From a virus (lineage: Duplodnaviria > Caudoviricetes): 64,000 nt of DNA. Location: the IMG/VR virus record IMGVR_UViG_3300035152_000033, positions 1 to 64,000 of that record; one strand, written 5' to 3'. The translations under genes and the position numbers were made by a program. Below are positions 1-64,000 of the stretch, one piece after another. Below the pieces are notes generated by a model that searched no databases, was not told the DNA's origin, and worked only from the letters and a program-made list of their open reading frames with translations. Numbering within the stretch: the first letter of the stretch is position 1; the number at the start of each line of letters is the position of its first letter.

Positions 1-1829
1 TATAAATAAGACTCTTTAGAAACCTCAGCCAACAACTCTATAGCTTTATCTTTTAAATCCTCTGCATTAGTAAACCTTTCATCTGTTATAATACCTACTT
101 TTACTTTACTATAATAAGTATAATCCTCAACAAAAGGAACACCTCCATTAACTTCCGCTATAGATAATCCGTCTTTTCCATAAGGATATAAACGTGTGAT
201 TACATCTGTGCTATCACTTTCAAGAGTAATTTCTTTCATGTTTTTCCCTGCCAAAATACCAACACCAGGATCGCCACCAACTTGATTTAAAAAGTTAACT
301 CTATAATTAATAAAATCAAACTCTAACTCTCCACCCCAAAAGTCAACAACAGATTTCAAGCACTCAAGAACATTCATATTACTATTTACTTTAAAATCCC
401 TTACTATATCTAAAAGCTCCTCAGAAATAATACCAACATCCCACTCAGTATCCCTTAATATATAAATTAAAGGAATAGCAGGATTAGAACTTTCCCAAGT
501 AAATTCACTATAAACCCCATTCTCATCAAAGATAGATATAGGACTTATATTACCTAACTCATACCATACAGCCTCACAAAAAATATCAACTTCCCCACCA
601 AAATCTTTTAATTTAGATATTCTACGAATATAAAAGTCTTTTCCATAAACCCTAACTTTTTTCTCATTTAAAACTTTAGATATATTAACATCATTATAAG
701 CTAAAGAAAAAGTAAGTTCTAAAATACCATTGACTTCTTCTTTAATAATAACATCCATAGCATGTAATAAAATAAAATCCATTATCCCAGCCTCATCATA
801 AACAACCACATTAGAATTACTTATGCTCTCAGGCTCCCTAATAGAATCATTATAAAATATACTATCCAAATCATTATATTTAACTATATCCAAATAATTA
901 TAAGGCACAATAGTAAAATGTTCCGTAGCTCTAACTAAAGGTATAGGTAAAACCATAGCCATATTTATAGGACTTATACTTTTATTATAATCATTAGTAT
1001 AAGTTGGTATGGGTAAACTTACTTTTAATGAAGTAGAAGGTACATAATTACCCGCATAAGCCAGAGGCTCCATACCTATATTTACCTTTATAGATGGTAC
1101 ATTAATAGAAACATTACCACCAGGATCAGCCTCAGGCAAACTAAGATTTACCCCTATAGGAGGAACTATTACCTCAGCATTACATTGTATACTAGGCTCA
1201 GGCAAAGAAATATATTTTAAGAAACTAGATAATTTCTCATTAACAGACCAACTAATAGAAGGTATTTGCATGTTAACATCAAATTTAGGATACTCCCATT
1301 CAACCATTAATCTCACTGCATAAGTATAACTATCATCATAATCAAAAGCTACAATATTACCATAATCTCCTACAGCACTACCATCATCTCTTAAGAAAAA
1401 TTGAATATCATTACCAGCAACCCAACCATCTTGATTAACTATTTCAGATATCATATCAGATAAATCAGGTGAATCCTCCCAATTAAAAATCTCACCATCT
1501 AAATCCCAATCAACTTTATTAGTTGTTAAACTACGGGAAAAATAATCCGCATTATCCACACACGCAGCAGGATTCAAGGCCTTTTCTGCGGAGACTTTTA
1601 ACTTAACAGAAACTCCCACATTTACATCAAAATAAGCCCTTAAATAAGCACTTTTAATAACAGCCTTAGGAGGAATAGTTACATCTGAAATCACATGAAA
1701 AGTATTTTGAGTTGTACTATCTCCAAATAACCCCGCATATAACCAACTACCATTATTTATATAATAACCACCATCCGTAGCATAACCATCATCAGTGCCA
1801 TACTCTGTATAATACCAATAGATACCCAA
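1..1829 (-). CDS. Tail-associated baseplate protein (Tal / prophage tail endopeptidase-type) with long N-terminal extension; runs off the window
   Basis: Not in the ORF track. TTG at 1829 after GGAGGTG. Frame spot-checked as open at the start, middle and window edge. The distal part reads FWGGELEFD...GKNMKEITLESDSTDVITRLYPYGKDGL, typical of Prophage_tail proteins. Confidence 0.8.
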   Translation of the reverse strand, partial: MGIYWYYTEYGTDDGYATDGGYYINNGSWLYAGLFGDSTTQNTFHVISDVTIPPKAVIKSAYLRAYFDVNVGVSVKLKVSAEKALNPAACVDNADYFSRSLTTNKVDWDLDGEIFNWEDSPDLSDMISEIVNQDGWVAGNDIQFFLRDDGSAVGDYGNIVAFDYDDSYTYAVRLMVEWEYPKFDVNMQIPSISWSVNEKLSSFLKYISLPEPSIQCNAEVIVPPIGVNLSLPEADPGGNVSINVPSIKVNIGMEPLAYAGNYVPSTSLKVSLPIPTYTNDYNKSISPINMAMVLPIPLVRATEHFTIVPYNYLDIVKYNDLDSIFYNDSIREPESISNSNVVVYDEAGIMDFILLHAMDVIIKEEVNGILELTFSLAYNDVNISKVLNEKKVRVYGKDFYIRRISKLKDFGGEVDIFCEAVWYELGNISPISIFDENGVYSEFTWESSNPAIPLIYILRDTEWDVGIISEELLDIVRDFKVNSNMNVLECLKSVVDFWGGELEFDFINYRVNFLNQVGGDPGVGILAGKNMKEITLESDSTDVITRLYPYGKDGLSIAEVNGGVPFVEDYTYYSKVKVGIITDERFTNAEDLKDKAIELLAEVSKESYL

Positions 1830-1866
1830 AAGTCATCACCTCCTCATAAACTTTAAGATTAACTTA

Positions 1867-2310
1867 TTAAGCAGGAGGCGAAAAATAAACTACACCATTA
1901 GCATCCCAAGTAAGAGTAAAATCACCTGAGGACACACTAATATCCGCTCCAAAATCTATTAAACCAATAACAATACTAGTCGCTGGATTGCCAGTATCTT
2001 TAAAAATAACAGCGTATCGAGCAGTAAAAGTCGCACTACTCCAAACAATATCAGCCGCATCTAAAGAAGCATTACCCCCACTAGTTGTATTAGTTTTAGA
2101 TGATAAAGTTTTTTGTGTATAACCCGTACCACTAGTAGACACCTCATAAGTATCATATCCACTAACATCCGCTAAATACGTATCCGTATTTATATCAGGA
2201 GCCAAAGAACTAGTATACAAAGCTAACTTTATAGTATCACTCACCCAATTAATTTCAGCCTCTGCCAACTTTTTAGCGAAATTTCCAAAAAAATCAGTGC
2301 TTACAGCCAT
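1867..2310 (-). CDS. Virion tail structural protein
   Basis: DTIKLALYTS...DAADIVWS..TFTARYAVI...DFTLTW pattern common in siphovirus tail-tip modules; position. Confidence 0.65.
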   Translation of the reverse strand: MAVSTDFFGNFAKKLAEAEINWVSDTIKLALYTSSLAPDINTDTYLADVSGYDTYEVSTSGTGYTQKTLSSKTNTTSGGNASLDAADIVWSSATFTARYAVIFKDTGNPATSIVIGLIDFGADISVSSGDFTLTWDANGVVYFSPPA

Positions 2311-2325
2311 TAATAAAACCTCCTT

Positions 2326-3243
2326 TTAACTAGACTTACGTCTTAAAAACACCGCCCCTAATTGAGCCGCATCCTCCATAGCTACTAAACTAGCCCCACC
2401 ACTAAAAGGGTTAGGCGGCTCATTAGTATATGTAGCCCCAAGAGTATATCCTACATAATTTTTAACAGGGTTCCAATCACTAGCTATAGGATTAATATAA
2501 GAAGTAACTACCCCTTGAATATCCACAGCAACATCAGTAATAAACCCTATCCAATACAAACCTTTATTTAAAATTATATCCTCTGATAAAACAGTTACAC
2601 CAGTACTACTAACATCTAATTCCCCATCATAAATTAACTCTCCTGGATAACCATTATCATTAGCCCAAATAGAAACACACATATTACCAGCTAAAGCCGC
2701 TACTATATCAGTTCCTATCCTATCAAAAGTTAAAGTCTCTGGTATTTCCAAAGGTAATATATAATAAGTATCAGCCGAAACAGTTACCGACCTATAAGCA
2801 GGAGCTACACTTTTATACTGATTAGGTACATAAACAGGACCTACTTTTCTATTAACTTCACTTACAACAGTAGATTGAGAATCTTTTATATAATCAAAAT
2901 CTGCCGTAATTGTATCCCCAGGTAACTGTTGACTATTAAAAATAATTAAACCAAAACCTTTATGTAAAACATATTCCCCAGAATCAACCTCTACAGCATT
3001 TCTATATATTACAGGAGTAGGACTATCTAACCAATTCCTATAGCCTCCCGTAGCCTCATAAATCCTATATCTCAAAGCTATTACACTTTGATCAATTACA
3101 GGAGTTAATTCATGATCGGAGACAGAATCCGAAGATAACCCTAATAAATCCTCAAGTCTCATTACTCCTTTTGCTATAGCATTTAAATGACCTGATAAAA
3201 TACTATCTAGAGTACTTAATACTCTAAAATCTGAATTAGCCAT
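2326..3243 (-). CDS. Putative tail-tip / receptor-binding structural protein
   Basis: Beta-rich 305 aa, ITADFDY motif, lies between Dit and Tal. Confidence 0.5.
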   Translation of the reverse strand: MANSDFRVLSTLDSILSGHLNAIAKGVMRLEDLLGLSSDSVSDHELTPVIDQSVIALRYRIYEATGGYRNWLDSPTPVIYRNAVEVDSGEYVLHKGFGLIIFNSQQLPGDTITADFDYIKDSQSTVVSEVNRKVGPVYVPNQYKSVAPAYRSVTVSADTYYILPLEIPETLTFDRIGTDIVAALAGNMCVSIWANDNGYPGELIYDGELDVSSTGVTVLSEDIILNKGLYWIGFITDVAVDIQGVVTSYINPIASDWNPVKNYVGYTLGATYTNEPPNPFSGGASLVAMEDAAQLGAVFLRRKSS

Positions 3244-3261
3244 AACACACCTCCAATCTTT

Positions 3262-3290
3262 ATTATATCAGCAAACTACACATACGTCAA
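3262..3290 (-). promoter_or_regulatory. Sigma-A promoter TTGACG-17-TATAAT upstream of 2326..3243
   Basis: Minus strand TTGACG tatgtgtagtttgctga TATAAT. Confidence 0.7.
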
Positions 3291-3295
3291 TCAAT

Positions 3296-3320
3296 AGAAA
3301 AGGCGGCACACCGCCGCCCA
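3296..3320 (-). terminator. Intrinsic terminator after Dit
   Basis: GGCGGC/GCCGCC GC-rich stem followed by TTTT. Confidence 0.7.
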
Positions 3321-3333
3321 TCTACCTTACAGC

Positions 3334-4080
3334 TTACACCCACCGACTTCGACAGGTCACATCTATATCAACGGTGAAATCACTTGTTAAAACATAAAAA
3401 GAGTTTTCACCAGTAACAGCCTCAAAAAAATCCAAAGAATCTAAATTATTAATAGCACTTGTTTTAACTTCACCATTTAAAATATAAGCAGTTTTCAATT
3501 TAGAATCTATAACTAACTTATCACCTGAGACCATAGTCCCTGTATAATTAATAGTAACACCATTTAAAATTATTTCTATAGTACCACTACCAACAGCAGT
3601 AATCTCAATCTTAGGCAAAGAATTTATATTTCCCTTACTTCTAGTAAAATTATGATTGCCAGTACCATTAAAATTAAAAGTCTCATCCTCTACAGCATAC
3701 CAATAAGGATCAAAAGCCATAAAATTTAAAGTACCTGTACCATTTAAAGCTATTAAATCTAAAGAAGTGTTCCCAGATAAAATCGCATTTAAATATTTAT
3801 CACTCTCATCAGAGAATATTAAAGCCTTAGGCTCAGCCTTTATAAGTTTAGAAGCTATATCCCTTTTAAGACTATGCAAAGCAGTTAAACTATCCTCATA
3901 TACCACAACATCAACAGGTACCGTTGCAATACCATCCCTTTTATTAATAAATAATTCTCCATTAGTATTAGTATCCGTTGATTTAACTATTTGATTAATA
4001 ATTAAATCTCTACCAACATTATTAACAAATAAAAGATTAGAAAAGTCTACTCCATCAAAACTAAAAGTGACATTAGCCAT
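3334..4080 (-). CDS. Distal tail protein (Dit)
   Basis: FSFDGVD...LIFSDESDKYLNAI...FMAFDPYWY; directly after tape measure. Confidence 0.85.
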   Translation of the reverse strand: MANVTFSFDGVDFSNLLFVNNVGRDLIINQIVKSTDTNTNGELFINKRDGIATVPVDVVVYEDSLTALHSLKRDIASKLIKAEPKALIFSDESDKYLNAILSGNTSLDLIALNGTGTLNFMAFDPYWYAVEDETFNFNGTGNHNFTRSKGNINSLPKIEITAVGSGTIEIILNGVTINYTGTMVSGDKLVIDSKLKTAYILNGEVKTSAINNLDSLDFFEAVTGENSFYVLTSDFTVDIDVTCRSRWV

Positions 4081-6764
4081 TATCTTCGCCTCCCCTCAGA
4101 CCTATTTTTATTACCAGTTTTTCTGGCTAAATTAGTAGACACATAAGGAGTTACTACTCTAGACACTTCACGCCCATCTAAATTAACAGGAACCTCAACA
4201 ACTATTCTATCCTTTACAAAATCTGATAACTTTTGAGCAAACATACCATTCATATTAGCATGATTATTACTTAAAACTCTCATTAAATTAGTATCACCAA
4301 TACCAATATCAGATAAATCTCTAAAGTTACCTACCATGTCTTTCTTCATTTCATGAGATTTCAGAGCAATTGCATCCATAGCTCGCTCCAAATATGAAGG
4401 TGAATGAATACCTAAACCATCTTTAAAACCTTCCCAAATCTTCGCACCCGCTTTTTTTGCGTTATTCCAAAGAGTAGACCCAATATTTAATAATTTAGTA
4501 GCAGCATCTTTTAAAATACCACCAATTTTAGATGGTAAGTCTCTAATAGTACTAATAAAACCACTAACAAGTTTGGTACCTGCATCTTTTGCCTTTTGTA
4601 TCATCTTAGCACGCCATGACACAACCTTATTAATTGTTTGTAGTAAAAAAGTCCATGCTTTACTAGGTAAATTTTTAAAGAAATTTATTACACCCTCTAT
4701 AAAACTCCTACCCGTTTCAATTGCCTTACTCCTCATCTGAGAACCCCATGAAATAGCTTTACTTATAGTACTAGTAAAGAAATTCCATAAACGTCCTGGC
4801 AACTGTTGAAAAAATGATACCACAGCAGCTAAAAACTTAGCACCAAGTTCTTTAGCTTTAGCTATCATATTAGCACGCCAAACCAATACTTTATTAACTA
4901 CCTTAACAAATAAATTCCACATCTTACCTGGTAACTCAGTTACTAAGAAAATTATACCATCTACTAAAGCTTTTCCAACTTTAAGGGCTAACTGTCCTAA
5001 CTTAATACCAAAATCTATTACAGCCCTTACAGCTTTACCTATAGCAAAACCAAACCAATAAAGCAAATCACTAGGCAAACTCTTAATACCCTCTATAAAT
5101 TTAGCTACAGCTTCTCTAGCTTTTGCGGCTAATTGTACTTGCCACTCAACCACCTTAGCAATAACACCTGATAAAAAGGTCCATATCTTGCCTGGTAAAG
5201 ACTTAAAAAAGTTAGCAATAGCATCAACAATACTTCCTATCTTCTCAGGTATTGATTGAAAAAACGAAACTATAGCACCCCATACAGAAATAGCCGCAGC
5301 TTTTATAGTCTCCCAAACACCCAACAAAAAGGCACTTACAGTATCCCAATTTTTAACTAATAACACTATAGCAGCTATTAAAGCTATAACACCCAAAACA
5401 ATCCAAGTTATAGGATTAGCTAACAAAGCCGTAGTAAAAGTCCATGCCGCCACAGCAGCACTAGAAAAGGCCATAACTAACGTTGGAAATACCGCTACTA
5501 TAACACCTACAGAAGAAATTAAATTCCCTAAAACCATCAGAATAGGCCCTATAGCCACAGCAAAAGCAATGAAACCAGCCACAACACCCTGTAAAGGAGG
5601 ACTTAATTGAGCATACCAACCGACCAATTTACCAACCACTCCTCCTACTTTTTCCAAAGCAGGAATCAAAGTATCAGTAACAACAGGAGCCAATTGCTCA
5701 CCCAAAGAAATTAATAAACCCTCAGTCCTAGATTTTAACTCTCTAAAAGCTCCTCCTACATTATCCTCCATAGTAGTAGCCATTTTTTCAGCCGCTCCCT
5801 CAGACTCATACATTTTCTTTTCTAACTCTTTATATTTTTTAGAGCCAGTTTCCAGCATGATATTAACACCACGAATAGACCTCTCATGGAAAATACCACC
5901 TAAAGCAGCGTCTCGCTCAGCCGTAGTCATACCAGCCGTAGCCTTTTCCACATCTCCCATAATACTACCTAAATCTCGCATAGTACCATTAGAATTATAA
6001 AGAGCCACAGACATATCACCTATAGCCACTTTACCATCCTCAGCTCCCTTACGCAAATCTCTTAACATAGCATTAAAAGTAGTACCTGCCATAGAGCCTT
6101 TTATACCACTATTAGCCAAGGTTCCCATAACTGCCGCCGTCTGTGCTAAATTCATACCAGCCGCATGAGCATTAGCACTGGAATATTTAAAAGCCTCACC
6201 TAATTGCTCAACACTAGTATTACTTTTTGCCTGAGCTTGTGCAAATATATCAGAAGCCTTACCAGCCTCAGAAGCTTGCATATTAAAAGCAGACATAGTA
6301 TCTGTTACTATATCCGCAGCAGTAGCCAACTGTAAAGACCCCGCACTTGCCAAATCCAACATAGAAGGTGTAGCCGCCAATATTTGATTAGTATCCCAAC
6401 CAGCCAGAGCCAAAAAGCCCATAGCATCTGCAGCCTCAGAAGCCGAAAACCTAGTAGTAGAACCCATTTCCTTCGCTTGATCTCTAAGCTTAACCATTTC
6501 ACCACCAGTGGCACCACTGACAGCCTTTACCCTAGACATAGAATCATCAAACTTAGCTACAGTTTTTACAGCCGCAGCACCTACAGCAACCAAAGGAACA
6601 GTTACATTTTTAGTTAAAGAACCGCCTACTTTACTCATAGTATTCCCTGTTGTAATTAAACGATTATTTAAACCACTTGTCTGATCGCCTACACCTCTAA
6701 TAACATTACTAGCTTGATCTATTGCTCTAATCAAAATATTCATTATAGCAGGCATAAAAGTCAC
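4080..6764 (-). CDS. Tape measure protein (TP901 family)
   Basis: FDDSMSRVKAVSGA...TTRFSASEAA...GIKGSMAGT; W/F-periodic repeats; LGIHSPS near C-terminus. Confidence 0.95.
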   Translation of the reverse strand: MTFMPAIMNILIRAIDQASNVIRGVGDQTSGLNNRLITTGNTMSKVGGSLTKNVTVPLVAVGAAAVKTVAKFDDSMSRVKAVSGATGGEMVKLRDQAKEMGSTTRFSASEAADAMGFLALAGWDTNQILAATPSMLDLASAGSLQLATAADIVTDTMSAFNMQASEAGKASDIFAQAQAKSNTSVEQLGEAFKYSSANAHAAGMNLAQTAAVMGTLANSGIKGSMAGTTFNAMLRDLRKGAEDGKVAIGDMSVALYNSNGTMRDLGSIMGDVEKATAGMTTAERDAALGGIFHERSIRGVNIMLETGSKKYKELEKKMYESEGAAEKMATTMEDNVGGAFRELKSRTEGLLISLGEQLAPVVTDTLIPALEKVGGVVGKLVGWYAQLSPPLQGVVAGFIAFAVAIGPILMVLGNLISSVGVIVAVFPTLVMAFSSAAVAAWTFTTALLANPITWIVLGVIALIAAIVLLVKNWDTVSAFLLGVWETIKAAAISVWGAIVSFFQSIPEKIGSIVDAIANFFKSLPGKIWTFLSGVIAKVVEWQVQLAAKAREAVAKFIEGIKSLPSDLLYWFGFAIGKAVRAVIDFGIKLGQLALKVGKALVDGIIFLVTELPGKMWNLFVKVVNKVLVWRANMIAKAKELGAKFLAAVVSFFQQLPGRLWNFFTSTISKAISWGSQMRSKAIETGRSFIEGVINFFKNLPSKAWTFLLQTINKVVSWRAKMIQKAKDAGTKLVSGFISTIRDLPSKIGGILKDAATKLLNIGSTLWNNAKKAGAKIWEGFKDGLGIHSPSYLERAMDAIALKSHEMKKDMVGNFRDLSDIGIGDTNLMRVLSNNHANMNGMFAQKLSDFVKDRIVVEVPVNLDGREVSRVVTPYVSTNLARKTGNKNRSEGRRR

Positions 6765-7051
6765 CTCCTCTTTTTTCTAGCATTATACATAGCTTTCATA
6801 GTCTTTAAATCAGCATTACCACTCTTAGGATTACCAGGCTTAGTCCCAGGTAATCCTTTATTATTCTCAACCCCATTATCACCCATCATTAATCTGTTAA
6901 TTTCAGGTAAAGCCTCAAGTAAAAATTCCCTTTGCAAAGGTGTTAATTCTCCTTGAGTAGGAGCCAATTTATAACCATTTACATCCAAGTAAGCAATTCT
7001 TAAACCTTCCTCACTCTTTGCGAAATTGTTTGATTGCCTCAGACCTCGCAT
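6761..7051 (-). CDS. Tail assembly chaperone extension (gpT-like), probably reached by +1 frameshift
   Basis: Overlaps the end of 7011..7466 in the +1 frame at TTT CGC; precedes tape measure. Confidence 0.7.
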   Translation of the reverse strand: MRGLRQSNNFAKSEEGLRIAYLDVNGYKLAPTQGELTPLQREFLLEALPEINRLMMGDNGVENNKGLPGTKPGNPKSGNADLKTMKAMYNARKKRR

Positions 7052-7466
7052 TTTTACCTATAATTTTTGGAGACACTCCACTTAAATCATATATTTTCTC
7101 AGCAATTTTTTTAACTATTCCCGCAGGAGTTAACTCTTTAATCTCCTCAATAGTCCAGGGTTCTTCTTCTACCAAGCCAAAACTAACAGCCAAACAATCA
7201 GCTTCAAACTCAGCCGTAGTTATCTTTTCCATATCCATGCTCAAGCTCATATTAGACATATCTATATTAGATTTATCTTGCATATTAACATCAGGCATAC
7301 CAGAAATAGAAACACCACGAGTCCTTATCGCTTCTACCTTTGTCCATTGGGCATCTGTTAAAGGTCTTAATTGCAATTCACCTTTAAGCTCAGTAAAATA
7401 CACCCACTCAGTATTAAGAACACCATTTAAAATATCTTTTTTACACAACTTTTTAATTTCACTCAC
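7011..7466 (-). CDS. Tail assembly chaperone (gpG-like)
   Basis: Position between tail tube and tape measure; ends KQFRKE*. Confidence 0.75.
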   Translation of the reverse strand: MSEIKKLCKKDILNGVLNTEWVYFTELKGELQLRPLTDAQWTKVEAIRTRGVSISGMPDVNMQDKSNIDMSNMSLSMDMEKITTAEFEADCLAVSFGLVEEEPWTIEEIKELTPAGIVKKIAEKIYDLSGVSPKIIGKNARSEAIKQFRKE

Positions 7467-7484
7467 TACAATAACCTCCTAATA

Positions 7485-8477
7485 TTAAGCTGTTAAACTA
7501 GCTATATCATTTTCCACACTTACTCCTATCTCACTCTCCACATCTCCATCAGATAACGTAATAGTACTCATTAAACACCTACCAGTAACAGATTGCACAA
7601 TTTCATCCCTCGAACTAGGTTGCTGTTGAACTTCACTATAAGCAACTTTAGGTAAAGTGATTGTCATAGAACCATGTGCACCATTATCAAAAGACAACAC
7701 TATAGCCTTCTCACTAACACCAGTAGCAACAGGACCAGTAGCACCGCCCCAGAAATCTTCTAAAACACTGGAATCCTCAAAGAATAACTCCATTGAAATT
7801 TCCGTCTCTCTTTCTCCACCAATTACCCGATAAGGATGTCGACTACCTAAACCTCTACCAGACTCAGCATCCATATTATTAGATATGGATAAATTTAAAG
7901 TTTTAACCTTAGCAGACACAGAAGAGCCACCAATAGTAGCAGTTACCTCATGAAAAGCTAAAGGATAAGCATCAGGTAGAGACAAATCTGCTATAGCCTG
8001 AATAGTATCCTTTGAATCTTTAGCAGCCACAATATCGGCTGTTAAGTTACAAAACTCACCCTCTACTTGCAACTCCAAACTATTAATAACACATCCACTA
8101 AAAACATGCTCAAAATAATCTTTACCTACTCTAGCACAAAATGAATCCAATACGTTATTAGCAGACCCATAAAACTCATGTAGATTTAACGTCCCAGTAC
8201 CACCCTCACTAGTAAAAGCATAAGCTCCTAAACCCCATTTTAATAAATAAATAACACTGTTAACATCAAAAGCATACATGATATTTCCACTAGGGGCATA
8301 AAAACCAGGCCTCTGCAATGTAGCCGATCTTTGTAATCCTCCTCCATAAATAAGATTAGGATCAGATGGTGTATCTAAAGAAGCAGAAGCTATATCTACA
8401 TGCACTACAGCAGCAGGAGGACTCCCCATATTATAACTTGTCTCCTCAGCTAAACCTAAATATCTTTGTACAGCCAT
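7485..8477 (-). CDS. Major tail tube protein
   Basis: RYLGLAEETSY...FSGCVINSLEL...LNLSISNNM; position. Confidence 0.85.
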   Translation of the reverse strand: MAVQRYLGLAEETSYNMGSPPAAVVHVDIASASLDTPSDPNLIYGGGLQRSATLQRPGFYAPSGNIMYAFDVNSVIYLLKWGLGAYAFTSEGGTGTLNLHEFYGSANNVLDSFCARVGKDYFEHVFSGCVINSLELQVEGEFCNLTADIVAAKDSKDTIQAIADLSLPDAYPLAFHEVTATIGGSSVSAKVKTLNLSISNNMDAESGRGLGSRHPYRVIGGERETEISMELFFEDSSVLEDFWGGATGPVATGVSEKAIVLSFDNGAHGSMTITLPKVAYSEVQQQPSSRDEIVQSVTGRCLMSTITLSDGDVESEIGVSVENDIASLTA

Positions 8478-8496
8478 AAATCACACCTCCATTTTA

Positions 8497-8952
8497 TTAA
8501 TACTCTAAAATATTAAAAATAACTTTAACCGCAGCTAAAGCCGAATATTTATTTCCTTCCCTATGCCAAGGAGCTGAAGGTTCAAACCTACCACTTCTAA
8601 CATCCTGTACATAACTCCTATTTAAAGTCCTACCTTTAATTGTAGCCGATCTTGCCTGAGCTGCAATATTAGTAGCCGACCTATATCCTTCCTCAGGAAT
8701 ATTAGATGTTAATACAGGAGTTAAAATAGCAGTCAACTCCCAAGTCTCATATAAAGTCCGTTTTTCATGATTAGGAATACATTCCTCCACAAATACCCAC
8801 ACAGATGGCATTTTAGGGTTTGGTCTATCTCTATCTCCTCGAACAACAGAAACAGCATTCAACTCATTCTCAGCTATAGCAGTCGTTAACTTAGAAACAA
8901 TAGAATCTAAAATCTCATCAATTGCATCTTTCAAAAGTTTAGGCTCTGGCAT
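8497..8952 (-). CDS. Tail terminator / completion protein
   Basis: Size and position before tail tube; PSVWV motif. Confidence 0.6.
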   Translation of the reverse strand: MPEPKLLKDAIDEILDSIVSKLTTAIAENELNAVSVVRGDRDRPNPKMPSVWVFVEECIPNHEKRTLYETWELTAILTPVLTSNIPEEGYRSATNIAAQARSATIKGRTLNRSYVQDVRSGRFEPSAPWHREGNKYSALAAVKVIFNILEY

Positions 8953-9398
8953 TATAACTCGCCCCTTTCTCTAATTGCCATCTCTACATATACATTTAAT
9001 CTAGGTTCTATTATCCTAGACACCGCATCTACAAAATCATTAGCCTTAGTACCTCTATGGACTATAGTCCACCAAACAGGCCCAGGCGGTAAACCTTTAT
9101 ACCTAGCCCATTGAGCAATAGGATCAAAAGGTCTAGGACCTGGACCCGTACCCTCAACAACAGCTTTTAAATAATTTATAGGAGATGAAATGCCCCAAGA
9201 TAAATTACCATTCTTTCTAACTACCCAAGACCTAGCTAACACACCCTTATAAAAAGGGCTTTTTTCTTTCAATCTAGCCTTAGTATCAATAGCAGCCAAT
9301 CTAGCAGCTCTATTAGCAGTCTGTTTCATTTTTACTATCATAACTTCTATTTGAGTTCTATCAATACCTTCGACTTGGATGTCATAATTACCAGCCAT
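8952..9398 (-). CDS. HK97 gp10-like neck/tail completion protein
   Basis: SPFYKGVLARSW...YLKAVVEGT...HRGTKANDF. Confidence 0.75.
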   Translation of the reverse strand: MAGNYDIQVEGIDRTQIEVMIVKMKQTANRAARLAAIDTKARLKEKSPFYKGVLARSWVVRKNGNLSWGISSPINYLKAVVEGTGPGPRPFDPIAQWARYKGLPPGPVWWTIVHRGTKANDFVDAVSRIIEPRLNVYVEMAIRERGEL

Positions 9399-9401
9399 AT
9401 C

Positions 9402-9806
9402 TTAAGCCTCCTCATCATCTTCATAAGTTGAGGCCTTATAAAGACTCATTCTAAATCTTGGCTTTGCTGGAAATCTTCTTAAATCTCTTTTAATTGACTC
9501 TGTAAAAATCATATCCGTAGCAATATTATTAGTAAAATCATCATTCATAACAACAGGAGTCTGCCTTTTCATTACTGCCACAGAAGCCATATTTCCCACA
9601 ATTCTCAAAGCTATATTATGAATACCTTTTGGCACACTACCATCAGCATCATAATCCCTATTTCTATCTCCATCAATTAAACTCTTAGCTTCCTCTAACC
9701 ATTCTCCTATTAAAGTGTCTAAAGCAGCCTCATTCACAAGGCCTAAATCAGTATAAACAAGCCCTGTATATTGCTTAACAGCACTTACACTACTATACAC
9801 AGCCAT
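9402..9806 (-). CDS. Head-tail connector protein
   Basis: YSSVSAVKQY...LIDG..NRDY...VPKGI; position. Confidence 0.7.
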   Translation of the reverse strand: MAVYSSVSAVKQYTGLVYTDLGLVNEAALDTLIGEWLEEAKSLIDGDRNRDYDADGSVPKGIHNIALRIVGNMASVAVMKRQTPVVMNDDFTNNIATDMIFTESIKRDLRRFPAKPRFRMSLYKASTYEDDEEA

Positions 9807-9819
9807 TTATAAAACCCCC

Positions 9820-10287
9820 TTAAACACTTTGCATTCTAGTTTTAAATGCCTCATAATGATTAGGATGTTTTAATCTCACATGAGCAAACATACCAGCTCT
9901 AGTGCCATTAAAATCACAATAAGGACAATCAATATCCCCGTTTTTTACCTCTTTAATAGCCTCTTTTTTATCCTTAGACTCATTTAAAGGATTTTCATTA
10001 GCATCCTTTTTAGGGGCTTTTTTTGACGATTCTATAGTAGTTACCTCAGAGTTTTCACTTACTTTAGTAACAGCAGGAATACTCTCAGATTCTACCACAT
10101 GAGATATAACAGCTTTTTTAGGTTTATCTACAAAGCCTAAAATCTTTAATCTACAACAAGCTTTTATTTCTCTGTATTTAATAGAACCCTCTTCCATTAA
10201 TACATCTAAGACTTTACCTGCAGGAAATACAATCCCACCTCGACCTACATTAATATCCGATATATTTTTGACTCTATAATTAGCCAT
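9820..10287 (-). CDS. Hypothetical head-module protein with C-terminal C2H2 zinc finger
   Basis: Start moved to MANYR (AAAGGAG RBS); CPYCDFNGTRAGMFAHVRLKH. Confidence 0.65.
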   Translation of the reverse strand: MANYRVKNISDINVGRGGIVFPAGKVLDVLMEEGSIKYREIKACCRLKILGFVDKPKKAVISHVVESESIPAVTKVSENSEVTTIESSKKAPKKDANENPLNESKDKKEAIKEVKNGDIDCPYCDFNGTRAGMFAHVRLKHPNHYEAFKTRMQSV

Positions 10288-10314
10288 ATAAAATACTCCT
10301 TTCCTCATAAATAT

Positions 10315-10340
10315 TAGGTAGGTAGTTTCCTACCCACCAC
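10315..10340 (-). terminator. Hairpin / possible terminator after major capsid gene
   Basis: GGTAGG-aaacta-CCTACC stem. Confidence 0.4.
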
Positions 10341-10357
10341 AATCTAACAAAAACACT

Positions 10358-11383
10358 TTAAGCCGATTCTTTTTGAATCAAAGCAGCCACACTAGCATTT
10401 TCGTCCTCATAATGGGCATCCCCTTCAAAAGAAAGAACAAAGTCAGTCCTTCTTGCCTTAGCTTCTCTTTCCCTCTCAACCATAACATCATGGAAAACAC
10501 CATATGCCATATTATCAGGATTAGTCAACAAAGCAATTTTACCATTCATTAAACCATCATCAGAAGCACCAGAAGTAGCAGCCCTTTCTAATGTTGGTAC
10601 ATATTTAACTTTAATACCCTTATAATACAATTGAGGCATTCCTACTTGAGCCGTATCACCTAAAGCAGTACCTCTAGCTTTTAGTAAATTATGATAAGCA
10701 TTATGGACTTCCCAAGTTACCTCATACTCCCAATCTTGTACATTAACAAGATATTGTTTAGGTAAAGCAGCTAACATAGCGTCAAACATATTCTCAGGAT
10801 AAGAACTAGCAGCAGGATCAAAATCCTTACCAGCACCCGCACCATATATTTTATTACCAGCTAACTTAATCCATCCATCAGTCTGAGACAACACATCATC
10901 AGTACCATAAGCAACACCAGTATCACCAAGTAAACAATATTCTTCTAAATCTCTACCAGCGGCTCCACCAAATAGGTCTAATAAAGTATCCTCAAACCCA
11001 CCTCTTTCAATATTTCTTCTTAATGCATCATCTCTAAGAGATGTAATAGCTACAAGCTCTCTAGCTATTAACTGATTAGTGACAGGTGTAGGACTAACCC
11101 CATGAGTAGACGCATTTAATTCTACTACAGCCCCGCCACCTTGAGCAGCAGCTCTACCAGCTTTTATAATTCTTCCTACAAAACCTGTTCTATCAATATC
11201 AGATTTTTGAGCATCCATCCTGATAAATCTAGCATTAGGTAAAACATTAACAGCATGTTCCATAGTTCTTACAAATCTATCGAACTTCTCAGGTTGTAAT
11301 ATACTATCCCCAAAATCAGATATTTCAGTGATACCTTTAAAAGCTGCATCCAACTTTGCTAAAATTTCCATATTACTAGCCAT
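10358..11383 (-). CDS. Major capsid protein (HK97 fold, XkdG-like)
   Basis: ILQPEKFDRF...LRRNIERGGFEDTL...GRDLEE...DGWIK; position. Confidence 0.9.
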   Translation of the reverse strand: MASNMEILAKLDAAFKGITEISDFGDSILQPEKFDRFVRTMEHAVNVLPNARFIRMDAQKSDIDRTGFVGRIIKAGRAAAQGGGAVVELNASTHGVSPTPVTNQLIARELVAITSLRDDALRRNIERGGFEDTLLDLFGGAAGRDLEEYCLLGDTGVAYGTDDVLSQTDGWIKLAGNKIYGAGAGKDFDPAASSYPENMFDAMLAALPKQYLVNVQDWEYEVTWEVHNAYHNLLKARGTALGDTAQVGMPQLYYKGIKVKYVPTLERAATSGASDDGLMNGKIALLTNPDNMAYGVFHDVMVEREREAKARRTDFVLSFEGDAHYEDENASVAALIQKESA

Positions 11384-11416
11384 TTATTTCTCACTCCTTA
11401 TATAAAATATTTAAAA

Positions 11417-12847
11417 TTAATTAGCTACTTTTTTACGTCTTCTACCAAAATGATCTCTATAGTTTTTAATACTATACTTATCCTCAGTATTCTTATTACC
11501 ATTTTCAGCCTCAACAAGTTTTAAGCCTTTAGAACTAACAGACTTTTTACCATAAAGTTTTTCTAAAGAATCAAGTCTTTCCATAATAGCCTCTTTAAAA
11601 ACTTTATCGTCATTAACTTCCTTAGAATCAACATTAGAATCATCAGTAGAATCAGCTTGAGACTTCTTAACTTCCTCATCCTTAGAATCATCTGTAGAAT
11701 CATTTGTAGAATCAACATCTTTAGACTTCTTAGCTTCCTCATTAATAGACTCAATTTGAGACTTAACAGAAGTTAAACTTTCCTCTATAGTAGCCACTCT
11801 TTCACTTAAAGGCTCTACAGCAGTCTTAACCGAATTGGCTATAGTCTCAGCTAAAACATCTAAATCTATTTCCTTCTTTGCGTTACTCTTATCAGACATA
11901 TCAATATCCTCCTCTTTCTTAGATTTCTTTAAAATGCCTATGGCATCCATAAACTTACTAACTTTTGCAAATAAAGAGTTATCATTATCTGCCTCAGTTT
12001 CTTTTTTATCCTCAGCAGACTTATCTGCAGACTTGATAGAAAAAAACTTTGCCTTAGGAACAGCAGGCTCATCAACTATACTAACATGAGTAGCCACCCA
12101 ATCAGGCCCCAAGTCTTGGAGTAAAGTCCTCTTATAAGCAATATCATTATCTTTAGACTTAGCAGCACTTTCAAAAGCAGACTTTCTAACCCCCATAACT
12201 GAGTAACCCCTAAACGTGCCATCCTCAACACCATTCCAGGTCTCCTCAGAAAATTTAGAAGCTAATACCCATGTACCTTTAGGTAATAAGGTCTTTTCTC
12301 CATATATTTCAACCTCCATAGGGCTAGAGGTAATATAACTTTCTACAGGTACACCAACATTATTTAAAGTATGCATTAAATCAACATTTCTATAGGATTC
12401 CATCCATCCATGTGCTACTTCCTCAATCTTTTCAGATGTTACAATTTCACCATCTGAATCAGGTTCCCCAGGAACCAACACAGCAGCATGAGCAATTCTT
12501 TTAACAGCATTTTTTATAACAATAGGACCACCTATTTCCACACCTTTAAAAGCTTTAGCCGCTGATAAATTAATTTCTATGCCTGCTATTTTTGCCCTCT
12601 TAGCAACATATTGCTCCTCAACTTCTCTTAAACTACTAAAAACAACTTGACTATCAGAAATAAGATAAGAAGCCTCATATAATTTCTCATTGCAAGTATT
12701 CATTAATATAACAGCATCCGAAAAAGTATGCAAAACCCTACTATCAAAAGCATTATCAGGGTCGTCATAATTATCAAAATTTCTCCATGCCGCACGCTGA
12801 ACCGTATTTAATAAAACTTCATAACTATCATTTTTATTTTTAGCCAA
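11417..12847 (-). CDS. XkdF-like prohead serine protease with scaffold-like acidic C-terminus
   Basis: VLVPGEPDSDGE...DLMH...PVESY...GTW...GYSVMG...VSIVDEPAVP; likely start TTG 12847 after AGGAGG. Confidence 0.85.
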   Translation of the reverse strand: MAKNKNDSYEVLLNTVQRAAWRNFDNYDDPDNAFDSRVLHTFSDAVILMNTCNEKLYEASYLISDSQVVFSSLREVEEQYVAKRAKIAGIEINLSAAKAFKGVEIGGPIVIKNAVKRIAHAAVLVPGEPDSDGEIVTSEKIEEVAHGWMESYRNVDLMHTLNNVGVPVESYITSSPMEVEIYGEKTLLPKGTWVLASKFSEETWNGVEDGTFRGYSVMGVRKSAFESAAKSKDNDIAYKRTLLQDLGPDWVATHVSIVDEPAVPKAKFFSIKSADKSAEDKKETEADNDNSLFAKVSKFMDAIGILKKSKKEEDIDMSDKSNAKKEIDLDVLAETIANSVKTAVEPLSERVATIEESLTSVKSQIESINEEAKKSKDVDSTNDSTDDSKDEEVKKSQADSTDDSNVDSKEVNDDKVFKEAIMERLDSLEKLYGKKSVSSKGLKLVEAENGNKNTEDKYSIKNYRDHFGRRRKKVAN

Positions 12848-12878
12848 AGTCAATCCCTCCTTTCTATTTACTATCCTC

Positions 12879-14312
12879 TTAAACCATTGAAAAACTATAA
12901 GTATAATCCTCAGCCAATAAAGCACCATCATCACCCTTAACAGTAGCAGCACTAGGAATAGTGACTGTAACAGTCTGGCTATTTTCTCCTAAATTACCTC
13001 CTAAAGTTATAGTAAGAACAGCATCAGTAATATCAATATTTGTTGTATCATCCGTAAAGGTCTCAGGCACTCCACCATTAGTAACTATAATAGAATCAAC
13101 TATTTCACCTGCACCAGAATTATCCGCAATATTTCTATCAAAAGTAATAGCTATAGTATCAGTATTACTTGTACCAGAACCAGCCACAGGACTAACAGAA
13201 CTAACAGCCAAATTAGTATCCATAGTAAAGCTGAATTCTAAATCAGTCTCCATTACTCCACCAGTAGCAGTCGCCACAGTAGCAGCACTATTAACGGTAA
13301 CCTCAACTAATTGATCTTCACAAGCAATAGCAGCAGCCATAGTAATTCTTAAAGTATCATCAGCAATAGAAGTCTGTTCTATAGAAGTACTATCAATAGT
13401 AGCAGCTACACCACCAACAAGCACACTAATACCATCCTTAATATCACCATCCCCAGAATTATCCGCAATAGCTACATCAAATACTACATCTATAGTAGTT
13501 CTTGCAGCTTGGTCATCAGCTTCATCAGTAGGTACTGTACTAGCTACAGTTAAATAAGTATATCCATTTGTAAATGTAAACTCATAATCATCAGCTAATA
13601 ATTCATCATTAGACCCTTTGACAGTAGCAGCACTAGGAATAGTAACGGTAACTTCATCCGCTTCGTCAAGAGTACCACTAAGAGTTAATCTTAATGTATC
13701 ATTAGACACATTAGTAGTAGCTAAAGCCGAACTAGCTATAGTAATAGACCCAGTACCTTGCTCCAAAGTAATATTAGTATGCATATCATCTTCACCAGAA
13801 TTATCTGTTAAAGTTCTATCAAATACTATATCAATACTTGAGGCAGGTTGAGCAGAAGAACCACTAGGAGACGTTGATAAAACAGCTAAATTAGTCGCTA
13901 AAGTCTTATCAAAAGTTGTAACATCAGCCGACACAGTAGTATCATCATAACTAACACTAGTATAACCTGTTTTAGAAATAACTACATCATATACCCCAGG
14001 GTATAAATTCATTGTAAAATATCCATCTGAATCCGATAAAACAGCACCCGCCACATTAGAAGTATCTTTCACATAAGCCGTAACTAAAGCCCCTGCCAAA
14101 GCAGCAGCATCCTCATCTACTATATCACCTGCTAAAACATATTTTGTCTCATTATTACCTCTGAATGTTCTAGCAGCTTTATTAACAGAAGCAGCTGTAT
14201 ACAAAGTTTCCATATCAGCAGCAGCGGCATTTAACAAATCTTGTATTTGTGCTAATTTGGAGCCACCTTCTCCTTTACCTATCTCATTAGGTAAAATCTT
14301 ATAATAACCCAT
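12879..14312 (-). CDS. Carboxypeptidase-regulatory-like domain plus three tandem Ig-like (Big_5/SbsA-type) domains; putative capsid decoration protein
   Basis: SDSDGYFTMNLYPGVYDVVISKTGY; three repeats of V.S..P...I.I.FD....DNSG...L.IT...VTV.I.SAATV...Y.F.F. Confidence 0.75.
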   Translation of the reverse strand: MGYYKILPNEIGKGEGGSKLAQIQDLLNAAAADMETLYTAASVNKAARTFRGNNETKYVLAGDIVDEDAAALAGALVTAYVKDTSNVAGAVLSDSDGYFTMNLYPGVYDVVISKTGYTSVSYDDTTVSADVTTFDKTLATNLAVLSTSPSGSSAQPASSIDIVFDRTLTDNSGEDDMHTNITLEQGTGSITIASSALATTNVSNDTLRLTLSGTLDEADEVTVTIPSAATVKGSNDELLADDYEFTFTNGYTYLTVASTVPTDEADDQAARTTIDVVFDVAIADNSGDGDIKDGISVLVGGVAATIDSTSIEQTSIADDTLRITMAAAIACEDQLVEVTVNSAATVATATGGVMETDLEFSFTMDTNLAVSSVSPVAGSGTSNTDTIAITFDRNIADNSGAGEIVDSIIVTNGGVPETFTDDTTNIDITDAVLTITLGGNLGENSQTVTVTIPSAATVKGDDGALLAEDYTYSFSMV

Positions 14313-14338
14313 TTAATTTCCTCCTTTATTTAAAAATT

Positions 14339-15208
14339 TTAAACTACACTTATCAAATCTCCCTCATAAAAATAAGGAGCATTTGGAGCCGCAGAACCTA
14401 AAGGCATTAAATAAGGAACAGTAAAACAACGACAATTTATCCATTCACTTATTGGAGCATTTCTATCCCCAGGATATTGCAACCCATTTGAAAAAGGTTC
14501 ACCCACTCTAACAATCTGACCATGTAAAGCAATATGATTCGCTCTATCATACCGCCCTAAACCTCTAACTCTATTATCCAAAGCAGTCATCCACATATGG
14601 TACACAACACCCAACTCTAAATCTGACATATAAGAGGAGAGATTTTGTGACCCTTGTATTTCAGTCCTTGCAATTCTTTCAAGCTCCCACCCTCGCATAT
14701 CTTCAAAAACATTCTCCAATCTACGAGTAGTATCATAAATACCTAATCCTCTACTATAACTATCTGCTAATACTTCCATAACATCCCCAGTCATCCTTCT
14801 AATTGTAGACTGAGAAGCTACAAAAACTTGATTTCTTAACAAATCTACAGTAGTAGAAGGTAAAGTAGACCTAGCTAATTGCCTACCTTGTAACCTTAAA
14901 TCATTAATAAGCTTTATTCTAGCAGCTTGAGCCGCAGGTTCTACCTCATCAAAAACAACACTAGACATAGCATCAATAGAATTTCTTAAATCAGATACTA
15001 TATTACTACGAGTCACATCATCTGAAGGAACACGCCCCAACCTGGATAAATTCCTTAAAATATTGTTAAAAACACTACCAAAAAAATCTTTTAATCTATT
15101 AATTAAATTAGTCTCAGCATTATTTTTAGCCTTCATTACTTGTAGGTGGTAAAGAGTTCTCTCCACTTCCACCATTGCCTTGAGTGCTATTAAGGGTCGA
15201 TTCTCCAT
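14339..15208 (-). CDS. Minor head protein (Mu gpF / SPP1 gp7-like)
   Basis: ERIARTE...W.T..D.RVR...H..LHGQ...F.NGLQYPGD...INCRC. Confidence 0.9.
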   Translation of the reverse strand: MENRPLIALKAMVEVERTLYHLQVMKAKNNAETNLINRLKDFFGSVFNNILRNLSRLGRVPSDDVTRSNIVSDLRNSIDAMSSVVFDEVEPAAQAARIKLINDLRLQGRQLARSTLPSTTVDLLRNQVFVASQSTIRRMTGDVMEVLADSYSRGLGIYDTTRRLENVFEDMRGWELERIARTEIQGSQNLSSYMSDLELGVVYHMWMTALDNRVRGLGRYDRANHIALHGQIVRVGEPFSNGLQYPGDRNAPISEWINCRCFTVPYLMPLGSAAPNAPYFYEGDLISVV

Positions 15209-16727
15209 CTATCTCACCTTCCATATCCTCAGCAGGATCATCACCAACAACTACCCCAGCTAATCTATCATTTAAACCATTAAGTATCTCTTTAACTTCA
15301 TCAGGAGACGTATTATCTCCGTCAATAGCTTTACCTTTAATATAATGTAAGTTCATAGCCTCATGATCTGATTCCTTAAGACCAAATCTTCCACCAAAAT
15401 TTTTAATAAGTTCATTTGGTGTCATAGCTGCATTTTCAAATAATTTAACAGCCATCGTAATATCAGTGTCTTCATCCTCAGCATCTATAGCAGCTATTTT
15501 AAACTCTAAATCATAAGCCCCAAACATACCCCAAAGAATATCTTTATTGAAAAAATCCTCAATGATAGCCTGTCTAGGTTCTATTACAGAAGTCTTATAC
15601 ACCTTTGTAGCTTCCTCAGCAACATTACTTCCTAAGGTACCTGTCTCAACAATACCTAATCTATAAGGCGGTACCCCATGAGCAGCTAATATTTCATCTC
15701 TATTATCTTGTCTATATAATCTAAATGAGGACTCTTTTATTTCCGCTGATAAAGGATGGAATTTAATTTCCACATCTCCCCCTCCATCATCAGAAACAGA
15801 CGGAATAGATAAAATTAACACAGAATTTGGATTCTTAGCCGCCTCATCAAAATGACCCTCTATAGCCCATTCTAAAGGAGTTTTACCCGTCTCATCAGGA
15901 TTACCATCTTTATCAACAGGCTCACCAGGGTCAAAATCACCAGTGATATACACCGCATAAGCTGGAACCCCATAATTATCAAAGAAAGAAATATTATAAT
16001 CTCGTCTTGATATATCACCTTGAACAGCTCCCATAGCAGGAACTATATCAGGTACACCATAATAAGTACATCTAGGTGAATAATTTTCCCAGAATATAAT
16101 CTCCGTAGCTCTATCCTCTGGCTTTAAAGTTCCTAAAGGAAATTCTTGACCAGTCTTACAATCTATATCCATAGGATAATTAATTTTTTTAAACCAAACA
16201 TGTTCAGCTCCAACACGTTGCATATATTTATTACCAGTAATATGGACCCTAAAATTTATAGCAGGTAAATGATAAATCTTAGCCAATTCCCCATCAGCTT
16301 TATGACTCTCACGTACTATCTCCAAAACACCATAACCTATAGACTCCCAATCTACACAAGCTCTATATAAACTTTTCGACAAAGATTCATCCATATCCTT
16401 TAAAATATTTTCTATATTTTCCTTCATAGTAGTAGACGCTTCATTTTCAGTCTGTTTTAACTCCCAACCTAAGCCCGCAGTATCTTTAGCTTTAGTCTGA
16501 CAACACCGCATATGATACACATTTAACTCTAATAAATATGATAAAGATAAGGGATTATATAAAGGTTCACTTAATTGATAAGTACTATAAGCATTTAAAA
16601 ACACATCAGATAATATCTGTTTGCTCTCAGCTTCGTTACCTTTACCAGCAAATAAATTTAACTGTCTTTCACTAAAAGCCTTACCACTTTTAGAAACATA
16701 ACAAAAAGGTTTCTTAAATTTCTTCAT
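15126..16727 (-). CDS. Portal protein (PBSX-like)
   Basis: IGYGVLEIVR...YYGVPD...YNISFFDNYGVP...EILAAHGVPPYRLG. Confidence 0.9.
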   Translation of the reverse strand: MKKFKKPFCYVSKSGKAFSERQLNLFAGKGNEAESKQILSDVFLNAYSTYQLSEPLYNPLSLSYLLELNVYHMRCCQTKAKDTAGLGWELKQTENEASTTMKENIENILKDMDESLSKSLYRACVDWESIGYGVLEIVRESHKADGELAKIYHLPAINFRVHITGNKYMQRVGAEHVWFKKINYPMDIDCKTGQEFPLGTLKPEDRATEIIFWENYSPRCTYYGVPDIVPAMGAVQGDISRRDYNISFFDNYGVPAYAVYITGDFDPGEPVDKDGNPDETGKTPLEWAIEGHFDEAAKNPNSVLILSIPSVSDDGGGDVEIKFHPLSAEIKESSFRLYRQDNRDEILAAHGVPPYRLGIVETGTLGSNVAEEATKVYKTSVIEPRQAIIEDFFNKDILWGMFGAYDLEFKIAAIDAEDEDTDITMAVKLFENAAMTPNELIKNFGGRFGLKESDHEAMNLHYIKGKAIDGDNTSPDEVKEILNGLNDRLAGVVVGDDPAEDMEGEIDGESTLNSTQGNGGSGENSLPPTSNEG

Positions 16728-16729
16728 TT

Positions 16730-18244
16730 TTACCTCCTTCCCCTAACTCTAACTTTAGCTCTCTTATTTCTTTTCTCAGGAACTACATTACCAAAAGCTA
16801 ATAACCATGCGTCTCCTCTATCAGGAGACTTACCCAATCGATCAGCTTTCCGTAAATCTTCCTTTGACTCAATTTTTGTCTGACCCTTAGAAGTCATAGT
16901 ATACTCAGGAGCCGATAATTCTTTTAATCCTTCCGAGGAAATATTCTTAGTAGATATTTCTCTCTTTTGTACTCGTACTCTAAATTGCCACCATAAATTA
17001 TCTCTTAAAGTTACAAATCTTAATCTATCCTTTTTTAACTCTTTAGTTTTTAAATCCTTACTAGCCATAGCGACATTAACACCAATAATCTCGATATGTT
17101 GAGGAAATTCTCCTTCTTCTTGTAGCTCCAACAATCTATCCACAGGACCTGCACCTAAACCAATAACATCTAACTTAATTTTACTGACCCTATGAGGACC
17201 TAAAAAAGATATCTCCTCTCTTATAGCTCCTACTACAGCCATAGTGGACTTATGATATAACACTCTTTCATATAATGGCTGTCTGCCTGCCCTAAAAGCT
17301 AATACAGACTCATCCGTTCCATATCTGGCTATATCAACTCCAACCTCAATCTCTGAATACATTTCATCTTGAGCAAAATACAAATCCCTACACTCATCTA
17401 AATCAGCTATAGGAATAACTTTATCAGTTTGGTCACTACTAGGAAAATCAGCATCAATTTTAATTTTTACTAAAACGGACTCTGATCCCCAAGTCTGAAA
17501 CCTTTCAGCTACCCATTGAGGAGTAACTAAATAAGGTCTGGGCATCTTCTTATCCCCAACTTTTTCTTGCCAGGCCCCAGTTAAAATATCCTCTCTAGTT
17601 ATACCAAAATAAACAAAATTAGGTGTGTCAAAAGCTGATATTTTAAATTTAGCATATAAATCATTAGTAAAAGATTCTCTAAATCTTCCCTCAGCTCTAG
17701 TTGGATTTCCTACAAGTAACATGTGAGCATTACCAGAAGACATTAATCCTTCTAAAGCATCAAATATAGGGTCGGGAACTCCACTAGCTTCATCAACAAT
17801 AATTAAAATATTATCAGAATGATATCCCGTAACCCTCTCTATATTAAACTCAGAAGTAGCAAACCCTTCGGCATACCACCCAGGCTTTAATTCTAATCTA
17901 GTTTTTAAAGGGTCTCCCCCTAAAGGCCTAATCTTACTGCCTCTTCCATGAGCTTCTCTTATCTCTGACCATAATAAAGAATAAACTTGTCTCCCAGTAG
18001 GAGCCGTAGTTATAACTTTAGAAGGTTTATGCGTATATAAGAACCATAATACAGTATTTCCAGATAAAAAAGTTTTACCAGGACCATGACAGGCCCTAAC
18101 AGTAGTATATCTTTTGTCTTTAACAGAATTTATTATATCAATTTGTTTCTGCCACAACTCAGCCCCAAGCATATTCTTAATAAACCAATCAGGCTTTTCC
18201 TTGCTTTTACTCAACAACTGCCTTGCGGTATCTTTACTAATCAT
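16730..18244 (-). CDS. terL: Terminase large subunit
   Basis: Walker A-like CHGPGKT, Walker B IIVDEA, GNPT, nuclease GVDIARYGTD and SPDRGDA. Confidence 0.95.
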   Translation of the reverse strand: MISKDTARQLLSKSKEKPDWFIKNMLGAELWQKQIDIINSVKDKRYTTVRACHGPGKTFLSGNTVLWFLYTHKPSKVITTAPTGRQVYSLLWSEIREAHGRGSKIRPLGGDPLKTRLELKPGWYAEGFATSEFNIERVTGYHSDNILIIVDEASGVPDPIFDALEGLMSSGNAHMLLVGNPTRAEGRFRESFTNDLYAKFKISAFDTPNFVYFGITREDILTGAWQEKVGDKKMPRPYLVTPQWVAERFQTWGSESVLVKIKIDADFPSSDQTDKVIPIADLDECRDLYFAQDEMYSEIEVGVDIARYGTDESVLAFRAGRQPLYERVLYHKSTMAVVGAIREEISFLGPHRVSKIKLDVIGLGAGPVDRLLELQEEGEFPQHIEIIGVNVAMASKDLKTKELKKDRLRFVTLRDNLWWQFRVRVQKREISTKNISSEGLKELSAPEYTMTSKGQTKIESKEDLRKADRLGKSPDRGDAWLLAFGNVVPEKRNKRAKVRVRGRR

Positions 18245-18734
18245 CTTCTATCACATCAAATAAGTCCAACCAAGTCTCAATATTAGATTGAGCAGCACTA
18301 GTATTTTCACCTAAAGCAAGTCTGCCTATCTTTTGAAATTTATCTGTACACCTTGCCAAAGCCTCTAAACTATCTAAAGACATAGTCTTTCCAGTTTCAT
18401 TATATTTAAATTTAGCTTGTCTAAAATAATGCTCAACATGTTCTAATCCATCCTTAGCGACATTTAAAACTCTCAAATCAAAATTCGCCGCCTCCTCAGC
18501 TAGAGACTCAATGCGTTTTTCTCTCTTACGTTTTTCTACATTATCTAAATATAATTTCTTCTCAGTTTTCCAGTTCTCCTCTTTTATTCTTACACTTAAA
18601 GCCTGAGGAGAAATTTCAAATCTTTTGGCTAAATCTACATTAGAGCTATAAATTATTTTTCCTTCCTTATCAAGCTCACCCATAACATACAAATCTTTAA
18701 TTTCAATCCAATTAACACCATTATTAGTAGGCAT
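18237..18734 (-). CDS. terS: Terminase small subunit
   Basis: NWIEIKDLY...DLAKRFEIS...RIKEENW HTH; directly upstream of terL. Confidence 0.75.
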   Translation of the reverse strand: MPTNNGVNWIEIKDLYVMGELDKEGKIIYSSNVDLAKRFEISPQALSVRIKEENWKTEKKLYLDNVEKRKREKRIESLAEEAANFDLRVLNVAKDGLEHVEHYFRQAKFKYNETGKTMSLDSLEALARCTDKFQKIGRLALGENTSAAQSNIETWLDLFDVIEDD

Positions 18735-18759
18735 TTAAGACACCCCCTTTTATAGCTCA

Positions 18760-18788
18760 AGTTTAGCACACCACCTAAGTAAAGTCAA
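18760..18788 (-). promoter_or_regulatory. Promoter of packaging/structural operon, TTGACT-17-TAAACT
   Basis: Exact 17-bp spacing upstream of terS RBS. Confidence 0.6.
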
Positions 18789-18798
18789 GGTACATAAC

Positions 18799-18893
18799 AA
18801 TAGAGAGTACTATTAAAGCACTCTCTATTTTGAGTAGAAGTTGTCTTATCAGATTTCTATATATACACTATTGTAGTGAGCTTAGCAGTTATC
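18799..18893 (-). ncRNA. Candidate small RNA (~95 nt) upstream of terminase
   Basis: TTGACA-17-TATGTT (18900-18928), no ORF, ends in AATAGAGAGT/ACTCTCTATT hairpin. Confidence 0.4.
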
Positions 18894-18924
18894 TTTTACA
18901 ACATAACATAATTTACAAAAACTG

Positions 18925-19269
18925 TCAAGCTCCTGAAGGTATTTGATAAGCCATTACATAACTCCCAGCCGTACAAGACACCTCCGTAAATCTACCCGCC
19001 AACATCTGACCTTTATTTAATACCTGAGAAGCCACAGAACTATTACCAGTTACCGTAATATTAGAATCCTCAACAGCATACACCACACAAAACTTATATC
19101 CACTATCAGGAGTCATATTACTTGCAGGATTCACCAATCTTTTAAAACCATAATAACCAGACATAGCTCTTTCAATAACCAACTTATTATAGCCAATAAT
19201 ATTTAAGGCTCTGATATCTTTTAAATCTTCCTCACTCAAACTAATAACACTGTTATCAAAATTAAGCAT
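18925..19269 (-). CDS. Hypothetical protein (beta-rich C-terminus, possibly virion-associated)
   Basis: ORF coupled to 19270..20127. Confidence 0.55.
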   Translation of the reverse strand: MLNFDNSVISLSEEDLKDIRALNIIGYNKLVIERAMSGYYGFKRLVNPASNMTPDSGYKFCVVYAVEDSNITVTGNSSVASQVLNKGQMLAGRFTEVSCTAGSYVMAYQIPSGA

Positions 19270-20127
19270 TTAAACACCTCCATTTTTTAAATCTGTATAC
19301 TTACTATAAACATCTGCATTAAAAACATAAACACTTTTTATATGCCCATTAAAATAAGTAGAATGACTAGTAGGATTTTTTCTGCCTCCTATAGAAACAT
19401 TATCAACATTAACCAGAGTAGCATCAAACAAAGCACTTGATTCACTACCATTAGCATTTAATTTTAACCCATCAGCCACAAGAGTATCCCAAAAAATCAT
19501 ATCTTGACTAGGCTCCCCATTAGCGGCAATAAGTCTCTCATTCCCATGCCACCAAGCACTAACACTAGTACCATCATTTAAAATAGAATATTGTGCATCA
19601 TCAGAACCAACACCATTTTTACAAAACACAAAGCCTACATGAGAGCTGGCCCTTTTATAATTTGCATATAAAACTAATTTAGGAGCTATTATATCTAAAG
19701 CTGAATAATTATCTATCACTAATACATCATCAGTACCATCATATAATAAACCCTCAGTGACAATAGCACCAGCATTCACAATTTTAGGCATATAATTAAA
19801 ATCTTCTTGATAAGCGTATTTACTGTTATCATTTTGCAAATAAACCCTTTTAATAAATGTATCGACTCCACCACACCAGGATAAAATAGAAGCCGTATCT
19901 AATACCCCATTCTTAAAAGTAAATTCTTCCTCAGCTAAATCCCCTGACCTTACACACCTAATAATAGGTCCTGTAAAACTACTTACAACCTGAGTATAAG
20001 GATTAAAAATTAATATAGCATTCTCACTAATACCTAAAACATCAAATAATAAAGGTATCACTGCATTTTCAAGTAAAGTATAAGTTGAACTAAAACCTAA
20101 ACCAAAGCCTAAACGTCTCACACTCAA
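19270..20127 (-). CDS. LamG / concanavalin-like (arabinofuranosidase-B-like) domain protein
   Basis: IIRCVRSGDLAEEEF...GVLDTASILSW...YDGTDDVL...SIGGR...YFNGHIKSVYVFN. Confidence 0.65.
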   Translation of the reverse strand: MSVRRLGFGLGFSSTYTLLENAVIPLLFDVLGISENAILIFNPYTQVVSSFTGPIIRCVRSGDLAEEEFTFKNGVLDTASILSWCGGVDTFIKRVYLQNDNSKYAYQEDFNYMPKIVNAGAIVTEGLLYDGTDDVLVIDNYSALDIIAPKLVLYANYKRASSHVGFVFCKNGVGSDDAQYSILNDGTSVSAWWHGNERLIAANGEPSQDMIFWDTLVADGLKLNANGSESSALFDATLVNVDNVSIGGRKNPTSHSTYFNGHIKSVYVFNADVYSKYTDLKNGGV

Positions 20128-20171
20128 ATCACCACCTAACTATATTGTATAGTATATCATAAAAAGACAAA

Positions 20172-20203
20172 AAAACAGGATTAGGGAACACAACCCTAAT
20201 CCT
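20172..20203 (-). terminator. Intrinsic terminator
   Basis: AGGATTAGGG/CCCTAATCCT stem followed by GTTTTTTT. Confidence 0.75.
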
Positions 20204-20318
20204 TATCAAAACCAACCATTACCCACTCTTTTTCATCTATCTCACATCTTTTTACTTTAGCATGATATTCACTAGCACTAAGCTCCTCCCTAGTGAATAT
20301 ATTCCGATAAAACATTAA

Positions 20319-20558
20319 CTACACCACCTTATTTAAAAATCTTTTATCCTCAGTACATCTAAATCCTAAAAACTTCTCTAAAAGATAAATACTTTCAGCA
20401 TTTTCCCGAGAAATATGATCAGCTATAGCATATAAAAACCAAAACATTTCTCTAAACTCCTGAAAATCCTCCATATCCATAACAGCATAAGGACATATAC
20501 CACAATCCTCATTAATACGATTAATTTTTTTATAAGCAATTACACCTAATTTAGCCAT
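20319..20558 (-). CDS. Hypothetical protein
   Basis: ORF with GAGGAG RBS. Confidence 0.55.
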   Translation of the reverse strand: MAKLGVIAYKKINRINEDCGICPYAVMDMEDFQEFREMFWFLYAIADHISRENAESIYLLEKFLGFRCTEDKRFLNKVV

Positions 20559-20663
20559 TTACTCCTCCTCTTCATCCTGAACACAGCCATTAAAATATGT
20601 ACATTCTACCTGTTGAGTAGCTGCGTTAATCCGACCCCAAGGACATGATCTACAATTTCTCAT
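20559..20663 (-). CDS. Cys-rich microprotein (34 aa)
   Basis: MRNCRSCPW...VECTYFNGC; read manually. Confidence 0.5.
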   Translation of the reverse strand: MRNCRSCPWGRINAATQQVECTYFNGCVQDEEEE

Positions 20664-21202
20664 CAATTACACCTCGCATTATAAACCTCATCTAATAAGG
20701 TATTCTTAGTGTCTTTTAAACTATGCAATACTTCTTTTTTATTAGGTAGTTTATCAATAATAGGTTTATATTGATTCAAATAAGCGATCTTCTCATCATT
20801 TGATAAACTACTAAACTCTTCACGAGTTAAAGGTTTTAATTTTTTATTTTTCTCAACTTCAATATCCCTATATTGAGAAAATTCTTTCTCAAAAACAATA
20901 CTCTTATCCTCCTCAGCTTCCTCAACAACTTCCTTTACAATCGAGGGAATATGAGGAGTTAAATCCATTTCCGTAGGAGCCTCAGTTGGATCACTGGGAA
21001 CCATATTAAATCTCGTCATTAATCCATAAGTTAATATATCTATAGACTCCAACCTTTTTTTATTTTTATTTAAAGAAATACTTAACTTTCTAACATCTCT
21101 CACCATACTTTTTAGATGTTTATAAACCAACAAAAACAAAACACCTAAAGTAATAACTACTCCTACTATAAACATTCCCGCCGCCAATAAGATATTAAAC
21201 AT
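20663..21202 (-). CDS. Membrane-anchored hypothetical protein
   Basis: N-terminal hydrophobic helix. Confidence 0.6.
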   Translation of the reverse strand: MFNILLAAGMFIVGVVITLGVLFLLVYKHLKSMVRDVRKLSISLNKNKKRLESIDILTYGLMTRFNMVPSDPTEAPTEMDLTPHIPSIVKEVVEEAEEDKSIVFEKEFSQYRDIEVEKNKKLKPLTREEFSSLSNDEKIAYLNQYKPIIDKLPNKKEVLHSLKDTKNTLLDEVYNARCN

Positions 21203-21222
21203 AATATAATCCTCCCTTTAAT

Positions 21223-21645
21223 TTAATGGCCCAGGACCTCGATATCAACATCAAAGTCCACAACCCCACTATCAAAGCTTACAGCTTCAAATTTCCAAGT
21301 AACACCTTTTTTAAGTCTTCCTGAATAAGCTGCAGCCTCACCAATTTTATTTTTATCCTTATCATACAAGGATACTATTACTTCTATACCTTTAATATTT
21401 ACATCAGAAGTATTTTTTATAAGCCCTGTTATATTATAACCATTATCGGTCTCAGTCATAACTAAATCATTAACACTTAAGGAATCCTCTATAGGCTCTA
21501 ACCCCACATTAATATCTTGCTTCTCAGCATCTACATTACCTAAAGCATCCAAATCAACAAGTAAACTAATAAAACCATGTAGAGCCAGAGCAATTAAACC
21601 CAAAAGCAATACTACTATACAACCACCCATTAATAGTCTTTTCAT
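21223..21645 (-). CDS. FxLYD-domain surface protein
   Basis: ITGLIKNTS...VSLYDKDKNKIG...LKKGVTWKF; N-terminal TM segment. Confidence 0.8.
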   Translation of the reverse strand: MKRLLMGGCIVVLLLGLIALALHGFISLLVDLDALGNVDAEKQDINVGLEPIEDSLSVNDLVMTETDNGYNITGLIKNTSDVNIKGIEVIVSLYDKDKNKIGEAAAYSGRLKKGVTWKFEAVSFDSGVVDFDVDIEVLGH

Positions 21646-21654
21646 AAGGCCCTC

Positions 21655-22200
21655 CTATTCAATAACAATATTATTAATTCTTATCTTTTCATAATTTAAA
21701 AGAAACACCAAATTAAATTTATTCGCTTTAACACCAGTAAAAATTATTTTAGTATTTTTACTAACACTATTTTCGATTTCATCTATTAGATTACCATTAT
21801 TAATATCCCAAGTTAAATCCCAGTTGACTTCATACTGTTCATTATCGGCCACAATCTGAGTTAACGTATCAGTAGCAGTAACAACACCACCAGAATTATT
21901 ATCATAAGTAATACTAATTTCTAATAAATTATCTTGCCTTTTAATACTATTAACAGTTACTTTTAAACCTTCTATACCAGTTTTAATACCAAAAGGAGCT
22001 TTAATTTCCTTAGCTTCCTCTTTTTTCTTAGACCCAGCACTAACTTTATTAGTTTTAGACTCATCAGTTGTCACCGCCGTAGCTTCCTCCACATTATCAC
22101 TAGTATAATCCAATAAAGAAAGCACAAAAACACAACCACCTAAACCTAACACAAATACAACACATATAACACTTAAAACTATAACCTTTGATTTTTTCAT
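21655..22200 (-). CDS. Surface/lipoprotein with DUF4352-like beta-sandwich
   Basis: LGLGGC after hydrophobic leader; LKVTVNSI...ITYDNNS. Confidence 0.55.
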   Translation of the reverse strand: MKKSKVIVLSVICVVFVLGLGGCVFVLSLLDYTSDNVEEATAVTTDESKTNKVSAGSKKKEEAKEIKAPFGIKTGIEGLKVTVNSIKRQDNLLEISITYDNNSGGVVTATDTLTQIVADNEQYEVNWDLTWDINNGNLIDEIENSVSKNTKIIFTGVKANKFNLVFLLNYEKIRINNIVIE

Positions 22201-22213
22201 TTAATCATTCCTC

Positions 22214-22948
22214 CTACTTTTCTATAAGTTTTACACTGACACTATCTAACTGTAAAGTAGCCCCAGCATTCAATTTAGCATTCTTATAATCACTGATATA
22301 AAAGCCATCTGAAACAGTACTCATTATTAAATTAACACTATCACCCCAACCATTATCATGAGCTATAACATTACCACTACCAGACGAACAAACTATATCA
22401 TAAGTACCAGCTTTAATATCAGACCCAACAACATAACGCCCAGGACCAAAATTATAAGTCTTTTTAACTACAGGTTTCTTAGTAGGTTTAGGAGTAGGTT
22501 TCTTAGTGGGCTTCTCAGTAGGTTTAGGAGTAGCTTTTTCAGTTTCCTTAACAACTACCTTTTTATCATCTTTCTCAGCCTCTAATTTATCCACTTTAGA
22601 TTGATACTCAGAAACTTTATTCTCATAATCATTAAACTTATCCTCTAACTTTTCATACTTCCCTAAAGTTTCTTTATACTTTGCTTTATAATCAGTACCT
22701 AAACCTAGCAAATCACCAAAACTAAAATTGGCAAGCAATAAAGCAGCCAAACCAACTAAACAAGCTTTCCACCATACAAATTTAAGTCTTTTATTGCTTT
22801 CAAGCCCTACAAGTAACCAAGGTACCACACTTAAAATCAAAGCATCCACCCAAAAATTACCCGTTACATTAAACAATCTAGTCTCCGCTACCTGCAACTC
22901 AGCAAAAGTCTCTACATTTTCATCATATCTATTATTTCTATCATCCAT
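22214..22948 (-). CDS. Membrane protein with coiled coil, KPT linker and C-terminal beta domain
   Basis: Two hydrophobic segments; (K/P/T)-rich linker; FGPGRYVVGSDIKAGTYDI. Confidence 0.65.
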   Translation of the reverse strand: MDDRNNRYDENVETFAELQVAETRLFNVTGNFWVDALILSVVPWLLVGLESNKRLKFVWWKACLVGLAALLLANFSFGDLLGLGTDYKAKYKETLGKYEKLEDKFNDYENKVSEYQSKVDKLEAEKDDKKVVVKETEKATPKPTEKPTKKPTPKPTKKPVVKKTYNFGPGRYVVGSDIKAGTYDIVCSSGSGNVIAHDNGWGDSVNLIMSTVSDGFYISDYKNAKLNAGATLQLDSVSVKLIEK

Positions 22949-22979
22949 TTTAATCTTCCTCCTAAAAGTTTATTTAATA

Positions 22980-23011
22980 CTTATACCTAAAAAATAATGA
23001 AATATTAAGTT
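22980..23011 (-). promoter_or_regulatory. Class II promoter (ACT-N22-TATAAG)
   Basis: Matches 9-copy motif with fixed spacing. Confidence 0.45.
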
Positions 23012-23073
23012 ATCATTTTAAATTTTCCTCAAATAAAAATAACAGGATATAAAAATACACCCTGTCACTCTCC

Positions 23074-23280
23074 TTATTTCTTTATCTGAATAACTTCCGA
23101 CACTCTTTGATATTTTTTACGCAAAATAAAACCACTTATACTAATTAATATAATGGATAAACATATTAATACAGGTATAAATGGATTACCGTTATGATGT
23201 ATTGTTTTATACACATCTCTTAAAAATATTATAAGTATAAGACCTAAAACAACACTTAGTATAATACTTAATACTTTCAT
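23074..23280 (-). CDS. Small two-TM membrane protein
   Basis: Two hydrophobic helices; AGGAGG RBS. Confidence 0.6.
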   Translation of the reverse strand: MKVLSIILSVVLGLILIIFLRDVYKTIHHNGNPFIPVLICLSIILISISGFILRKKYQRVSEVIQIKK

Positions 23281-23299
23281 AATAACCTCCTAAAGGCAT

Positions 23300-23415
23300 A
23301 ATAATGGAGCCAATAGATGAGGATATTGGCCCCTATAAGATAAATTAATTTAAAGGAGAATCACTTTTCCAATGACTCTTCACCTCATCACTTAAGTACT
23401 TTATTTTGAATCTGT
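23300..23415 (-). promoter_or_regulatory. Structured 5' leader with putative pseudoknot
   Basis: GATGAGG (23383-23389) complementary to loop CCTCATC of GGGGCCAATA/TATTGGCTCC hairpin. Confidence 0.5.
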
Positions 23416-23450
23416 GCCTAATTATATCCCTAAATGATACATATGTCAAG
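23405..23450 (-). promoter_or_regulatory. Class I promoter, partial palindrome copy
   Basis: CTTGACATATGT...17...TATAAT. Confidence 0.7.
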
Positions 23451-23784
23451 GCTTAAGTTTAAACCTTTCAGACAAAGGATCATACTCAGCACCAGAAGTA
23501 ATGCTCATAACAATAATCTTTTTATAAGACAAACCTTTTTTAACTAACCATTTAACATCAGGCCCATAAACATTACCATAAATACTCTCATTTTTAGGCT
23601 TAACTCTTTCCAACAAAGCAACAGATTTTATAGCCTGATATTTTTTACAGACTTTTCTTTTAGTTTTCCATAAAATAATAGCCATGTCTTTCTCACTAAA
23701 CTTAAAATCAAGTAACAACTTATACAAATCATCAATCTTTTCTATCTCAGCTTCCCTTTCTTCTACGGCCTTATTAATTTTCAA
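23446..23784 (-). CDS. Hypothetical protein
   Basis: ORF with GGAGGAG RBS. Confidence 0.55.
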   Translation of the reverse strand: MKINKAVEEREAEIEKIDDLYKLLLDFKFSEKDMAIILWKTKRKVCKKYQAIKSVALLERVKPKNESIYGNVYGPDVKWLVKKGLSYKKIIVMSITSGAEYDPLSERFKLKP

Positions 23785-23795
23785 AATAACTCCTC

Positions 23796-24926
23796 CTAAC
23801 TATTAAAAAAGCTTGCTACAGCTTCTTTACTTGTGAAATGGGCTGGCTTTTCTACTTCTCCTACCATTGGATTAAGCACATAACTTAATCTCAAATAAAC
23901 AATACCTAAAGATACTTTATCCCCAGACACTTTTACTTTTCCTTTATACTCCCACAATACATTTAACATATTAAAGATAAGTTTAGGAGTTAATTTCTCT
24001 GCCAACTCCATATAATTCTCATAACCTTTAACATTATTCTTAGCTAATAAAATATTTTTTAAAGTCTCCATAAAAGAATCTACAATCCTCACAACAGAAT
24101 TAGCCCGATCAAATACCTCCTCTAATAAAACCATACCCTCTGCCAACTTATTATTAATTAAACAATTAATAAGTTCAAAATAAAAAGATTTATCTATGAT
24201 TCCAAAGAAATCTTTAAACACCTGAGATGTTATATGATTAGAAATATATTGAAGTTGATCTAGACACATAACAGCGTCACGCATACCACCCTTAACATAA
24301 TTGGCTATAGCCTGAGCAGCATCCTTATCTAACTTAATCTTCTCAGCTTCCGCAATAAAAAAGAGCCTATCCATAATATCCTTAACAGAAATCCTCTTAT
24401 ATTCAAAAACTAATAATCTTGATTTAATAGTCTCAGGTACTTTATGGCTCTCAGTAGTAGCCATAATAAATATAGTATTGCTTGGTGGTTCTTCTAATAT
24501 CTTTAATAATGCCTGGAATCCCTGAATAGAACACCCATGCACTTCATCTATTACTATAACTCTATACTCTCCATTATGAGAAGTCATAGCCACATCTTTT
24601 AACTTTCTGATATCATCCACTAAACCATTAGAAGCGGCATCTATTTCCAAAACTGAGGTATCATTAGCCTTAGAAATAGCTAAACAAGAAGGACATTTCC
24701 CACAACTTTTAACACCTTTTCGATCAGAGCAATTTAAAACCCTTGCTATTATTCTTGCACTAGTAGTCTTTCCTATTCCTCGAGACCCACAGAACAATAA
24801 ACCTGCAGGTAAAGCAGCCCCCTTAAAATGTTTATCTAAAATAGCTTCCAAAATCTTAATAATATGTTCTTGACCAACCATATCAGATAAATTTAAAGGC
24901 CTATATTTTAATGCCAACTTTTCCAT
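23796..24926 (-). CDS. dnaX: DNA polymerase III gamma/tau (clamp loader), gamma-length
   Basis: LALKYRP...GQEH...GSRGIGKTT...CGKCPSC...EIDAASN...IIDEVH...LLKILEEPP...GGMRDA. Confidence 0.95.
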   Translation of the reverse strand: MEKLALKYRPLNLSDMVGQEHIIKILEAILDKHFKGAALPAGLLFCGSRGIGKTTSARIIARVLNCSDRKGVKSCGKCPSCLAISKANDTSVLEIDAASNGLVDDIRKLKDVAMTSHNGEYRVIVIDEVHGCSIQGFQALLKILEEPPSNTIFIMATTESHKVPETIKSRLLVFEYKRISVKDIMDRLFFIAEAEKIKLDKDAAQAIANYVKGGMRDAVMCLDQLQYISNHITSQVFKDFFGIIDKSFYFELINCLINNKLAEGMVLLEEVFDRANSVVRIVDSFMETLKNILLAKNNVKGYENYMELAEKLTPKLIFNMLNVLWEYKGKVKVSGDKVSLGIVYLRLSYVLNPMVGEVEKPAHFTSKEAVASFFNS

Positions 24927-24927
24927 A

Positions 24928-25146
24928 CTAAACCCCCTTAACTTTTTCTCCTACCCATAATAAATCCTCAGAAGATAACAACCTATTTTTAGTACCACCA
25001 CATATAGGACATAAATAAACTAAATGCATGGACCATTTAGAAACTTGCACATTATAATTAGTTGTCATTTCAACAGGTTCCTTATGAAATAAACCTGTTT
25101 TATTACAATGTGAGTCTAAATAATTACATAATACAACCTCTTCCAT
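24928..25146 (-). CDS. Small Cys/His protein
   Basis: CPICGG. Confidence 0.55.
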   Translation of the reverse strand: MEEVVLCNYLDSHCNKTGLFHKEPVEMTTNYNVQVSKWSMHLVYLCPICGGTKNRLLSSEDLLWVGEKVKGV

Positions 25147-25156
25147 AATAACCTCC

Positions 25157-25504
25157 TTACTTATCCATCATCTTTTTTAACACCCCAAACACTTGAAAAG
25201 CTTCCATATAAAAATTATCACTAACAGCAAACATTTTTTTAAGAGTCTCCTTTAATCGATCAGGATCATGATTAGCAATGGCTTCGCTCAACTCATCAAA
25301 ACCCTCAATAAAAAATCCCTGTTCTCTAAATAACTCGTCAATTTCAAATTTAAGTACACCAAAAAACTGGAACTCATCAACAAACTTATCATGTAAAGCT
25401 ATTCCCAATTGAGTCATTTCCTCAATCATATCATTTATTACTTTTAATCCTTCCTCAGACCACTGCACCTTTTCTATACTATCGTTATACTTAAAATATT
25501 TCAT
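25157..25504 (-). CDS. Hypothetical protein
   Basis: ORF with RBS. Confidence 0.55.
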   Translation of the reverse strand: MKYFKYNDSIEKVQWSEEGLKVINDMIEEMTQLGIALHDKFVDEFQFFGVLKFEIDELFREQGFFIEGFDELSEAIANHDPDRLKETLKKMFAVSDNFYMEAFQVFGVLKKMMDK

Positions 25505-25508
25505 AGCC

Positions 25509-25811
25509 TCATCTCCTATTTAATTTACTTAAAATTTCTTTCCTAGCTTCCTTATTTTCCATAGCTAACATATAATATTTTTTAAAATCTGTAGTGCCTC
25601 TTTTGAATTTAAAGGCTTTGGCCATATTAGCCTGCATCTCCTTATCTAATTTCAAAGATGCCTCATTCTCAAATGACACATGATAAAGTTTTTTACAATG
25701 GTCACACTGTATAAAACGCTCTGTCAAACCACCATTAATTTTTTTCTCTTCAAACCTATCAGCTTTAAAATCTTTTTTACACACATCACACACATACATT
25801 CCATTATCCAT
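25509..25811 (-). CDS. Zinc-ribbon protein
   Basis: CDVC...CDHC; start moved to MDNG after GGGAGG. Confidence 0.55.
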   Translation of the reverse strand: MDNGMYVCDVCKKDFKADRFEEKKINGGLTERFIQCDHCKKLYHVSFENEASLKLDKEMQANMAKAFKFKRGTTDFKKYYMLAMENKEARKEILSKLNRR

Positions 25812-25836
25812 ATATAAACTACCTCCCATCAAAAGT

Positions 25837-25868
25837 ATTATACCTATAAAATAGTAAAATTTAATGTT
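25837..25868 (-). promoter_or_regulatory. Class II promoter (ACA-N22-TATAAT)
   Basis: GTAACA ttaaattttactattttatagg TATAAT. Confidence 0.55.
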
Positions 25869-25898
25869 ACAAACAAAAAAAGAAGCAAAAAGCTCCTT

Positions 25899-28754
25899 TT
25901 ATTTTATTAACTTCCCCTTATCAGCACATCTAGGACAAAAATCAATACTTAAAGATTTATCTAAAAAGTTTACAGGAATAGTTTTCCCACACTCCACACA
26001 AGAAGGTCTAAAAAAATCAGCCTGTATATCCTTAAAAGAAACAAAACTATCAACTCTTAAAATATTATGCTTATAAGCCTCACCAAAAACCTTATTAAAT
26101 AAAGCATTATATACCTCAAAAGGAGAGGCCTTGCCTTTAACAAATAGTTTAAGTTTTACCTCTAATCCCTCTCTCACAGCCCATATATCACTAACAAAAT
26201 CCTTAGCATTACATTCAATAACATTAAGACCAGCCCTATAAATCATCTCTCTAATTTTCATAGTAACCTTTTCAGCTTTATGCCAATAATTAAGGGCATT
26301 AATAACAGACATTTCTGTTTTATCCGTATCTATTTGATATAAAGAGTATCCTTTTTGTTTCTTTAAACTTTCCATAGAAGATGGTACTTTAATACCATCT
26401 AAAAGCTCAATACCAAAATGAGTTAATTCTTTATTCATCTCACTTATTAAGACTCTTAAATCTTTCTCATTTTTAATATACTTTTCTAGCAAACCAAATT
26501 CTATATAATCAATACCATATAACCAATTCTTAAATTTAATATTATCAGATACAAACCTAATACTTCTTTTAGTAATAGGTATATCAGCCTTCCAAGCGGC
26601 TCGCCTAATTAAACATTTCCAGTAAACATTTTCTACACACTTATATTTTTTATGTATACAAACTTTTAATCTTACTTTTTCTCTTATAGTTGATTCATCC
26701 TTACGCTTTAAAGATGATAAATCTTTAAAACTAATATCTTTCTCTCTAGCCTTATAAGAATCCTGGACCTTTTTTGCTTCTACAGGACTACAAGCCCCAC
26801 AAGTACTACAACCATGTAGACACTTTTTAACAAGAAAACCATTTTTATTAGGCCCTCTATGATCTTCTCCTAACTCTGTATTAAGCATAAAATCACAAGA
26901 CTTTTTATACAACCCATAAATATAATCTTTAGTTACTCCTATATCAATATGATCCCAACCAAAAATATAATCCCAAGGTTTTTCTTTAAAATAATACTCA
27001 TAAGACACTCCATATTTCTGCAGGTTTTTTTCTAAAGTTTCTTTCATTCTACTATCCACAGCTCCTATATAAGCTGCGTCCAATTCATCATAAGAATCCA
27101 CCAGAGCATAACCCCCAAGCCTATCACATAAATGAGCTACTTGAGTACTCCACAAATAATCCTCTTTTGTTTTTTTCCCTAAAGTAAATTCTATACCTAA
27201 GTCTCTTATTTTTTGAAAGATACCAGCTAATCGCTTTTCTCCTACAGTAGCCCTATGCCATTGGAAAGGAGTCCAGGATTCAATTAATAAAGGTGTAAAA
27301 GAAACCCTCACACCTATAGAAGACCCCATAGAAGTCTTTAAATCCATAATTTTTTTACACAACTCTAAAAAATCTTCTATATCTTTATCGGACTCAAAAG
27401 GCAAGTTAGCAATCATATATAATTTTAACTTTTTATAACCGCCCCTAATTGTATTTTCACAAGCTTTTAAAATAACTTCCTCAGTGGCACCTTTATTGAC
27501 AAAAGTCCTTAATCTTTCTGAGCTTCCTTCTACTCCAACAGCCAACTGATTCATGCCACCCTCACCAGATATTAAAGAAAAATTAGCGTCCTCAGCCATA
27601 CTATCAATCCTCTGAGACTGAGAATCAAAGGTGTCAGACACTTCCTCTAGAATAGTCTTAGTTAATAAATTCTTTTGAGTATATCCCGTATACTCAAAAG
27701 CCGTTGGGAAAGCATAAATAGAACCAGAGTTTTTAATATTAGCCTTTAAAGCTTTGACCATATAAGGAATAGACCTTTCCCTATAAGGCCTATATCGATA
27801 CCCTACAGCACAAAAGGAACAGTTACCAGCATTACAACCCCTTGCTAATTCAACCTCACCTAAACCCATCTCAGGAAAAATCCAAGGTACTGGAGGGGCA
27901 TCCACACAAGGCACATTATTTAAATCCTTAACAAATCTTTTTTTAATCTTCTTAGGTATATCATCATATTTAGCCTCAAAACACTCTATTTTAAGCTCAT
28001 TATTCACCTTTTTATATTTAGGGTATAAAAACTTAGGCATATATAAGAAATCATATTCTTTAGCTAAAAAATGCAGTAATTCTTCACGTCCTTCTTTAGT
28101 ATAATAAAAACTCTCAGCTTCCTTTTTAAAAGAGTTAATATCTTCTAATACAGCCATTAAACCAGGAGACCCTTTTTCATCCTCAGCCTCTCCAATAAAC
28201 ATAAAGTCTACTATAGGACTCCAAATCTCAGGACTCCCAAAAGTCGAACCTCCTGAAATAATCAAAGGATAATTTTCTTTCATTTCTTCTCTGTCTTTCC
28301 ATCTTACGGGAATACCCGACATCTTTAACACTTTAACTACATTAGCTAAAAATGGGGGAAATCCTAAAGAAAACCCTACCACATCAAACTCACCCATAGG
28401 CTTCTTAGACTCCAAACCAAACATAGGAATCCCCTCAAAGTATCTTAATTCTTTATAACTAATAGGCATAAAAGACCTTTCAGCTTTAAAAGGTCTTATA
28501 CCATCCGATCTCCTATACTCATTAATCAATTTATATAATAAAGGTCCTCCTTGATTACCAACAAAATCTCTATAGCCCCAAGGATTTGCTATTAAAAATT
28601 TAAGCTCAGCAGAATCCCATTCTTTATAAAATAAACCTTTTCCCCATTCTCCATAAGTATTACACTCACAACCTAAAAAAGCCTCAGGCATTTCCATTTT
28701 AGGCATAATCGAAGTTAAAAAATTTTCTATTTGTATTTTCGTCATTTCCACCAT
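25899..28754 (-). CDS. B12-binding-type radical SAM (TIGR03960-like) fused to a DUF2344/TIGR03936-like domain and a C-terminal zinc ribbon
   Basis: AERSFMP...PMFGLESKKPMGEFDVVGFSL...IGEAE...ELARGCNAGNCSFC...YRERS...GVEGSSERLR..VNKG...KLYMIANLP...TPFQW...WDHIDIGV...CLHGCSTCGAC; then LIRRAAWKADIPI; CVEC...CPRC. Confidence 0.85.
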   Translation of the reverse strand: MVEMTKIQIENFLTSIMPKMEMPEAFLGCECNTYGEWGKGLFYKEWDSAELKFLIANPWGYRDFVGNQGGPLLYKLINEYRRSDGIRPFKAERSFMPISYKELRYFEGIPMFGLESKKPMGEFDVVGFSLGFPPFLANVVKVLKMSGIPVRWKDREEMKENYPLIISGGSTFGSPEIWSPIVDFMFIGEAEDEKGSPGLMAVLEDINSFKKEAESFYYTKEGREELLHFLAKEYDFLYMPKFLYPKYKKVNNELKIECFEAKYDDIPKKIKKRFVKDLNNVPCVDAPPVPWIFPEMGLGEVELARGCNAGNCSFCAVGYRYRPYRERSIPYMVKALKANIKNSGSIYAFPTAFEYTGYTQKNLLTKTILEEVSDTFDSQSQRIDSMAEDANFSLISGEGGMNQLAVGVEGSSERLRTFVNKGATEEVILKACENTIRGGYKKLKLYMIANLPFESDKDIEDFLELCKKIMDLKTSMGSSIGVRVSFTPLLIESWTPFQWHRATVGEKRLAGIFQKIRDLGIEFTLGKKTKEDYLWSTQVAHLCDRLGGYALVDSYDELDAAYIGAVDSRMKETLEKNLQKYGVSYEYYFKEKPWDYIFGWDHIDIGVTKDYIYGLYKKSCDFMLNTELGEDHRGPNKNGFLVKKCLHGCSTCGACSPVEAKKVQDSYKAREKDISFKDLSSLKRKDESTIREKVRLKVCIHKKYKCVENVYWKCLIRRAAWKADIPITKRSIRFVSDNIKFKNWLYGIDYIEFGLLEKYIKNEKDLRVLISEMNKELTHFGIELLDGIKVPSSMESLKKQKGYSLYQIDTDKTEMSVINALNYWHKAEKVTMKIREMIYRAGLNVIECNAKDFVSDIWAVREGLEVKLKLFVKGKASPFEVYNALFNKVFGEAYKHNILRVDSFVSFKDIQADFFRPSCVECGKTIPVNFLDKSLSIDFCPRCADKGKLIK

Positions 28755-28778
28755 AAATAATATAACCTCCTACAAAGT

Positions 28779-28890
28779 AAAAGCCCCTGATAAATAGATT
28801 GGCAATATCAGAGACTTTTTATTAAATTAATGAATACCACTTTCTTTATTGTACCGTAAATTTATTGTATCGTAAAATCAGTTAAAAATC
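28779..28890 (-). promoter_or_regulatory. Promoter(s) with 16-bp tandem repeat and attenuator-like leader of the radical SAM gene
   Basis: TTTACGATACAATAAA-TTTACGGTACAATAAA; hairpin AAAAGTCTCTGATA/TATCAGGGGCTTTT just before the RBS. Confidence 0.55.
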
Positions 28891-29268
28891 AATCTCATTT
28901 TTCCAACAAGGTAAAGCAGACACATGGGCATCCCATGCCACACCAAAACACACCTTTTCTTTTAAACATGTTACGGTATACTCAATCTTACCACTTAAGA
29001 TTGAATGTGCTTTACTAAAATCCTTAGCATAATCACAATACCAGCATTTAAACATTTTAGGATTTGCATCCGTATAACTTTTATTATTCATAGCAATCTT
29101 ATGAGCTTTATTTAGCTTAGAAGAATACTCTAAAATATCTTTCTTATTAATATCCTTAGAAGATTCAATATTAACTATCTTTCTCTTATCATAGAGCTTA
29201 CACCAATCAATATACTCTAATAATGTAAGCCCTCTTTCAATATCTTTTTCCTTTAATAAATTAATCAT
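28882..29268 (-). CDS. Hypothetical Cys-containing protein
   Basis: ORF; CWYC. Confidence 0.55.
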   Translation of the reverse strand: MINLLKEKDIERGLTLLEYIDWCKLYDKRKIVNIESSKDINKKDILEYSSKLNKAHKIAMNNKSYTDANPKMFKCWYCDYAKDFSKAHSILSGKIEYTVTCLKEKVCFGVAWDAHVSALPCWKNEIDF

Positions 29269-29657
29269 GATAAAACCTTCAATCTGGTATAATCATAATC
29301 TAAAAGATTACAAAACTCTTTCAATGAAGAATCTGACAGTCTATGAGTACCAGACTCCACCTTAGCATAAGTACTAAGAGACATACCTAAAGCTTTAGCA
29401 ATCTCTCTTTGTGTCCATCCTCGCCAAACTCTTACTTTACGTAAAGTACTAAAGCTCTTGTCGCTCACTGCACTTAACCTCTTATAAGGTTTATATACTT
29501 TTTTAGTCTTTCTTTTTTCATAAGCATCCGTAGCCCATTCTAAAAAAACGTCAACCACTTCATCCACACTTAAAGGGTTCTCCTCAGCCACCTTTTTTAA
29601 TTTTTCTAAAGTGGAATTTTTTATTAAAAATCTACAAGTACTACGCAAAACTTTCAC
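29265..29657 (-). CDS. XRE-family HTH regulator with possible N-terminal RHH-like segment
   Basis: LRKVRVWRGWTQREIAKALGMSLSTYAKVESG. Confidence 0.85.
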   Translation of the reverse strand: MKVLRSTCRFLIKNSTLEKLKKVAEENPLSVDEVVDVFLEWATDAYEKRKTKKVYKPYKRLSAVSDKSFSTLRKVRVWRGWTQREIAKALGMSLSTYAKVESGTHRLSDSSLKEFCNLLDYDYTRLKVLS

Positions 29658-29675
29658 TCCTTTCTATTATCCTAT

Positions 29676-29861
29676 TTAGGACATATAAATTTTTACTACT
29701 TTTATAGTCAGTCTATACATATAAAGCCAGATAAAGAAAATACCTAAAATCAACCAACGTCTACAGCTATAATCTCTCTCATATATAACATATATCATAT
29801 GAGACCCTGCTATTAAAAGAACCCACAAACTATAAAACATTCCAATTAAAGTCCAAACCAA
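29676..29861 (-). CDS. Small two-TM membrane protein
   Basis: Hydrophobic; start probably shortly downstream of the AGGAGG RBS (exact codon uncertain). Confidence 0.45.
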   Translation of the reverse strand: MVWTLIGMFYSLWVLLIAGSHMIYVIYERDYSCRRWLILGIFFIWLYMYRLTIKVVKIYMS

Positions 29862-29879
29862 ATATAAACACCTCCTAAA

Positions 29880-29911
29880 ATTATACCTACAAAAAACCAA
29901 AAAAGCATGTA
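29880..29911 (-). promoter_or_regulatory. Class II promoter
   Basis: GTACA tgcttttttggttttttgtagg TATAAT. Confidence 0.55.
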
Positions 29912-29981
29912 CACATAAAAATAAAATAAGCCCCTGAAAAAGGAGCTTACTTCTTAAAAGGCATAATATGTAGTAAATTAC

Positions 29982-30209
29982 TTATATTATATCAGCCTCA
30001 GAGATTACAATCAAATCTAAAATTTTAATTTTATTAAAAGACTTCAAACATAAATTATCATCATAGGCATTTAATAAATACTCAGCCTTTTCCTCTAACC
30101 CATTATAATTAATTATGGTCTCGATCTCTTTACTGGGTAACTGAACCGCAGTTACAATCATTTTTTTATTAGGTTTATTTAATTTCTTTTCATAAGAGTC
30201 TCTATTCAT
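29982..30209 (-). CDS. Hypothetical protein
   Basis: GGAGGAAGCTAAGAA-ATG start. Confidence 0.6.
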   Translation of the reverse strand: MNRDSYEKKLNKPNKKMIVTAVQLPSKEIETIINYNGLEEKAEYLLNAYDDNLCLKSFNKIKILDLIVISEADII

Positions 30210-30223
30210 TTCTTAGCTTCCTC

Positions 30224-31207
30224 CTAAAATAAAGCATAGGTATTCGCCAAATCAATGATCACACTATTATTATCCCTTACAATAGCAGACTCATTTAATA
30301 AAAATAATTTCTTTATCCATTCAATAGACTGCTCAAAGTATTTAATATCTTTCTCTATACCTATAAAAAATCTCTTAGTATTTGCACAAGCTATTCCAGT
30401 ACCACCAGACCCAAAACAAAAATCTAAAACAGTATCACCCTCATTACTAAAAGTAGTGATTATATCTTCCAATAATCTTATAGGCTTTTGCGTAGGATGT
30501 ACTTTAGCATAATCCTTTTTATAATAAAACACACTACCCTTAAAATTACCCTTGATATTAAAAGTTTTATTATGTCTGGCAAATCTATCACATACTTTAG
30601 AATAAGGCCAAAAGTTAGGAGCTTTATCAATATGGAATACATTAATAAGCTCCTGATATATATCCTCAGAACATAATTCAAATTGTAAAGTATCCCACCT
30701 TAAAAAATGTTCTGCCTTTCTATGTCCTAAGATATGATTTATTTTAGTCCTATTAACATTTATATAGGACATTAAATATTTTACATACAATCTAACAGGG
30801 TTATTATGGTTGCTATCATATTTCTTACAAAAAATACTTATATCCTCATGATATTTCACCAAAGCTTTTTTAGCTATTAAATTATTTGCAAAGTGATCCT
30901 TAACCCATACAGCATCATATAAAAAGAATAAATTTTCATGTTTATAACTTCTTAATTGTGAAGTATAAGGCTCCTGGGAAAACACTATTAAATAGCCCTT
31001 AACTCTCAGCAGCTTATTACAATGATTAAAAAATTTGTCCATATCTAACCTATCATCCCAGGACGTATCCTGATTAGAATAGCCTTTTAATTCAATATCT
31101 TTAATCGTTCCATAAGGAGGGTCCACCAAAATTAAATCTAGCTCCTTATGGATTTTAGTCATCTCTTCAAAACAATCACCATTATATAAAAGCATAATTC
31201 CTCCCAT
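30224..31207 (-). CDS. DNA N6-adenine/N4-cytosine methyltransferase (beta class) with internal insertion
   Basis: DLILVDPPYG, HPTQKP, VLDFCFGSGGTG, FIGIEKD. Confidence 0.9.
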   Translation of the reverse strand: MGGIMLLYNGDCFEEMTKIHKELDLILVDPPYGTIKDIELKGYSNQDTSWDDRLDMDKFFNHCNKLLRVKGYLIVFSQEPYTSQLRSYKHENLFFLYDAVWVKDHFANNLIAKKALVKYHEDISIFCKKYDSNHNNPVRLYVKYLMSYINVNRTKINHILGHRKAEHFLRWDTLQFELCSEDIYQELINVFHIDKAPNFWPYSKVCDRFARHNKTFNIKGNFKGSVFYYKKDYAKVHPTQKPIRLLEDIITTFSNEGDTVLDFCFGSGGTGIACANTKRFFIGIEKDIKYFEQSIEWIKKLFLLNESAIVRDNNSVIIDLANTYALF

Positions 31208-31293
31208 AAATTAAAGCCCTTTAAAAAATAAAGAGCTTTAAACAAATATATTAAACTACACAGCAACAATAATAATAAATAACTTCTATATTG

Positions 31294-31322
31294 AGTATAG
31301 CATAAGGCTATACAGATGTAAA
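31294..31322 (-). promoter_or_regulatory. Sigma-A promoter TTTACA-17-TATACT upstream of the MTase leader
   Basis: Exact spacing; hairpin 31211-31242 precedes the RBS. Confidence 0.6.
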
Positions 31323-31419
31323 CATTAAAATAAGCCCCATACAGAGCTTATTTTAAAGTCAATAACAGTTCCATTATGAAAAAACTATACAACTATTATA
31401 AAATACCATTTTACTTTAG

Positions 31420-31626
31420 TCAATCTTTAATATCCCCATGTTCTAAACTCTTAACCATATCCTCATGATCTTCTATAGTTTTTATACCTTTAAGTATACT
31501 TATTATTATTTTGGCTATAAACTTCACTAACCAAATACCAGCCACTACATCCAAAAATATAAGAGAATAAAACACAAACATCAAATAATTATTAACCAAC
31601 TCATAAATTTCATTTAACCTGCTCAT
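31420..31626 (-). CDS. Small membrane protein
   Basis: Single TM segment. Confidence 0.55.
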   Translation of the reverse strand: MSRLNEIYELVNNYLMFVFYSLIFLDVVAGIWLVKFIAKIIISILKGIKTIEDHEDMVKSLEHGDIKD

Positions 31627-31636
31627 ACTTTCACCT

Positions 31637-31858
31637 CTATCCTGTAATTTCAGGAGTTTTAATCGTAGGTAAAGTGATTTCAGGAGTTGGAGTCACAGTT
31701 GGCGTAGGTGTATGAGAAATAGGAGTATAAGATTTAAAAGTCCTCCTAATACTTGCCTTTTCAAGCTCCTTTCTGTCACCCTTTTCATTATTGGCAGCCA
31801 ACAACAAACCAACTATACAAAAACCTAAAACAATCAAAACTAAAACTACTTTTTTCAA
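31637..31858 (-). CDS. Small secreted/membrane protein with PT repeats
   Basis: Signal-like N-terminus; TPTPTVTPTP. Confidence 0.55.
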   Translation of the reverse strand: MKKVVLVLIVLGFCIVGLLLAANNEKGDRKELEKASIRRTFKSYTPISHTPTPTVTPTPEITLPTIKTPEITG

Positions 31859-31874
31859 AAGAATCCCTCCTTTC

Positions 31875-32003
31875 TTACTTTTTCACAATTAATTTTTCCC
31901 AATTACGACACTTACTATTTTTTGGACTGGCACAAACCCATTTAGTCCATTTATCCGTATTTTCTATACAAGTGGCCTTACCGCCACACTCTGCACAATA
32001 CAT
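31875..32003 (-). CDS. Cys-rich microprotein (42 aa)
   Basis: MYCAECGG...WVC...KC; GGAGG RBS; read manually. Confidence 0.55.
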   Translation of the reverse strand: MYCAECGGKATCIENTDKWTKWVCASPKNSKCRNWEKLIVKK

Positions 32004-32167
32004 AAGCTTAATCCTCCCTTTTTATATTTGATCTCATCTTCTTAGCTTCCTTTTATACAATCTCTAACAACTTTACTAAGCATAGGCAACCATACTACAC
32101 TAGTACTGCCTAATAATAAACATACACTAATTATAACAGTTTTCAATAAAATTCCTCCTCACCTAAG

Positions 32168-32806
32168 TTAATCGAAAAAATCACTAGTCTTATCAAAAAG
32201 GTCATAAGCATTATACTTATCTCTAAGAGCATTGAATTTTTCCTCTCTGTCTTTTAATCTATTAAACAAATCTTTAACTTTAAACCCGCAATCTCTTAAT
32301 CGTGTTATACTAAAATCCTCATCCAAAAGAGAAATAAGAGACTCTTTTGATGTTTTTAACAAATCCCTATAAATTTCTATTTCAGCTTCTAAGCAAGATT
32401 CTAAATAATCATACACAATCTTACACAAATCTGACAGACTGAGCTGAAATACAAGCACTTCGGCCCCACTATCAAAAGCCTCAAAAACAAAATCCTCCTC
32501 TTGTATAAAACACTCTATAGGGAATCTGATTTTATAATTATCAGACTTAAAATAATCCTTATAGAAATGTTTTAATTTTCTTAAATAATCCAATGAGTTA
32601 TTTTCTAATAAAGAATAATCTATCTCTATCTTTTTTATTTTACCATCCTCATCATACACATTATCTATTTCAACATGCTCCGCATCACAAAGCCATGTTA
32701 TTTTTGGAGTCTCTTGTAACTGTCCAAACTCCGTTATTCCTAAACGTTCCAAATCCTCTATTTTTAAATTTTCTACTACAAACTCAAAACTTAATGTTAC
32801 TATCAT
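32168..32806 (-). CDS. Hypothetical acidic protein
   Basis: Start moved to MIVTL after AGGAGG. Confidence 0.6.
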   Translation of the reverse strand: MIVTLSFEFVVENLKIEDLERLGITEFGQLQETPKITWLCDAEHVEIDNVYDEDGKIKKIEIDYSLLENNSLDYLRKLKHFYKDYFKSDNYKIRFPIECFIQEEDFVFEAFDSGAEVLVFQLSLSDLCKIVYDYLESCLEAEIEIYRDLLKTSKESLISLLDEDFSITRLRDCGFKVKDLFNRLKDREEKFNALRDKYNAYDLFDKTSDFFD

Positions 32807-32831
32807 AATCACGCCTCCTAATAAAATAGAT

Positions 32832-33323
32832 TCATCCAAATACAACCTCTTCATAATCTTTTAAAGCTTTTCTATACACCTCTTCCATATAGGTGTATTC
32901 AATTTTGTTATCATACACATTAGCTTTAAAATACCCGACAAAATTATCGTTTAGCTCTGGCTTGACATATTTCTCAAAAGCTTTATTGGCTACTTTAAGA
33001 TATGCCCCATAGCTATTAAAATTTTTAAACATCATATTTCTATACTTATCATAAAACTCTCTTTTAAATACAATAGAAGAATAGTCCAGAAAAACCTCCT
33101 CAATATAAATAGGACTATTAAAATCTTTAGCTAACTCAAATAATCTAGTTTTACTTAAATCCTCACAATTTGCTGCGATATCAATCTCAGAATTAAGACA
33201 AACATCAAGCACAGGATATTTAGCAACAAACTCTTTTCTTAACTCAGACACATTTACTACCTGTATTTTATAATTCTCAGCTTCCTTAATAAAATCTTTT
33301 ATTTCCTTTATTTCACTCACCAT
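32832..33323 (-). CDS. Hypothetical protein
   Basis: ORF with RBS. Confidence 0.6.
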   Translation of the reverse strand: MVSEIKEIKDFIKEAENYKIQVVNVSELRKEFVAKYPVLDVCLNSEIDIAANCEDLSKTRLFELAKDFNSPIYIEEVFLDYSSIVFKREFYDKYRNMMFKNFNSYGAYLKVANKAFEKYVKPELNDNFVGYFKANVYDNKIEYTYMEEVYRKALKDYEEVVFG

Positions 33324-33341
33324 AAATACCTCCTAATAAAC

Positions 33342-33485
33342 TTAATAAACTATACTCTCATACCACATTACTTTGCCACATCTAGTGCATTTATGTTCGT
33401 ATAATAAAATACCTGAGAAGTCCTCAGTTTTTCCAGTATACTCAAAATACCCTATGCAATGAAACCTATCACATTTTACTGCCAT
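33342..33485 (-). CDS. Zinc-ribbon microprotein (47 aa)
   Basis: CDRFHC...HKCTRCG; read manually. Confidence 0.55.
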   Translation of the reverse strand: MAVKCDRFHCIGYFEYTGKTEDFSGILLYEHKCTRCGKVMWYESIVY

Positions 33486-33514
33486 ACTAAAATCCTTAAA
33501 TCCTTTCTTATAAT

Positions 33515-33546
33515 ATTATACAGCCTCATATTTAAAAAAGACTGTA
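33515..33546 (-). promoter_or_regulatory. Class II promoter
   Basis: GTACA-N22-TATAAT. Confidence 0.5.
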
Positions 33547-33583
33547 CTTAAATTTATTTTAAAACAAAGCGGGGAAATATTCC

Positions 33584-33754
33584 CTACTCTATTATAAATT
33601 TTCCCCAATTCTTTACTACAAAGTCGTATAACTCGTTAAAGTTTTCAAACTTGCTATTATCTATCATATAGTTATCAAGTTCCCATTGAGAGAACTCAAT
33701 TCCTCTATCCATTAATCTACTTGCAATTATTTTTTTAGCTATAACACTTAACAT
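33584..33754 (-). CDS. Hypothetical microprotein (56 aa)
   Basis: GAGGAGG RBS behind class I promoter; read manually. Confidence 0.6.
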   Translation of the reverse strand: MLSVIAKKIIASRLMDRGIEFSQWELDNYMIDNSKFENFNELYDFVVKNWGKFIIE

Positions 33755-33780
33755 CTTAACGTCCTCCTCAAAATTTATTA

Positions 33781-33826
33781 TTTATCTTATGTTCTTATTA
33801 TATAATAAGACTTGACATATGTCAAG
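33781..33826 (-). repeat. 46-bp class I promoter repeat (perfect 16-bp palindrome)
   Basis: CTTGACATATGTCAAG-N8-TATAAT-N5-CATAAGATAAA. Confidence 0.9.
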
Positions 33827-33843
33827 CATTAAGCTAAAAATTT

Positions 33844-34086
33844 TTAACTCAAATTTCTAATAAAATGCAGTATACCCAAGGACTCCAAATCATTTAAAAA
33901 TCCCTCTGCATTCACTCTTATTTTTACACCTTTTAAAATCTCCACTCGATCACGTACCTGACACATATATATCAGGTCCGACTTATCATCACAATAAGCT
34001 GCCTTTTTCATTTCCTGGACCACTTCAAGACAAGTATCCCCAGAAAATATATGTCTATCATCACTATATTTTAACATTCTATTCAC
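33844..34086 (-). CDS. Hypothetical protein adjacent to amidoligase
   Basis: GGAGGTG RBS; FLNDLESLG C-terminus. Confidence 0.6.
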   Translation of the reverse strand: MNRMLKYSDDRHIFSGDTCLEVVQEMKKAAYCDDKSDLIYMCQVRDRVEILKGVKIRVNAEGFLNDLESLGILHFIRNLS

Positions 34087-34103
34087 CTCCTACATTATTA
34101 GCC

Positions 34104-34946
34104 CTAAGAGGCTAATAATGCTTTTCTTCCAGTATAGAATTTTACTACACTAGCTTCTACCTCAGCGGTATACATCAAGGATTCAAACCATTTATCTTGG
34201 TTTGGTCTTTTAGCTACAACTTTTTTAGCCCTAGCCCCTCTTTCCACTAAACCCTGAGTTAGTAGCAACCAGTTCACTATTTTTTCAAACTCTACAGTAC
34301 CACTATGATGACGAAACTCAATAGTACCGTAAACAGCATAACTGGTTACATTTAATTTTCTATATCTAGCTCTATAAGTGTCAGTAAATACCTCAAGTAA
34401 GGCACTAACTGTACTTTTAGAATCGATTAAATCAAATTTTGATTTTAAATTCATGCCTGATAAAGAATAAACATCTGAGAAGTTTAAGCAATATAGATTA
34501 GCATTGCCTTTTCTTGAGCGAGGCATAAAATTATCAATTTCATCCTCAAACTTTAAGTATGCTTTAGTTAGTGTTTTCCAACTATCTAAAGTATAGTCTA
34601 CAATCTCATGATGTATATGTAAACCACAAGACTTATTAACAGTGGCTCCTATGGTATCTAATACAGCACATACAGCCTTTAGCTGATTAACGCCATCTTT
34701 ACCAGATAACGGTGGCGACACTAATTCGTAGCCTTTAAAATTAACTGTTTTAATTGATTCCTCAGGCTTTATAGAACAGTCAGTTACAACTTTCCAACAG
34801 TTGTTTAATACTTCATGTGTATACCCAGCATATATACAAGGAATACCCTCAGCCATTAAAATATCGGCCACATTTCTGCCTGTATATTGCTGAGGCACTA
34901 ACATCTCTATCTCAATACCAAACTTTCTATCAGTTAATTTTTTCAT
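34104..34946 (-). CDS. Putative amidoligase (Amidoligase_2 / COOH-NH2 ligase)
   Basis: FGIEIE...WKVVTDCSI...ELVSPPL...VNKSCGLHIH...RYRKLN...TIEFRHHSGT. Confidence 0.9.
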   Translation of the reverse strand: MKKLTDRKFGIEIEMLVPQQYTGRNVADILMAEGIPCIYAGYTHEVLNNCWKVVTDCSIKPEESIKTVNFKGYELVSPPLSGKDGVNQLKAVCAVLDTIGATVNKSCGLHIHHEIVDYTLDSWKTLTKAYLKFEDEIDNFMPRSRKGNANLYCLNFSDVYSLSGMNLKSKFDLIDSKSTVSALLEVFTDTYRARYRKLNVTSYAVYGTIEFRHHSGTVEFEKIVNWLLLTQGLVERGARAKKVVAKRPNQDKWFESLMYTAEVEASVVKFYTGRKALLAS

Positions 34947-34973
34947 TTTTAAATCCCCCTTAAATTTTTATGA

Positions 34974-35019
34974 TTTATCTTATGTTTACATTATATAATA
35001 AACCTTTACATATGTCAAG
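34974..35019 (-). repeat. 46-bp class I promoter repeat
   Basis: CTTGACATATGTAAAG...TATAAT...CATAAGATAAA. Confidence 0.9.
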
Positions 35020-35062
35020 GAGGATTTTAAAAATTTTATGTTAGTATTTAATTTTTTATTTT

Positions 35063-35698
35063 CTAGAGAGAATCAATATACCTTCTTTCCCTATTAAAGA
35101 TAGGCCATAAATCTTTTTCGGCCTCCTCTATAGTATTACCAAAAGAATAATAATGACAGTCAGCTAAATAATCCCATACAGACATTTTCTGAGTTCTTTC
35201 CACATCAGCTACCTTTTCAGTAGCTATAAATTCAAAGTTCGGGCTTATAAAGCTTACATATGGTATATGAGACCCTATTTCCTCCAAATCATTACTAAAG
35301 CTATTAAATTCATTAATAAAACCATTGGACATATAGCTGCATACCTCTCCTAAGGTTAAAGGTAATGCCTTATAATTCTTATCATAAATGACACTTAAAC
35401 CATCTATAAAATAACCATTATAAAAAGTTTTTTTAAGTTTGTAAATTTCATTATTTATCTTTTTTCTACTTGGCATGACATCCAATAAATCCTGATCCTG
35501 CAAACCCAAATAATAATTTTCCACCGAATATTTAAATGTATATTTATTTATAATTAATTCTCTTCCCATAGTCTCCTCCTTAGTATTATCTACACACTCC
35601 ATTTCTTGCTCAGAGTCCACTCCATCATCATACTCACAATAACCATTTACATTAAACAAACACGCACCATAAGCGTCACAAGGTACATAATCACACAT
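35063..35698 (-). CDS. Hypothetical protein with Cys-rich N-terminus
   Basis: CDAYGACLFNVNGYC. Confidence 0.6.
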   Translation of the reverse strand: MCDYVPCDAYGACLFNVNGYCEYDDGVDSEQEMECVDNTKEETMGRELIINKYTFKYSVENYYLGLQDQDLLDVMPSRKKINNEIYKLKKTFYNGYFIDGLSVIYDKNYKALPLTLGEVCSYMSNGFINEFNSFSNDLEEIGSHIPYVSFISPNFEFIATEKVADVERTQKMSVWDYLADCHYYSFGNTIEEAEKDLWPIFNRERRYIDSL

Positions 35699-35722
35699 AA
35701 TTGACTCCTCCTAAAAATATAA

Positions 35723-35768
35723 TTTATCTTATGATTTAATTATATACCCATGCTTTACATATGTCAAG
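35723..35768 (-). repeat. 46-bp class I promoter repeat
   Basis: Same layout and spacing. Confidence 0.9.
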
Positions 35769-35774
35769 GATTAT

Positions 35775-36131
35775 TTAAATATATTCTTTAAAACTACAGT
35801 TCTGACATACACCCTCATAATGCTTTATAACTCCACACTTAGGACACTTTAAAAGAGCCTCAGCAGAATCATCTTTTTTAAACTTCTCTATAAATCTTTT
35901 ATATCTGGCTTCTAATATAGAGGTCTTATCTTTTCTATTAAAATAAGCCTCCAACACTATATAAAGATCAGCCATCTCAGCTTCCCATTTATCGCTAACT
36001 TTTAAATACTTATATTCATGATCGTATAAAAAAGAAACTTCTCGAACATGATCCATAATACCCAGCTTATTAAAATACTCCTTAGCATATATTTTAGCTA
36101 TCTCAGTAACATATTGAAACTTTTCAAACAT
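35775..36131 (-). CDS. Hypothetical protein with C-terminal zinc ribbon
   Basis: EAEMADL motif; CPKC...CQNC. Confidence 0.6.
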   Translation of the reverse strand: MFEKFQYVTEIAKIYAKEYFNKLGIMDHVREVSFLYDHEYKYLKVSDKWEAEMADLYIVLEAYFNRKDKTSILEARYKRFIEKFKKDDSAEALLKCPKCGVIKHYEGVCQNCSFKEYI

Positions 36132-36151
36132 AAATATTCCTCCAAACGAAA

Positions 36152-36180
36152 TAAAGGCAACCTATCAAAAGGCTGCCCCA
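36152..36180 (-). terminator. Intrinsic terminator after protease
   Basis: GGGGCAGCCT/AGGTTGCCTT stem followed by TATTT. Confidence 0.6.
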
Positions 36181-36187
36181 TTCAAAT

Positions 36188-37411
36188 TTAATTAGGTGTT
36201 CTATTAATTATAAACTTCCACTTGCTCCAATAGTTATTATATTGATAATCTCGACATGTTAAGTAAATAACATTATCTCCATTATGCAAATTACTTATAA
36301 TCACACTAGCCCTATCATCATTAGCAGGGTTTTCCTCATACTCATGCAAACCTAGATAACAACCTGAATAATTAGTCTGAATAGATTTATCTGCAGTAAT
36401 AGGATTGCTATTATTTTGTCTCTTATACATAACAGTGGTTGATTTACTTTGATTCTTCACAGCCACGCCCCACTGATTACCAGCAGAATGCGAACCTACT
36501 TCTACCACACGAGCATCCTTAAAAGTTAAGGTATACTTATATTTTGGTGTAGGTAAAGGCTCAGAATCAGCATCAACCATTCCATAGGACCTAACTAAGT
36601 TATTATCAACAAAACTATCCCACAAATCATAAGTTATATATCCATAACCTGCATAACCATAAGCAGAACCCCAACTATTAATAAATTTAAAAGCAGCTTT
36701 ACTATTATCATAACCAACAACACAAAGAGCATGGCCTCCACCACCTCCATTATATACATCATAGAAACCAGTATAAAAGTCATCAGTAACAGGAATTGTA
36801 ATAGTACAACAATCAGTCTGCAAATAAGTTTTTAAATTATCTGTTTTAGTGGCATTAAACCCAGTATCATAAAGAAAACCCCAAGACTCTGCTTTAAAAT
36901 TCTTAGCTTCGTTTAATTGAGTGCTATTAGGTTGATTTGTATAATTACTAGCGGTATAAGGCATAGTTGATAATCTACAATCACCTAAATTCATCATTAA
37001 CTCATATGCATCACTAGAATAAGCCCCATCATCAGCCCCTATAACTATTTGATTATAAATAAATGAAGGACTAAACATTATATTTCCCCAGAACATATCT
37101 TTCTTTTCCTGATATCCTTTATAGTAACTTGTTGCCCAACCAACACAACTCCCTTGCTGCCCTTGATCGCCTACAGGCGGCATATCAGAACTATGATCTA
37201 CTACAGAAGGCAAAGAAACTTTACCTTTATTAGACAAATTAACTTTAGGCTCTCCTTGAATATCCTTTTCTAATTTAGCTCCTAGCTTATACTTACTAAA
37301 TTCACCTTTAATATCCTCTTTAGCAAACACATTACCCATACTAACAACTAATGTCATGGCTATAACTAAAGCCATTAACACATAAGACAACTTTTTAAAA
37401 TTAATCCTCAT
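36188..37411 (-). CDS. Secreted papain-family (C1A) cysteine protease
   Basis: Signal peptide; DQGQQGSCVGWA (Cys), GGHALCVVGY (His), INSWG (Asn); extra C-terminal beta domain. Confidence 0.9.
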   Translation of the reverse strand: MRINFKKLSYVLMALVIAMTLVVSMGNVFAKEDIKGEFSKYKLGAKLEKDIQGEPKVNLSNKGKVSLPSVVDHSSDMPPVGDQGQQGSCVGWATSYYKGYQEKKDMFWGNIMFSPSFIYNQIVIGADDGAYSSDAYELMMNLGDCRLSTMPYTASNYTNQPNSTQLNEAKNFKAESWGFLYDTGFNATKTDNLKTYLQTDCCTITIPVTDDFYTGFYDVYNGGGGGHALCVVGYDNSKAAFKFINSWGSAYGYAGYGYITYDLWDSFVDNNLVRSYGMVDADSEPLPTPKYKYTLTFKDARVVEVGSHSAGNQWGVAVKNQSKSTTVMYKRQNNSNPITADKSIQTNYSGCYLGLHEYEENPANDDRASVIISNLHNGDNVIYLTCRDYQYNNYWSKWKFIINRTPN

Positions 37412-37429
37412 AATTTCTCTCCTCTTTAA

Positions 37430-37591
37430 TTATTTTCTACAATCCCTACATGTTTTGGTTTTCTCATCCCAGCATTTAGGACAAACCAATTTATCACAAG
37501 TAGGGCAATACACCATATCTTTTTTTGTATACATATTAACACATAAATCACAGTTACACATGTAACTATAACGAGTACCTGGCTCCTCCAT
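37430..37591 (-). CDS. Four-CxxC microprotein (53 aa)
   Basis: CDLC..CPTC..CPKCWD..CRDC; read manually. Confidence 0.6.
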   Translation of the reverse strand: MEEPGTRYSYMCNCDLCVNMYTKKDMVYCPTCDKLVCPKCWDEKTKTCRDCRK

Positions 37592-37638
37592 TATAAAAAC
37601 CTCCTCATAGATAAAAGGGAGATTATATCTCCCTCATT

Positions 37639-37824
37639 TTACTTACTTTTTTTATATTTATCTCTTCTTTTATTATGATAATCTTTCACTTTTTGATTAC
37701 CAGGCTTTGTCACATCACAAGGACAATCTTTTCCAGGAGGTAACCCACAAACAGGGCCACCTTTTAAAGTCTCTTGATACCAATCACAGCCTATCTGAGT
37801 ACACCTTTTCGATATCTCAGTCAT
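37639..37824 (-). CDS. Cys-rich small protein
   Basis: ORF with GAGGT RBS. Confidence 0.55.
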   Translation of the reverse strand: MTEISKRCTQIGCDWYQETLKGGPVCGLPPGKDCPCDVTKPGNQKVKDYHNKRRDKYKKSK

Positions 37825-37837
37825 AAAAAACCTCCTC

Positions 37838-38053
37838 TTAAAAAGCGTTTAAATGAGCTTCAAAAGCTGTCTTAGCTTCCTCCGCAGTACCTCTAAAAAT
37901 AAAACAGTGATTCATTCTATTTGAAGTTACATAAGCGAAATCATCTTTTTTCTTTAGGGCTTCTACAAAACTAACACATAAAGATTTCTTTACTCTTACA
38001 GTAGTATGCCCAGTAACATCATCATAGCTAAAACTAACTTTATTCTTCCACAT
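37838..38053 (-). CDS. Hypothetical protein
   Basis: First gene behind class I promoter. Confidence 0.6.
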   Translation of the reverse strand: MWKNKVSFSYDDVTGHTTVRVKKSLCVSFVEALKKKDDFAYVTSNRMNHCFIFRGTAEEAKTAFEAHLNAF

Positions 38054-38074
38054 ATAAACGCCTCCAAAATTTAA

Positions 38075-38120
38075 TTTATCTTACATTCTTATTCTATAAT
38101 ATTCCTTGACATATGTCAAG
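38075..38120 (-). repeat. 46-bp class I promoter repeat (perfect palindrome)
   Basis: CTTGACATATGTCAAG...TAGAAT...TGTAAGATAAA. Confidence 0.9.
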
Positions 38121-38127
38121 CTTTTAT

Positions 38128-38334
38128 TTAAAATAATTTATAGATATTAGACTGTTTATAAAAACATTCAAACTTAATATCATCTAAACTTATTCTAAAT
38201 TGCATTCCATTTTTACAGATAAGCATTTCATTAGAATCATTAAAAGTAACTGAGTAATAATTTCCTTCTTTATCAGTACCCCTATATAATCCATCATCCT
38301 CATAAGCTTTATTTATAGCCTGTACTAAATGCAT
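38128..38334 (-). CDS. Hypothetical protein
   Basis: ORF with RBS. Confidence 0.55.
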   Translation of the reverse strand: MHLVQAINKAYEDDGLYRGTDKEGNYYSVTFNDSNEMLICKNGMQFRISLDDIKFECFYKQSNIYKLF

Positions 38335-38338
38335 TTAA

Positions 38339-38542
38339 TCACTCCTTACAGCTCTTACATTTTTTAGTTCTGCTATCCCAACAGTCATCACAAACATTAT
38401 GCAAACAAGGGTAACAATAGTTACCCTTTTCATTTTCTTTCAATATGATAAGCTTTTTGCAACAACCACAATGCACCATAACTCCAGCACAATTATAACT
38501 GTTAACACTGAAAAAAGAAGGCTCTTTCTTTTTCCCAAACAT
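38339..38542 (-). CDS. Four-CxxC small protein
   Basis: CGCC..CYPC..CDDCWD..CKSC; paralog of 37430..37591. Confidence 0.6.
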   Translation of the reverse strand: MFGKKKEPSFFSVNSYNCAGVMVHCGCCKKLIILKENEKGNYCYPCLHNVCDDCWDSRTKKCKSCKE

Positions 38543-38562
38543 TTAAAACAACTCCTACCCTT

Positions 38563-38844
38563 TTATTTATTCACACTGTTAAAAGAAACATTGCAAATTT
38601 CATTTTCCCCAGGTGTGATAATAAACACTCCACCAGTTAAGCCATTATTTAGCCACTTAATACCATCACATATAGCAGCATGATTAACATCATTAAAAAC
38701 TACTTTATACTCATACAAATCTCCAAAACTCAAAAGATATACAGGCTTATCCCCATATAAATCTTTATCTACATCAACAGTACATAAAACATTTTTAGTT
38801 TCAAATATGCTGATATCATCCTCATATTTCACACAAACACGCAT
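38563..38844 (-). CDS. Hypothetical protein
   Basis: GGAGGCTGAGAATT-ATG start. Confidence 0.55.
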   Translation of the reverse strand: MRVCVKYEDDISIFETKNVLCTVDVDKDLYGDKPVYLLSFGDLYEYKVVFNDVNHAAICDGIKWLNNGLTGGVFIITPGENEICNVSFNSVNK

Positions 38845-38862
38845 AATTCTCAGCCTCCTTCC

Positions 38863-38988
38863 TCAGCTGCATTTATTACATAACCCATTAGAATAACAGT
38901 TCATACAAACCATATTTCCGCATTTAGTACAGGTATAAAGCCTAAATACATAGGCTCCACAACCAGCACAAACTAACACACCAGTCAT
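38863..38988 (-). CDS. Four-CxxC microprotein (41 aa)
   Basis: CAGC..CTKC..CMNC..CNKC; read manually. Confidence 0.6.
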   Translation of the reverse strand: MTGVLVCAGCGAYVFRLYTCTKCGNMVCMNCYSNGLCNKCS

Positions 38989-39007
38989 AACTTATCCCTC
39001 CTAAGAA

Positions 39008-39160
39008 CTATCTAATTTCTGTAGTCTCCCAAATAGCATTACACTTATTACATTGATTATGAATAACAACTTTCTTTTGTACCTTACCAGCTACAATAAT
39101 TCTTTCTGTAGATTTAATAGCTGATATTTTATGTCTGCTATCACAATTACACTCTTTCAT
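39008..39160 (-). CDS. Zinc-ribbon microprotein (50 aa)
   Basis: CNC...CNKCNAIW; read manually. Confidence 0.5.
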   Translation of the reverse strand: MKECNCDSRHKISAIKSTERIIVAGKVQKKVVIHNQCNKCNAIWETTEIR

Positions 39161-39306
39161 AAATAAACATATCCTCCCTTTACAAGTTTTATACTAAATT
39201 CATTATGACATTTATAACAGATGGAATCATAAAACACATCTCCACCTCTATAAACAGAAACAACAAATTGATTACTGTTACATTTAAGACACTTAGGCTC
39301 CTCCAT
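39157..39306 (-). CDS. Zinc-ribbon microprotein (49 aa)
   Basis: CLKC...CYKC; AGGAGG RBS; read manually. Confidence 0.55.
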   Translation of the reverse strand: MEEPKCLKCNSNQFVVSVYRGGDVFYDSICYKCHNEFSIKLVKGGYVYL

Positions 39307-39398
39307 AAGAACCTCCTATAAATTTTCTAAAAAAGCAGCTAACACCATTAGCCAGCCACTTACACGATTTATAATTTTCATTAAACAACCTCCATATA

Positions 39399-39530
39399 TT
39401 AACCTTTATTATAATCCCATTCATGACCGCATTTAGTACATTTCAAAGGAATAGAATCAACTGGTCCAACAGGAGCAGTGAAATAAACTTTTTCTCCACA
39501 CATAGGACAAAACGCAACTGAAATAGCCAT
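39399..39530 (-). CDS. Zinc-ribbon microprotein
   Basis: MAISVAFCPMCG...CTKCGHEW. Confidence 0.6.
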   Translation of the reverse strand: MAISVAFCPMCGEKVYFTAPVGPVDSIPLKCTKCGHEWDYNKG

Positions 39531-39549
39531 AAAACACACCACCTTTCCT

Positions 39550-39705
39550 TTAAAAATTACCTTTCTCATCACAGCTAACAATAAACTCCTGTTGACATTT
39601 AATACATACAACTTTAATATGCCAACCATCAAACATCTTTACAGGCTCAGCACCTATAGCAACTACTAAGGTACCACCACAGCCCACTACTCTACATACT
39701 TCCAT
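39550..39705 (-). CDS. Zinc-ribbon microprotein (51 aa)
   Basis: CRVVGC...CIKC; GAGGAAGCTAAGAA-ATG; read manually. Confidence 0.55.
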   Translation of the reverse strand: MEVCRVVGCGGTLVVAIGAEPVKMFDGWHIKVVCIKCQQEFIVSCDEKGNF

Positions 39706-39720
39706 TTCTTAGCTTCCTCT

Positions 39721-40065
39721 CTAATTTTCAGCAAATAAATCAAGACCCAAAAGCTCACCATCTCTTTTACTTTTATCACAATAATCCCTATACTTACCCT
39801 CTATTCTACCAAAGACTACAGTAACAGCATGATGCAACTTAGTTTTATTTAAATAGTTATCTAAATAAATAACCCAAATTTCACTATCAAAAGTAGCCTC
39901 TAATAAATCAAGAGTAGAATCATCAATAAGCTTTTCACTTATTAAAACATTCATTTTATCATTGAACTTAAACACATAAGCATAAGTTGACTTTTTAGCT
40001 TTAAGCCAACTAGATAAAATAACATGCCTTACTAAGCCTTTACTACTATTTTTAAGCTCTCTCAT
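39721..40065 (-). CDS. Hypothetical protein
   Basis: ORF behind class II promoter. Confidence 0.55.
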   Translation of the reverse strand: MRELKNSSKGLVRHVILSSWLKAKKSTYAYVFKFNDKMNVLISEKLIDDSTLDLLEATFDSEIWVIYLDNYLNKTKLHHAVTVVFGRIEGKYRDYCDKSKRDGELLGLDLFAEN

Positions 40066-40080
40066 AATATCACCTCAGAT

Positions 40081-40112
40081 ATTATACCTGAAAAGAATTA
40101 AAAAAGCCTGTT
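40081..40112 (-). promoter_or_regulatory. Class II promoter
   Basis: TAACA ggcttttttaattcttttcagg TATAAT. Confidence 0.55.
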
Positions 40113-40293
40113 AATCTTTTATATTTAAATGTAATTTTTTTAATTCCTCCAATGACTTATCAGCATAGCTTTTATAATCATATATAATGCTGATATATTG
40201 TTCACCTAAACTTGCAATTTGATCATTACAATAAGTAAGTTTAACTTGATTATCTTCTATTATTGATATACTAAAAAATCATATCTTAACATT

Positions 40294-40560
40294 TCAATCC
40301 TCCAATAAATTTAAAGTATGTCTAACAGCTTCCTTATGGGTAAAAGGTTCTTTTCTTTCTTTTCGATCAGTGACAAAACCCATAAACAAACTTTTAAATT
40401 TATTTATATCAGTCTTAAATAACCTTTTGCTTCCTCTATAATAAGACTTACCAACTTCTATAGCATAATCTACAGCGGACCAGTTAACACCATCTTTAGA
40501 CTTATACTTTAAAGGTTCCCCTCTGTCTCTTCTTTTCTTATTTCCTCTACTCATAATCAT
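40294..40560 (-). CDS. Basic hypothetical protein
   Basis: ORF with GGAGG RBS. Confidence 0.55.
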   Translation of the reverse strand: MIMSRGNKKRRDRGEPLKYKSKDGVNWSAVDYAIEVGKSYYRGSKRLFKTDINKFKSLFMGFVTDRKERKEPFTHKEAVRHTLNLLED

Positions 40561-40574
40561 TCCTCCAATAAATA

Positions 40575-40823
40575 TTATTTATTCATATATCCAACTTGCC
40601 AGGCATTAAGCCAAACCAATAAACAGTTATCAACTACAACCATCTTATCAATAGCAGAGGCAGCCACATAAATATCGCCCTGCAAAGCTGTTTTATTTTT
40701 CACCTTCTCAGAATAACAAATAACTAAACCCTTCCCATCTAAGATCACTTTATCATGAGAAGTATATGCCTTACTCTGATTACCAAAATAACAAGTTATA
40801 CTCTTAATATTAGTACTCTCCAT
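40575..40823 (-). CDS. Hypothetical protein
   Basis: ORF with RBS. Confidence 0.55.
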   Translation of the reverse strand: MESTNIKSITCYFGNQSKAYTSHDKVILDGKGLVICYSEKVKNKTALQGDIYVAASAIDKMVVVDNCLLVWLNAWQVGYMNK

Positions 40824-40834
40824 AAAAATCTCCT

Positions 40835-40952
40835 TTCACGCACTAAAGGGCATTCCTTTAGGGAATACCCTTAACGCTGTTTAATTAATTAATATTGCCA
40901 ATTATCAATATGATTATACACATATTATATAAACAGGTACTACACTTGTCAA
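40835..40952 (-). promoter_or_regulatory. Consensus promoter TTGACA-17-TATAAT with structured leader or sRNA
   Basis: Promoter 40924-40952; hairpins ATATTG/CAATAT and AAGGGTATTCC/GGAATGCCCTT. Confidence 0.6.
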
Positions 40953-41203
40953 GTCTCATCTACCCAATATGAACATATCACATTAGCATCAGCTAACTTA
41001 CCCAAAATTCTTTTATATTTAAACACACTAATCTGATGTTTAAAATACGTATCGTATAAACTCTGAGTATTATGAAACATATAATTTTCTATTATCAGCA
41101 TTTTAATAAAATAATACTTGAGATACACCCAGATAACAAACCCTAGACTCAGGGCCACAGAACAAAACCCAATAAGTAGAATTAATTTAACAATTTTAAT
41201 CAT
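40949..41203 (-). CDS. Membrane-anchored hypothetical protein
   Basis: N-terminal TM segment. Confidence 0.5.
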   Translation of the reverse strand: MIKIVKLILLIGFCSVALSLGFVIWVYLKYYFIKMLIIENYMFHNTQSLYDTYFKHQISVFKYKRILGKLADANVICSYWVDET

Positions 41204-41287
41204 CTCCTCACACCAAAAAAGATTATACCCCAGACAGTATAATCTTTAACAAATTTAGAAGGCTTTTTAGTTCTTCCCCTCATAACC

Positions 41288-41319
41288 ATTATACCTTAAA
41301 AACTGAAAGATAACAAGTT
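41288..41319 (-). promoter_or_regulatory. Class II promoter
   Basis: GTAACT-N22-TATAAT. Confidence 0.5.
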
Positions 41320-41334
41320 ACAAAGAAATTATTC

Positions 41335-41724
41335 TCAGCTTCCTTGCTTATCTTTCTTTTGCCAGGGTTTAAACTCTTCTATCTTTTCAGCTAAAGTAAA
41401 TCCATTACCATCGAAACAGATCGCCCTATCATCTATAGTCAAATAAGCCGCCTTCTTATGTGCTGATATTTCATCATAATAAATATTATGCTCAGCACAA
41501 TAATCCTTAATAGCTTGTATACCTTCCTTATGAGTACACCTTGATGAATAAATAACTATCTCAAACTTTCCACTATCTTTTAATTCATCTATACACTCTT
41601 TCATCCCTTTAACAACGGGATCAGGAGCCATATCAACTCCATGCCAGCCACTAGTATAAGAATGTATAACTCCATCAAAATCAAACAACAATCTTAATTT
41701 ATTCATTTCTTTTTTAGTCTCCAT
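41335..41724 (-). CDS. HAD-superfamily phosphatase
   Basis: FDFDGVIH (motif I), IYSSR, K..A...IDDRA. Confidence 0.85.
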   Translation of the reverse strand: METKKEMNKLRLLFDFDGVIHSYTSGWHGVDMAPDPVVKGMKECIDELKDSGKFEIVIYSSRCTHKEGIQAIKDYCAEHNIYYDEISAHKKAAYLTIDDRAICFDGNGFTLAEKIEEFKPWQKKDKQGS

Positions 41725-41761
41725 AAAGACCTCCTATAAAATAATATTCTTAGCTTCCTTA

Positions 41762-41886
41762 AACAAAGAAATAGCAGGATTTTTATCCCACTATTTCCCC
41801 CATTAACTACATTTACTACTCAAATATCGATATAATATTAAATAACATATTGTTAATATTTTAAGGTAACTAGCCTTAATAAAAAG
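41762..41886 (-). ncRNA. Candidate small RNA (~120 nt)
   Basis: Behind CTTGACATATGT promoter (41893-41916); no ORF; ends in GAAATAGTGGGAT/ATCCTGCTATTTC + TTTGTTT. Confidence 0.5.
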
Positions 41887-41927
41887 AGATTACCACAGTT
41901 AATTACATATGTCAAGGATATTTCTAT

Positions 41928-42326
41928 TTACTTTAGCCAAGCCTCCTGCAACCAAACATTTTGAAAAACACCATCTTTAAAACATACTGTCATCTCAAAA
42001 CCTTCCTCACCTTTTACATTAGGAGTTCCAGCTCTTAAAATAACATGGCATTCCTCAGCAATACTTTTATCAATCACATAACAAACTTCCCAACTCTCCA
42101 ATAACTGAACAAATCTATCTTTATCCTTAATAGCAGTCATAAATTTCTCTGTGCTATCAAGCATAAACTTTTCTATATACTCCCTATCAGTAGGATTAGG
42201 AAAACTACAATATTTAGTACAATAAGGAGCCATATTTTTAATATTTTCCTTATCCTTTTCACTTAATATGACCATAATAGGCTCCTCTTCACTATTATAA
42301 ATCTTATTACCTATCTTAACTTTCAT
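41928..42326 (-). CDS. Hypothetical protein
   Basis: MKVKIGNKIYNSEEEPIMVIL, a recurrent phage N-terminus. Confidence 0.6.
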   Translation of the reverse strand: MKVKIGNKIYNSEEEPIMVILSEKDKENIKNMAPYCTKYCSFPNPTDREYIEKFMLDSTEKFMTAIKDKDRFVQLLESWEVCYVIDKSIAEECHVILRAGTPNVKGEEGFEMTVCFKDGVFQNVWLQEAWLK

Positions 42327-42436
42327 TTCTTAGCCTCCTCTATTTGTCAATTATATTATATTTTTTATGTTGTCTTGTCTCCTCTTAATGAAAAAATCCC
42401 AGGGATTAGTAAAAACCTAGTCAGCAAAACACTACA

Positions 42437-42832
42437 TTATATACAAACCTCAACTTTTTTTAAATTTCCAGGAATACTTACAGTAAACCCACACAATAGA
42501 CAGTTAATATTAGTATACATAGATTTCTCATAAGGTACCTTAGAAGCCTCTACTTTAGAAGGTATGACCTCCTTTTTCTCTATAAAAAGCTTATGTCTAG
42601 TATTGCAATGAGGACATACAAAAGTCATATTACTATTAGACTCATCAATTCTAATTTCACCTGTTGTCAAAAATAATAAAAACTTACTTATAGAATAGCC
42701 AGTTACTTTCTCAAACTCTTCCACATCTCTTTTTAAACCTTCAACACTAAGCTCATCTATTAAGGCTTTTCTTTTACCCTCATCTTTTAAAGCCTCCTTA
42801 AAATCATTTAATAACTGTTCTTTTTCATTCAT
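42437..42832 (-). CDS. Hypothetical protein with zinc ribbon
   Basis: CPHC...CLLC. Confidence 0.6.
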   Translation of the reverse strand: MNEKEQLLNDFKEALKDEGKRKALIDELSVEGLKRDVEEFEKVTGYSISKFLLFLTTGEIRIDESNSNMTFVCPHCNTRHKLFIEKKEVIPSKVEASKVPYEKSMYTNINCLLCGFTVSIPGNLKKVEVCI

Positions 42833-43020
42833 AAATATATCCTCCTATAATACACTCATTTTTTGCCTTTTAAACACCTTTTTATTTTACCCTATTAATA
42901 TAACACCCTTTACCCTATTGATTAATTTAAACCATAATTTTGGGCTAAATTTCCCAATAACTACTGTGCTGCCTTAAAGCAAAATTAATGTTTCTTCATG
43001 GTATGTTCTTATAAAATAAT

Positions 43021-43248
43021 TTAATAATCATGCCTTACATATAATTCTTTGCACTCAGGACAAAACTCCATTATTATGGAAACACCTATACTTTTCTTAT
43101 ACTCTTCCCCAAGCATACTAACCCTTAAGTCCTTATATTTATTAGCGTATAAAAGCACTTGACATTTAGGGCATTCTTTCAACCAACAACTCTTAGACCT
43201 ATATACCTTGCCTCTCATAATAGCAGTAAACTTCCTCATACTACACAC
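43021..43248 (-). CDS. Zinc-ribbon protein
   Basis: CPKC...CPEC. Confidence 0.55.
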   Translation of the reverse strand: MCSMRKFTAIMRGKVYRSKSCWLKECPKCQVLLYANKYKDLRVSMLGEEYKKSIGVSIIMEFCPECKELYVRHDY

Positions 43249-43271
43249 GCCCTTTCTATCTTAACGTTTAA

Positions 43272-43481
43272 CTAAAGTAACCATTTAATCCTCTTTAAGT
43301 ATTTCCTATAGCACCATACTTTCAATTGCATACAGTTAATACAATAAATATATCCATCCCCTTTATTAATCTCATTACACTTAGCTATTAACCAATAGAC
43401 ATATAACCTTATTCGTATATACTTAAAGCGTCTTTTTATTTTTCTCTTACAATTATTTATTCTCATGCTCAATAGTCTCAA
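43272..43481 (-). CDS. Small basic Cys-containing protein
   Basis: ORF track; CINC. Confidence 0.45.
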   Translation of the reverse strand: MRLLSMRINNCKRKIKRRFKYIRIRLYVYWLIAKCNEINKGDGYIYCINCMQLKVWCYRKYLKRIKWLL

Positions 43482-43686
43482 AATATAAGTTATGTTCTTC
43501 CTGAAAAGATAACTTATTAAACAGCTCCTCAGTTACATATAACATAGAATCTCCTGCAGTGGTACCATTAACGTCCATCTTAACATATAATCTAAAGCTT
43601 GCAGGTAAAGCCTCTTTCTTATATATCCTAAATTTAATCTCTGACACAATAACACTCCTTTCTATCTTAGCATTTAAATTCATCAT
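43453..43686 (-). CDS. Hypothetical protein
   Basis: Overlapping operon-style ORF. Confidence 0.5.
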   Translation of the reverse strand: MMNLNAKIERSVIVSEIKFRIYKKEALPASFRLYVKMDVNGTTAGDSMLYVTEELFNKLSFQEEHNLYFETIEHENK

Positions 43687-44260
43687 CCAAGAGGGTCATG
43701 GCATAAGGAAAGCCCTCCCAGTTATCTACTCCTGCATCTTCTAAAGCAGTAAGTCTAGCCTCAGATTTTCTTAGCTCCTTAACTTCCTTTTCTAACCTCT
43801 CTATCCATTCCATATGAGTAAGTTTAGCATTCAATAACTCTTTATTATTAGCCCTTAATACCTTATTATCTGCTTTTGCTCTCTGATAACTTTCTATTAA
43901 ACCCTCATCTAAAACAGTTAAGCCTTTAAGCTCTAATACTATCTGAATAAACATGGCATCCTTTAATTTTTGGAATACATTTAACTCAGCAAAAGGAACC
44001 AAACAAGCATGTTCCTTTTTTTCTCGATCAGTGACAGGAGAATACTGCCAACCATCTTTTAATTTGGCCTCCATCCACACATCATGGACCTCATAAGCAG
44101 TAATTTTAGGATTATCTAAAACCTCTTCCACAGCACATAGAACTTGATTCTTTCTTTCCTCAGACAAATTATCATAAGTCTCAATACAAGACTCACTATT
44201 ACAAATACGTATAATCTGTAACAAATTAAAAGCTATCTTTGCTATATATTCTTTATCCAT
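43667..44260 (-). CDS. RyR-domain protein with coiled coil and GVDNWEG tail
   Basis: HDVWMEAKLKDGWQYSPVTDREKKEHACLVPFAEL...QKLKD. Confidence 0.8.
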   Translation of the reverse strand: MDKEYIAKIAFNLLQIIRICNSESCIETYDNLSEERKNQVLCAVEEVLDNPKITAYEVHDVWMEAKLKDGWQYSPVTDREKKEHACLVPFAELNVFQKLKDAMFIQIVLELKGLTVLDEGLIESYQRAKADNKVLRANNKELLNAKLTHMEWIERLEKEVKELRKSEARLTALEDAGVDNWEGFPYAMTLLDDEFKC

Positions 44261-44520
44261 TAATAAAATTTCCCCTTATACTTTATATTTTGTGTAGCGG
44301 TAATAATACTATTATCCTTCCCATAATTAATCTGACCTATATTATTTTTATGTTTAACTACCTCTTTTCCATCTTCCATAGTATCATTGATATTATCTAT
44401 TATTTCATTTACTAAGATAATCTCAGATTTTAACTCTGTAATTTCCAGAGCCTTATTTACAGTCTTTAACATACTTATAATTTCTCTCTTAAGTCCATCT
44501 CTCTTAGCCATTTTTAGCAC
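44260..44520 (-). CDS. Hypothetical protein
   Basis: ORF. Confidence 0.5.
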   Translation of the reverse strand: MLKMAKRDGLKREIISMLKTVNKALEITELKSEIILVNEIIDNINDTMEDGKEVVKHKNNIGQINYGKDNSIITATQNIKYKGKFY

Positions 44521-44525
44521 TCCTT

Positions 44526-44687
44526 TTATTTAATTTTTCTATCACAAAGAGGACAATAATAACTTCCCTCTTTTAATACCATACAACTATTATGGATATT
44601 TGCCCCACAATCACAGATTCCAAAGACAGTCTCATGCAATAGACCACTACAAGCATTACATATTAAAAATCCATCTTTATCAAACAT
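44526..44687 (-). CDS. PHD/RINGv-like C4HC3 microprotein (53 aa)
   Basis: ICNAC...ICDCGANIHNSC...YYCPLC; read manually. Confidence 0.6.
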   Translation of the reverse strand: MFDKDGFLICNACSGLLHETVFGICDCGANIHNSCMVLKEGSYYCPLCDRKIK

Positions 44688-44722
44688 ATCCACATTAAAA
44701 GCTCCTTTTTATCTTTATTCAT

Positions 44723-44866
44723 TTAATCATCCCTTTCCATAACATCCCTTGTATAATCCTCAAACTCTGCCTCATCTGAAATATACGTCTGGCATACAGG
44801 ACACCAACCGCTACCGTCATCAATAATAAAGTCACAATAAGGACACTCTTCACTAAAAAAATCCAT
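44723..44866 (-). CDS. Zinc-ribbon microprotein (47 aa)
   Basis: CPYC...WCPVC; GGAGGTG RBS; read manually. Confidence 0.6.
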   Translation of the reverse strand: MDFFSEECPYCDFIIDDGSGWCPVCQTYISDEAEFEDYTRDVMERDD

Positions 44867-44880
44867 GCTTAAACACCTCC

Positions 44881-45252
44881 TTAAAATATAAGATGAGGAC
44901 AACTAAAAGCCGCCTCTACTTCAATTAATATAATAAAATCACCTGACTGTATACCAGGTAAAATCTCATTAATTTTTTTAACCGTAACCTCAGCGGCAAT
45001 ACTTACCATATCACTACAAGAAGTATTATAATAACCCTCTGAGTAATACTTACCGCTTCTTTTAAAGTAAGTTAGTTTTACTCTATACATTTCCTTTTTC
45101 TCCCCTTTACAGCAAGGACAACACATATACTTGTGAATAGTCTCACAATAACAAGTCAAGTCCCCGCATTTTTCACAGCCACCAGAAAAACATCTGTTAT
45201 CAGATAAAGAAATTTCCTTGGGAATGCTTAATATTTTAGAGCAATCAGCCAT
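44881..45252 (-). CDS. Cys-rich hypothetical protein
   Basis: Start moved to MADC after AGGAGG; VKLTYFKRSGKYYSEG C-terminal part. Confidence 0.6.
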   Translation of the reverse strand: MADCSKILSIPKEISLSDNRCFSGGCEKCGDLTCYCETIHKYMCCPCCKGEKKEMYRVKLTYFKRSGKYYSEGYYNTSCSDMVSIAAEVTVKKINEILPGIQSGDFIILIEVEAAFSCPHLIF

Positions 45253-45267
45253 AAACACCTCCTTAAT

Positions 45268-45299
45268 ATTATACCTACCATTAAACAAAAAAGCATGTA
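45268..45299 (-). promoter_or_regulatory. Class II promoter
   Basis: GTACA tgcttttttgtttaatggtagg TATAAT. Confidence 0.55.
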
Positions 45300-45329
45300 C
45301 AATTTAAAAATTATACATGCCCTAATTCT

Positions 45330-45641
45330 TTAAATCAAACCTGACCAATTATTATAAGTTCTACCATTATCATTGGCAAATAATATATAACAGTTTAACT
45401 CATTATCCCATATAAATTTAGAATTAAAGTAACCCTGCCCAGTCTTTAAAGTGCCAGTTATACATTTAAAGTCTGGTATCTTTTTAGTTACCTTATATCT
45501 AGCCTCTAGATAATCCACCAGATCATAAACATCATCTAAAAAGATACCTCTAGATAAATTTTGAATCCTCTTATCATCAGCAAAAAACTTTCTCTCAACT
45601 CTATTCTTACACACCATTACTTTTAGTTCTTTCATTCCCAT
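45330..45641 (-). CDS. Hypothetical protein
   Basis: First gene behind class I promoter. Confidence 0.6.
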   Translation of the reverse strand: MGMKELKVMVCKNRVERKFFADDKRIQNLSRGIFLDDVYDLVDYLEARYKVTKKIPDFKCITGTLKTGQGYFNSKFIWDNELNCYILFANDNGRTYNNWSGLI

Positions 45642-45655
45642 TCCCTCCTAAAAAT

Positions 45656-45701
45656 TTTATCTTATGATTTAATTATACACCTATCCTTGACATATGTCAA
45701 G
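45656..45701 (-). repeat. 46-bp class I promoter repeat (perfect palindrome; contains upstream gene stop)
   Basis: Same layout; the TGA of TTGACA is the stop of 45697..46515. Confidence 0.9.
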
Positions 45702-46515
45702 CATTAAGGTTATATTTCTCCACCAATTCTAAAAGCCTGGTATCTAACTTAGCCTTATTTTTTTCCCCACTATAAATAACTAAATAATAGTTTGTTTCAT
45801 CTACACTATTACTAGTGTTATAGCTATCCCAATAATGCTCTTTTATAAGAACAGCATAAGTATTACTTAATGTAAAATTAGGCTTGCATTCTTCTTCCTC
45901 AGGAGTTTCAGTGTCTCCATTATTTGAGTACTCATAATAATATTCAAATCCACAATGAAGATCATCACCATATAATATAGTATCCTCCTGTAATTTCCCT
46001 TCTTCTCCTGCCCATGAATGCTTTCTCGTATAATCAATAAGAGTCATTCTTTTAGCAAATTCCTTATAATCAGTTGTGAATTCTACTTCTACATCCATAA
46101 TAGACAAATCTATATTATCCACTATAGAATGTATAAAATTTTCATCTTCTATCTTAGAGGCTCTGATAATTTTCTCTGTCAATCTGGCTTTCTTTTCTGT
46201 CTCCGTTAAAGCCAGATAATTATTATATTCCTCTTCTTTCTCAGACACATAATCTCTCCATCTATGAGAGACATAGATATAGTCTTTATCCACAGAATCA
46301 ATATAATATCTGTGAACTTCATCCTCAGATATATAAACATTTCTACCTCTGACAAGAGGCATGACAAACTCAGGCTTATAAATCTTGATAAACTCAGATT
46401 TATGATCTCTAAATGTATCAGAGACAAACTCCAATACATTTTCAAAAATAGCATTTACTTCTATAACATCAAGACCAGTTAACTGGCCTATAATTTCTTT
46501 TTGTAAAATCTTCAT
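45697..46515 (-). CDS. Hypothetical acidic protein
   Basis: ORF with GGAGGAG RBS. Confidence 0.65.
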   Translation of the reverse strand: MKILQKEIIGQLTGLDVIEVNAIFENVLEFVSDTFRDHKSEFIKIYKPEFVMPLVRGRNVYISEDEVHRYYIDSVDKDYIYVSHRWRDYVSEKEEEYNNYLALTETEKKARLTEKIIRASKIEDENFIHSIVDNIDLSIMDVEVEFTTDYKEFAKRMTLIDYTRKHSWAGEEGKLQEDTILYGDDLHCGFEYYYEYSNNGDTETPEEEECKPNFTLSNTYAVLIKEHYWDSYNTSNSVDETNYYLVIYSGEKNKAKLDTRLLELVEKYNLNA

Positions 46516-46544
46516 AATATTCTTCTCCTCCTATAAAATTTAAT

Positions 46545-47096
46545 TTAAAAGCACTCCACTACAAAATGTAAATGGTTTTCCTCATAAAAGGCCCATATAT
46601 TACATATAGATTCTTTAGAATACACCAACATATAAGCACCATACCCACCCTCTATAGGACGAGACAAGTAAATTCGTTCTGTATGTGTCTGTTGAAAAAT
46701 TTCATATAATTCTTGATGGATAACATAAATTTTACTATGTTCGGGTTTCGTAGATGGAATTTTACTAGTTTGCAAATCTTTCAGCAAATCCTTTAATTGA
46801 TAAAGGGTCGAAAATGTTCCACCTAAAACCTTACTATTTCTTTTGGCCTCTTCTCTCTGCATTTCAAAAGACACTCTATTATTATTAAAATAAATCACAT
46901 CTGCCTCAGTAATATGCAACTCTCTAGCTATATCCTCAACCTGTTTACCTCTGGCTTTATAAATTCTAGCTAGAGAAGCCTTAGAAGCTTTAAATTTAAT
47001 TAATTCTTTAATCATAGCCATTTCAGCTCTATTATGAAGACCTTCCAATCTTCCTAACTCTTCTAACTCATCTAACAAATCTTTATAATTTTTCAT
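46545..47096 (-). CDS. Hypothetical protein with possible HTH
   Basis: GKQVEDIARELHIT. Confidence 0.6.
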   Translation of the reverse strand: MKNYKDLLDELEELGRLEGLHNRAEMAMIKELIKFKASKASLARIYKARGKQVEDIARELHITEADVIYFNNNRVSFEMQREEAKRNSKVLGGTFSTLYQLKDLLKDLQTSKIPSTKPEHSKIYVIHQELYEIFQQTHTERIYLSRPIEGGYGAYMLVYSKESICNIWAFYEENHLHFVVECF

Positions 47097-47117
47097 ATAA
47101 ATCTCTCCTTTAAAATT

Positions 47118-47163
47118 TTTATCTTATGATTATATATTAGCATTTTCCTTTACATATGTCAAG
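47118..47163 (-). repeat. 46-bp class I promoter repeat
   Basis: CTTGACATATGTAAAG...TAATAT...CATAAGATAAA. Confidence 0.9.
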
Positions 47164-47218
47164 CTTTTATTTAAAAAAATAAGAGGGTATATTTAATACC
47201 CTCTCAGCTTCCTTAATA

Positions 47219-47437
47219 CTATTTTACCCAATTTACTACATGAATAATTAAGTTATATTCATACTCACCTAAAGGCTCTTTTAACTTAAGTTTTTGATAA
47301 CTTATAATATTTGCCATAGGTACCGTTAAATTATCTATAGTTATTCCTGTAGAATTAATAATACACTCCGCTCCTTCACCTATAAAAGGCTTACCTTCAT
47401 GGTATAATGCTACCTGAGCTTTAAATTTATCAAACAT
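47219..47437 (-). CDS. Hypothetical protein
   Basis: ORF followed by terminator GAGAGGGTAT/ATACCCTCTT. Confidence 0.55.
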   Translation of the reverse strand: MFDKFKAQVALYHEGKPFIGEGAECIINSTGITIDNLTVPMANIISYQKLKLKEPLGEYEYNLIIHVVNWVK

Positions 47438-47453
47438 TTAATCATCCTTTCTA

Positions 47454-47600
47454 TTATAAAACATATTCCTCATAAAAATCCTCAATGGAATAAGTCTCCC
47501 AGGAATCCCCATTATTAACCTCAACACAATCCCCATGACAAACAAAATTACCAGGGTCCACCTTACAAAAAGTCTCTACCATATCCAACATACTACTCAT
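47454..47600 (-). CDS. Hypothetical microprotein (48 aa)
   Basis: AGGAGG RBS; read manually. Confidence 0.5.
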   Translation of the reverse strand: MSSMLDMVETFCKVDPGNFVCHGDCVEVNNGDSWETYSIEDFYEEYVL

Positions 47601-47613
47601 AATATTCCTCCTA

Positions 47614-48231
47614 TTAATTATGTTCTGCTTTTAATATACCGATTCTCACCGCTTCATCCACAGGCAATATATCAGCCAATAAGGCTATATTCTCTTGAAT
47701 TTTATCTCTTTTAGCTAAAACAGAAGTATCTGCTTTTTGCCAATCCTCCCATTTAGAAACACCACAAGCAAACTTTATTTGTTTAGCTACTTCCGCTATA
47801 TATTTACCAAAAGCTTTCTTATTACTAAACTTAGCATACAAGGCACCCGACATTTTAGTATAACTATCTCCACTTTCATTCCTATATCTTAGCAAATAAT
47901 CATATAACCAAGAATAAGTTTCAATTTTTAACTTAGGGCTTATAGCCAAAGCCAAATCTATAAATAAATAAGGATGGACCCAAGTATGTTTACCTCTACC
48001 TCTACCAGCTATTTTTACTTTACATTTAAACTTATTCTCTAACTCTGCCATAAAATCTATGGTACCTTTTTGCCTAAACCACTCAGATAAACTAAAAGGA
48101 GCCAATCCATTATACAACCGCCATTGATTACCTGCCTTTGTCAAATCAGTCGCAGACAAAAACTCACTTTTAGATTTTTGAGCTATTTCCATGTTAAATA
48201 ATTTACGTTTCATAATAACCTCTGTTTTCAT
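47614..48231 (-). CDS. KilA-N domain DNA-binding protein
   Basis: FLSATDL...WFRQKGT..F...GRGKHTWVHPYLFIDLALAISPK. Confidence 0.9.
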   Translation of the reverse strand: MKTEVIMKRKLFNMEIAQKSKSEFLSATDLTKAGNQWRLYNGLAPFSLSEWFRQKGTIDFMAELENKFKCKVKIAGRGRGKHTWVHPYLFIDLALAISPKLKIETYSWLYDYLLRYRNESGDSYTKMSGALYAKFSNKKAFGKYIAEVAKQIKFACGVSKWEDWQKADTSVLAKRDKIQENIALLADILPVDEAVRIGILKAEHN

Positions 48232-48264
48232 AAAAACCTCCTATAAAATATGTGTTTTCAGAGA

Positions 48265-48325
48265 TATTATAATACAACTTTTATAAAAGTTAAATAGTTT
48301 TTCCCTAAATAATACAACTTTTTTT
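48265..48325 (-). promoter_or_regulatory. KilA-N promoter with direct-repeat operator
   Basis: AAAAGTTGTATTA twice, 40 bp apart; TTTAAC-17-TATAAT. Confidence 0.55.
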
Positions 48326-48360
48326 AAAGCCTTAAATCCCATATTTATTAAACTCCTCCA

Positions 48361-48504
48361 AATAAAATAAGCTTCATTTATTATCCTAGTGTGCAGCTCG
48401 AACAATAAATAAAGCTTTTATTTTATTAAAGACTAAAAACTGGCTGCACTTCATTTTTTAATCTTCAATAATGAAATACTAACACAAACCAATCTACAAG
48501 TCAA
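48361..48504 (-). promoter_or_regulatory. Promoter plus pseudoknot/attenuator leader
   Basis: TTGACT-17-TAGTAT; GTGCAGC (48443-48449) complementary to GCTGCAC in the loop of hairpin 48361-48427. Confidence 0.6.
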
Positions 48505-48508
48505 CCTC

Positions 48509-48652
48509 TTAATCTTTTTCCTTCATCAACTCATTTGCACATTCAGCACAAACATTTAAAACCTGACCCGTTTTTTTATGCGTCATTTCAATTAAAAAAT
48601 AATGTACAGTCTTACCGCATTTCTCACATTTAGCAGTAAACACAGGCCTCAT
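48509..48652 (-). CDS. Zinc-ribbon microprotein (47 aa)
   Basis: CEKC...CAEC; read manually. Confidence 0.55.
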   Translation of the reverse strand: MRPVFTAKCEKCGKTVHYFLIEMTHKKTGQVLNVCAECANELMKEKD

Positions 48653-48666
48653 TATACCACTCCTTT

Positions 48667-48822
48667 CTACCATTTTTCATGCTTACCATCAATCATCCAG
48701 CCATACTTACAACGATTGCAGTAACACTTTTTAACCTTTACGGTACCACCCTTAACATATTGAGTCGTTTCATCTACCTTATCAGACTTGCCACACTGCG
48801 GACATACTTCTTTAACAACCAT
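48667..48822 (-). CDS. Zinc-ribbon microprotein (51 aa)
   Basis: CPQCG...CNRC; GAGGAGG RBS; read manually. Confidence 0.6.
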   Translation of the reverse strand: MVVKEVCPQCGKSDKVDETTQYVKGGTVKVKKCYCNRCKYGWMIDGKHEKW

Positions 48823-48839
48823 ATCAATCCCTCCTCATA

Positions 48840-49175
48840 CTATATATTAGGAGCATTAGTCCTAAGGACATAACATTCAGGAGCAGGCTCCCAGGCAAAA
48901 AACATATTATCGGCATTAATTAACCTATCAATAAATACCTGATAATAGCCTAAATGTAAACAAACATTATAGCCACCAGCTTTGACCGCACTATCCATAG
49001 TATCAGCCAATAGGTCATATTTTTCTAATAAATCTTTTTTAGGTCCAGTTAACTTAAAGTCAAAAGGAGCAAAAGATACCCAAACTACCTTTGATTCCTC
49101 AGCAACATTACACATTACTTTTGCTGGCTTAATAGAAATCAAAGATTTACTTCTATCTAATAATGTAAATCTCAT
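48840..49175 (-). CDS. Hypothetical protein
   Basis: AAGGAGG RBS following the kissing hairpins. Confidence 0.6.
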   Translation of the reverse strand: MRFTLLDRSKSLISIKPAKVMCNVAEESKVVWVSFAPFDFKLTGPKKDLLEKYDLLADTMDSAVKAGGYNVCLHLGYYQVFIDRLINADNMFFAWEPAPECYVLRTNAPNI

Positions 49176-49194
49176 CTCATTCCTCCTTAGAATA

Positions 49195-49316
49195 AATAAA
49201 GCCTCTTATTTTATGTTCAAAGTCAGAGTAACATAAAACAAAAGACTATTTTTTCATCATGTATTATTATATTTAAGGTTTTAAACTTGACTCTGACAAC
49301 AACTTTAAAACCTTAA
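49195..49316 (-). promoter_or_regulatory. Two hairpins with complementary loops (kissing loop)
   Basis: Loops GTCAGAGT (49290-49297) and ACTCTGAC (49222-49229). Confidence 0.6.
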
Positions 49317-49324
49317 CTACTTTA

Positions 49325-49455
49325 AATAAAATAAGCCTTCTCCTTGCCTATAGTTGTGATAGGACACGCATTTGTCGAAGCAGAAAACTTACAGGCCGCA
49401 GGTGATTTCACACAAGCTAGATTACTAAAATCTCTTCGATAACTTCATCCTGAAA
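49325..49455 (-). ncRNA. GC-richer structured RNA / attenuator leader
   Basis: TTGACA-18-TATATT promoter; alternative pairings TCGAAG/CTTCGA versus terminator-like TAAGTTTTCT/AGAAGGCTTA + TTTT. Confidence 0.5.
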
Positions 49456-49494
49456 ACAATATATCACAAAATGGCACGCCATGTCAAGCATAAA

Positions 49495-49617
49495 TTAAAA
49501 ACATCCTAGAATTTTCTAGGATGTTAAAACCTGCAACACATTATAAATTATAAGAAAAAGTAAAACTAATATTTATCACTTATTATCCAGCACATAATAA
49601 ATGAACCCATTCGACTT
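49495..49617 (-). ncRNA. Candidate small RNA (~120 nt)
   Basis: TTGCAT-17-TATACT; no ORF; terminator AACATCCTAGAA/TTCTAGGATGTT + TTT. Confidence 0.5.
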
Positions 49618-49634
49618 AAAAAAAGTATAACACA

Positions 49635-49982
49635 TTAAATCATACCATGCAACTGACAACGAATTTTAATATCACAAGGATTAGCCCCAATATTTTTAGC
49701 TACTAATCTAAAAGAATAACCTTGCGGGCCTCCGTTACGATAAGTGGTATATTGACCAAAGGCCGCACTCATAGGAACATTAAAAGGCATATTAGGCACA
49801 TCCTCAACAAGTTCCGAATCTCTTCTTTGAAAATCCACTTCTATATCCTCAGTATTAGTGATCATCATTAGAACATCTCTAACGAATTGAATATCATTAA
49901 ACCAACCAGATTTAACAACACCGCCAACATTAAGCCCAGCTACATCAATAACCAGACCCTTATCAATATAATTTGTATCCAT
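49635..49982 (-). CDS. Stand-alone hypothetical beta-rich protein (115 aa)
   Basis: Start moved to MDTNY after GGAGG; flanked by ncRNA units. Confidence 0.6.
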   Translation of the reverse strand: MDTNYIDKGLVIDVAGLNVGGVVKSGWFNDIQFVRDVLMMITNTEDIEVDFQRRDSELVEDVPNMPFNVPMSAAFGQYTTYRNGGPQGYSFRLVAKNIGANPCDIKIRCQLHGMI

Positions 49983-50039
49983 AAAATACCTCCAAAATAT
50001 TAGTATATTTTCATAATAGCATAATATTTTTACTAACAC

Positions 50040-50138
50040 AAAAAATAGAAGCTAAAAGCTTCTATTGTATTTATGGTGTAATCCTCTATATAAATCCGTA
50101 AACTTATTTATAGGAAGGAATGACTAAAAGTATTTATA
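50040..50138 (-). ncRNA. Candidate small RNA (~100 nt)
   Basis: TTGACT-17-TATAAT (50144-50172); no ORF; terminator AATAGAAGC/GCTTCTATT + TTTT. Confidence 0.5.
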
Positions 50139-50168
50139 AACACATTATACTTTAGTCATTCCCCAAAG

Positions 50169-50582
50169 TCAAACTTTCTTCTCAATAATGATTTTAACTT
50201 TATAGGACTCATCCGATACCAGATCACAACTAAATAAATCTTTTAATTTATTTAAAGCCTGGCCATCCACCCCAGGATATTCCCTATAATTCTCTATCTC
50301 ATAAAGCACATCATTTAAAACATCCAACTCCGCATAAGATAGAATAGTTTCCTCAGGCTCCAAAGAACCATCAAGCCAAAAATATCCCTTTACTTCAATA
50401 TAAGTTTGGTCTTTTAAATTTACTAACTTCATTAATATGGCTTTTAAATGAGTCATATTCATAACATCAGGCCCCACTTTAGAGCTTACTATAGTATTAC
50501 ATTGCATATAAGTAGCCATAAGCCCAGACTTAGACCTGATATAATATTCCACACTATAATTATACATCTTTTCCATTCTCAT
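50169..50582 (-). CDS. Hypothetical protein, paralog of 50579..50833
   Basis: Shared TI..SKVGPD...L.A.L..L.NLK..TYI. Confidence 0.6.
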   Translation of the reverse strand: MRMEKMYNYSVEYYIRSKSGLMATYMQCNTIVSSKVGPDVMNMTHLKAILMKLVNLKDQTYIEVKGYFWLDGSLEPEETILSYAELDVLNDVLYEIENYREYPGVDGQALNKLKDLFSCDLVSDESYKVKIIIEKKV

Positions 50583-50833
50583 TCCTCCACTAAAAATACT
50601 TTTTGAACCACAATATAAGTACCCTCTTTTAAATTTAATAAGCTTTCTAAAACAGCCTCAAGATAACTAAAAGACACCTCATCAGGCCCAACTTTAGATT
50701 GGATTGTATCTGCAGATAAAACTTTAGTATTTATAAAATCTGACTCTATAGTATATTTAACCACATAATCATAAAATTTATCCACTTTCATTCCTCCCAT
50801 AAACCTATTTTTTATCTGTCTTAACCACTCCAA
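50579..50833 (-). CDS. Hypothetical protein, paralog of 50169..50582
   Basis: As above; true start probably near 50791. Confidence 0.6.
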   Translation of the reverse strand: MEWLRQIKNRFMGGMKVDKFYDYVVKYTIESDFINTKVLSADTIQSKVGPDEVSFSYLEAVLESLLNLKEGTYIVVQKVFLVEE

Positions 50834-51035
50834 TTATATAATCTCTCAGCATATACACAGAGCCTTTAATCATTGTATTATTGCCAAAAGACACTAGCCA
50901 TACAGCAAAAGCAATTAACCAACCTACTTTAAAACCTAAAATAATTAAACCCACAAGCCAAAAAATAAAACCTATATAATTATACTTATTATATTTCATT
51001 TCTGATCCTTCCTTTTCTTGGAGCAATCTCCGCAA
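50805..51035 (-). CDS. Small two-TM membrane protein
   Basis: Hydrophobic segments. Confidence 0.55.
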   Translation of the reverse strand: MRRLLQEKEGSEMKYNKYNYIGFIFWLVGLIILGFKVGWLIAFAVWLVSFGNNTMIKGSVYMLRDYIIGVVKTDKK

Positions 51036-51349
51036 ACAATAAAACTAAACTCTATATCCTTATTACAATCTTGGCACTTATGACCTACTATTTCCACTCT
51101 AGGCTCCTCAGGCTTACCAGTGAAAATCCTTTGCCCTATAAAAGGCTTATAATGCACTTGCCTGGTATCCAATTGCCATGCCGTATGAAGCATATTAGGC
51201 ATGGTACCTTCCTCATGACAAAACCTACACGATATACAAAAAGGAACTACACCGTCTCTAGAGTTCCAAAGAATTTCCATAGCTCCGCAAGCCTTACACC
51301 TATATAACATAAGGCAATAAGCCTCATTATATATAAATTTTTGTGTCAT
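50996..51349 (-). CDS. Zinc-finger protein
   Basis: YRCKACG..EILWNSRDGV.PF.ISCRFC; C-terminal CQDC..CGDC. Confidence 0.65.
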   Translation of the reverse strand: MTQKFIYNEAYCLMLYRCKACGAMEILWNSRDGVVPFCISCRFCHEEGTMPNMLHTAWQLDTRQVHYKPFIGQRIFTGKPEEPRVEIVGHKCQDCNKDIEFSFIVCGDCSKKRKDQK

Positions 51350-51726
51350 CCTTCTACCTCCACGATTAACTGATAATCATCTAAAGACTTATCAGGCTTT
51401 ATATTTAATACTCTTTCAAGAGTTCTAAGAACCCATCTTAATTCTCCGTAGATAGCTAAATTAGCCTCTAATTTGGCCTCATCAAATTGAATTAAATCAT
51501 ATCTATTTTTAGAAGCTTTAAAAGCAATCTGGTCTTTTGCCACATGATAAGCACTTAAGAAATCATCCCTACACTTATAATACAAAGTAACCAGGTCCTC
51601 TGTCTCCTTAGAGGATAGCACATAATTTCTATTCTTGCATTCTTCTCTTTTTTCCTGAAAATTAATAGCCATTAATAACCTCCTATAACACCTTTTTACT
51701 ACACTCATCACATAAAAATAAATCAA
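51346..51726 (-). CDS. Hypothetical helical protein
   Basis: ORF; likely start MAINF. Confidence 0.55.
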   Translation of the reverse strand: MIYFYVMSVVKRCYRRLLMAINFQEKREECKNRNYVLSSKETEDLVTLYYKCRDDFLSAYHVAKDQIAFKASKNRYDLIQFDEAKLEANLAIYGELRWVLRTLERVLNIKPDKSLDDYQLIVEVEG

Positions 51727-51880
51727 ATTTCCTTCTATAACTTATAATAGAGTTACCACACCCATTACTACACATAACCTTGCATTTTTGTTTACACTTA
51801 GTTATACAATAAGTACTTTCATTGTTTTCATATAATGGCAATATGCCTTTTATTTTTAATTTATGCTTGCAATCAATCAT
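51683..51880 (-). CDS. Cys-rich small protein
   Basis: CKH...CSNGC...CDEC. Confidence 0.55.
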   Translation of the reverse strand: MIDCKHKLKIKGILPLYENNESTYCITKCKQKCKVMCSNGCGNSIISYRRKFDLFLCDECSKKVL

Positions 51881-51891
51881 TAATAACCTCC

Positions 51892-52092
51892 TTAACCCAT
51901 AATCATCTTTTTACCCGTAGGACCACATTTAGGGCAATAATTAAACCAGCATCTAAAATCATCAGAGTATATATTCCACCAATGATAATCTTTACTGGCT
52001 TTAACTGCCTCTTTATGGGTCTTACGCTTTATAAGCAGCCCACAAAGATCACACCTTAACTCATAAAAATTATTAGTACTCTTTAAACTCAT
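51892..52092 (-). CDS. Zinc-finger protein, paralog of 63368..63562
   Basis: Y.L.CD.CG...EAV...W...YCP.C. Confidence 0.6.
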   Translation of the reverse strand: MSLKSTNNFYELRCDLCGLLIKRKTHKEAVKASKDYHWWNIYSDDFRCWFNYCPKCGPTGKKMIMG

Positions 52093-52579
52093 AACTTGAT
52101 TCCTTTAAGCACACCCCTATAGGACTATTAGCCTCAGTAGCTAAATGACCATCCTTAAACTTAACTTTTAATTCACCGCTACCATCAAATTTAGTTATCC
52201 AGGCTATACCATTAGCCCCTTGACTCATAGAATTTAAACGAGTAATTTTGCCCTCAATAGTCTTTTCTCCATTACTGATTAAAACAATCTGCCCCATAAG
52301 AGGATGCTCAGCCAATAAATCATCCACAGGACTATCCAGAAAACTTATAGTATCAGCAGGCACTAGGACCACCTGACCGATCATTAATTCTACTATAGCC
52401 ATAGGGTAAACTCCTTCCATATCAGAAGAACCAGCAGGACAAAAGCCATGAAACCATCCGACCACATCATAGGTATATTGATTATTAATATACACCTTTT
52501 CCACTAAAACCTTTCTAGGTTTCTTACCATCTTTAGTCATCCTTAAACCTCCCAGGTAATTTAATATCATGTATACCAT
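52073..52579 (-). CDS. Hypothetical protein
   Basis: GWFHGF...PMAIVEL..GQV, a recurrent phage motif. Confidence 0.6.
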   Translation of the reverse strand: MVYMILNYLGGLRMTKDGKKPRKVLVEKVYINNQYTYDVVGWFHGFCPAGSSDMEGVYPMAIVELMIGQVVLVPADTISFLDSPVDDLLAEHPLMGQIVLISNGEKTIEGKITRLNSMSQGANGIAWITKFDGSGELKVKFKDGHLATEANSPIGVCLKESSYEFKEY

Positions 52580-52718
52580 TAATTAATCTTAAGGCATACT
52601 CTAAGATTTCATCATCAGAAGCATTTACACCATTAAATATCTTTTTAACTTTTTTCAGCTCATACAATGTTTTAACAGACACAGACAATAACACCTTTTT
52701 ATCATTCTTATCATTCAT
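52533..52718 (-). CDS. Small putative ribbon-helix-helix DNA-binding protein
   Basis: VLLSVSVKTLYELKKVK...SDDEILEYAL. Confidence 0.5.
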   Translation of the reverse strand: MNDKNDKKVLLSVSVKTLYELKKVKKIFNGVNASDDEILEYALRLINGIHDIKLPGRFKDD

Positions 52719-52784
52719 AATAATTATTCCTCCTATACTACACACCCTACACTATAAATAAAATCACTTGTGCTCCTAACAGGT

Positions 52785-52816
52785 ATTATACCGCCGAAGG
52801 AGCAAAGTTTAATGTT
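52785..52816 (-). promoter_or_regulatory. Class II promoter embedded in a hairpin
   Basis: TAACA-N22-TATAAT; TGCTCCT/AGGAGCA stem encloses the -10 box. Confidence 0.5.
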
Positions 52817-52843
52817 ATTTTAAAAAATTTTTAAACTTTTTTT

Positions 52844-53155
52844 CTAACCTATACTAAGGAAATTATTATAAGCTATCAAATCAGCTCTAATCGCTTTTAA
52901 AGCCTTTAAGTTAGCTTTAAATTTATCCACCATATCAGATAAAGTGCCTTCATCCAATAAGGCTAATTCATGCAGATTAATCCATGAATGATACATAAAT
53001 AGATCAGCATATTTATATTTAGTTTTTAAAGAATCATAAAAACGATTCTTATTTAATCTATTGCCTCTGAGTCTACTAATAGCATTCTCAGTATTGAGAC
53101 AATTTTTAGCTAACAATGATAATTCCATACTAAGCTCTAAATGTAATTTATTCAT
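52844..53155 (-). CDS. Hypothetical protein
   Basis: Single gene behind class I promoter. Confidence 0.6.
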   Translation of the reverse strand: MNKLHLELSMELSLLAKNCLNTENAISRLRGNRLNKNRFYDSLKTKYKYADLFMYHSWINLHELALLDEGTLSDMVDKFKANLKALKAIRADLIAYNNFLSIG

Positions 53156-53178
53156 TTAATCATCCTCCAAAAATTAAT

Positions 53179-53224
53179 TTTATCTTATGTATCTATATTA
53201 ACATTATCCTTTACATATGTCAAG
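53179..53224 (-). repeat. 46-bp class I promoter repeat
   Basis: Same layout and spacing. Confidence 0.9.
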
Positions 53225-53233
53225 GATAAATAT

Positions 53234-53265
53234 AAAAAAATAGATAGGGCATAAACCCTATCTAC
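53234..53265 (-). terminator. Terminator ending the recombination operon
   Basis: TAGATAGGG/CCCTATCTA stem followed by TTTTTTT. Confidence 0.75.
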
Positions 53266-53490
53266 TTATACTCTATGATTCCAAATCTTAACCGCAGTAT
53301 CCAAATCCAAGTAAGAAAAAGTATTAACAGCCATTACCTTTTCAATTTTACAATACTCACAACTCACAGAATAATGATATATTTTTTCAATTCTATTAAC
53401 TAACCACCTATCTACGCCCTTAGGTATGGTACCACAAAAAGGGCAACTCTTAATAGGTATCTTAGACTCTATTAACTCATAATCCATCAT
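53266..53490 (-). CDS. Lar-family restriction alleviation-like protein
   Basis: IKSCPFCG...VSCEYC...AVKIWNHR. Confidence 0.75.
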   Translation of the reverse strand: MMDYELIESKIPIKSCPFCGTIPKGVDRWLVNRIEKIYHYSVSCEYCKIEKVMAVNTFSYLDLDTAVKIWNHRV

Positions 53491-54152
53491 TTCACCTTTT
53501 CAATTACAGTCTTATATTTAGGTTTACTGAACCTATAAACCCGATCAGCATAATCAATAAACTCTTTTTGATGAGTTACAAGAATTATCTGCAGGTCCTT
53601 TCCTAACTCAGTAACCAATTTATTAATCACCTTAGCAATTAAAGGCACGTACTCAGCCGATAAATTAGCAAAGCTTTCATCTAAAAATAAAACAGGTCTA
53701 TATTTTTTAGACTGAAATACCAGGACTAATAATTTCAATAAGAACCCTACTATATTACTTACACCACCACCATTAGAAGACATAACATCTGTGGTAACTT
53801 CTTTATCTTCATACATAAAAGTCAATACAGGTTTAATAGTAAATTGATTTCTTTCTATACTGTTAATAAATTTAAAACTTTTGAACTGTCCTTCAAAAAT
53901 AATTGATAAAGCATAAGATATCAACATTTCAAATTTATCTTGTATATTTCTATGTTCTCTTTCACTGAATTTCTGGAATAATCTAGCCACCTCTTCCAAT
54001 ATACTAGAATCAAATTTAAGCTCTTCCACAACTTTATCCAGATCAGCAATCCTACTATTTAAATCTTTTAATAATACCTCTTCTCTATTGACCGAAAATT
54101 CAAAATCATCAATAGCATTTGATAAAATACCTAATTTATTCATCATTCCCAT
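53487..54152 (-). CDS. sbcC: SbcC/Rad50 C-terminal half (ABC signature, Walker B, H-loop)
   Basis: SNGGG, LFLDESFANLS, IILVTH; no Walker A. Confidence 0.85.
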   Translation of the reverse strand: MGMMNKLGILSNAIDDFEFSVNREEVLLKDLNSRIADLDKVVEELKFDSSILEEVARLFQKFSEREHRNIQDKFEMLISYALSIIFEGQFKSFKFINSIERNQFTIKPVLTFMYEDKEVTTDVMSSNGGGVSNIVGFLLKLLVLVFQSKKYRPVLFLDESFANLSAEYVPLIAKVINKLVTELGKDLQIILVTHQKEFIDYADRVYRFSKPKYKTVIEKVK

Positions 54153-54161
54153 TATAACCTC

Positions 54162-55262
54162 CTAATCAAAATCAATTTGTAATTGATTTATAATAGCTAA
54201 ATTATTATCATGCTCAAATAATAAAGCAGCTTTTCTAGTTTTCTTATCATCCCCTAATAAAATCTCTAAACTAGGATTATCTATACAAGAAATAGCCCCT
54301 AATATATGCTCATGATTAACTCCTATAGTTCGATCAGGATGAGACCACGACACATCTATTACCTCAGTAGCCATATTACCGTATCTATCCTTAGCCCTCA
54401 GAATTAAACTATTCTTTTTTAAAGCCACTAAAATTCCTTTTGTATTTTCATCCGCAGTAATCCGCACTCTCCTAATACCCGCTCGCAAAGCTGCCTTATC
54501 TACAGTTAATTTATATTTATTCTTCCTTGCGGGTTCAACTAATAAGGCTTCGACATCAGGATAATCCACATTATTCTTAGTTATTAAAAAGCAATCAATA
54601 CCTGAAAATACTAATATATGGTCCTCAGTCTCCCCAATACCGATATTTTCTGTCTCAGTATTTTTAAGCATTTTTATTAAATCTTCTACAGCTCCAACAG
54701 GAAACTGCAAAGATATATCCTTCAAAGCTTCTAATTTAACCTGTCTAAATATAGCTCCATCAGAAGCCATCACCGACCCTTTAACTACATTAATCATCTG
54801 CAAAGCAGGTCTAACAGATTCCTTAGCAGCAGCCCCTTTTACTTTTAATAAAGCAGTTATTAAGGCTAATCTAGGCACATCTATTTTAGTACAAGATTCA
54901 ATCTTAGGAATCTCAGGATAATCATCAGGATTCATTAAATGTATAGACCACTCAGCTCCAGCACACTTAATTAAGGCTTTATCATCAGCCACAGAGATTA
55001 AAACTACATCATCCTCACAACCATTAATAATCTCTTTTAATGTTTTACCAGGAAATATAGCCTTGCCTGAGGACTCTATTTCAATTAAATCACTGGAAGC
55101 CCTAATAGAAAGTTCTAAATCAGTAGCTATTATTTCAATGTCTTTATCTACTTTTATATGAAAGTTTTTAAGTATTGGCATAAAATCGCCTTTTGACAAT
55201 AATACTGCAGAGGCCTTATTTAATAAAGCCTCTAATACAAATTTTTTAATCCTAAATTTCAT
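54162..55262 (-). CDS. dnaN: DNA polymerase III beta sliding clamp
   Basis: PILKNF...ATDLELSI...DDYPEIP...RPALQMI...ASDG...YPDV; 366 aa. Confidence 0.9.
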   Translation of the reverse strand: MKFRIKKFVLEALLNKASAVLLSKGDFMPILKNFHIKVDKDIEIIATDLELSIRASSDLIEIESSGKAIFPGKTLKEIINGCEDDVVLISVADDKALIKCAGAEWSIHLMNPDDYPEIPKIESCTKIDVPRLALITALLKVKGAAAKESVRPALQMINVVKGSVMASDGAIFRQVKLEALKDISLQFPVGAVEDLIKMLKNTETENIGIGETEDHILVFSGIDCFLITKNNVDYPDVEALLVEPARKNKYKLTVDKAALRAGIRRVRITADENTKGILVALKKNSLILRAKDRYGNMATEVIDVSWSHPDRTIGVNHEHILGAISCIDNPSLEILLGDDKKTRKAALLFEHDNNLAIINQLQIDFD

Positions 55263-55510
55263 AGTAATCCTCCTGCTTTTAATTTAGCCTCTATATCATT
55301 TAATTCTTTTTCTATCTCTGCCTCTAAAATTTCTTTTTTATTAACCAGATCATCATAATCCTTAATTCCAAATTTCTCTTTAGCACCAGCTAACAACTCA
55401 TTATAAGAATTACTATTAATTTCTAATTCTCTCTCAGCTACAGCCAATTTTCTCTTGCCATCTTCTACAGCAGTTTTACATTCATTATATCTTTTAGTTA
55501 AATCTTTCAT
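55259..55510 (-). CDS. Small coiled-coil protein (possible third SbcC piece)
   Basis: Heptad pattern; start moved to MKDLT. Confidence 0.55.
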   Translation of the reverse strand: MKDLTKRYNECKTAVEDGKRKLAVAERELEINSNSYNELLAGAKEKFGIKDYDDLVNKKEILEAEIEKELNDIEAKLKAGGLL

Positions 55511-55535
55511 ATCTAAACAACTCCTCATTAATTTT

Positions 55536-55703
55536 TTAAACTACTTTAGTCTTGCACTTAGGACAATACCATTCCTCATTTATTTTCTCATAACATTTAT
55601 TATGTATATCGGCTCCACATCCTTGACATATAGAATAAATATAACCCCCAACAGACTCATTACATATATCACAAATGACATCACCATTTAAATCTTTGCT
55701 CAT
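55536..55703 (-). CDS. PHD-finger-like microprotein (55 aa)
   Basis: ICDIC...ICQGCGADIHNKC...WYCPKC; ATGA-coupled to upstream nuclease; read manually. Confidence 0.7.
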   Translation of the reverse strand: MSKDLNGDVICDICNESVGGYIYSICQGCGADIHNKCYEKINEEWYCPKCKTKVV

Positions 55704-56578
55704 AATTTAATTCTCCCATCTTCCACAGGTCTATCAATAGGCTTTTCCGCTTCTTTAGCAGCAGGGCAAAAAGCCTTTACGGGGCATTGATAGCAATTAG
55801 TTTTATCATAATTCAAAAGCCATTTACCAGTATGAAGAGAGCTGCCTATTACCCCTATAGCTTTTTTAACTCTTTCATACAACTTTTTAAAATCCTCACT
55901 TTTAAAAGACAAAGTTACTACCTTATCTTTTCTTAAAGGTACTATAAAACCACATTTAGTAACTTGCCATCCTGCCAAAGTTCCCATCATTGTATAATAA
56001 CAAATTTGGTCCTCATCCATAAATCTGGCTGAACTGGTAACTTTAAGATCATATACCACCTTGTCATCTTCATCATACAAATCTAAAACACCAGTTAAGA
56101 AAACATTTTTATAAGCCTTTAATTTTATTCTCCATTTAGTTTCATTTCGCAAGTTCTTTTCAGTAAAACCAAAATCTATGAAAACATCTTCTATAGCCTG
56201 AGCATTAACTACAGACTTCTCTCGCATATTATTAATATCCTGAGCATTTAAAGGGATAACATTATGCTTTTTTAAATACAAATCAAATAGCTTTTTAGCT
56301 ATAGACTGCATATAACCTATAATTAAATTACCATCTTCATCTCTACCATTAGCTAACCATTCCTCAAGACAAGAATGGCCTACACTACCAAGACAAAAAT
56401 TTCTCTCATTAAATTCTTTGGGCTTCCAGTACATTATATTTTGCATAAAATATCTGCCTGGACAATATTCCAAAGACTTAAAAGAACTATAAGACAACTT
56501 TAAAGGTCTATTATTAAAATAATTTATCTTATAATTATAATCTTTAGAATCTAAATTTTTTACCTCTAAATACACCAA
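55700..56578 (-). CDS. PD-(D/E)XK RecB/Cas4-like exonuclease with Fe-S Cys motif
   Basis: LSYSS...CP...G..GH...GVLDL...DLK...Q..YY...CYQCPVKAFCP. Confidence 0.85.
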   Translation of the reverse strand: MVYLEVKNLDSKDYNYKINYFNNRPLKLSYSSFKSLEYCPGRYFMQNIMYWKPKEFNERNFCLGSVGHSCLEEWLANGRDEDGNLIIGYMQSIAKKLFDLYLKKHNVIPLNAQDINNMREKSVVNAQAIEDVFIDFGFTEKNLRNETKWRIKLKAYKNVFLTGVLDLYDEDDKVVYDLKVTSSARFMDEDQICYYTMMGTLAGWQVTKCGFIVPLRKDKVVTLSFKSEDFKKLYERVKKAIGVIGSSLHTGKWLLNYDKTNCYQCPVKAFCPAAKEAEKPIDRPVEDGRIKL

Positions 56579-56579
56579 A

Positions 56580-57644
56580 TCACCTCTTTACCTTTTCTAA
56601 TATCTCTACAGCTTTTTTCTTTACTGCCTGATAAAATTCTAGAGCCTGATCCTCAGACGCAGGATCAATCTCTGGACTATAAGCCTCAAATAATATTTCC
56701 TCTCCTATAGCTTTAATAGCCTCCTCAGTAGAAAAAATGCCAAAAGAGGTCTCATTAACATTATCTAATAAAGTTTTAATAGACTCATCAATTTTATTAT
56801 CAGAGCTTTCCTCTTTAAACACATCCTCTACTATAGGGATTTCCACTATTTTATGACTTAAACTTATCTCCTTATTTTTATTACTCACATCAAATAACAA
56901 AAATTTAGGCTTTCTTCCCTTATCATCTATAGAAGTTCTAGAGACACTTCCTACTTGTACAAAAGTAGTAGTTTTATTATTTAAAGTACTTTCCCAAATA
57001 CCCTTATCATCATGCATATGAGCTATTAATCCTAAATCGAACTCTCCTGCTAAATCATCAGCAGGAATTACATCATAAGGATAAACTTTCCTATCCTTAA
57101 CAATAGGCTGATGTAATAAAGCAATATCATAATACTTGCCTTTAAAAGAGTTGATAGCACTTGATTTTTTATACTCTTTAATTTTATTTAAAACTTCATC
57201 TGTTTTATTATAGGTATCACTTACAGGCAATACCCTAATTAATAACTCTGTATCCTCATCAACTATCTCAAAATCAGGATTTATTATATAAGGTTTTTCT
57301 AAAAATCTAACCATAGGATGTTTCAAAATAGTGCCTATAGGCCTTTTATTTATAGTTTCTAATCTCCCATAACTAATATCATGAGAACCCACTATAAATA
57401 ATATAGGGCATGGAAACTCATCTAAAACCTTTAAAATTTTATTCACTAAACCATGCGATATTTTAGATGCTATTTTAGAATGAAATAAATCCCCACCAAA
57501 AATAGCATACTCAGCATTAACCTTAAGGCAAGTCTGAGCTATAAATAACAATTTTTCTATTACTACATCACTATAAGATTCATCCTTACGAGATGCAGGA
57601 GCGACATCCGCAAGATGGACATCGCTAAACCAACAAAATATCAT
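56580..57644 (-). CDS. sbcD: SbcD/Mre11 metallophosphoesterase nuclease
   Basis: SDVHL, GGDLF, VGSHD, LLHQ, AHMH, GSVSR. Confidence 0.9.
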   Translation of the reverse strand: MIFCWFSDVHLADVAPASRKDESYSDVVIEKLLFIAQTCLKVNAEYAIFGGDLFHSKIASKISHGLVNKILKVLDEFPCPILFIVGSHDISYGRLETINKRPIGTILKHPMVRFLEKPYIINPDFEIVDEDTELLIRVLPVSDTYNKTDEVLNKIKEYKKSSAINSFKGKYYDIALLHQPIVKDRKVYPYDVIPADDLAGEFDLGLIAHMHDDKGIWESTLNNKTTTFVQVGSVSRTSIDDKGRKPKFLLFDVSNKNKEISLSHKIVEIPIVEDVFKEESSDNKIDESIKTLLDNVNETSFGIFSTEEAIKAIGEEILFEAYSPEIDPASEDQALEFYQAVKKKAVEILEKVKR

Positions 57645-57665
57645 TAAGACAACCCCTTTCAAAAT

Positions 57666-57791
57666 TTAACTAAATTCATCCTCTGACTCCCATTTAGTAG
57701 CGTTACATTTAGAGCATTCAAACTCATACTCTACCTTTCCATTTCTAATCCTGGTATTCCCAGTTTCTAACCATAAGTGCGAACATGCCAT
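57666..57791 (-). CDS. CxH-W zinc microprotein (41 aa), tandem paralog
   Basis: MACSHLWLETG...ECSKCNATKW; read manually. Confidence 0.6.
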   Translation of the reverse strand: MACSHLWLETGNTRIRNGKVEYEFECSKCNATKWESEDEFS

Positions 57792-57813
57792 TAATCACAC
57801 CTCCTTATCTATA

Positions 57814-57936
57814 TTAATCTTCTTCTACCCATTTAACTATATGACAATTAGAGCATTCTACCTCAAACTCATTTTTACCAGTAGACTTATTAACTCTAAC
57901 CTCACCAGTCTCTTGCCAATCATGAGAACAACCCAT
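57814..57936 (-). CDS. CxH-W zinc microprotein (40 aa), tandem paralog
   Basis: MGCSHDWQETG...ECSNCHIVKW; read manually. Confidence 0.6.
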   Translation of the reverse strand: MGCSHDWQETGEVRVNKSTGKNEFEVECSNCHIVKWVEED

Positions 57937-57947
57937 AATTAAACCTC

Positions 57948-58079
57948 CTAATATTGCTCTATAACTACTTTCTCTTCGTTGCAATTATCACATTTATAAG
58001 TCAAAACATGAGTTTTACCTTTATCCTCAATATCAATTAAAATCATATCCTTACCACAACATACAGGAGTATCCGCCAT
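57948..58079 (-). CDS. Zinc-ribbon microprotein (43 aa)
   Basis: PVCCGKDM...YKCDNC; read manually. Confidence 0.6.
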   Translation of the reverse strand: MADTPVCCGKDMILIDIEDKGKTHVLTYKCDNCNEEKVVIEQY

Positions 58080-58082
58080 TAA

Positions 58083-60290
58083 TTACACCTCCTCATTATC
58101 CAATGGTTTATTACATACAGGACACAAAGGATTTTCTTTTATAAAATCCTTTAAGGCTATTTTTCTTTTGTCTAACTCCACCATAACAACATCTTTCTTA
58201 TCTCTGGACTTACTTAAAAGATTCTCAGCTCTATCTATTTGAGCAATAGCCCTTTTACTATCAAGATAAGAAGAAATATCAGGCAACTTAATAAAATTAA
58301 TAATCTTTAACCTGGCTAAACTATCCTCAGAAACTTTTACTTTTTGATCAGTTACCACTAAATTTTTAATTATATCAATTAGTTTATTATACCGATCAAC
58401 CATATTAAAAAGCCTGTTAATTTTAATATTTTCTGTATTTCTCCAATGAGCAACTTCATCATAAGTCTTATCCATAAATACTTTTAATTGCTCTAATTTT
58501 AAGGCTATATCACTAAAAACATTTACAGCTAATAATTTATCATTAAGTAATTTTAAATTAGTTTCTAACCCCTTTAAAGTTGTTTTAAGGTTATTTACAA
58601 TCACTATACTATTTTTCATTGACTGAGAATACATGAGTAAATTTTTCTCTATCTCAGCCAAAGCCTCTAAAGCCTTAATTTTATTTTGTACTTTTTCTCT
58701 AGCGGCTTTTAAAACCTCTAAAAACTTCCTTTTACTTGCTAACTGGGAATATTTCTCTTTGTCTCCCCTTAAGGCAATTAAATCTTTTTCTCTAATAAGT
58801 TTCAATTTATTTTTATTTATTTTTTTCTTATTAGCCTCTTTATTAGCAGCTATTAGAAGATTTACATTAGTAATCTCTCCTAATATTTTTGCTACCATAG
58901 AGCCAGACGCATCACAGAGAAAAGGTAAATCAAACTGTCTATCAAAATTAACCAAAAACTTACTTCCATCAATAGAAATTTCACTCATTCGCAAAAAGCA
59001 AGTTACTTCCTCAGGACAACCCCTGCCAACATTTTTCAATAGTTCACCATCAACAGCATAATTATTTATATTTTTACCTTTGACCCATTCCACTACATGA
59101 CCATCTAAAGTCATAGAAATATGAGTCTTATTAGACCCAACAGGTATATGAGACCAATCTGAGCCACATACAGCACTATTAACAACCATAGCCTCCAAAG
59201 CACGAATTAAAGCACTTTTCCCACTATTACCAGTAATAAATATTTTATTATTTCTACGTAAGATCAATTTTTCAGATGGTACCGTAAAACAATACTTATA
59301 ACCATCCTTAGTTTTATATTTATTTATAGGCGTTTTTTCACAACCAATACTTTTCCTTTCTTGAGTGAACCCAACTAAAGTCCTTTTTGTGAAAATTACA
59401 GTATAATCTATTGATTTTCTTGTATATTCTTTACCCCCAATTATCCTTTTTTCACCTCTTCTATCAGCTGTTGAAATATAACTTCTATAACCACAAACAG
59501 AACCTACAAATTGAATAAAATCCGCATCTTTTTTTATAGTAGTATGCCAGGCCTTTCTAGTTTTAAGATATCCATCCCAATGAAACATCTCATCATATAT
59601 AAGCTCAAACTGTTTTTTTGTACAATTATACCAATGACTACCAAATGATTTTGTTGTCTCGTATTTAAAATAAAATACAATATAACCACCTTTTTTTGTA
59701 CGTTCTAGAAATCTAATATTATTCAACTTTAAAAGTTCTCTAAATCTGTCTATTTTTCTTTGTTTCTTTAAACTCACTCTCCAATAAGATGTATTCACAT
59801 TCATAAGATTTCCATCAGCTTTAATCGCAACTCTTAATCTTATTGAAGCATCACTATATTTTAAACCTTCACCAGTATAATTAAAAGTTGTTATAAATCT
59901 ACCTCTGAAAAAAGTGGCTCTCTCATTATTTTCTCTGACTTCTTTAAATGTTTTATGATACAAATTATTTTTTGAAGTTATATAATAAACATTATGCTCA
60001 TCACTTAAACATTGATCGATACCATAACCAGTCTTAAAATGCCATAAATAATCCGCTTTATATTTATGATACTCTAAAGGATAAACCAAAGCAGACAAAC
60101 CAAGATGATTATATTCTAAAACCTTATCCCCTTTTTCATAATCACTAATCTTCTTCCATTCATAACCATTAAAGAACTCAGTGTCACAATCTACACAGCC
60201 ACTCTCTCCAATAATAGCAGTAAATTTACCAGGCTCTATAACAACATCAGATAAAGACTGGTAATTTTTTATATCTATTCTTTCCAGCAT
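58083..60290 (-). CDS. sbcC: SbcC/Rad50 N-terminal half with intein; ends at zinc hook
   Basis: IDIKNYQS...GESG[intein]SGKSALIRAL; Q-loop (DRQFD); coiled coil; CPVC at C-terminus. Confidence 0.9.
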   Translation of the reverse strand: MLERIDIKNYQSLSDVVIEPGKFTAIIGESGCVDCDTEFFNGYEWKKISDYEKGDKVLEYNHLGLSALVYPLEYHKYKADYLWHFKTGYGIDQCLSDEHNVYYITSKNNLYHKTFKEVRENNERATFFRGRFITTFNYTGEGLKYSDASIRLRVAIKADGNLMNVNTSYWRVSLKKQRKIDRFRELLKLNNIRFLERTKKGGYIVFYFKYETTKSFGSHWYNCTKKQFELIYDEMFHWDGYLKTRKAWHTTIKKDADFIQFVGSVCGYRSYISTADRRGEKRIIGGKEYTRKSIDYTVIFTKRTLVGFTQERKSIGCEKTPINKYKTKDGYKYCFTVPSEKLILRRNNKIFITGNSGKSALIRALEAMVVNSAVCGSDWSHIPVGSNKTHISMTLDGHVVEWVKGKNINNYAVDGELLKNVGRGCPEEVTCFLRMSEISIDGSKFLVNFDRQFDLPFLCDASGSMVAKILGEITNVNLLIAANKEANKKKINKNKLKLIREKDLIALRGDKEKYSQLASKRKFLEVLKAAREKVQNKIKALEALAEIEKNLLMYSQSMKNSIVIVNNLKTTLKGLETNLKLLNDKLLAVNVFSDIALKLEQLKVFMDKTYDEVAHWRNTENIKINRLFNMVDRYNKLIDIIKNLVVTDQKVKVSEDSLARLKIINFIKLPDISSYLDSKRAIAQIDRAENLLSKSRDKKDVVMVELDKRKIALKDFIKENPLCPVCNKPLDNEEV
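59226..60197 (-). mobile_element. Intein (324 aa) with LAGLIDADG-type homing endonuclease region
   Basis: Begins CVDCDTEF; block B-like SDEH; AIKADG and FHWDG motifs; ends YCFTVPS...ITGN followed by Ser. Confidence 0.9.
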
Positions 60291-60300
60291 AAGACTCCTC

Positions 60301-60588
60301 CTAATCTTTTTTTATACCATTAAAACTTATAATCATATCCTTAGCCTTTTTATTAATCATAACTCTCACATTATTTTTATTAATCTCTTCTAACTCCTCT
60401 AATCCCTCTAATAGAATCCTTTTATAACTTTTAACGACCTGACATCTGATCAGGTCATTAAAAGCACTATTTTTCACTATACTTACTTTATTATATAAAG
60501 ACTTACTACAGACTTTTAAAAGTATTATCTGGATAAGCATCCATAATAAAGTCACTCCTATTACCACACATAAAATATAGAATTGCAT
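60301..60588 (-). CDS. Membrane-anchored hypothetical protein
   Basis: N-terminal TM segment. Confidence 0.5.
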   Translation of the reverse strand: MQFYILCVVIGVTLLWMLIQIILLKVCSKSLYNKVSIVKNSAFNDLIRCQVVKSYKRILLEGLEELEEINKNNVRVMINKKAKDMIISFNGIKKD

Positions 60589-61613
60589 TAATCTACATCC
60601 AATAAACTATGGCAAGTAGGGCAAAAACTGGAATGCTCAGCTACGCCACTAGCTAACATTTGTAGGGATTGTATCATGTTAGGATTCTCTAAAAACTCAC
60701 TAGAATTAGCTGCAGAAGTTATAGCGTTAAAAACATCATACATATTTTTAATTTCTCCTGCATTTATGATTTCATCAGTTATAGCCTCTCTTAATTTAGA
60801 AGTCACATTAAACTCACTAAAAATATTTTTTAATAATTCGGACCCATGATCATTAATAGGAATCTCTTGTAAATGCTTAATTCTTTCAAACTCAGAAGTA
60901 ATCTCCGTCTGAGCTTGCGTAACACTATTTTTTACCCATTCTTCCAAATGTTCGCTATTAGAACGCCTTGACCATTTGGATAGAATATTTTGCGATATCA
61001 TACCATTAGAACAAACTAAACGATATACATAGCCTGAAATAGTAAAAACCTTTTCTCCAAGAATATGATCTTGAACAGAAATGCCGCCTCTGACCACATC
61101 ACCTACATTCATAGCCTCTTCTTGGTTTGAGACTACAGAGTAATACAACCCTCTATCAAAGCTATGATGCACCTTATCATAGATAAGGTTGTCTTTTTCT
61201 AAACTAGTAGGAGCCAAAGTATCCTCAATAATTTCAAGGACCTTAACTCTACTATAATAATCAGTTGAACCTTTAATAAAAGAAACCACATTATCCCCAG
61301 CAATTAATAATTTTCCATCATCTGACTTAGTATTAAACCAATGATTAAAATGAGGATTCATTAAATGCAAAGATTCATCATTGAATTTTTTTACATAAGT
61401 AGCGGGTACACCGCAAATCCTAGAAGCTTTAATAAAAGCCTCCTTAGACAATTTAAACTCCTCATTATCCAAACGGAATAACATATTACACTCATTATCT
61501 TTAGTAAACTCTATCCTATTACTACCCATTCTAAAGGGTATTTCTTTAAAGCCATCAGTAGGCTTTAATAACTTAATTACTTCATCTCTAGAAAAACTTT
61601 TATCATTTCTCAT
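60588..61613 (-). CDS. DUF932-like protein
   Basis: VGDVVRGGISV...YRLVCSNGM...MYDVFNAIT. Confidence 0.7.
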   Translation of the reverse strand: MRNDKSFSRDEVIKLLKPTDGFKEIPFRMGSNRIEFTKDNECNMLFRLDNEEFKLSKEAFIKASRICGVPATYVKKFNDESLHLMNPHFNHWFNTKSDDGKLLIAGDNVVSFIKGSTDYYSRVKVLEIIEDTLAPTSLEKDNLIYDKVHHSFDRGLYYSVVSNQEEAMNVGDVVRGGISVQDHILGEKVFTISGYVYRLVCSNGMISQNILSKWSRRSNSEHLEEWVKNSVTQAQTEITSEFERIKHLQEIPINDHGSELLKNIFSEFNVTSKLREAITDEIINAGEIKNMYDVFNAITSAANSSEFLENPNMIQSLQMLASGVAEHSSFCPTCHSLLDVD

Positions 61614-61640
61614 ATAACAACCTCCATTTTTTTATTAAAT

Positions 61641-61672
61641 ATTATACCTATAAAATCTATAAAGAGACTGTT
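61641..61672 (-). promoter_or_regulatory. Class II promoter
   Basis: AACA gtctctttatagattttatagg TATAAT. Confidence 0.5.
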
Positions 61673-62859
61673 TTATTTTTATTATTTGTCTCTTCTAATA
61701 ATTCCTCAGGCAACTCTTGAGTTGGTCCATCTTCGACTAAAGCGTAACTATCTTCTATTTCCGTTCTAGTCTCCACATATTTCATATCTTTATCAATAGC
61801 ATCTTTTAAATCTTTTGATAAAACTTTAAAACCTTTAACCCCAGCCTCTCTAAAGTATGTACATACTTTTTCCAAGCCTTGAATATTTTTTTCCTCTTTA
61901 TCATGCCTATATTTAGCAGGCACTTTTAAAAAGGCTCCATTCTTTTTAATCATTTTTCTATCAATAGCCACAAGTATAATAGACATTACATCATCTACTC
62001 CTATACCATATCTAATGATAAACTCACAAGACCTAAAAGGCGGGGCAACTTTATTTTTAATAAGTTCACATTTAATTTTAGTGGCCACTAATCCATCTTC
62101 CCACTCACCTTTAATAGCATTAAATAACTTACCTTTTACTCCACCTATCTTAGTAAATTTTAACCTCATAGTAGAATAAAATTTTAAAGCTGACCCACCA
62201 GGAGTCGTCTCTTTTTTAATTCCCTTTGCCTTTTCAAAAGGAGTCATGGGTAACCCTAATCTCAATTGATTTATAAAAGCAAAAGCCACATTAGTATTTG
62301 AACAAATGCCTGCCAGTTTTTTTAAAGTCTGAGCCATAATCCTAGCACCATGAGCGACACCACCTGCAGTAGGATCACCTATATCCCCTTCCATTTCAGC
62401 CTGAGTCTTCATAGCTGCCACAGAATCCGCTATAACCAACCCTATAAAACCAGTTTTCATATAAAACTCAGCTATACGAAAACCTTGCTCCATATATGTT
62501 GGTTGTACATAAATAAACTTATCATCCGATAAATCTACTCCTTGAGCGAGCATATATTTTTTATCAAGAGCATGCTCATAATCTAAATACAACACAGCTT
62601 TTTTTAAAACTCTTTGACATTGAACAGCACAACTGGTCATTACAGTTGTCTTACCTGAACTCTCTAGCCCATAACATTCTATAATACGACCTAAAGGTAT
62701 GCCTCCAATACCAGTTATATAATCTATTAAAAAGCTACCTGTAGAAATATGAGGCATAGGTTTAACTTTTCCCTCCAAGGATATTATGGTATCATCACCC
62801 TCAATATCTAAAATATGTTTTTTAGCATCATTCAAAGTTTTTATAACAGTTTTAGCCAT
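61657..62859 (-). CDS. recA: RecA recombinase
   Basis: ISTGS...GGIPLGRIIECYGLESSGKTT...EHALD...DSVAA...FINQLR...PGGSALKFY...KNKVAPPF. Confidence 0.97.
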   Translation of the reverse strand: MAKTVIKTLNDAKKHILDIEGDDTIISLEGKVKPMPHISTGSFLIDYITGIGGIPLGRIIECYGLESSGKTTVMTSCAVQCQRVLKKAVLYLDYEHALDKKYMLAQGVDLSDDKFIYVQPTYMEQGFRIAEFYMKTGFIGLVIADSVAAMKTQAEMEGDIGDPTAGGVAHGARIMAQTLKKLAGICSNTNVAFAFINQLRLGLPMTPFEKAKGIKKETTPGGSALKFYSTMRLKFTKIGGVKGKLFNAIKGEWEDGLVATKIKCELIKNKVAPPFRSCEFIIRYGIGVDDVMSIILVAIDRKMIKKNGAFLKVPAKYRHDKEEKNIQGLEKVCTYFREAGVKGFKVLSKDLKDAIDKDMKYVETRTEIEDSYALVEDGPTQELPEELLEETNNKNKTVSL

Positions 62860-63013
62860 TACTATCCTCCTCTTTAACACAATCCTTAATTCCTTGATAA
62901 TTACATGTACCTACTTGAGTCAAATCACACTTGCTTTTAGGTCCATATCTAAAATAAACACATCCCGAACATTTATCCCAGCACTCTTGTATTTCTCCTA
63001 AATCTCTACCCAA
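62852..63013 (-). CDS. Cys-rich microprotein (53 aa)
   Basis: TTG start after AAGGAG; CWDKCSGC...C...C...C; read manually. Confidence 0.45.
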   Translation of the reverse strand: MGRDLGEIQECWDKCSGCVYFRYGPKSKCDLTQVGTCNYQGIKDCVKEEDSNG

Positions 63014-63027
63014 CAATAACAACTCCT

Positions 63028-63378
63028 TTAAATAAATTTTTTTGGAGGTATCGGAAAATCACCTTTTTGATTCCTCCATATATGTAAACAATAAGGATGC
63101 TTACTAACATTATCGGCCTCAGCAGGATGAAACTGAAAAGCAAACTCATCCTTTTTAAAAAACATTTCTTTTATTACTTTCATTTCTTTCCACTTAGGAC
63201 ATCTTTCTATTATTTGACCTGATTTATTTTTAACACTTACAGAAATATGATCAAAACCGCCATTAGTAGACACCCTAACCATTAAATTTATAATATTACT
63301 AATAGGTATGATATAGGTTTTAACTACCCCAGTATCATGAATTAACATATTATTTAATCTATCTAAATCATTTCTCAT
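63028..63378 (-). CDS. Conserved phage protein (HxSVS...PxWxEM...HPYCLHIW family)
   Basis: GGFDHISVS...RCPKWKEM..IKEMFF...QFHP...HPYCLHIWR. Confidence 0.7.
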   Translation of the reverse strand: MRNDLDRLNNMLIHDTGVVKTYIIPISNIINLMVRVSTNGGFDHISVSVKNKSGQIIERCPKWKEMKVIKEMFFKKDEFAFQFHPAEADNVSKHPYCLHIWRNQKGDFPIPPKKFI

Positions 63379-63562
63379 TATTAAACTCCTTCTTACAATC
63401 AGGACAATATTCTGCCCAATCATCAGCATTAATCCCTACTTTTATACTTTTCCACCTATTATCTTTCTTATAATCAACAGCTTCCCCAAAAGAATCTACA
63501 TTCACTCTCAGGCCACAGCCATCACACTCTAAAAAATACTGTCCTCTAATATTATCAATCAT
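63368..63562 (-). CDS. Zinc-finger protein
   Basis: CDGC...YCPDC. Confidence 0.6.
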   Translation of the reverse strand: MIDNIRGQYFLECDGCGLRVNVDSFGEAVDYKKDNRWKSIKVGINADDWAEYCPDCKKEFNNEK

Positions 63563-64000
63563 TATTTTTTCACCTCCAAAAGACTATATAAAACATCATC
63601 ATTTAATAATAAATCCTTATTATCCATTAAGCCATTTTTAGTTTTAGAGTTAATAAATATCTTTTTCCTAATTGGTGATAAGATATCACTAGAGACACCC
63701 ATTAAGAAAAAACAATAATAAACTCCTATTACACCATGTACAAAAGCATCAGTACAATCAGACCTCTCCTTAGCATAATGTCTGGTTGACTCATACTTAA
63801 ACTCTTTTTTAACCCAATCAACAATAACTCTTTTAGCAGCTCCACCTTTAGGAGCTTTCCTACCATTAGCAATAAAACTTCTAAACTTAGCAGGATGATT
63901 TAAAAGCATACTAAATTTACGCTCATAATGAAAAGCCCTGATAATGCCATTAAACTCCCCTAAAGAAAATGCTACATGACTCATACCATTAATGTAATCC
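63562..64000 (-). CDS. RuvC-like Holliday junction resolvase (5' truncated by window)
   Basis: Frame open to the edge (DYING-MSHVAFSLGEFNG); G.A.K and D.TDA motifs; near recA. Confidence 0.65.
   Translation of the reverse strand, partial: DYINGMSHVAFSLGEFNGIIRAFHYERKFSMLLNHPAKFRSFIANGRKAPKGGAAKRVIVDWVKKEFKYESTRHYAKERSDCTDAFVHGVIGVYYCFFLMGVSSDILSPIRKKIFINSKTKNGLMDNKDLLLNDDVLYSLLEVKK

What the first reader, a model, noticed from the sequence alone, without database searches (positions are those of the whole stretch)
23300..49490. Recurrent leader architecture: short upstream element pairs with the loop of a downstream hairpin (5 instances, different sequences)
Seen, all on the minus strand in intergenic leaders: GATGAGG/CCTCATC (23.3 kb), TGGTA/TGCCA (28.8 kb, weakest), GTGCAGC/GCTGCAC (48.4 kb), GTCAGAGT/ACTCTGAC (49.2 kb) and TCGAAG/CTTCGA (49.4 kb, overlapping the stem-loop junction). 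Four sit directly before an RBS. The complementary words are GC-rich in very AT-rich spacers, and the sequences differ while the topology is shared, which argues for selection on structure. Inference: a family of pseudoknot or kissing-loop attenuators giving phage-wide termination control, loosely reminiscent of P4 CI and P1 C4 immunity leaders. I cannot assign it to a named RNA family.
Basis: partly seen in the sequence, partly recalled or inferred. Interest (0 to 1): 0.75.

Follow-up and report, generated by a model that had tools for sequence, protein, structure and literature searches.

The report
Kissing-hairpin leaders before phage early genes
Two of the five reported sites are real: each pairs a hairpin at the start of a transcript with a terminator-like hairpin whose loop is complementary to it, and similar modules in other phages suggest an undescribed RNA control element.

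Summary
All five word pairs are at the stated places on the minus (coding) strand, but only two exceed chance.

- **48.4 kb and 49.2 kb:** two adjacent strong hairpins whose large loops are complementary over 7 and 8 GC-containing bases (kissing loops). The second hairpin is terminator-like, with a U tract, then a Shine-Dalgarno site and a start codon. Fold z-scores are -4.2 and -4.7. The words are unique or nearly so in the 80-kb genome, and none of 5000 loop shuffles reproduced both pairs.
- **23.3 kb:** borderline (p about 0.03; the word occurs 22 times in the genome).
- **28.8 kb:** the pairing is broken in a sister phage.
- **49.4 kb:** the words lie inside stems of a region that is not significantly structured.

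The sister phage G002 replaces the 48.4-kb module and its KilA-N gene with a different leader carrying its own 7-bp loop pair. Six further modules of the same design occur in unrelated phage contigs. One homologous pair among them shows two G:C to C:G compensatory changes in the loop-loop helix. Rfam has no match.

Best reading: a self-specific leader or attenuator RNA module. Its function is inferred. It is local to early genes, not phage-wide.

The parts
48476..48504 (-). Sigma-70-like promoter of module C3 (TTGACT, 17 nt, TAGTAT). The similarity to sister phage G002 ends just after its -35 box.
   Evidence: Sequence read, coordinates, end of G002 similarity. That it acts as a promoter is inferred from the consensus only.
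48423..48471 (-). Module C3 hairpin A: 17-bp stem and 15-nt loop ATGAAGTGCAGCCAG. The kissing word GTGCAGC is at 48449-48443. The hairpin starts 0-3 nt after the predicted transcription start.
   Evidence: (z -4.20 for the whole module).
48361..48427 (-). Module C3 hairpin B, terminator-like. The core stem is 48417-48369 (18 bp, -18.1 kcal/mol), extended by A-tract/U-tract pairs. The loop holds GCTGCAC at 48397-48391. The tail is ATTTTATTT.
48241..48359 (-). Shine-Dalgarno site GGAGGAG (48359-48353) and a 33-codon mini-ORF (ATG at 48342, stop TAG at 48243-48241). The stop overlaps the Shine-Dalgarno site of the KilA-N gene.
   Evidence: Sequence, coordinates. Whether the ORF is expressed is unknown.
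47614..48231 (-). KilA-N domain gene (205 aa) downstream of module C3.
   Evidence: Pfam KilA-N, E 7e-10.
49273..49316 (-). Module C4 hairpin A: 13-bp stem and 18-nt loop. The kissing word GTCAGAGT is at 49297-49290.
   Evidence: (z -4.74). Unchanged in G002 except the outermost pair.
49200..49247 (-). Module C4 hairpin B, terminator-like: 18-bp stem (-17.0 kcal/mol, with G-U pairs) and 12-nt loop. It holds ACTCTGAC at 49229-49222. The tail is TTATTTATT.
48840..49199 (-). U tract, Shine-Dalgarno site AAGGAGG (49188-49182) and a 111-aa gene of unknown function (49175-48840) behind module C4.
   Evidence: No Pfam or PHROG family.
49458..49487 (-). Promoter-like site (TTGACA, 18 nt, TATATT with TG) that would drive the roughly 270-nt leader holding reported site 5 and module C4.
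49375..49439 (-). Reported instance 5 (TCGAAG / CTTCGA). Judged to be chance: 6 nt, both words inside stems, region not significantly structured.
   Evidence: (z -0.22). Both words are unchanged in G002, so there is no information from comparison.
23306..23389 (-). Reported instance 1: single-stranded GATGAGG (23389-23383), an intervening hairpin (23379-23357), and the hairpin GGGGCCAATA[TCCTCATC]TATTGGCTCC (23333-23306). Borderline.
   Evidence: p 0.027; z -2.0; the word occurs 22 times. Invariant in G001 and G002, so no covariation can be seen.
28779..28839 (-). Reported instance 2: a terminator-like hairpin (28819-28779, 13-nt loop) with TGGTA upstream. The hairpin is real and gains a C-G pair in the relatives. 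The proposed loop pairing is not kept in G002.
   Evidence: z -1.4.

Best explanation
At 48.4 kb and 49.2 kb the window carries two copies of one RNA module in the 5' leaders of early genes.

Anatomy of the module:
- Hairpin A has a 13-17 bp stem. Where a promoter can be read, it starts at the first bases of the transcript.
- A short A-rich spacer follows.
- Hairpin B has a long stem with an oversized loop. It is followed at once by a U tract, like an intrinsic terminator.
- A Shine-Dalgarno site begins 9-14 nt after the stem, then the start codon.
- Seven or eight bases of loop A are exactly complementary to loop B. The words differ between modules, so each module recognises only itself.

Shown: the hairpins, their strand specificity, loop complementarity beyond chance, recurrence in other phages, and one case of compensatory change.

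Inferred mechanism:
1. Loop A is folded and free when the loop B word leaves the polymerase.
2. The two loops pair as a tertiary kissing helix before the 3' arm of hairpin B is made.
3. This docking locks the 5' hairpin onto the terminator hairpin.
4. It sets how many transcripts stop at hairpin B, giving a compact RNA of about 100-120 nt with both ends buried in helices. The rest read through into the gene, and that mRNA has a protected 5' end.

The module would act as a built-in attenuator and stabiliser that keeps early KilA-N or Bro-N type genes at a set level. The other three reported sites are not part of it.
For: Structure:
- Fold z-scores are -4.20 (C3), -4.74 (C4) and -5.73 (the G002 module), each with 0 of 200 shuffles as stable.
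- The sense strand folds 8-20 kcal/mol better than the antisense strand in 7 of 7 modules.

Loop complementarity:
- 2 of 2 adjacent large-loop hairpin pairs in G000 intergenic DNA have runs of 7 nt or more. 0 of 5000 shuffles gave both.
- Without gene calls, 2 of 31 adjacent pairs on the minus strand qualify.
- The background in 95 unrelated loci is 3 of 309 pairs.
- GTCAGAGT, ACTCTGAC and GTGCAGC each occur once in 79,979 nt and GCTGCAC twice.

Tertiary rather than alternative fold:
- Forcing the words into a nested helix costs 15-26 kcal/mol in the seven kissing modules tested.
- In transcripts cut after the loop B word, hairpin A stays folded with a free loop in 7 of 9 modules.

Recurrence:
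- G002 swaps the C3 leader and KilA-N gene for a different leader and a Bro-N gene. The new leader has loops TCCGACC / GGTCGGA.
- A descriptor search of 1.36 Mb gave 67 candidate pairs, 5 with runs of 7 nt or more. The shuffle null had mean 0.32 and maximum 3 in 300.
- All hits with G or C in the word lie on the coding strand, before a U tract and start codon.

Covariation:
- L023 and L133 have homologous modules with the same TGGTATAAT promoter and the same tail. Their words are GGACGAG/CTCGTCC and CGACCAGA/TCTGGTCG.
- 2 of 7 loop-loop pairs changed G:C to C:G on both sides.
- L011 and L126 differ by two one-sided stem changes that keep pairing.

Conservation:
- Within C4, G002 differs from the window by 3 events in 117 nt. 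None falls in the 16 kissing positions.
Against: - There is no experimental or RNA-seq evidence. No RNA run was listed.
- For the window's own modules there is only one informative relative, and it shows no change in the kissing words. The covariation comes from other phages.
- No alternative antiterminator structure was found, so nothing shows that termination is regulated rather than fixed.
- Geometry is uncertain. In L023 both 7-nt loops are fully used, and only about 5 nt link two stems of 17-19 bp. Pairing within one molecule looks strained there, which favours pairing between molecules. This is inference; no modelling was done.
- C4 hairpin A lies about 135 nt inside its transcript, not at the 5' end.
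- Screen thresholds were set after seeing the data. A second descriptor missed the G000 modules because stem extension swallowed the U tract.
- Loci were fetched through KilA-N and Bro-N genes, so the link to such genes is partly ascertainment.
Confidence: 0.5

Rival explanations
1. The loops pair between molecules, not within one. The short terminated RNA (hairpin A plus hairpin B) accumulates and kisses nascent or full-length copies of the same leader, or forms a head-to-tail dimer. The phage thereby senses the concentration of its own early transcript and shuts the gene down or times it. This is the logic of P1 c4, P4 CI and plasmid copy-control RNAs.
For: - The words are self-specific and differ between modules, as expected for regulators that must not cross-talk.
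- In most modules loop A is almost wholly used by the pairing: 0-2 spare bases in G002, G003, G004, G005, L022 and L023. The spacers are only 5-12 nt. A coaxial kissing complex within one molecule is therefore hard to build, while a symmetric dimer is easy (inference).
- The downstream genes are KilA-N and Bro-N types, the class that c4 and sar RNAs control (recalled knowledge; domains).
Against: - There is no evidence of processing or of a stable small RNA.
- No other exact target of the words exists in the genome.
- Both partners lie 50-70 nt apart in one RNA, which strongly favours pairing within the molecule on concentration grounds.
- Modules whose loop B holds a mini-hairpin could fold back as a three-way junction within one molecule (inference).
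Confidence: 0.2
2. The module is purely a stability device or a small structural RNA. A 5'-terminal hairpin and a 3' terminator hairpin, clamped together by the loop pairing, protect the leader and the mRNA from 5' and 3' exonucleases. Termination efficiency is not affected.
For: - Hairpin A starts within about 3 nt of the predicted start in C3, G002, L023 and L133. 5'-terminal hairpins are established mRNA stabilisers in bacteria (general knowledge).
- No antiterminator alternative was found.
Against: - Ordinary small-loop hairpins would protect equally well, so the selected loop pairing is not explained.
- C4 hairpin A is internal to its transcript.
Confidence: 0.18
3. The loop complementarity is chance. 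The sites are just a 5' hairpin followed by an ordinary leaky terminator.
For: - Three of the five reported pairs are at chance level.
- AT-only matches of 6-8 nt turn up in the descriptor search.
- Thresholds were set after seeing the data.
Against: - 0 of 5000 shuffles reproduced both G000 pairs.
- The words are unique in 80 kb.
- An independent third pair sits in the swapped G002 module.
- There were 5 hits against a null mean of 0.32 in 1.36 Mb.
- L023 and L133 show G:C to C:G compensatory changes.
Confidence: 0.07
4. The words act in DNA, as an inverted repeat bound by a dimeric protein (operator half-sites with looping), and the hairpins are incidental.
For: A word and its reverse complement 52-68 bp apart is formally an inverted repeat next to promoters.
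Against: - The spacing is not constant in helical phase: 52 bp in C3 and 68 bp in C4.
- The words always sit in hairpin loops.
- The stems depend on G-U pairs that exist only in sense-strand RNA.
- The words differ in every module, so there is no common protein site.
Confidence: 0.05

Closest known systems
P1/P7 c4 antisense RNA (immI, controls icd-ant) and P4 CI RNA (recalled knowledge; no paper was read)
   Same: - Complementary short elements are encoded on the same strand within one leader.
- Specificity lies in words that differ between related phages.
- They sit upstream of antirepressor-type genes, and the outcome is linked to termination.
   Different: - c4 and CI are processed, stable RNAs that act in trans. 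Their targets overlap a ribosome binding site (c4) or lie at some distance (P4 seqA and seqC).
- Here the partner is the loop of the adjacent terminator hairpin.
- Processing and trans action are untested.
- The window's phage has no recognised immunity region.
Countertranscript-driven attenuators of pT181, pIP501 and pAMbeta1 (PMC3753616 and PMC4878617; only search listings and abstract starts seen)
   Same: A kissing contact with a leader hairpin loop is coupled to an intrinsic terminator just before the ribosome binding site.
   Different: - Those use an antisense RNA transcribed from the opposite strand and a leader that switches between antiterminator and terminator folds.
- Here both loops are in the sense RNA, and no alternative fold was found.
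ColE1 RNA I / RNA II kissing hairpins with Rop (recalled; kissing loops in general from PMC4872101, abstract start only)
   Same: Loops of about 7 nt pair over their full length, as in L023 (7 of 7 bases).
   Different: - ColE1 pairing is between two different transcripts and controls primer formation.
- No Rop homologue was found in this genome.
phi29-family pRNA (recalled)
   Same: Two loops of one RNA are complementary to each other. The words covary between related phages while the sequence drifts.
   Different: - pRNA loops pair between molecules to form a ring on the packaging motor of small protein-primed phages.
- There is no Rfam hit here, and the genome type and position (early leaders before a start codon) differ.
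IncI-alpha / IncB repZ/repA activator pseudoknot, and kissing-loop riboswitches such as cobalamin L5-L13 (recalled)
   Same: A hairpin loop pairs with a distant element close to a ribosome binding site to set expression. The mini-ORF whose stop overlaps the next Shine-Dalgarno site (C3) recalls repY-repZ coupling.
   Different: - In those systems the partner overlaps or adjoins the ribosome binding site, and an antisense RNA or ligand competes.
- Here the partner is a terminator loop.
- There is no conserved aptamer sequence and no Rfam match.
Pistol self-cleaving ribozyme (topology only; recalled)
   Same: In the G003, G004, G005 and L022 modules, a hairpin loop pairs with the internal loop of the next helix, which also carries a small capped hairpin.
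   Different: - No Rfam pistol hit at E up to 1 or 10.
- The outer helix is 18-19 bp with a U tract.
- None of the conserved pistol bases was seen.

Membership tests
Any Rfam 15 family | Covariance-model match at the gathering score, or a credible sub-threshold match | tested here: not met
   - 0 matches in the whole window at gathering score.
- At 48150-49700 only miRNA, snoRNA and leader noise at E 1.2-5.7.
- Nothing at the modules in L011, L012, L014 or L022 at E up to 1.
Intrinsic (Rho-independent) terminator | Stable stem followed directly by a U-rich tract | tested here: met
   - Hairpin B stems are -17 to -18 kcal/mol in C3 and C4, with tails ATTTTATTT and TTATTTATT.
- The same holds for all other modules.
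- The loops (12-20 nt) exceed the 3-8 nt limit of the scan tool, so these hairpins are not in the lists.
Intrinsic (Rho-independent) terminator | Transcripts actually end there | not testable with these tools
   No RNA run was listed.
Classical attenuator or riboswitch expression platform | Mutually exclusive terminator and antiterminator folds | tested here: not met
   - Forcing the words into a nested helix costs 15-26 kcal/mol.
- Truncated transcripts show no competitor for the 5' arm of hairpin B in 7 of 9 modules.
P1 c4 / P4 CI type leader-encoded antisense RNA | Same-strand complementary elements within one leader | tested here: met
P1 c4 / P4 CI type leader-encoded antisense RNA | Target overlaps the ribosome binding site of the controlled gene (c4) | tested here: not met
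   The loop B words lie 34-41 nt upstream of the Shine-Dalgarno sites.
P1 c4 / P4 CI type leader-encoded antisense RNA | Processing into a stable RNA that acts in trans | not testable with these tools
   No expression data.
Countertranscript attenuator (pT181 type) | Antisense promoter on the opposite strand within the leader | tested here: inconclusive
   No plus-strand promoter-like site at 48.3-49.3 kb is among those listed, but 63 weaker sites were not shown.
ColE1-type kissing complex with Rop | A Rop protein is encoded | tested here: not met
   PF01815 has no match in G000 at E up to 1.
Kissing-hairpin leader module (the class proposed here) | Hairpin A, a spacer of 2-30 nt, hairpin B with a large loop, a U tract, then a Shine-Dalgarno site and start codon, all on the coding strand | tested here: met
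   - C3 and C4 meet it.
- Instances 1, 2 and 5 do not: no upstream hairpin presents the word.
Kissing-hairpin leader module (the class proposed here) | Loop-loop Watson-Crick run of 6 or more bases including G or C, kept by compensatory change | tested here: inconclusive
   - The run is present in C3 (7 nt) and C4 (8 nt).
- Compensatory change is seen only in L023 against L133.
- The C4 words are unchanged in G002, and C3 has no orthologue.

The most novel reading that the evidence does not exclude
These modules are a widespread, undescribed class of phage regulatory RNA. The class is a promoter-proximal hairpin and an intrinsic terminator joined by a covarying, module-specific 7-8 bp kissing helix. 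It would work as a self-addressed RNA switch. By pairing in cis, or between copies of the same transcript, it would let each early operon measure and limit its own output. The loop word would act as a private address that can be exchanged with the gene as a cassette, as seen in the G000/G002 swap.
Probability: 0.3. Interest if true: 0.8.

Novelty: new variant of a known kind. Interest (0 to 1): 0.62.

Why it matters
- Loop-loop contacts that control termination are known from antisense RNAs and from riboswitch tertiary folds. A terminator that kisses a hairpin of its own leader, with a different word in each copy, is not in Rfam. It also did not appear in my three successful literature searches (listings and abstract starts only).
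- If it is functional, it would be a compact, protein-free way for phages to set early-gene levels.
- It would explain how leader and gene travel together as exchangeable cassettes.
- It would offer naturally orthogonal parts for RNA circuit design.
- The case also shows that most short loop-complementary words picked by eye in AT-rich leaders are chance.

Tried and rejected
- **RNA evidence:** no RNA holder was listed for window 44000-52000.
- **Relatives for covariation of the window's own modules:** searches of the viral collection with the clamp loader, the radical SAM protein and the 111-aa protein found only G001 and G002. The metagenome scan found only the G002 record. The genome-contig scan with KilA-N found one unrelated short contig. 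GenBank phages gave no DNA match and only distant protein hits. G001 does not reach the 48-49 kb region.
- **Homologous leaders:** the 22 KilA-N homologue loci have no leader homologous to C3. L127, L132 and L134 lack the module of their relatives. A stem-anchored pattern for the G003-type module found only L011 and L126. A local BLAST of the L023 module against all loci then held found nothing.
- **Second descriptor:** the version with stem extension returned no G000 hits, because the extension consumed the U tract. This was corrected, whose counts contain duplicates from alternative stems.
- **Naive word counting:** counting without weighting for base content showed no excess over complement, reverse and direct controls, because AT-rich words and nested stems dominate.
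- **Other checks:** no Rop homologue.
- **Tools and errors:** Two literature calls failed on term format. One search was a script error and a script that did nothing.

Full report
**Setting.** The window is the first 64 kb of a 79,979-nt viral contig, G000. It has about 31% G+C and strong negative GC skew, and essentially all genes are on the minus strand. Two close relatives exist in the viral collection. G001 is a 61-kb fragment at about 99% identity. G002 is a complete 88,665-nt genome with terminal repeats, 85-97% identical in the regions compared. Rfam gives no match at gathering score anywhere in the window.

**The five reported pairs.** I tested each in three ways: folding against dinucleotide shuffles, shuffling hairpin loops and comparison with G001 and G002.

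- **23.3 kb.** The hairpin GGGGCCAATA[TCCTCATC]TATTGGCTCC is solid at -13.8 kcal/mol. Its partner GATGAGG is single-stranded and is a common word, with 22 copies on the sense strand against 7.4 expected. The per-hairpin shuffle p is 0.027 among 23 hairpins tested, the leader z-score is -2.0, and both words are invariant in the relatives. Verdict: undecided, leaning to chance.
- **28.8 kb.** The hairpin is real, and one U-G pair becomes C-G in the relatives. The proposed 5-bp contact needs a G-U pair. In G002 it reads AGATA against TACCA, which leaves 3 of 5 pairs. Verdict: rejected.
- **49.4 kb.** The words are 6 nt, both lie inside predicted stems, and the region has z -0.2. Verdict: rejected.

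**The two real sites are kissing hairpins.** At 48.4 kb (C3) and 49.2 kb (C4) the upstream word is not free. It sits in the loop of a strong upstream hairpin.

- **C3.** A promoter (TTGACT, 17 nt, TAGTAT) comes first. Hairpin A (48471-48423) has the loop ATGAAGTGCAGCCAG, and a 5-nt spacer follows. Hairpin B (core 48417-48369) has the loop GAGCTGCACACTA. Then come ATTTTATTT, the Shine-Dalgarno site GGAGGAG and an ATG.
- **C4.** Hairpin A (49316-49273) has the loop GTTGTTGTCAGAGTCAAG, and a 25-nt spacer follows. Hairpin B (49247-49200) has the loop ACTCTGACTTTG. Then come TTATTTATT, AAGGAGG and an ATG.
- The module z-scores are -4.20 and -4.74, with 0 of 200 shuffles as stable.

**Statistics.**
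- In my intergenic screen, G000 has only two adjacent hairpin pairs with loops of 7 nt or more. Both have complementary runs (8 and 7 nt). No loop shuffle of 5000 gave both, and 21 gave one.
- Ignoring gene calls, 2 of 31 adjacent pairs on the minus strand qualify, and 0 of 3 on the plus strand.
- In 95 unrelated phage loci, 3 of 309 pairs reach 7 nt.
- GTCAGAGT, ACTCTGAC and GTGCAGC each occur once in the 80-kb genome, and GCTGCAC twice.
- The thresholds were chosen after I had read the sequences, which weakens the formal p-values but not the uniqueness argument.

**RNA, sense strand, tertiary contact.**
- In 7 of 7 modules tested, the sense strand folds 8-20 kcal/mol better than the antisense strand. 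This is because of 3-7 G-U pairs per module, 35 of 278 pairs in all.
- Making the two words pair as an ordinary nested helix costs 15-26 kcal/mol relative to the two-hairpin fold. The complementarity can therefore act only as a loop-loop contact or between molecules.
- The word duplexes are worth -6.7 to -11.4 kcal/mol.
- In transcripts cut just after the loop B word, hairpin A is folded with a free loop in 7 of 9 modules. No competitor for the 5' arm of hairpin B appears. A classical antiterminator switch is therefore not supported.

**Comparative evidence.**
- *Conservation.* Across the 117 nt of C4, G002 differs by one substitution at the outermost pair of hairpin A, a 2-nt deletion in the spacer and one substitution in loop B outside the word. 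None falls in the 16 kissing positions.
- *Cassette exchange.* Similarity between G000 and G002 stops just after the -35 box of the C3 promoter. G002 then has an unrelated leader and a Bro-N gene in place of C3 and the KilA-N gene. That leader has the same design: hairpin A with loop AATCCGACC, hairpin B with a loop holding GGTCGGA, a U-rich tail, AGGAGG and an ATG. Its z-score is -5.73.
- *Other phages.* Screening the loci fetched through the KilA-N and Bro-N genes turned up the same design in G003/L011 (and L126), G004/L012, G005/L014, L022 and L023. All are on the coding strand and followed by a U tract, and in all but L022 the start codon lies 16-27 nt after the stem.
  - In four of them (G003, G004, G005, L022) loop B consists of the kissing word plus a small hairpin capped by a four-base loop (GCAA, GAAA, TTCG, TAGC).
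  - The descriptor search of 1.36 Mb gave 67 candidates, 5 with runs of 7 nt or more. The shuffle null had mean 0.32 and maximum 3 in 300.
  - The wider run gave 15 of 231 against a null mean of 2.57. It counts alternative stems of the same module more than once and includes AT-only hits that I regard as chance.
- *Covariation.* L133 carries a module homologous to that of L023, although the downstream proteins are only 31% identical. The TGGTATAAT promoter and the tail GGTTTTTTATTGGAGTTTA are the same. The words are GGACGAG/CTCGTCC in L023 and CGACCAGA/TCTGGTCG in L133. Two of the seven loop-loop pairs have flipped G:C to C:G on both sides, and five are unchanged. This is the only compensatory evidence, and it comes from two sequences outside the window.

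**Position in the genome.** Where a promoter can be read (C3, G002, L023, L133), hairpin A begins within about 3 nt of the expected start. This is read from the sequences and is inferred from consensus only. C4 is the exception. It lies about 135 nt downstream of the promoter at 49487-49458. In the whole genomes G003, G004 and G005, the single GC-containing module lies in the early region next to KilA-N, methylase and replication-initiator genes. Because those loci were fetched through KilA-N, this link is partly ascertainment. G007, the closest KilA-N relative, has none.

**How it may work.**
- *Shown:* two stable sense-strand hairpins, a terminator-like second hairpin 9-14 nt before the Shine-Dalgarno site, selected loop complementarity, and module-specific words.
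- *Inferred:* loop A captures the loop B word as it emerges. The docked pair then fixes the share of transcripts that stop at hairpin B, giving a compact RNA of about 100-120 nt. The rest read through into the gene with a protected 5' end.
- *Main rival:* pairing between molecules, in the manner of P1 c4 or P4 CI, or as a dimer. It gains from the fact that loop A is almost fully consumed and the spacers are short, most clearly in L023. It loses on the proximity of the partners within one RNA. I cannot separate these readings with the tools at hand.

**Comparison with known systems.** No Rfam family matches. My literature searches (listings and abstract starts only, no paper read) returned kissing attenuators that use antisense RNAs (pT181 type, RnaG-icsA). 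They returned nothing on a terminator that pairs with a hairpin of its own leader. No Rop homologue is encoded. The resemblances to c4/CI, pRNA, the repZ pseudoknot, cobalamin riboswitches and the pistol ribozyme rest on my recall and are leads, not tests.

**Verdict.** There is a real, recurrent leader architecture that may be tied to termination, but it is not phage-wide and its function is unproven.

Noticed in passing
window minus strand: 23450, 33826, 35019, 35768, 38120, 41916, 45701, 47163, 53224 (CTTGACATATGT); leader motif at 33790, 34983, 35732, 45665, 47127, 53188, 56532: A phage-specific promoter class. Nine exact minus-strand copies of CTTGACATATGT form a palindromic -35 region (17 matches on both strands with up to 1 mismatch, against 0.29 expected). 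They are followed by TATAAT and, in seven cases, the conserved leader word ATAAGATAAA (8 matches against 1.4 expected).
   Followed up: partly
window 23335-23344 (+), i.e. TTTATCTTAT in the minus-strand leader just upstream of the 23.3-kb hairpin: The only inverted copy of the conserved leader word ATAAGATAAA lies in the leader of reported instance 1. That RNA would therefore be complementary over 10 nt to the leaders of seven other early transcripts. A single AT-rich 10-mer could be chance.
   Followed up: no
window minus strand: 25845, 29888, 40089, 41296, 45276, 61649: A second promoter-like class, AGGTATAAT without a -35 box, has 6 copies, all on the minus strand (2.3 expected). Several lie just after a terminator that contains GTACATGCTTTTTT.
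   Followed up: partly
window 48499-47614 against G002 (L029 about 1500-597, minus strand): A cassette exchange between sister phages starts right after the -35 box of a shared promoter. One phage has a kissing leader, a mini-ORF and a KilA-N gene. The other has a different kissing leader and a 250-aa Bro-N gene.
   Followed up: yes
window 48342-48241 (-): A 33-codon ORF with a strong Shine-Dalgarno site lies between module C3 and the KilA-N gene. Its stop codon overlaps the KilA-N Shine-Dalgarno site, and a TTAACT-16-TATAAT promoter-like site lies inside it (48293-48266).
   Followed up: no
window 25899-28754 (-): A 951-aa protein with radical SAM domains (Radical_SAM_N2, E 2e-24; Radical_SAM, E 8e-13). 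It has no PHROG match and only distant relatives, at 25-33% identity, in uncultured gut phage records and in Microcystis phage MaAM05.
   Followed up: no
window about 28874-28843 (-): A tandem duplication TTTACGATACAATAAA / TTTACGGTACAATAAA lies upstream of the 28.8-kb hairpin. G002 has a single copy.
   Followed up: partly
L011 2792-2845 (+): A weak match to the type-P1 twister ribozyme (23.2 bits, E 0.89, gathering score 67.2) in an unrelated phage contig.
   Followed up: no
window 12235-12878 and 19840-20195 (-): Stretches of 644 and 356 nt were left without a gene by my crude ORF caller, although they look coding. This may reflect a missed start, a frameshift or an unusual start codon.
   Followed up: no
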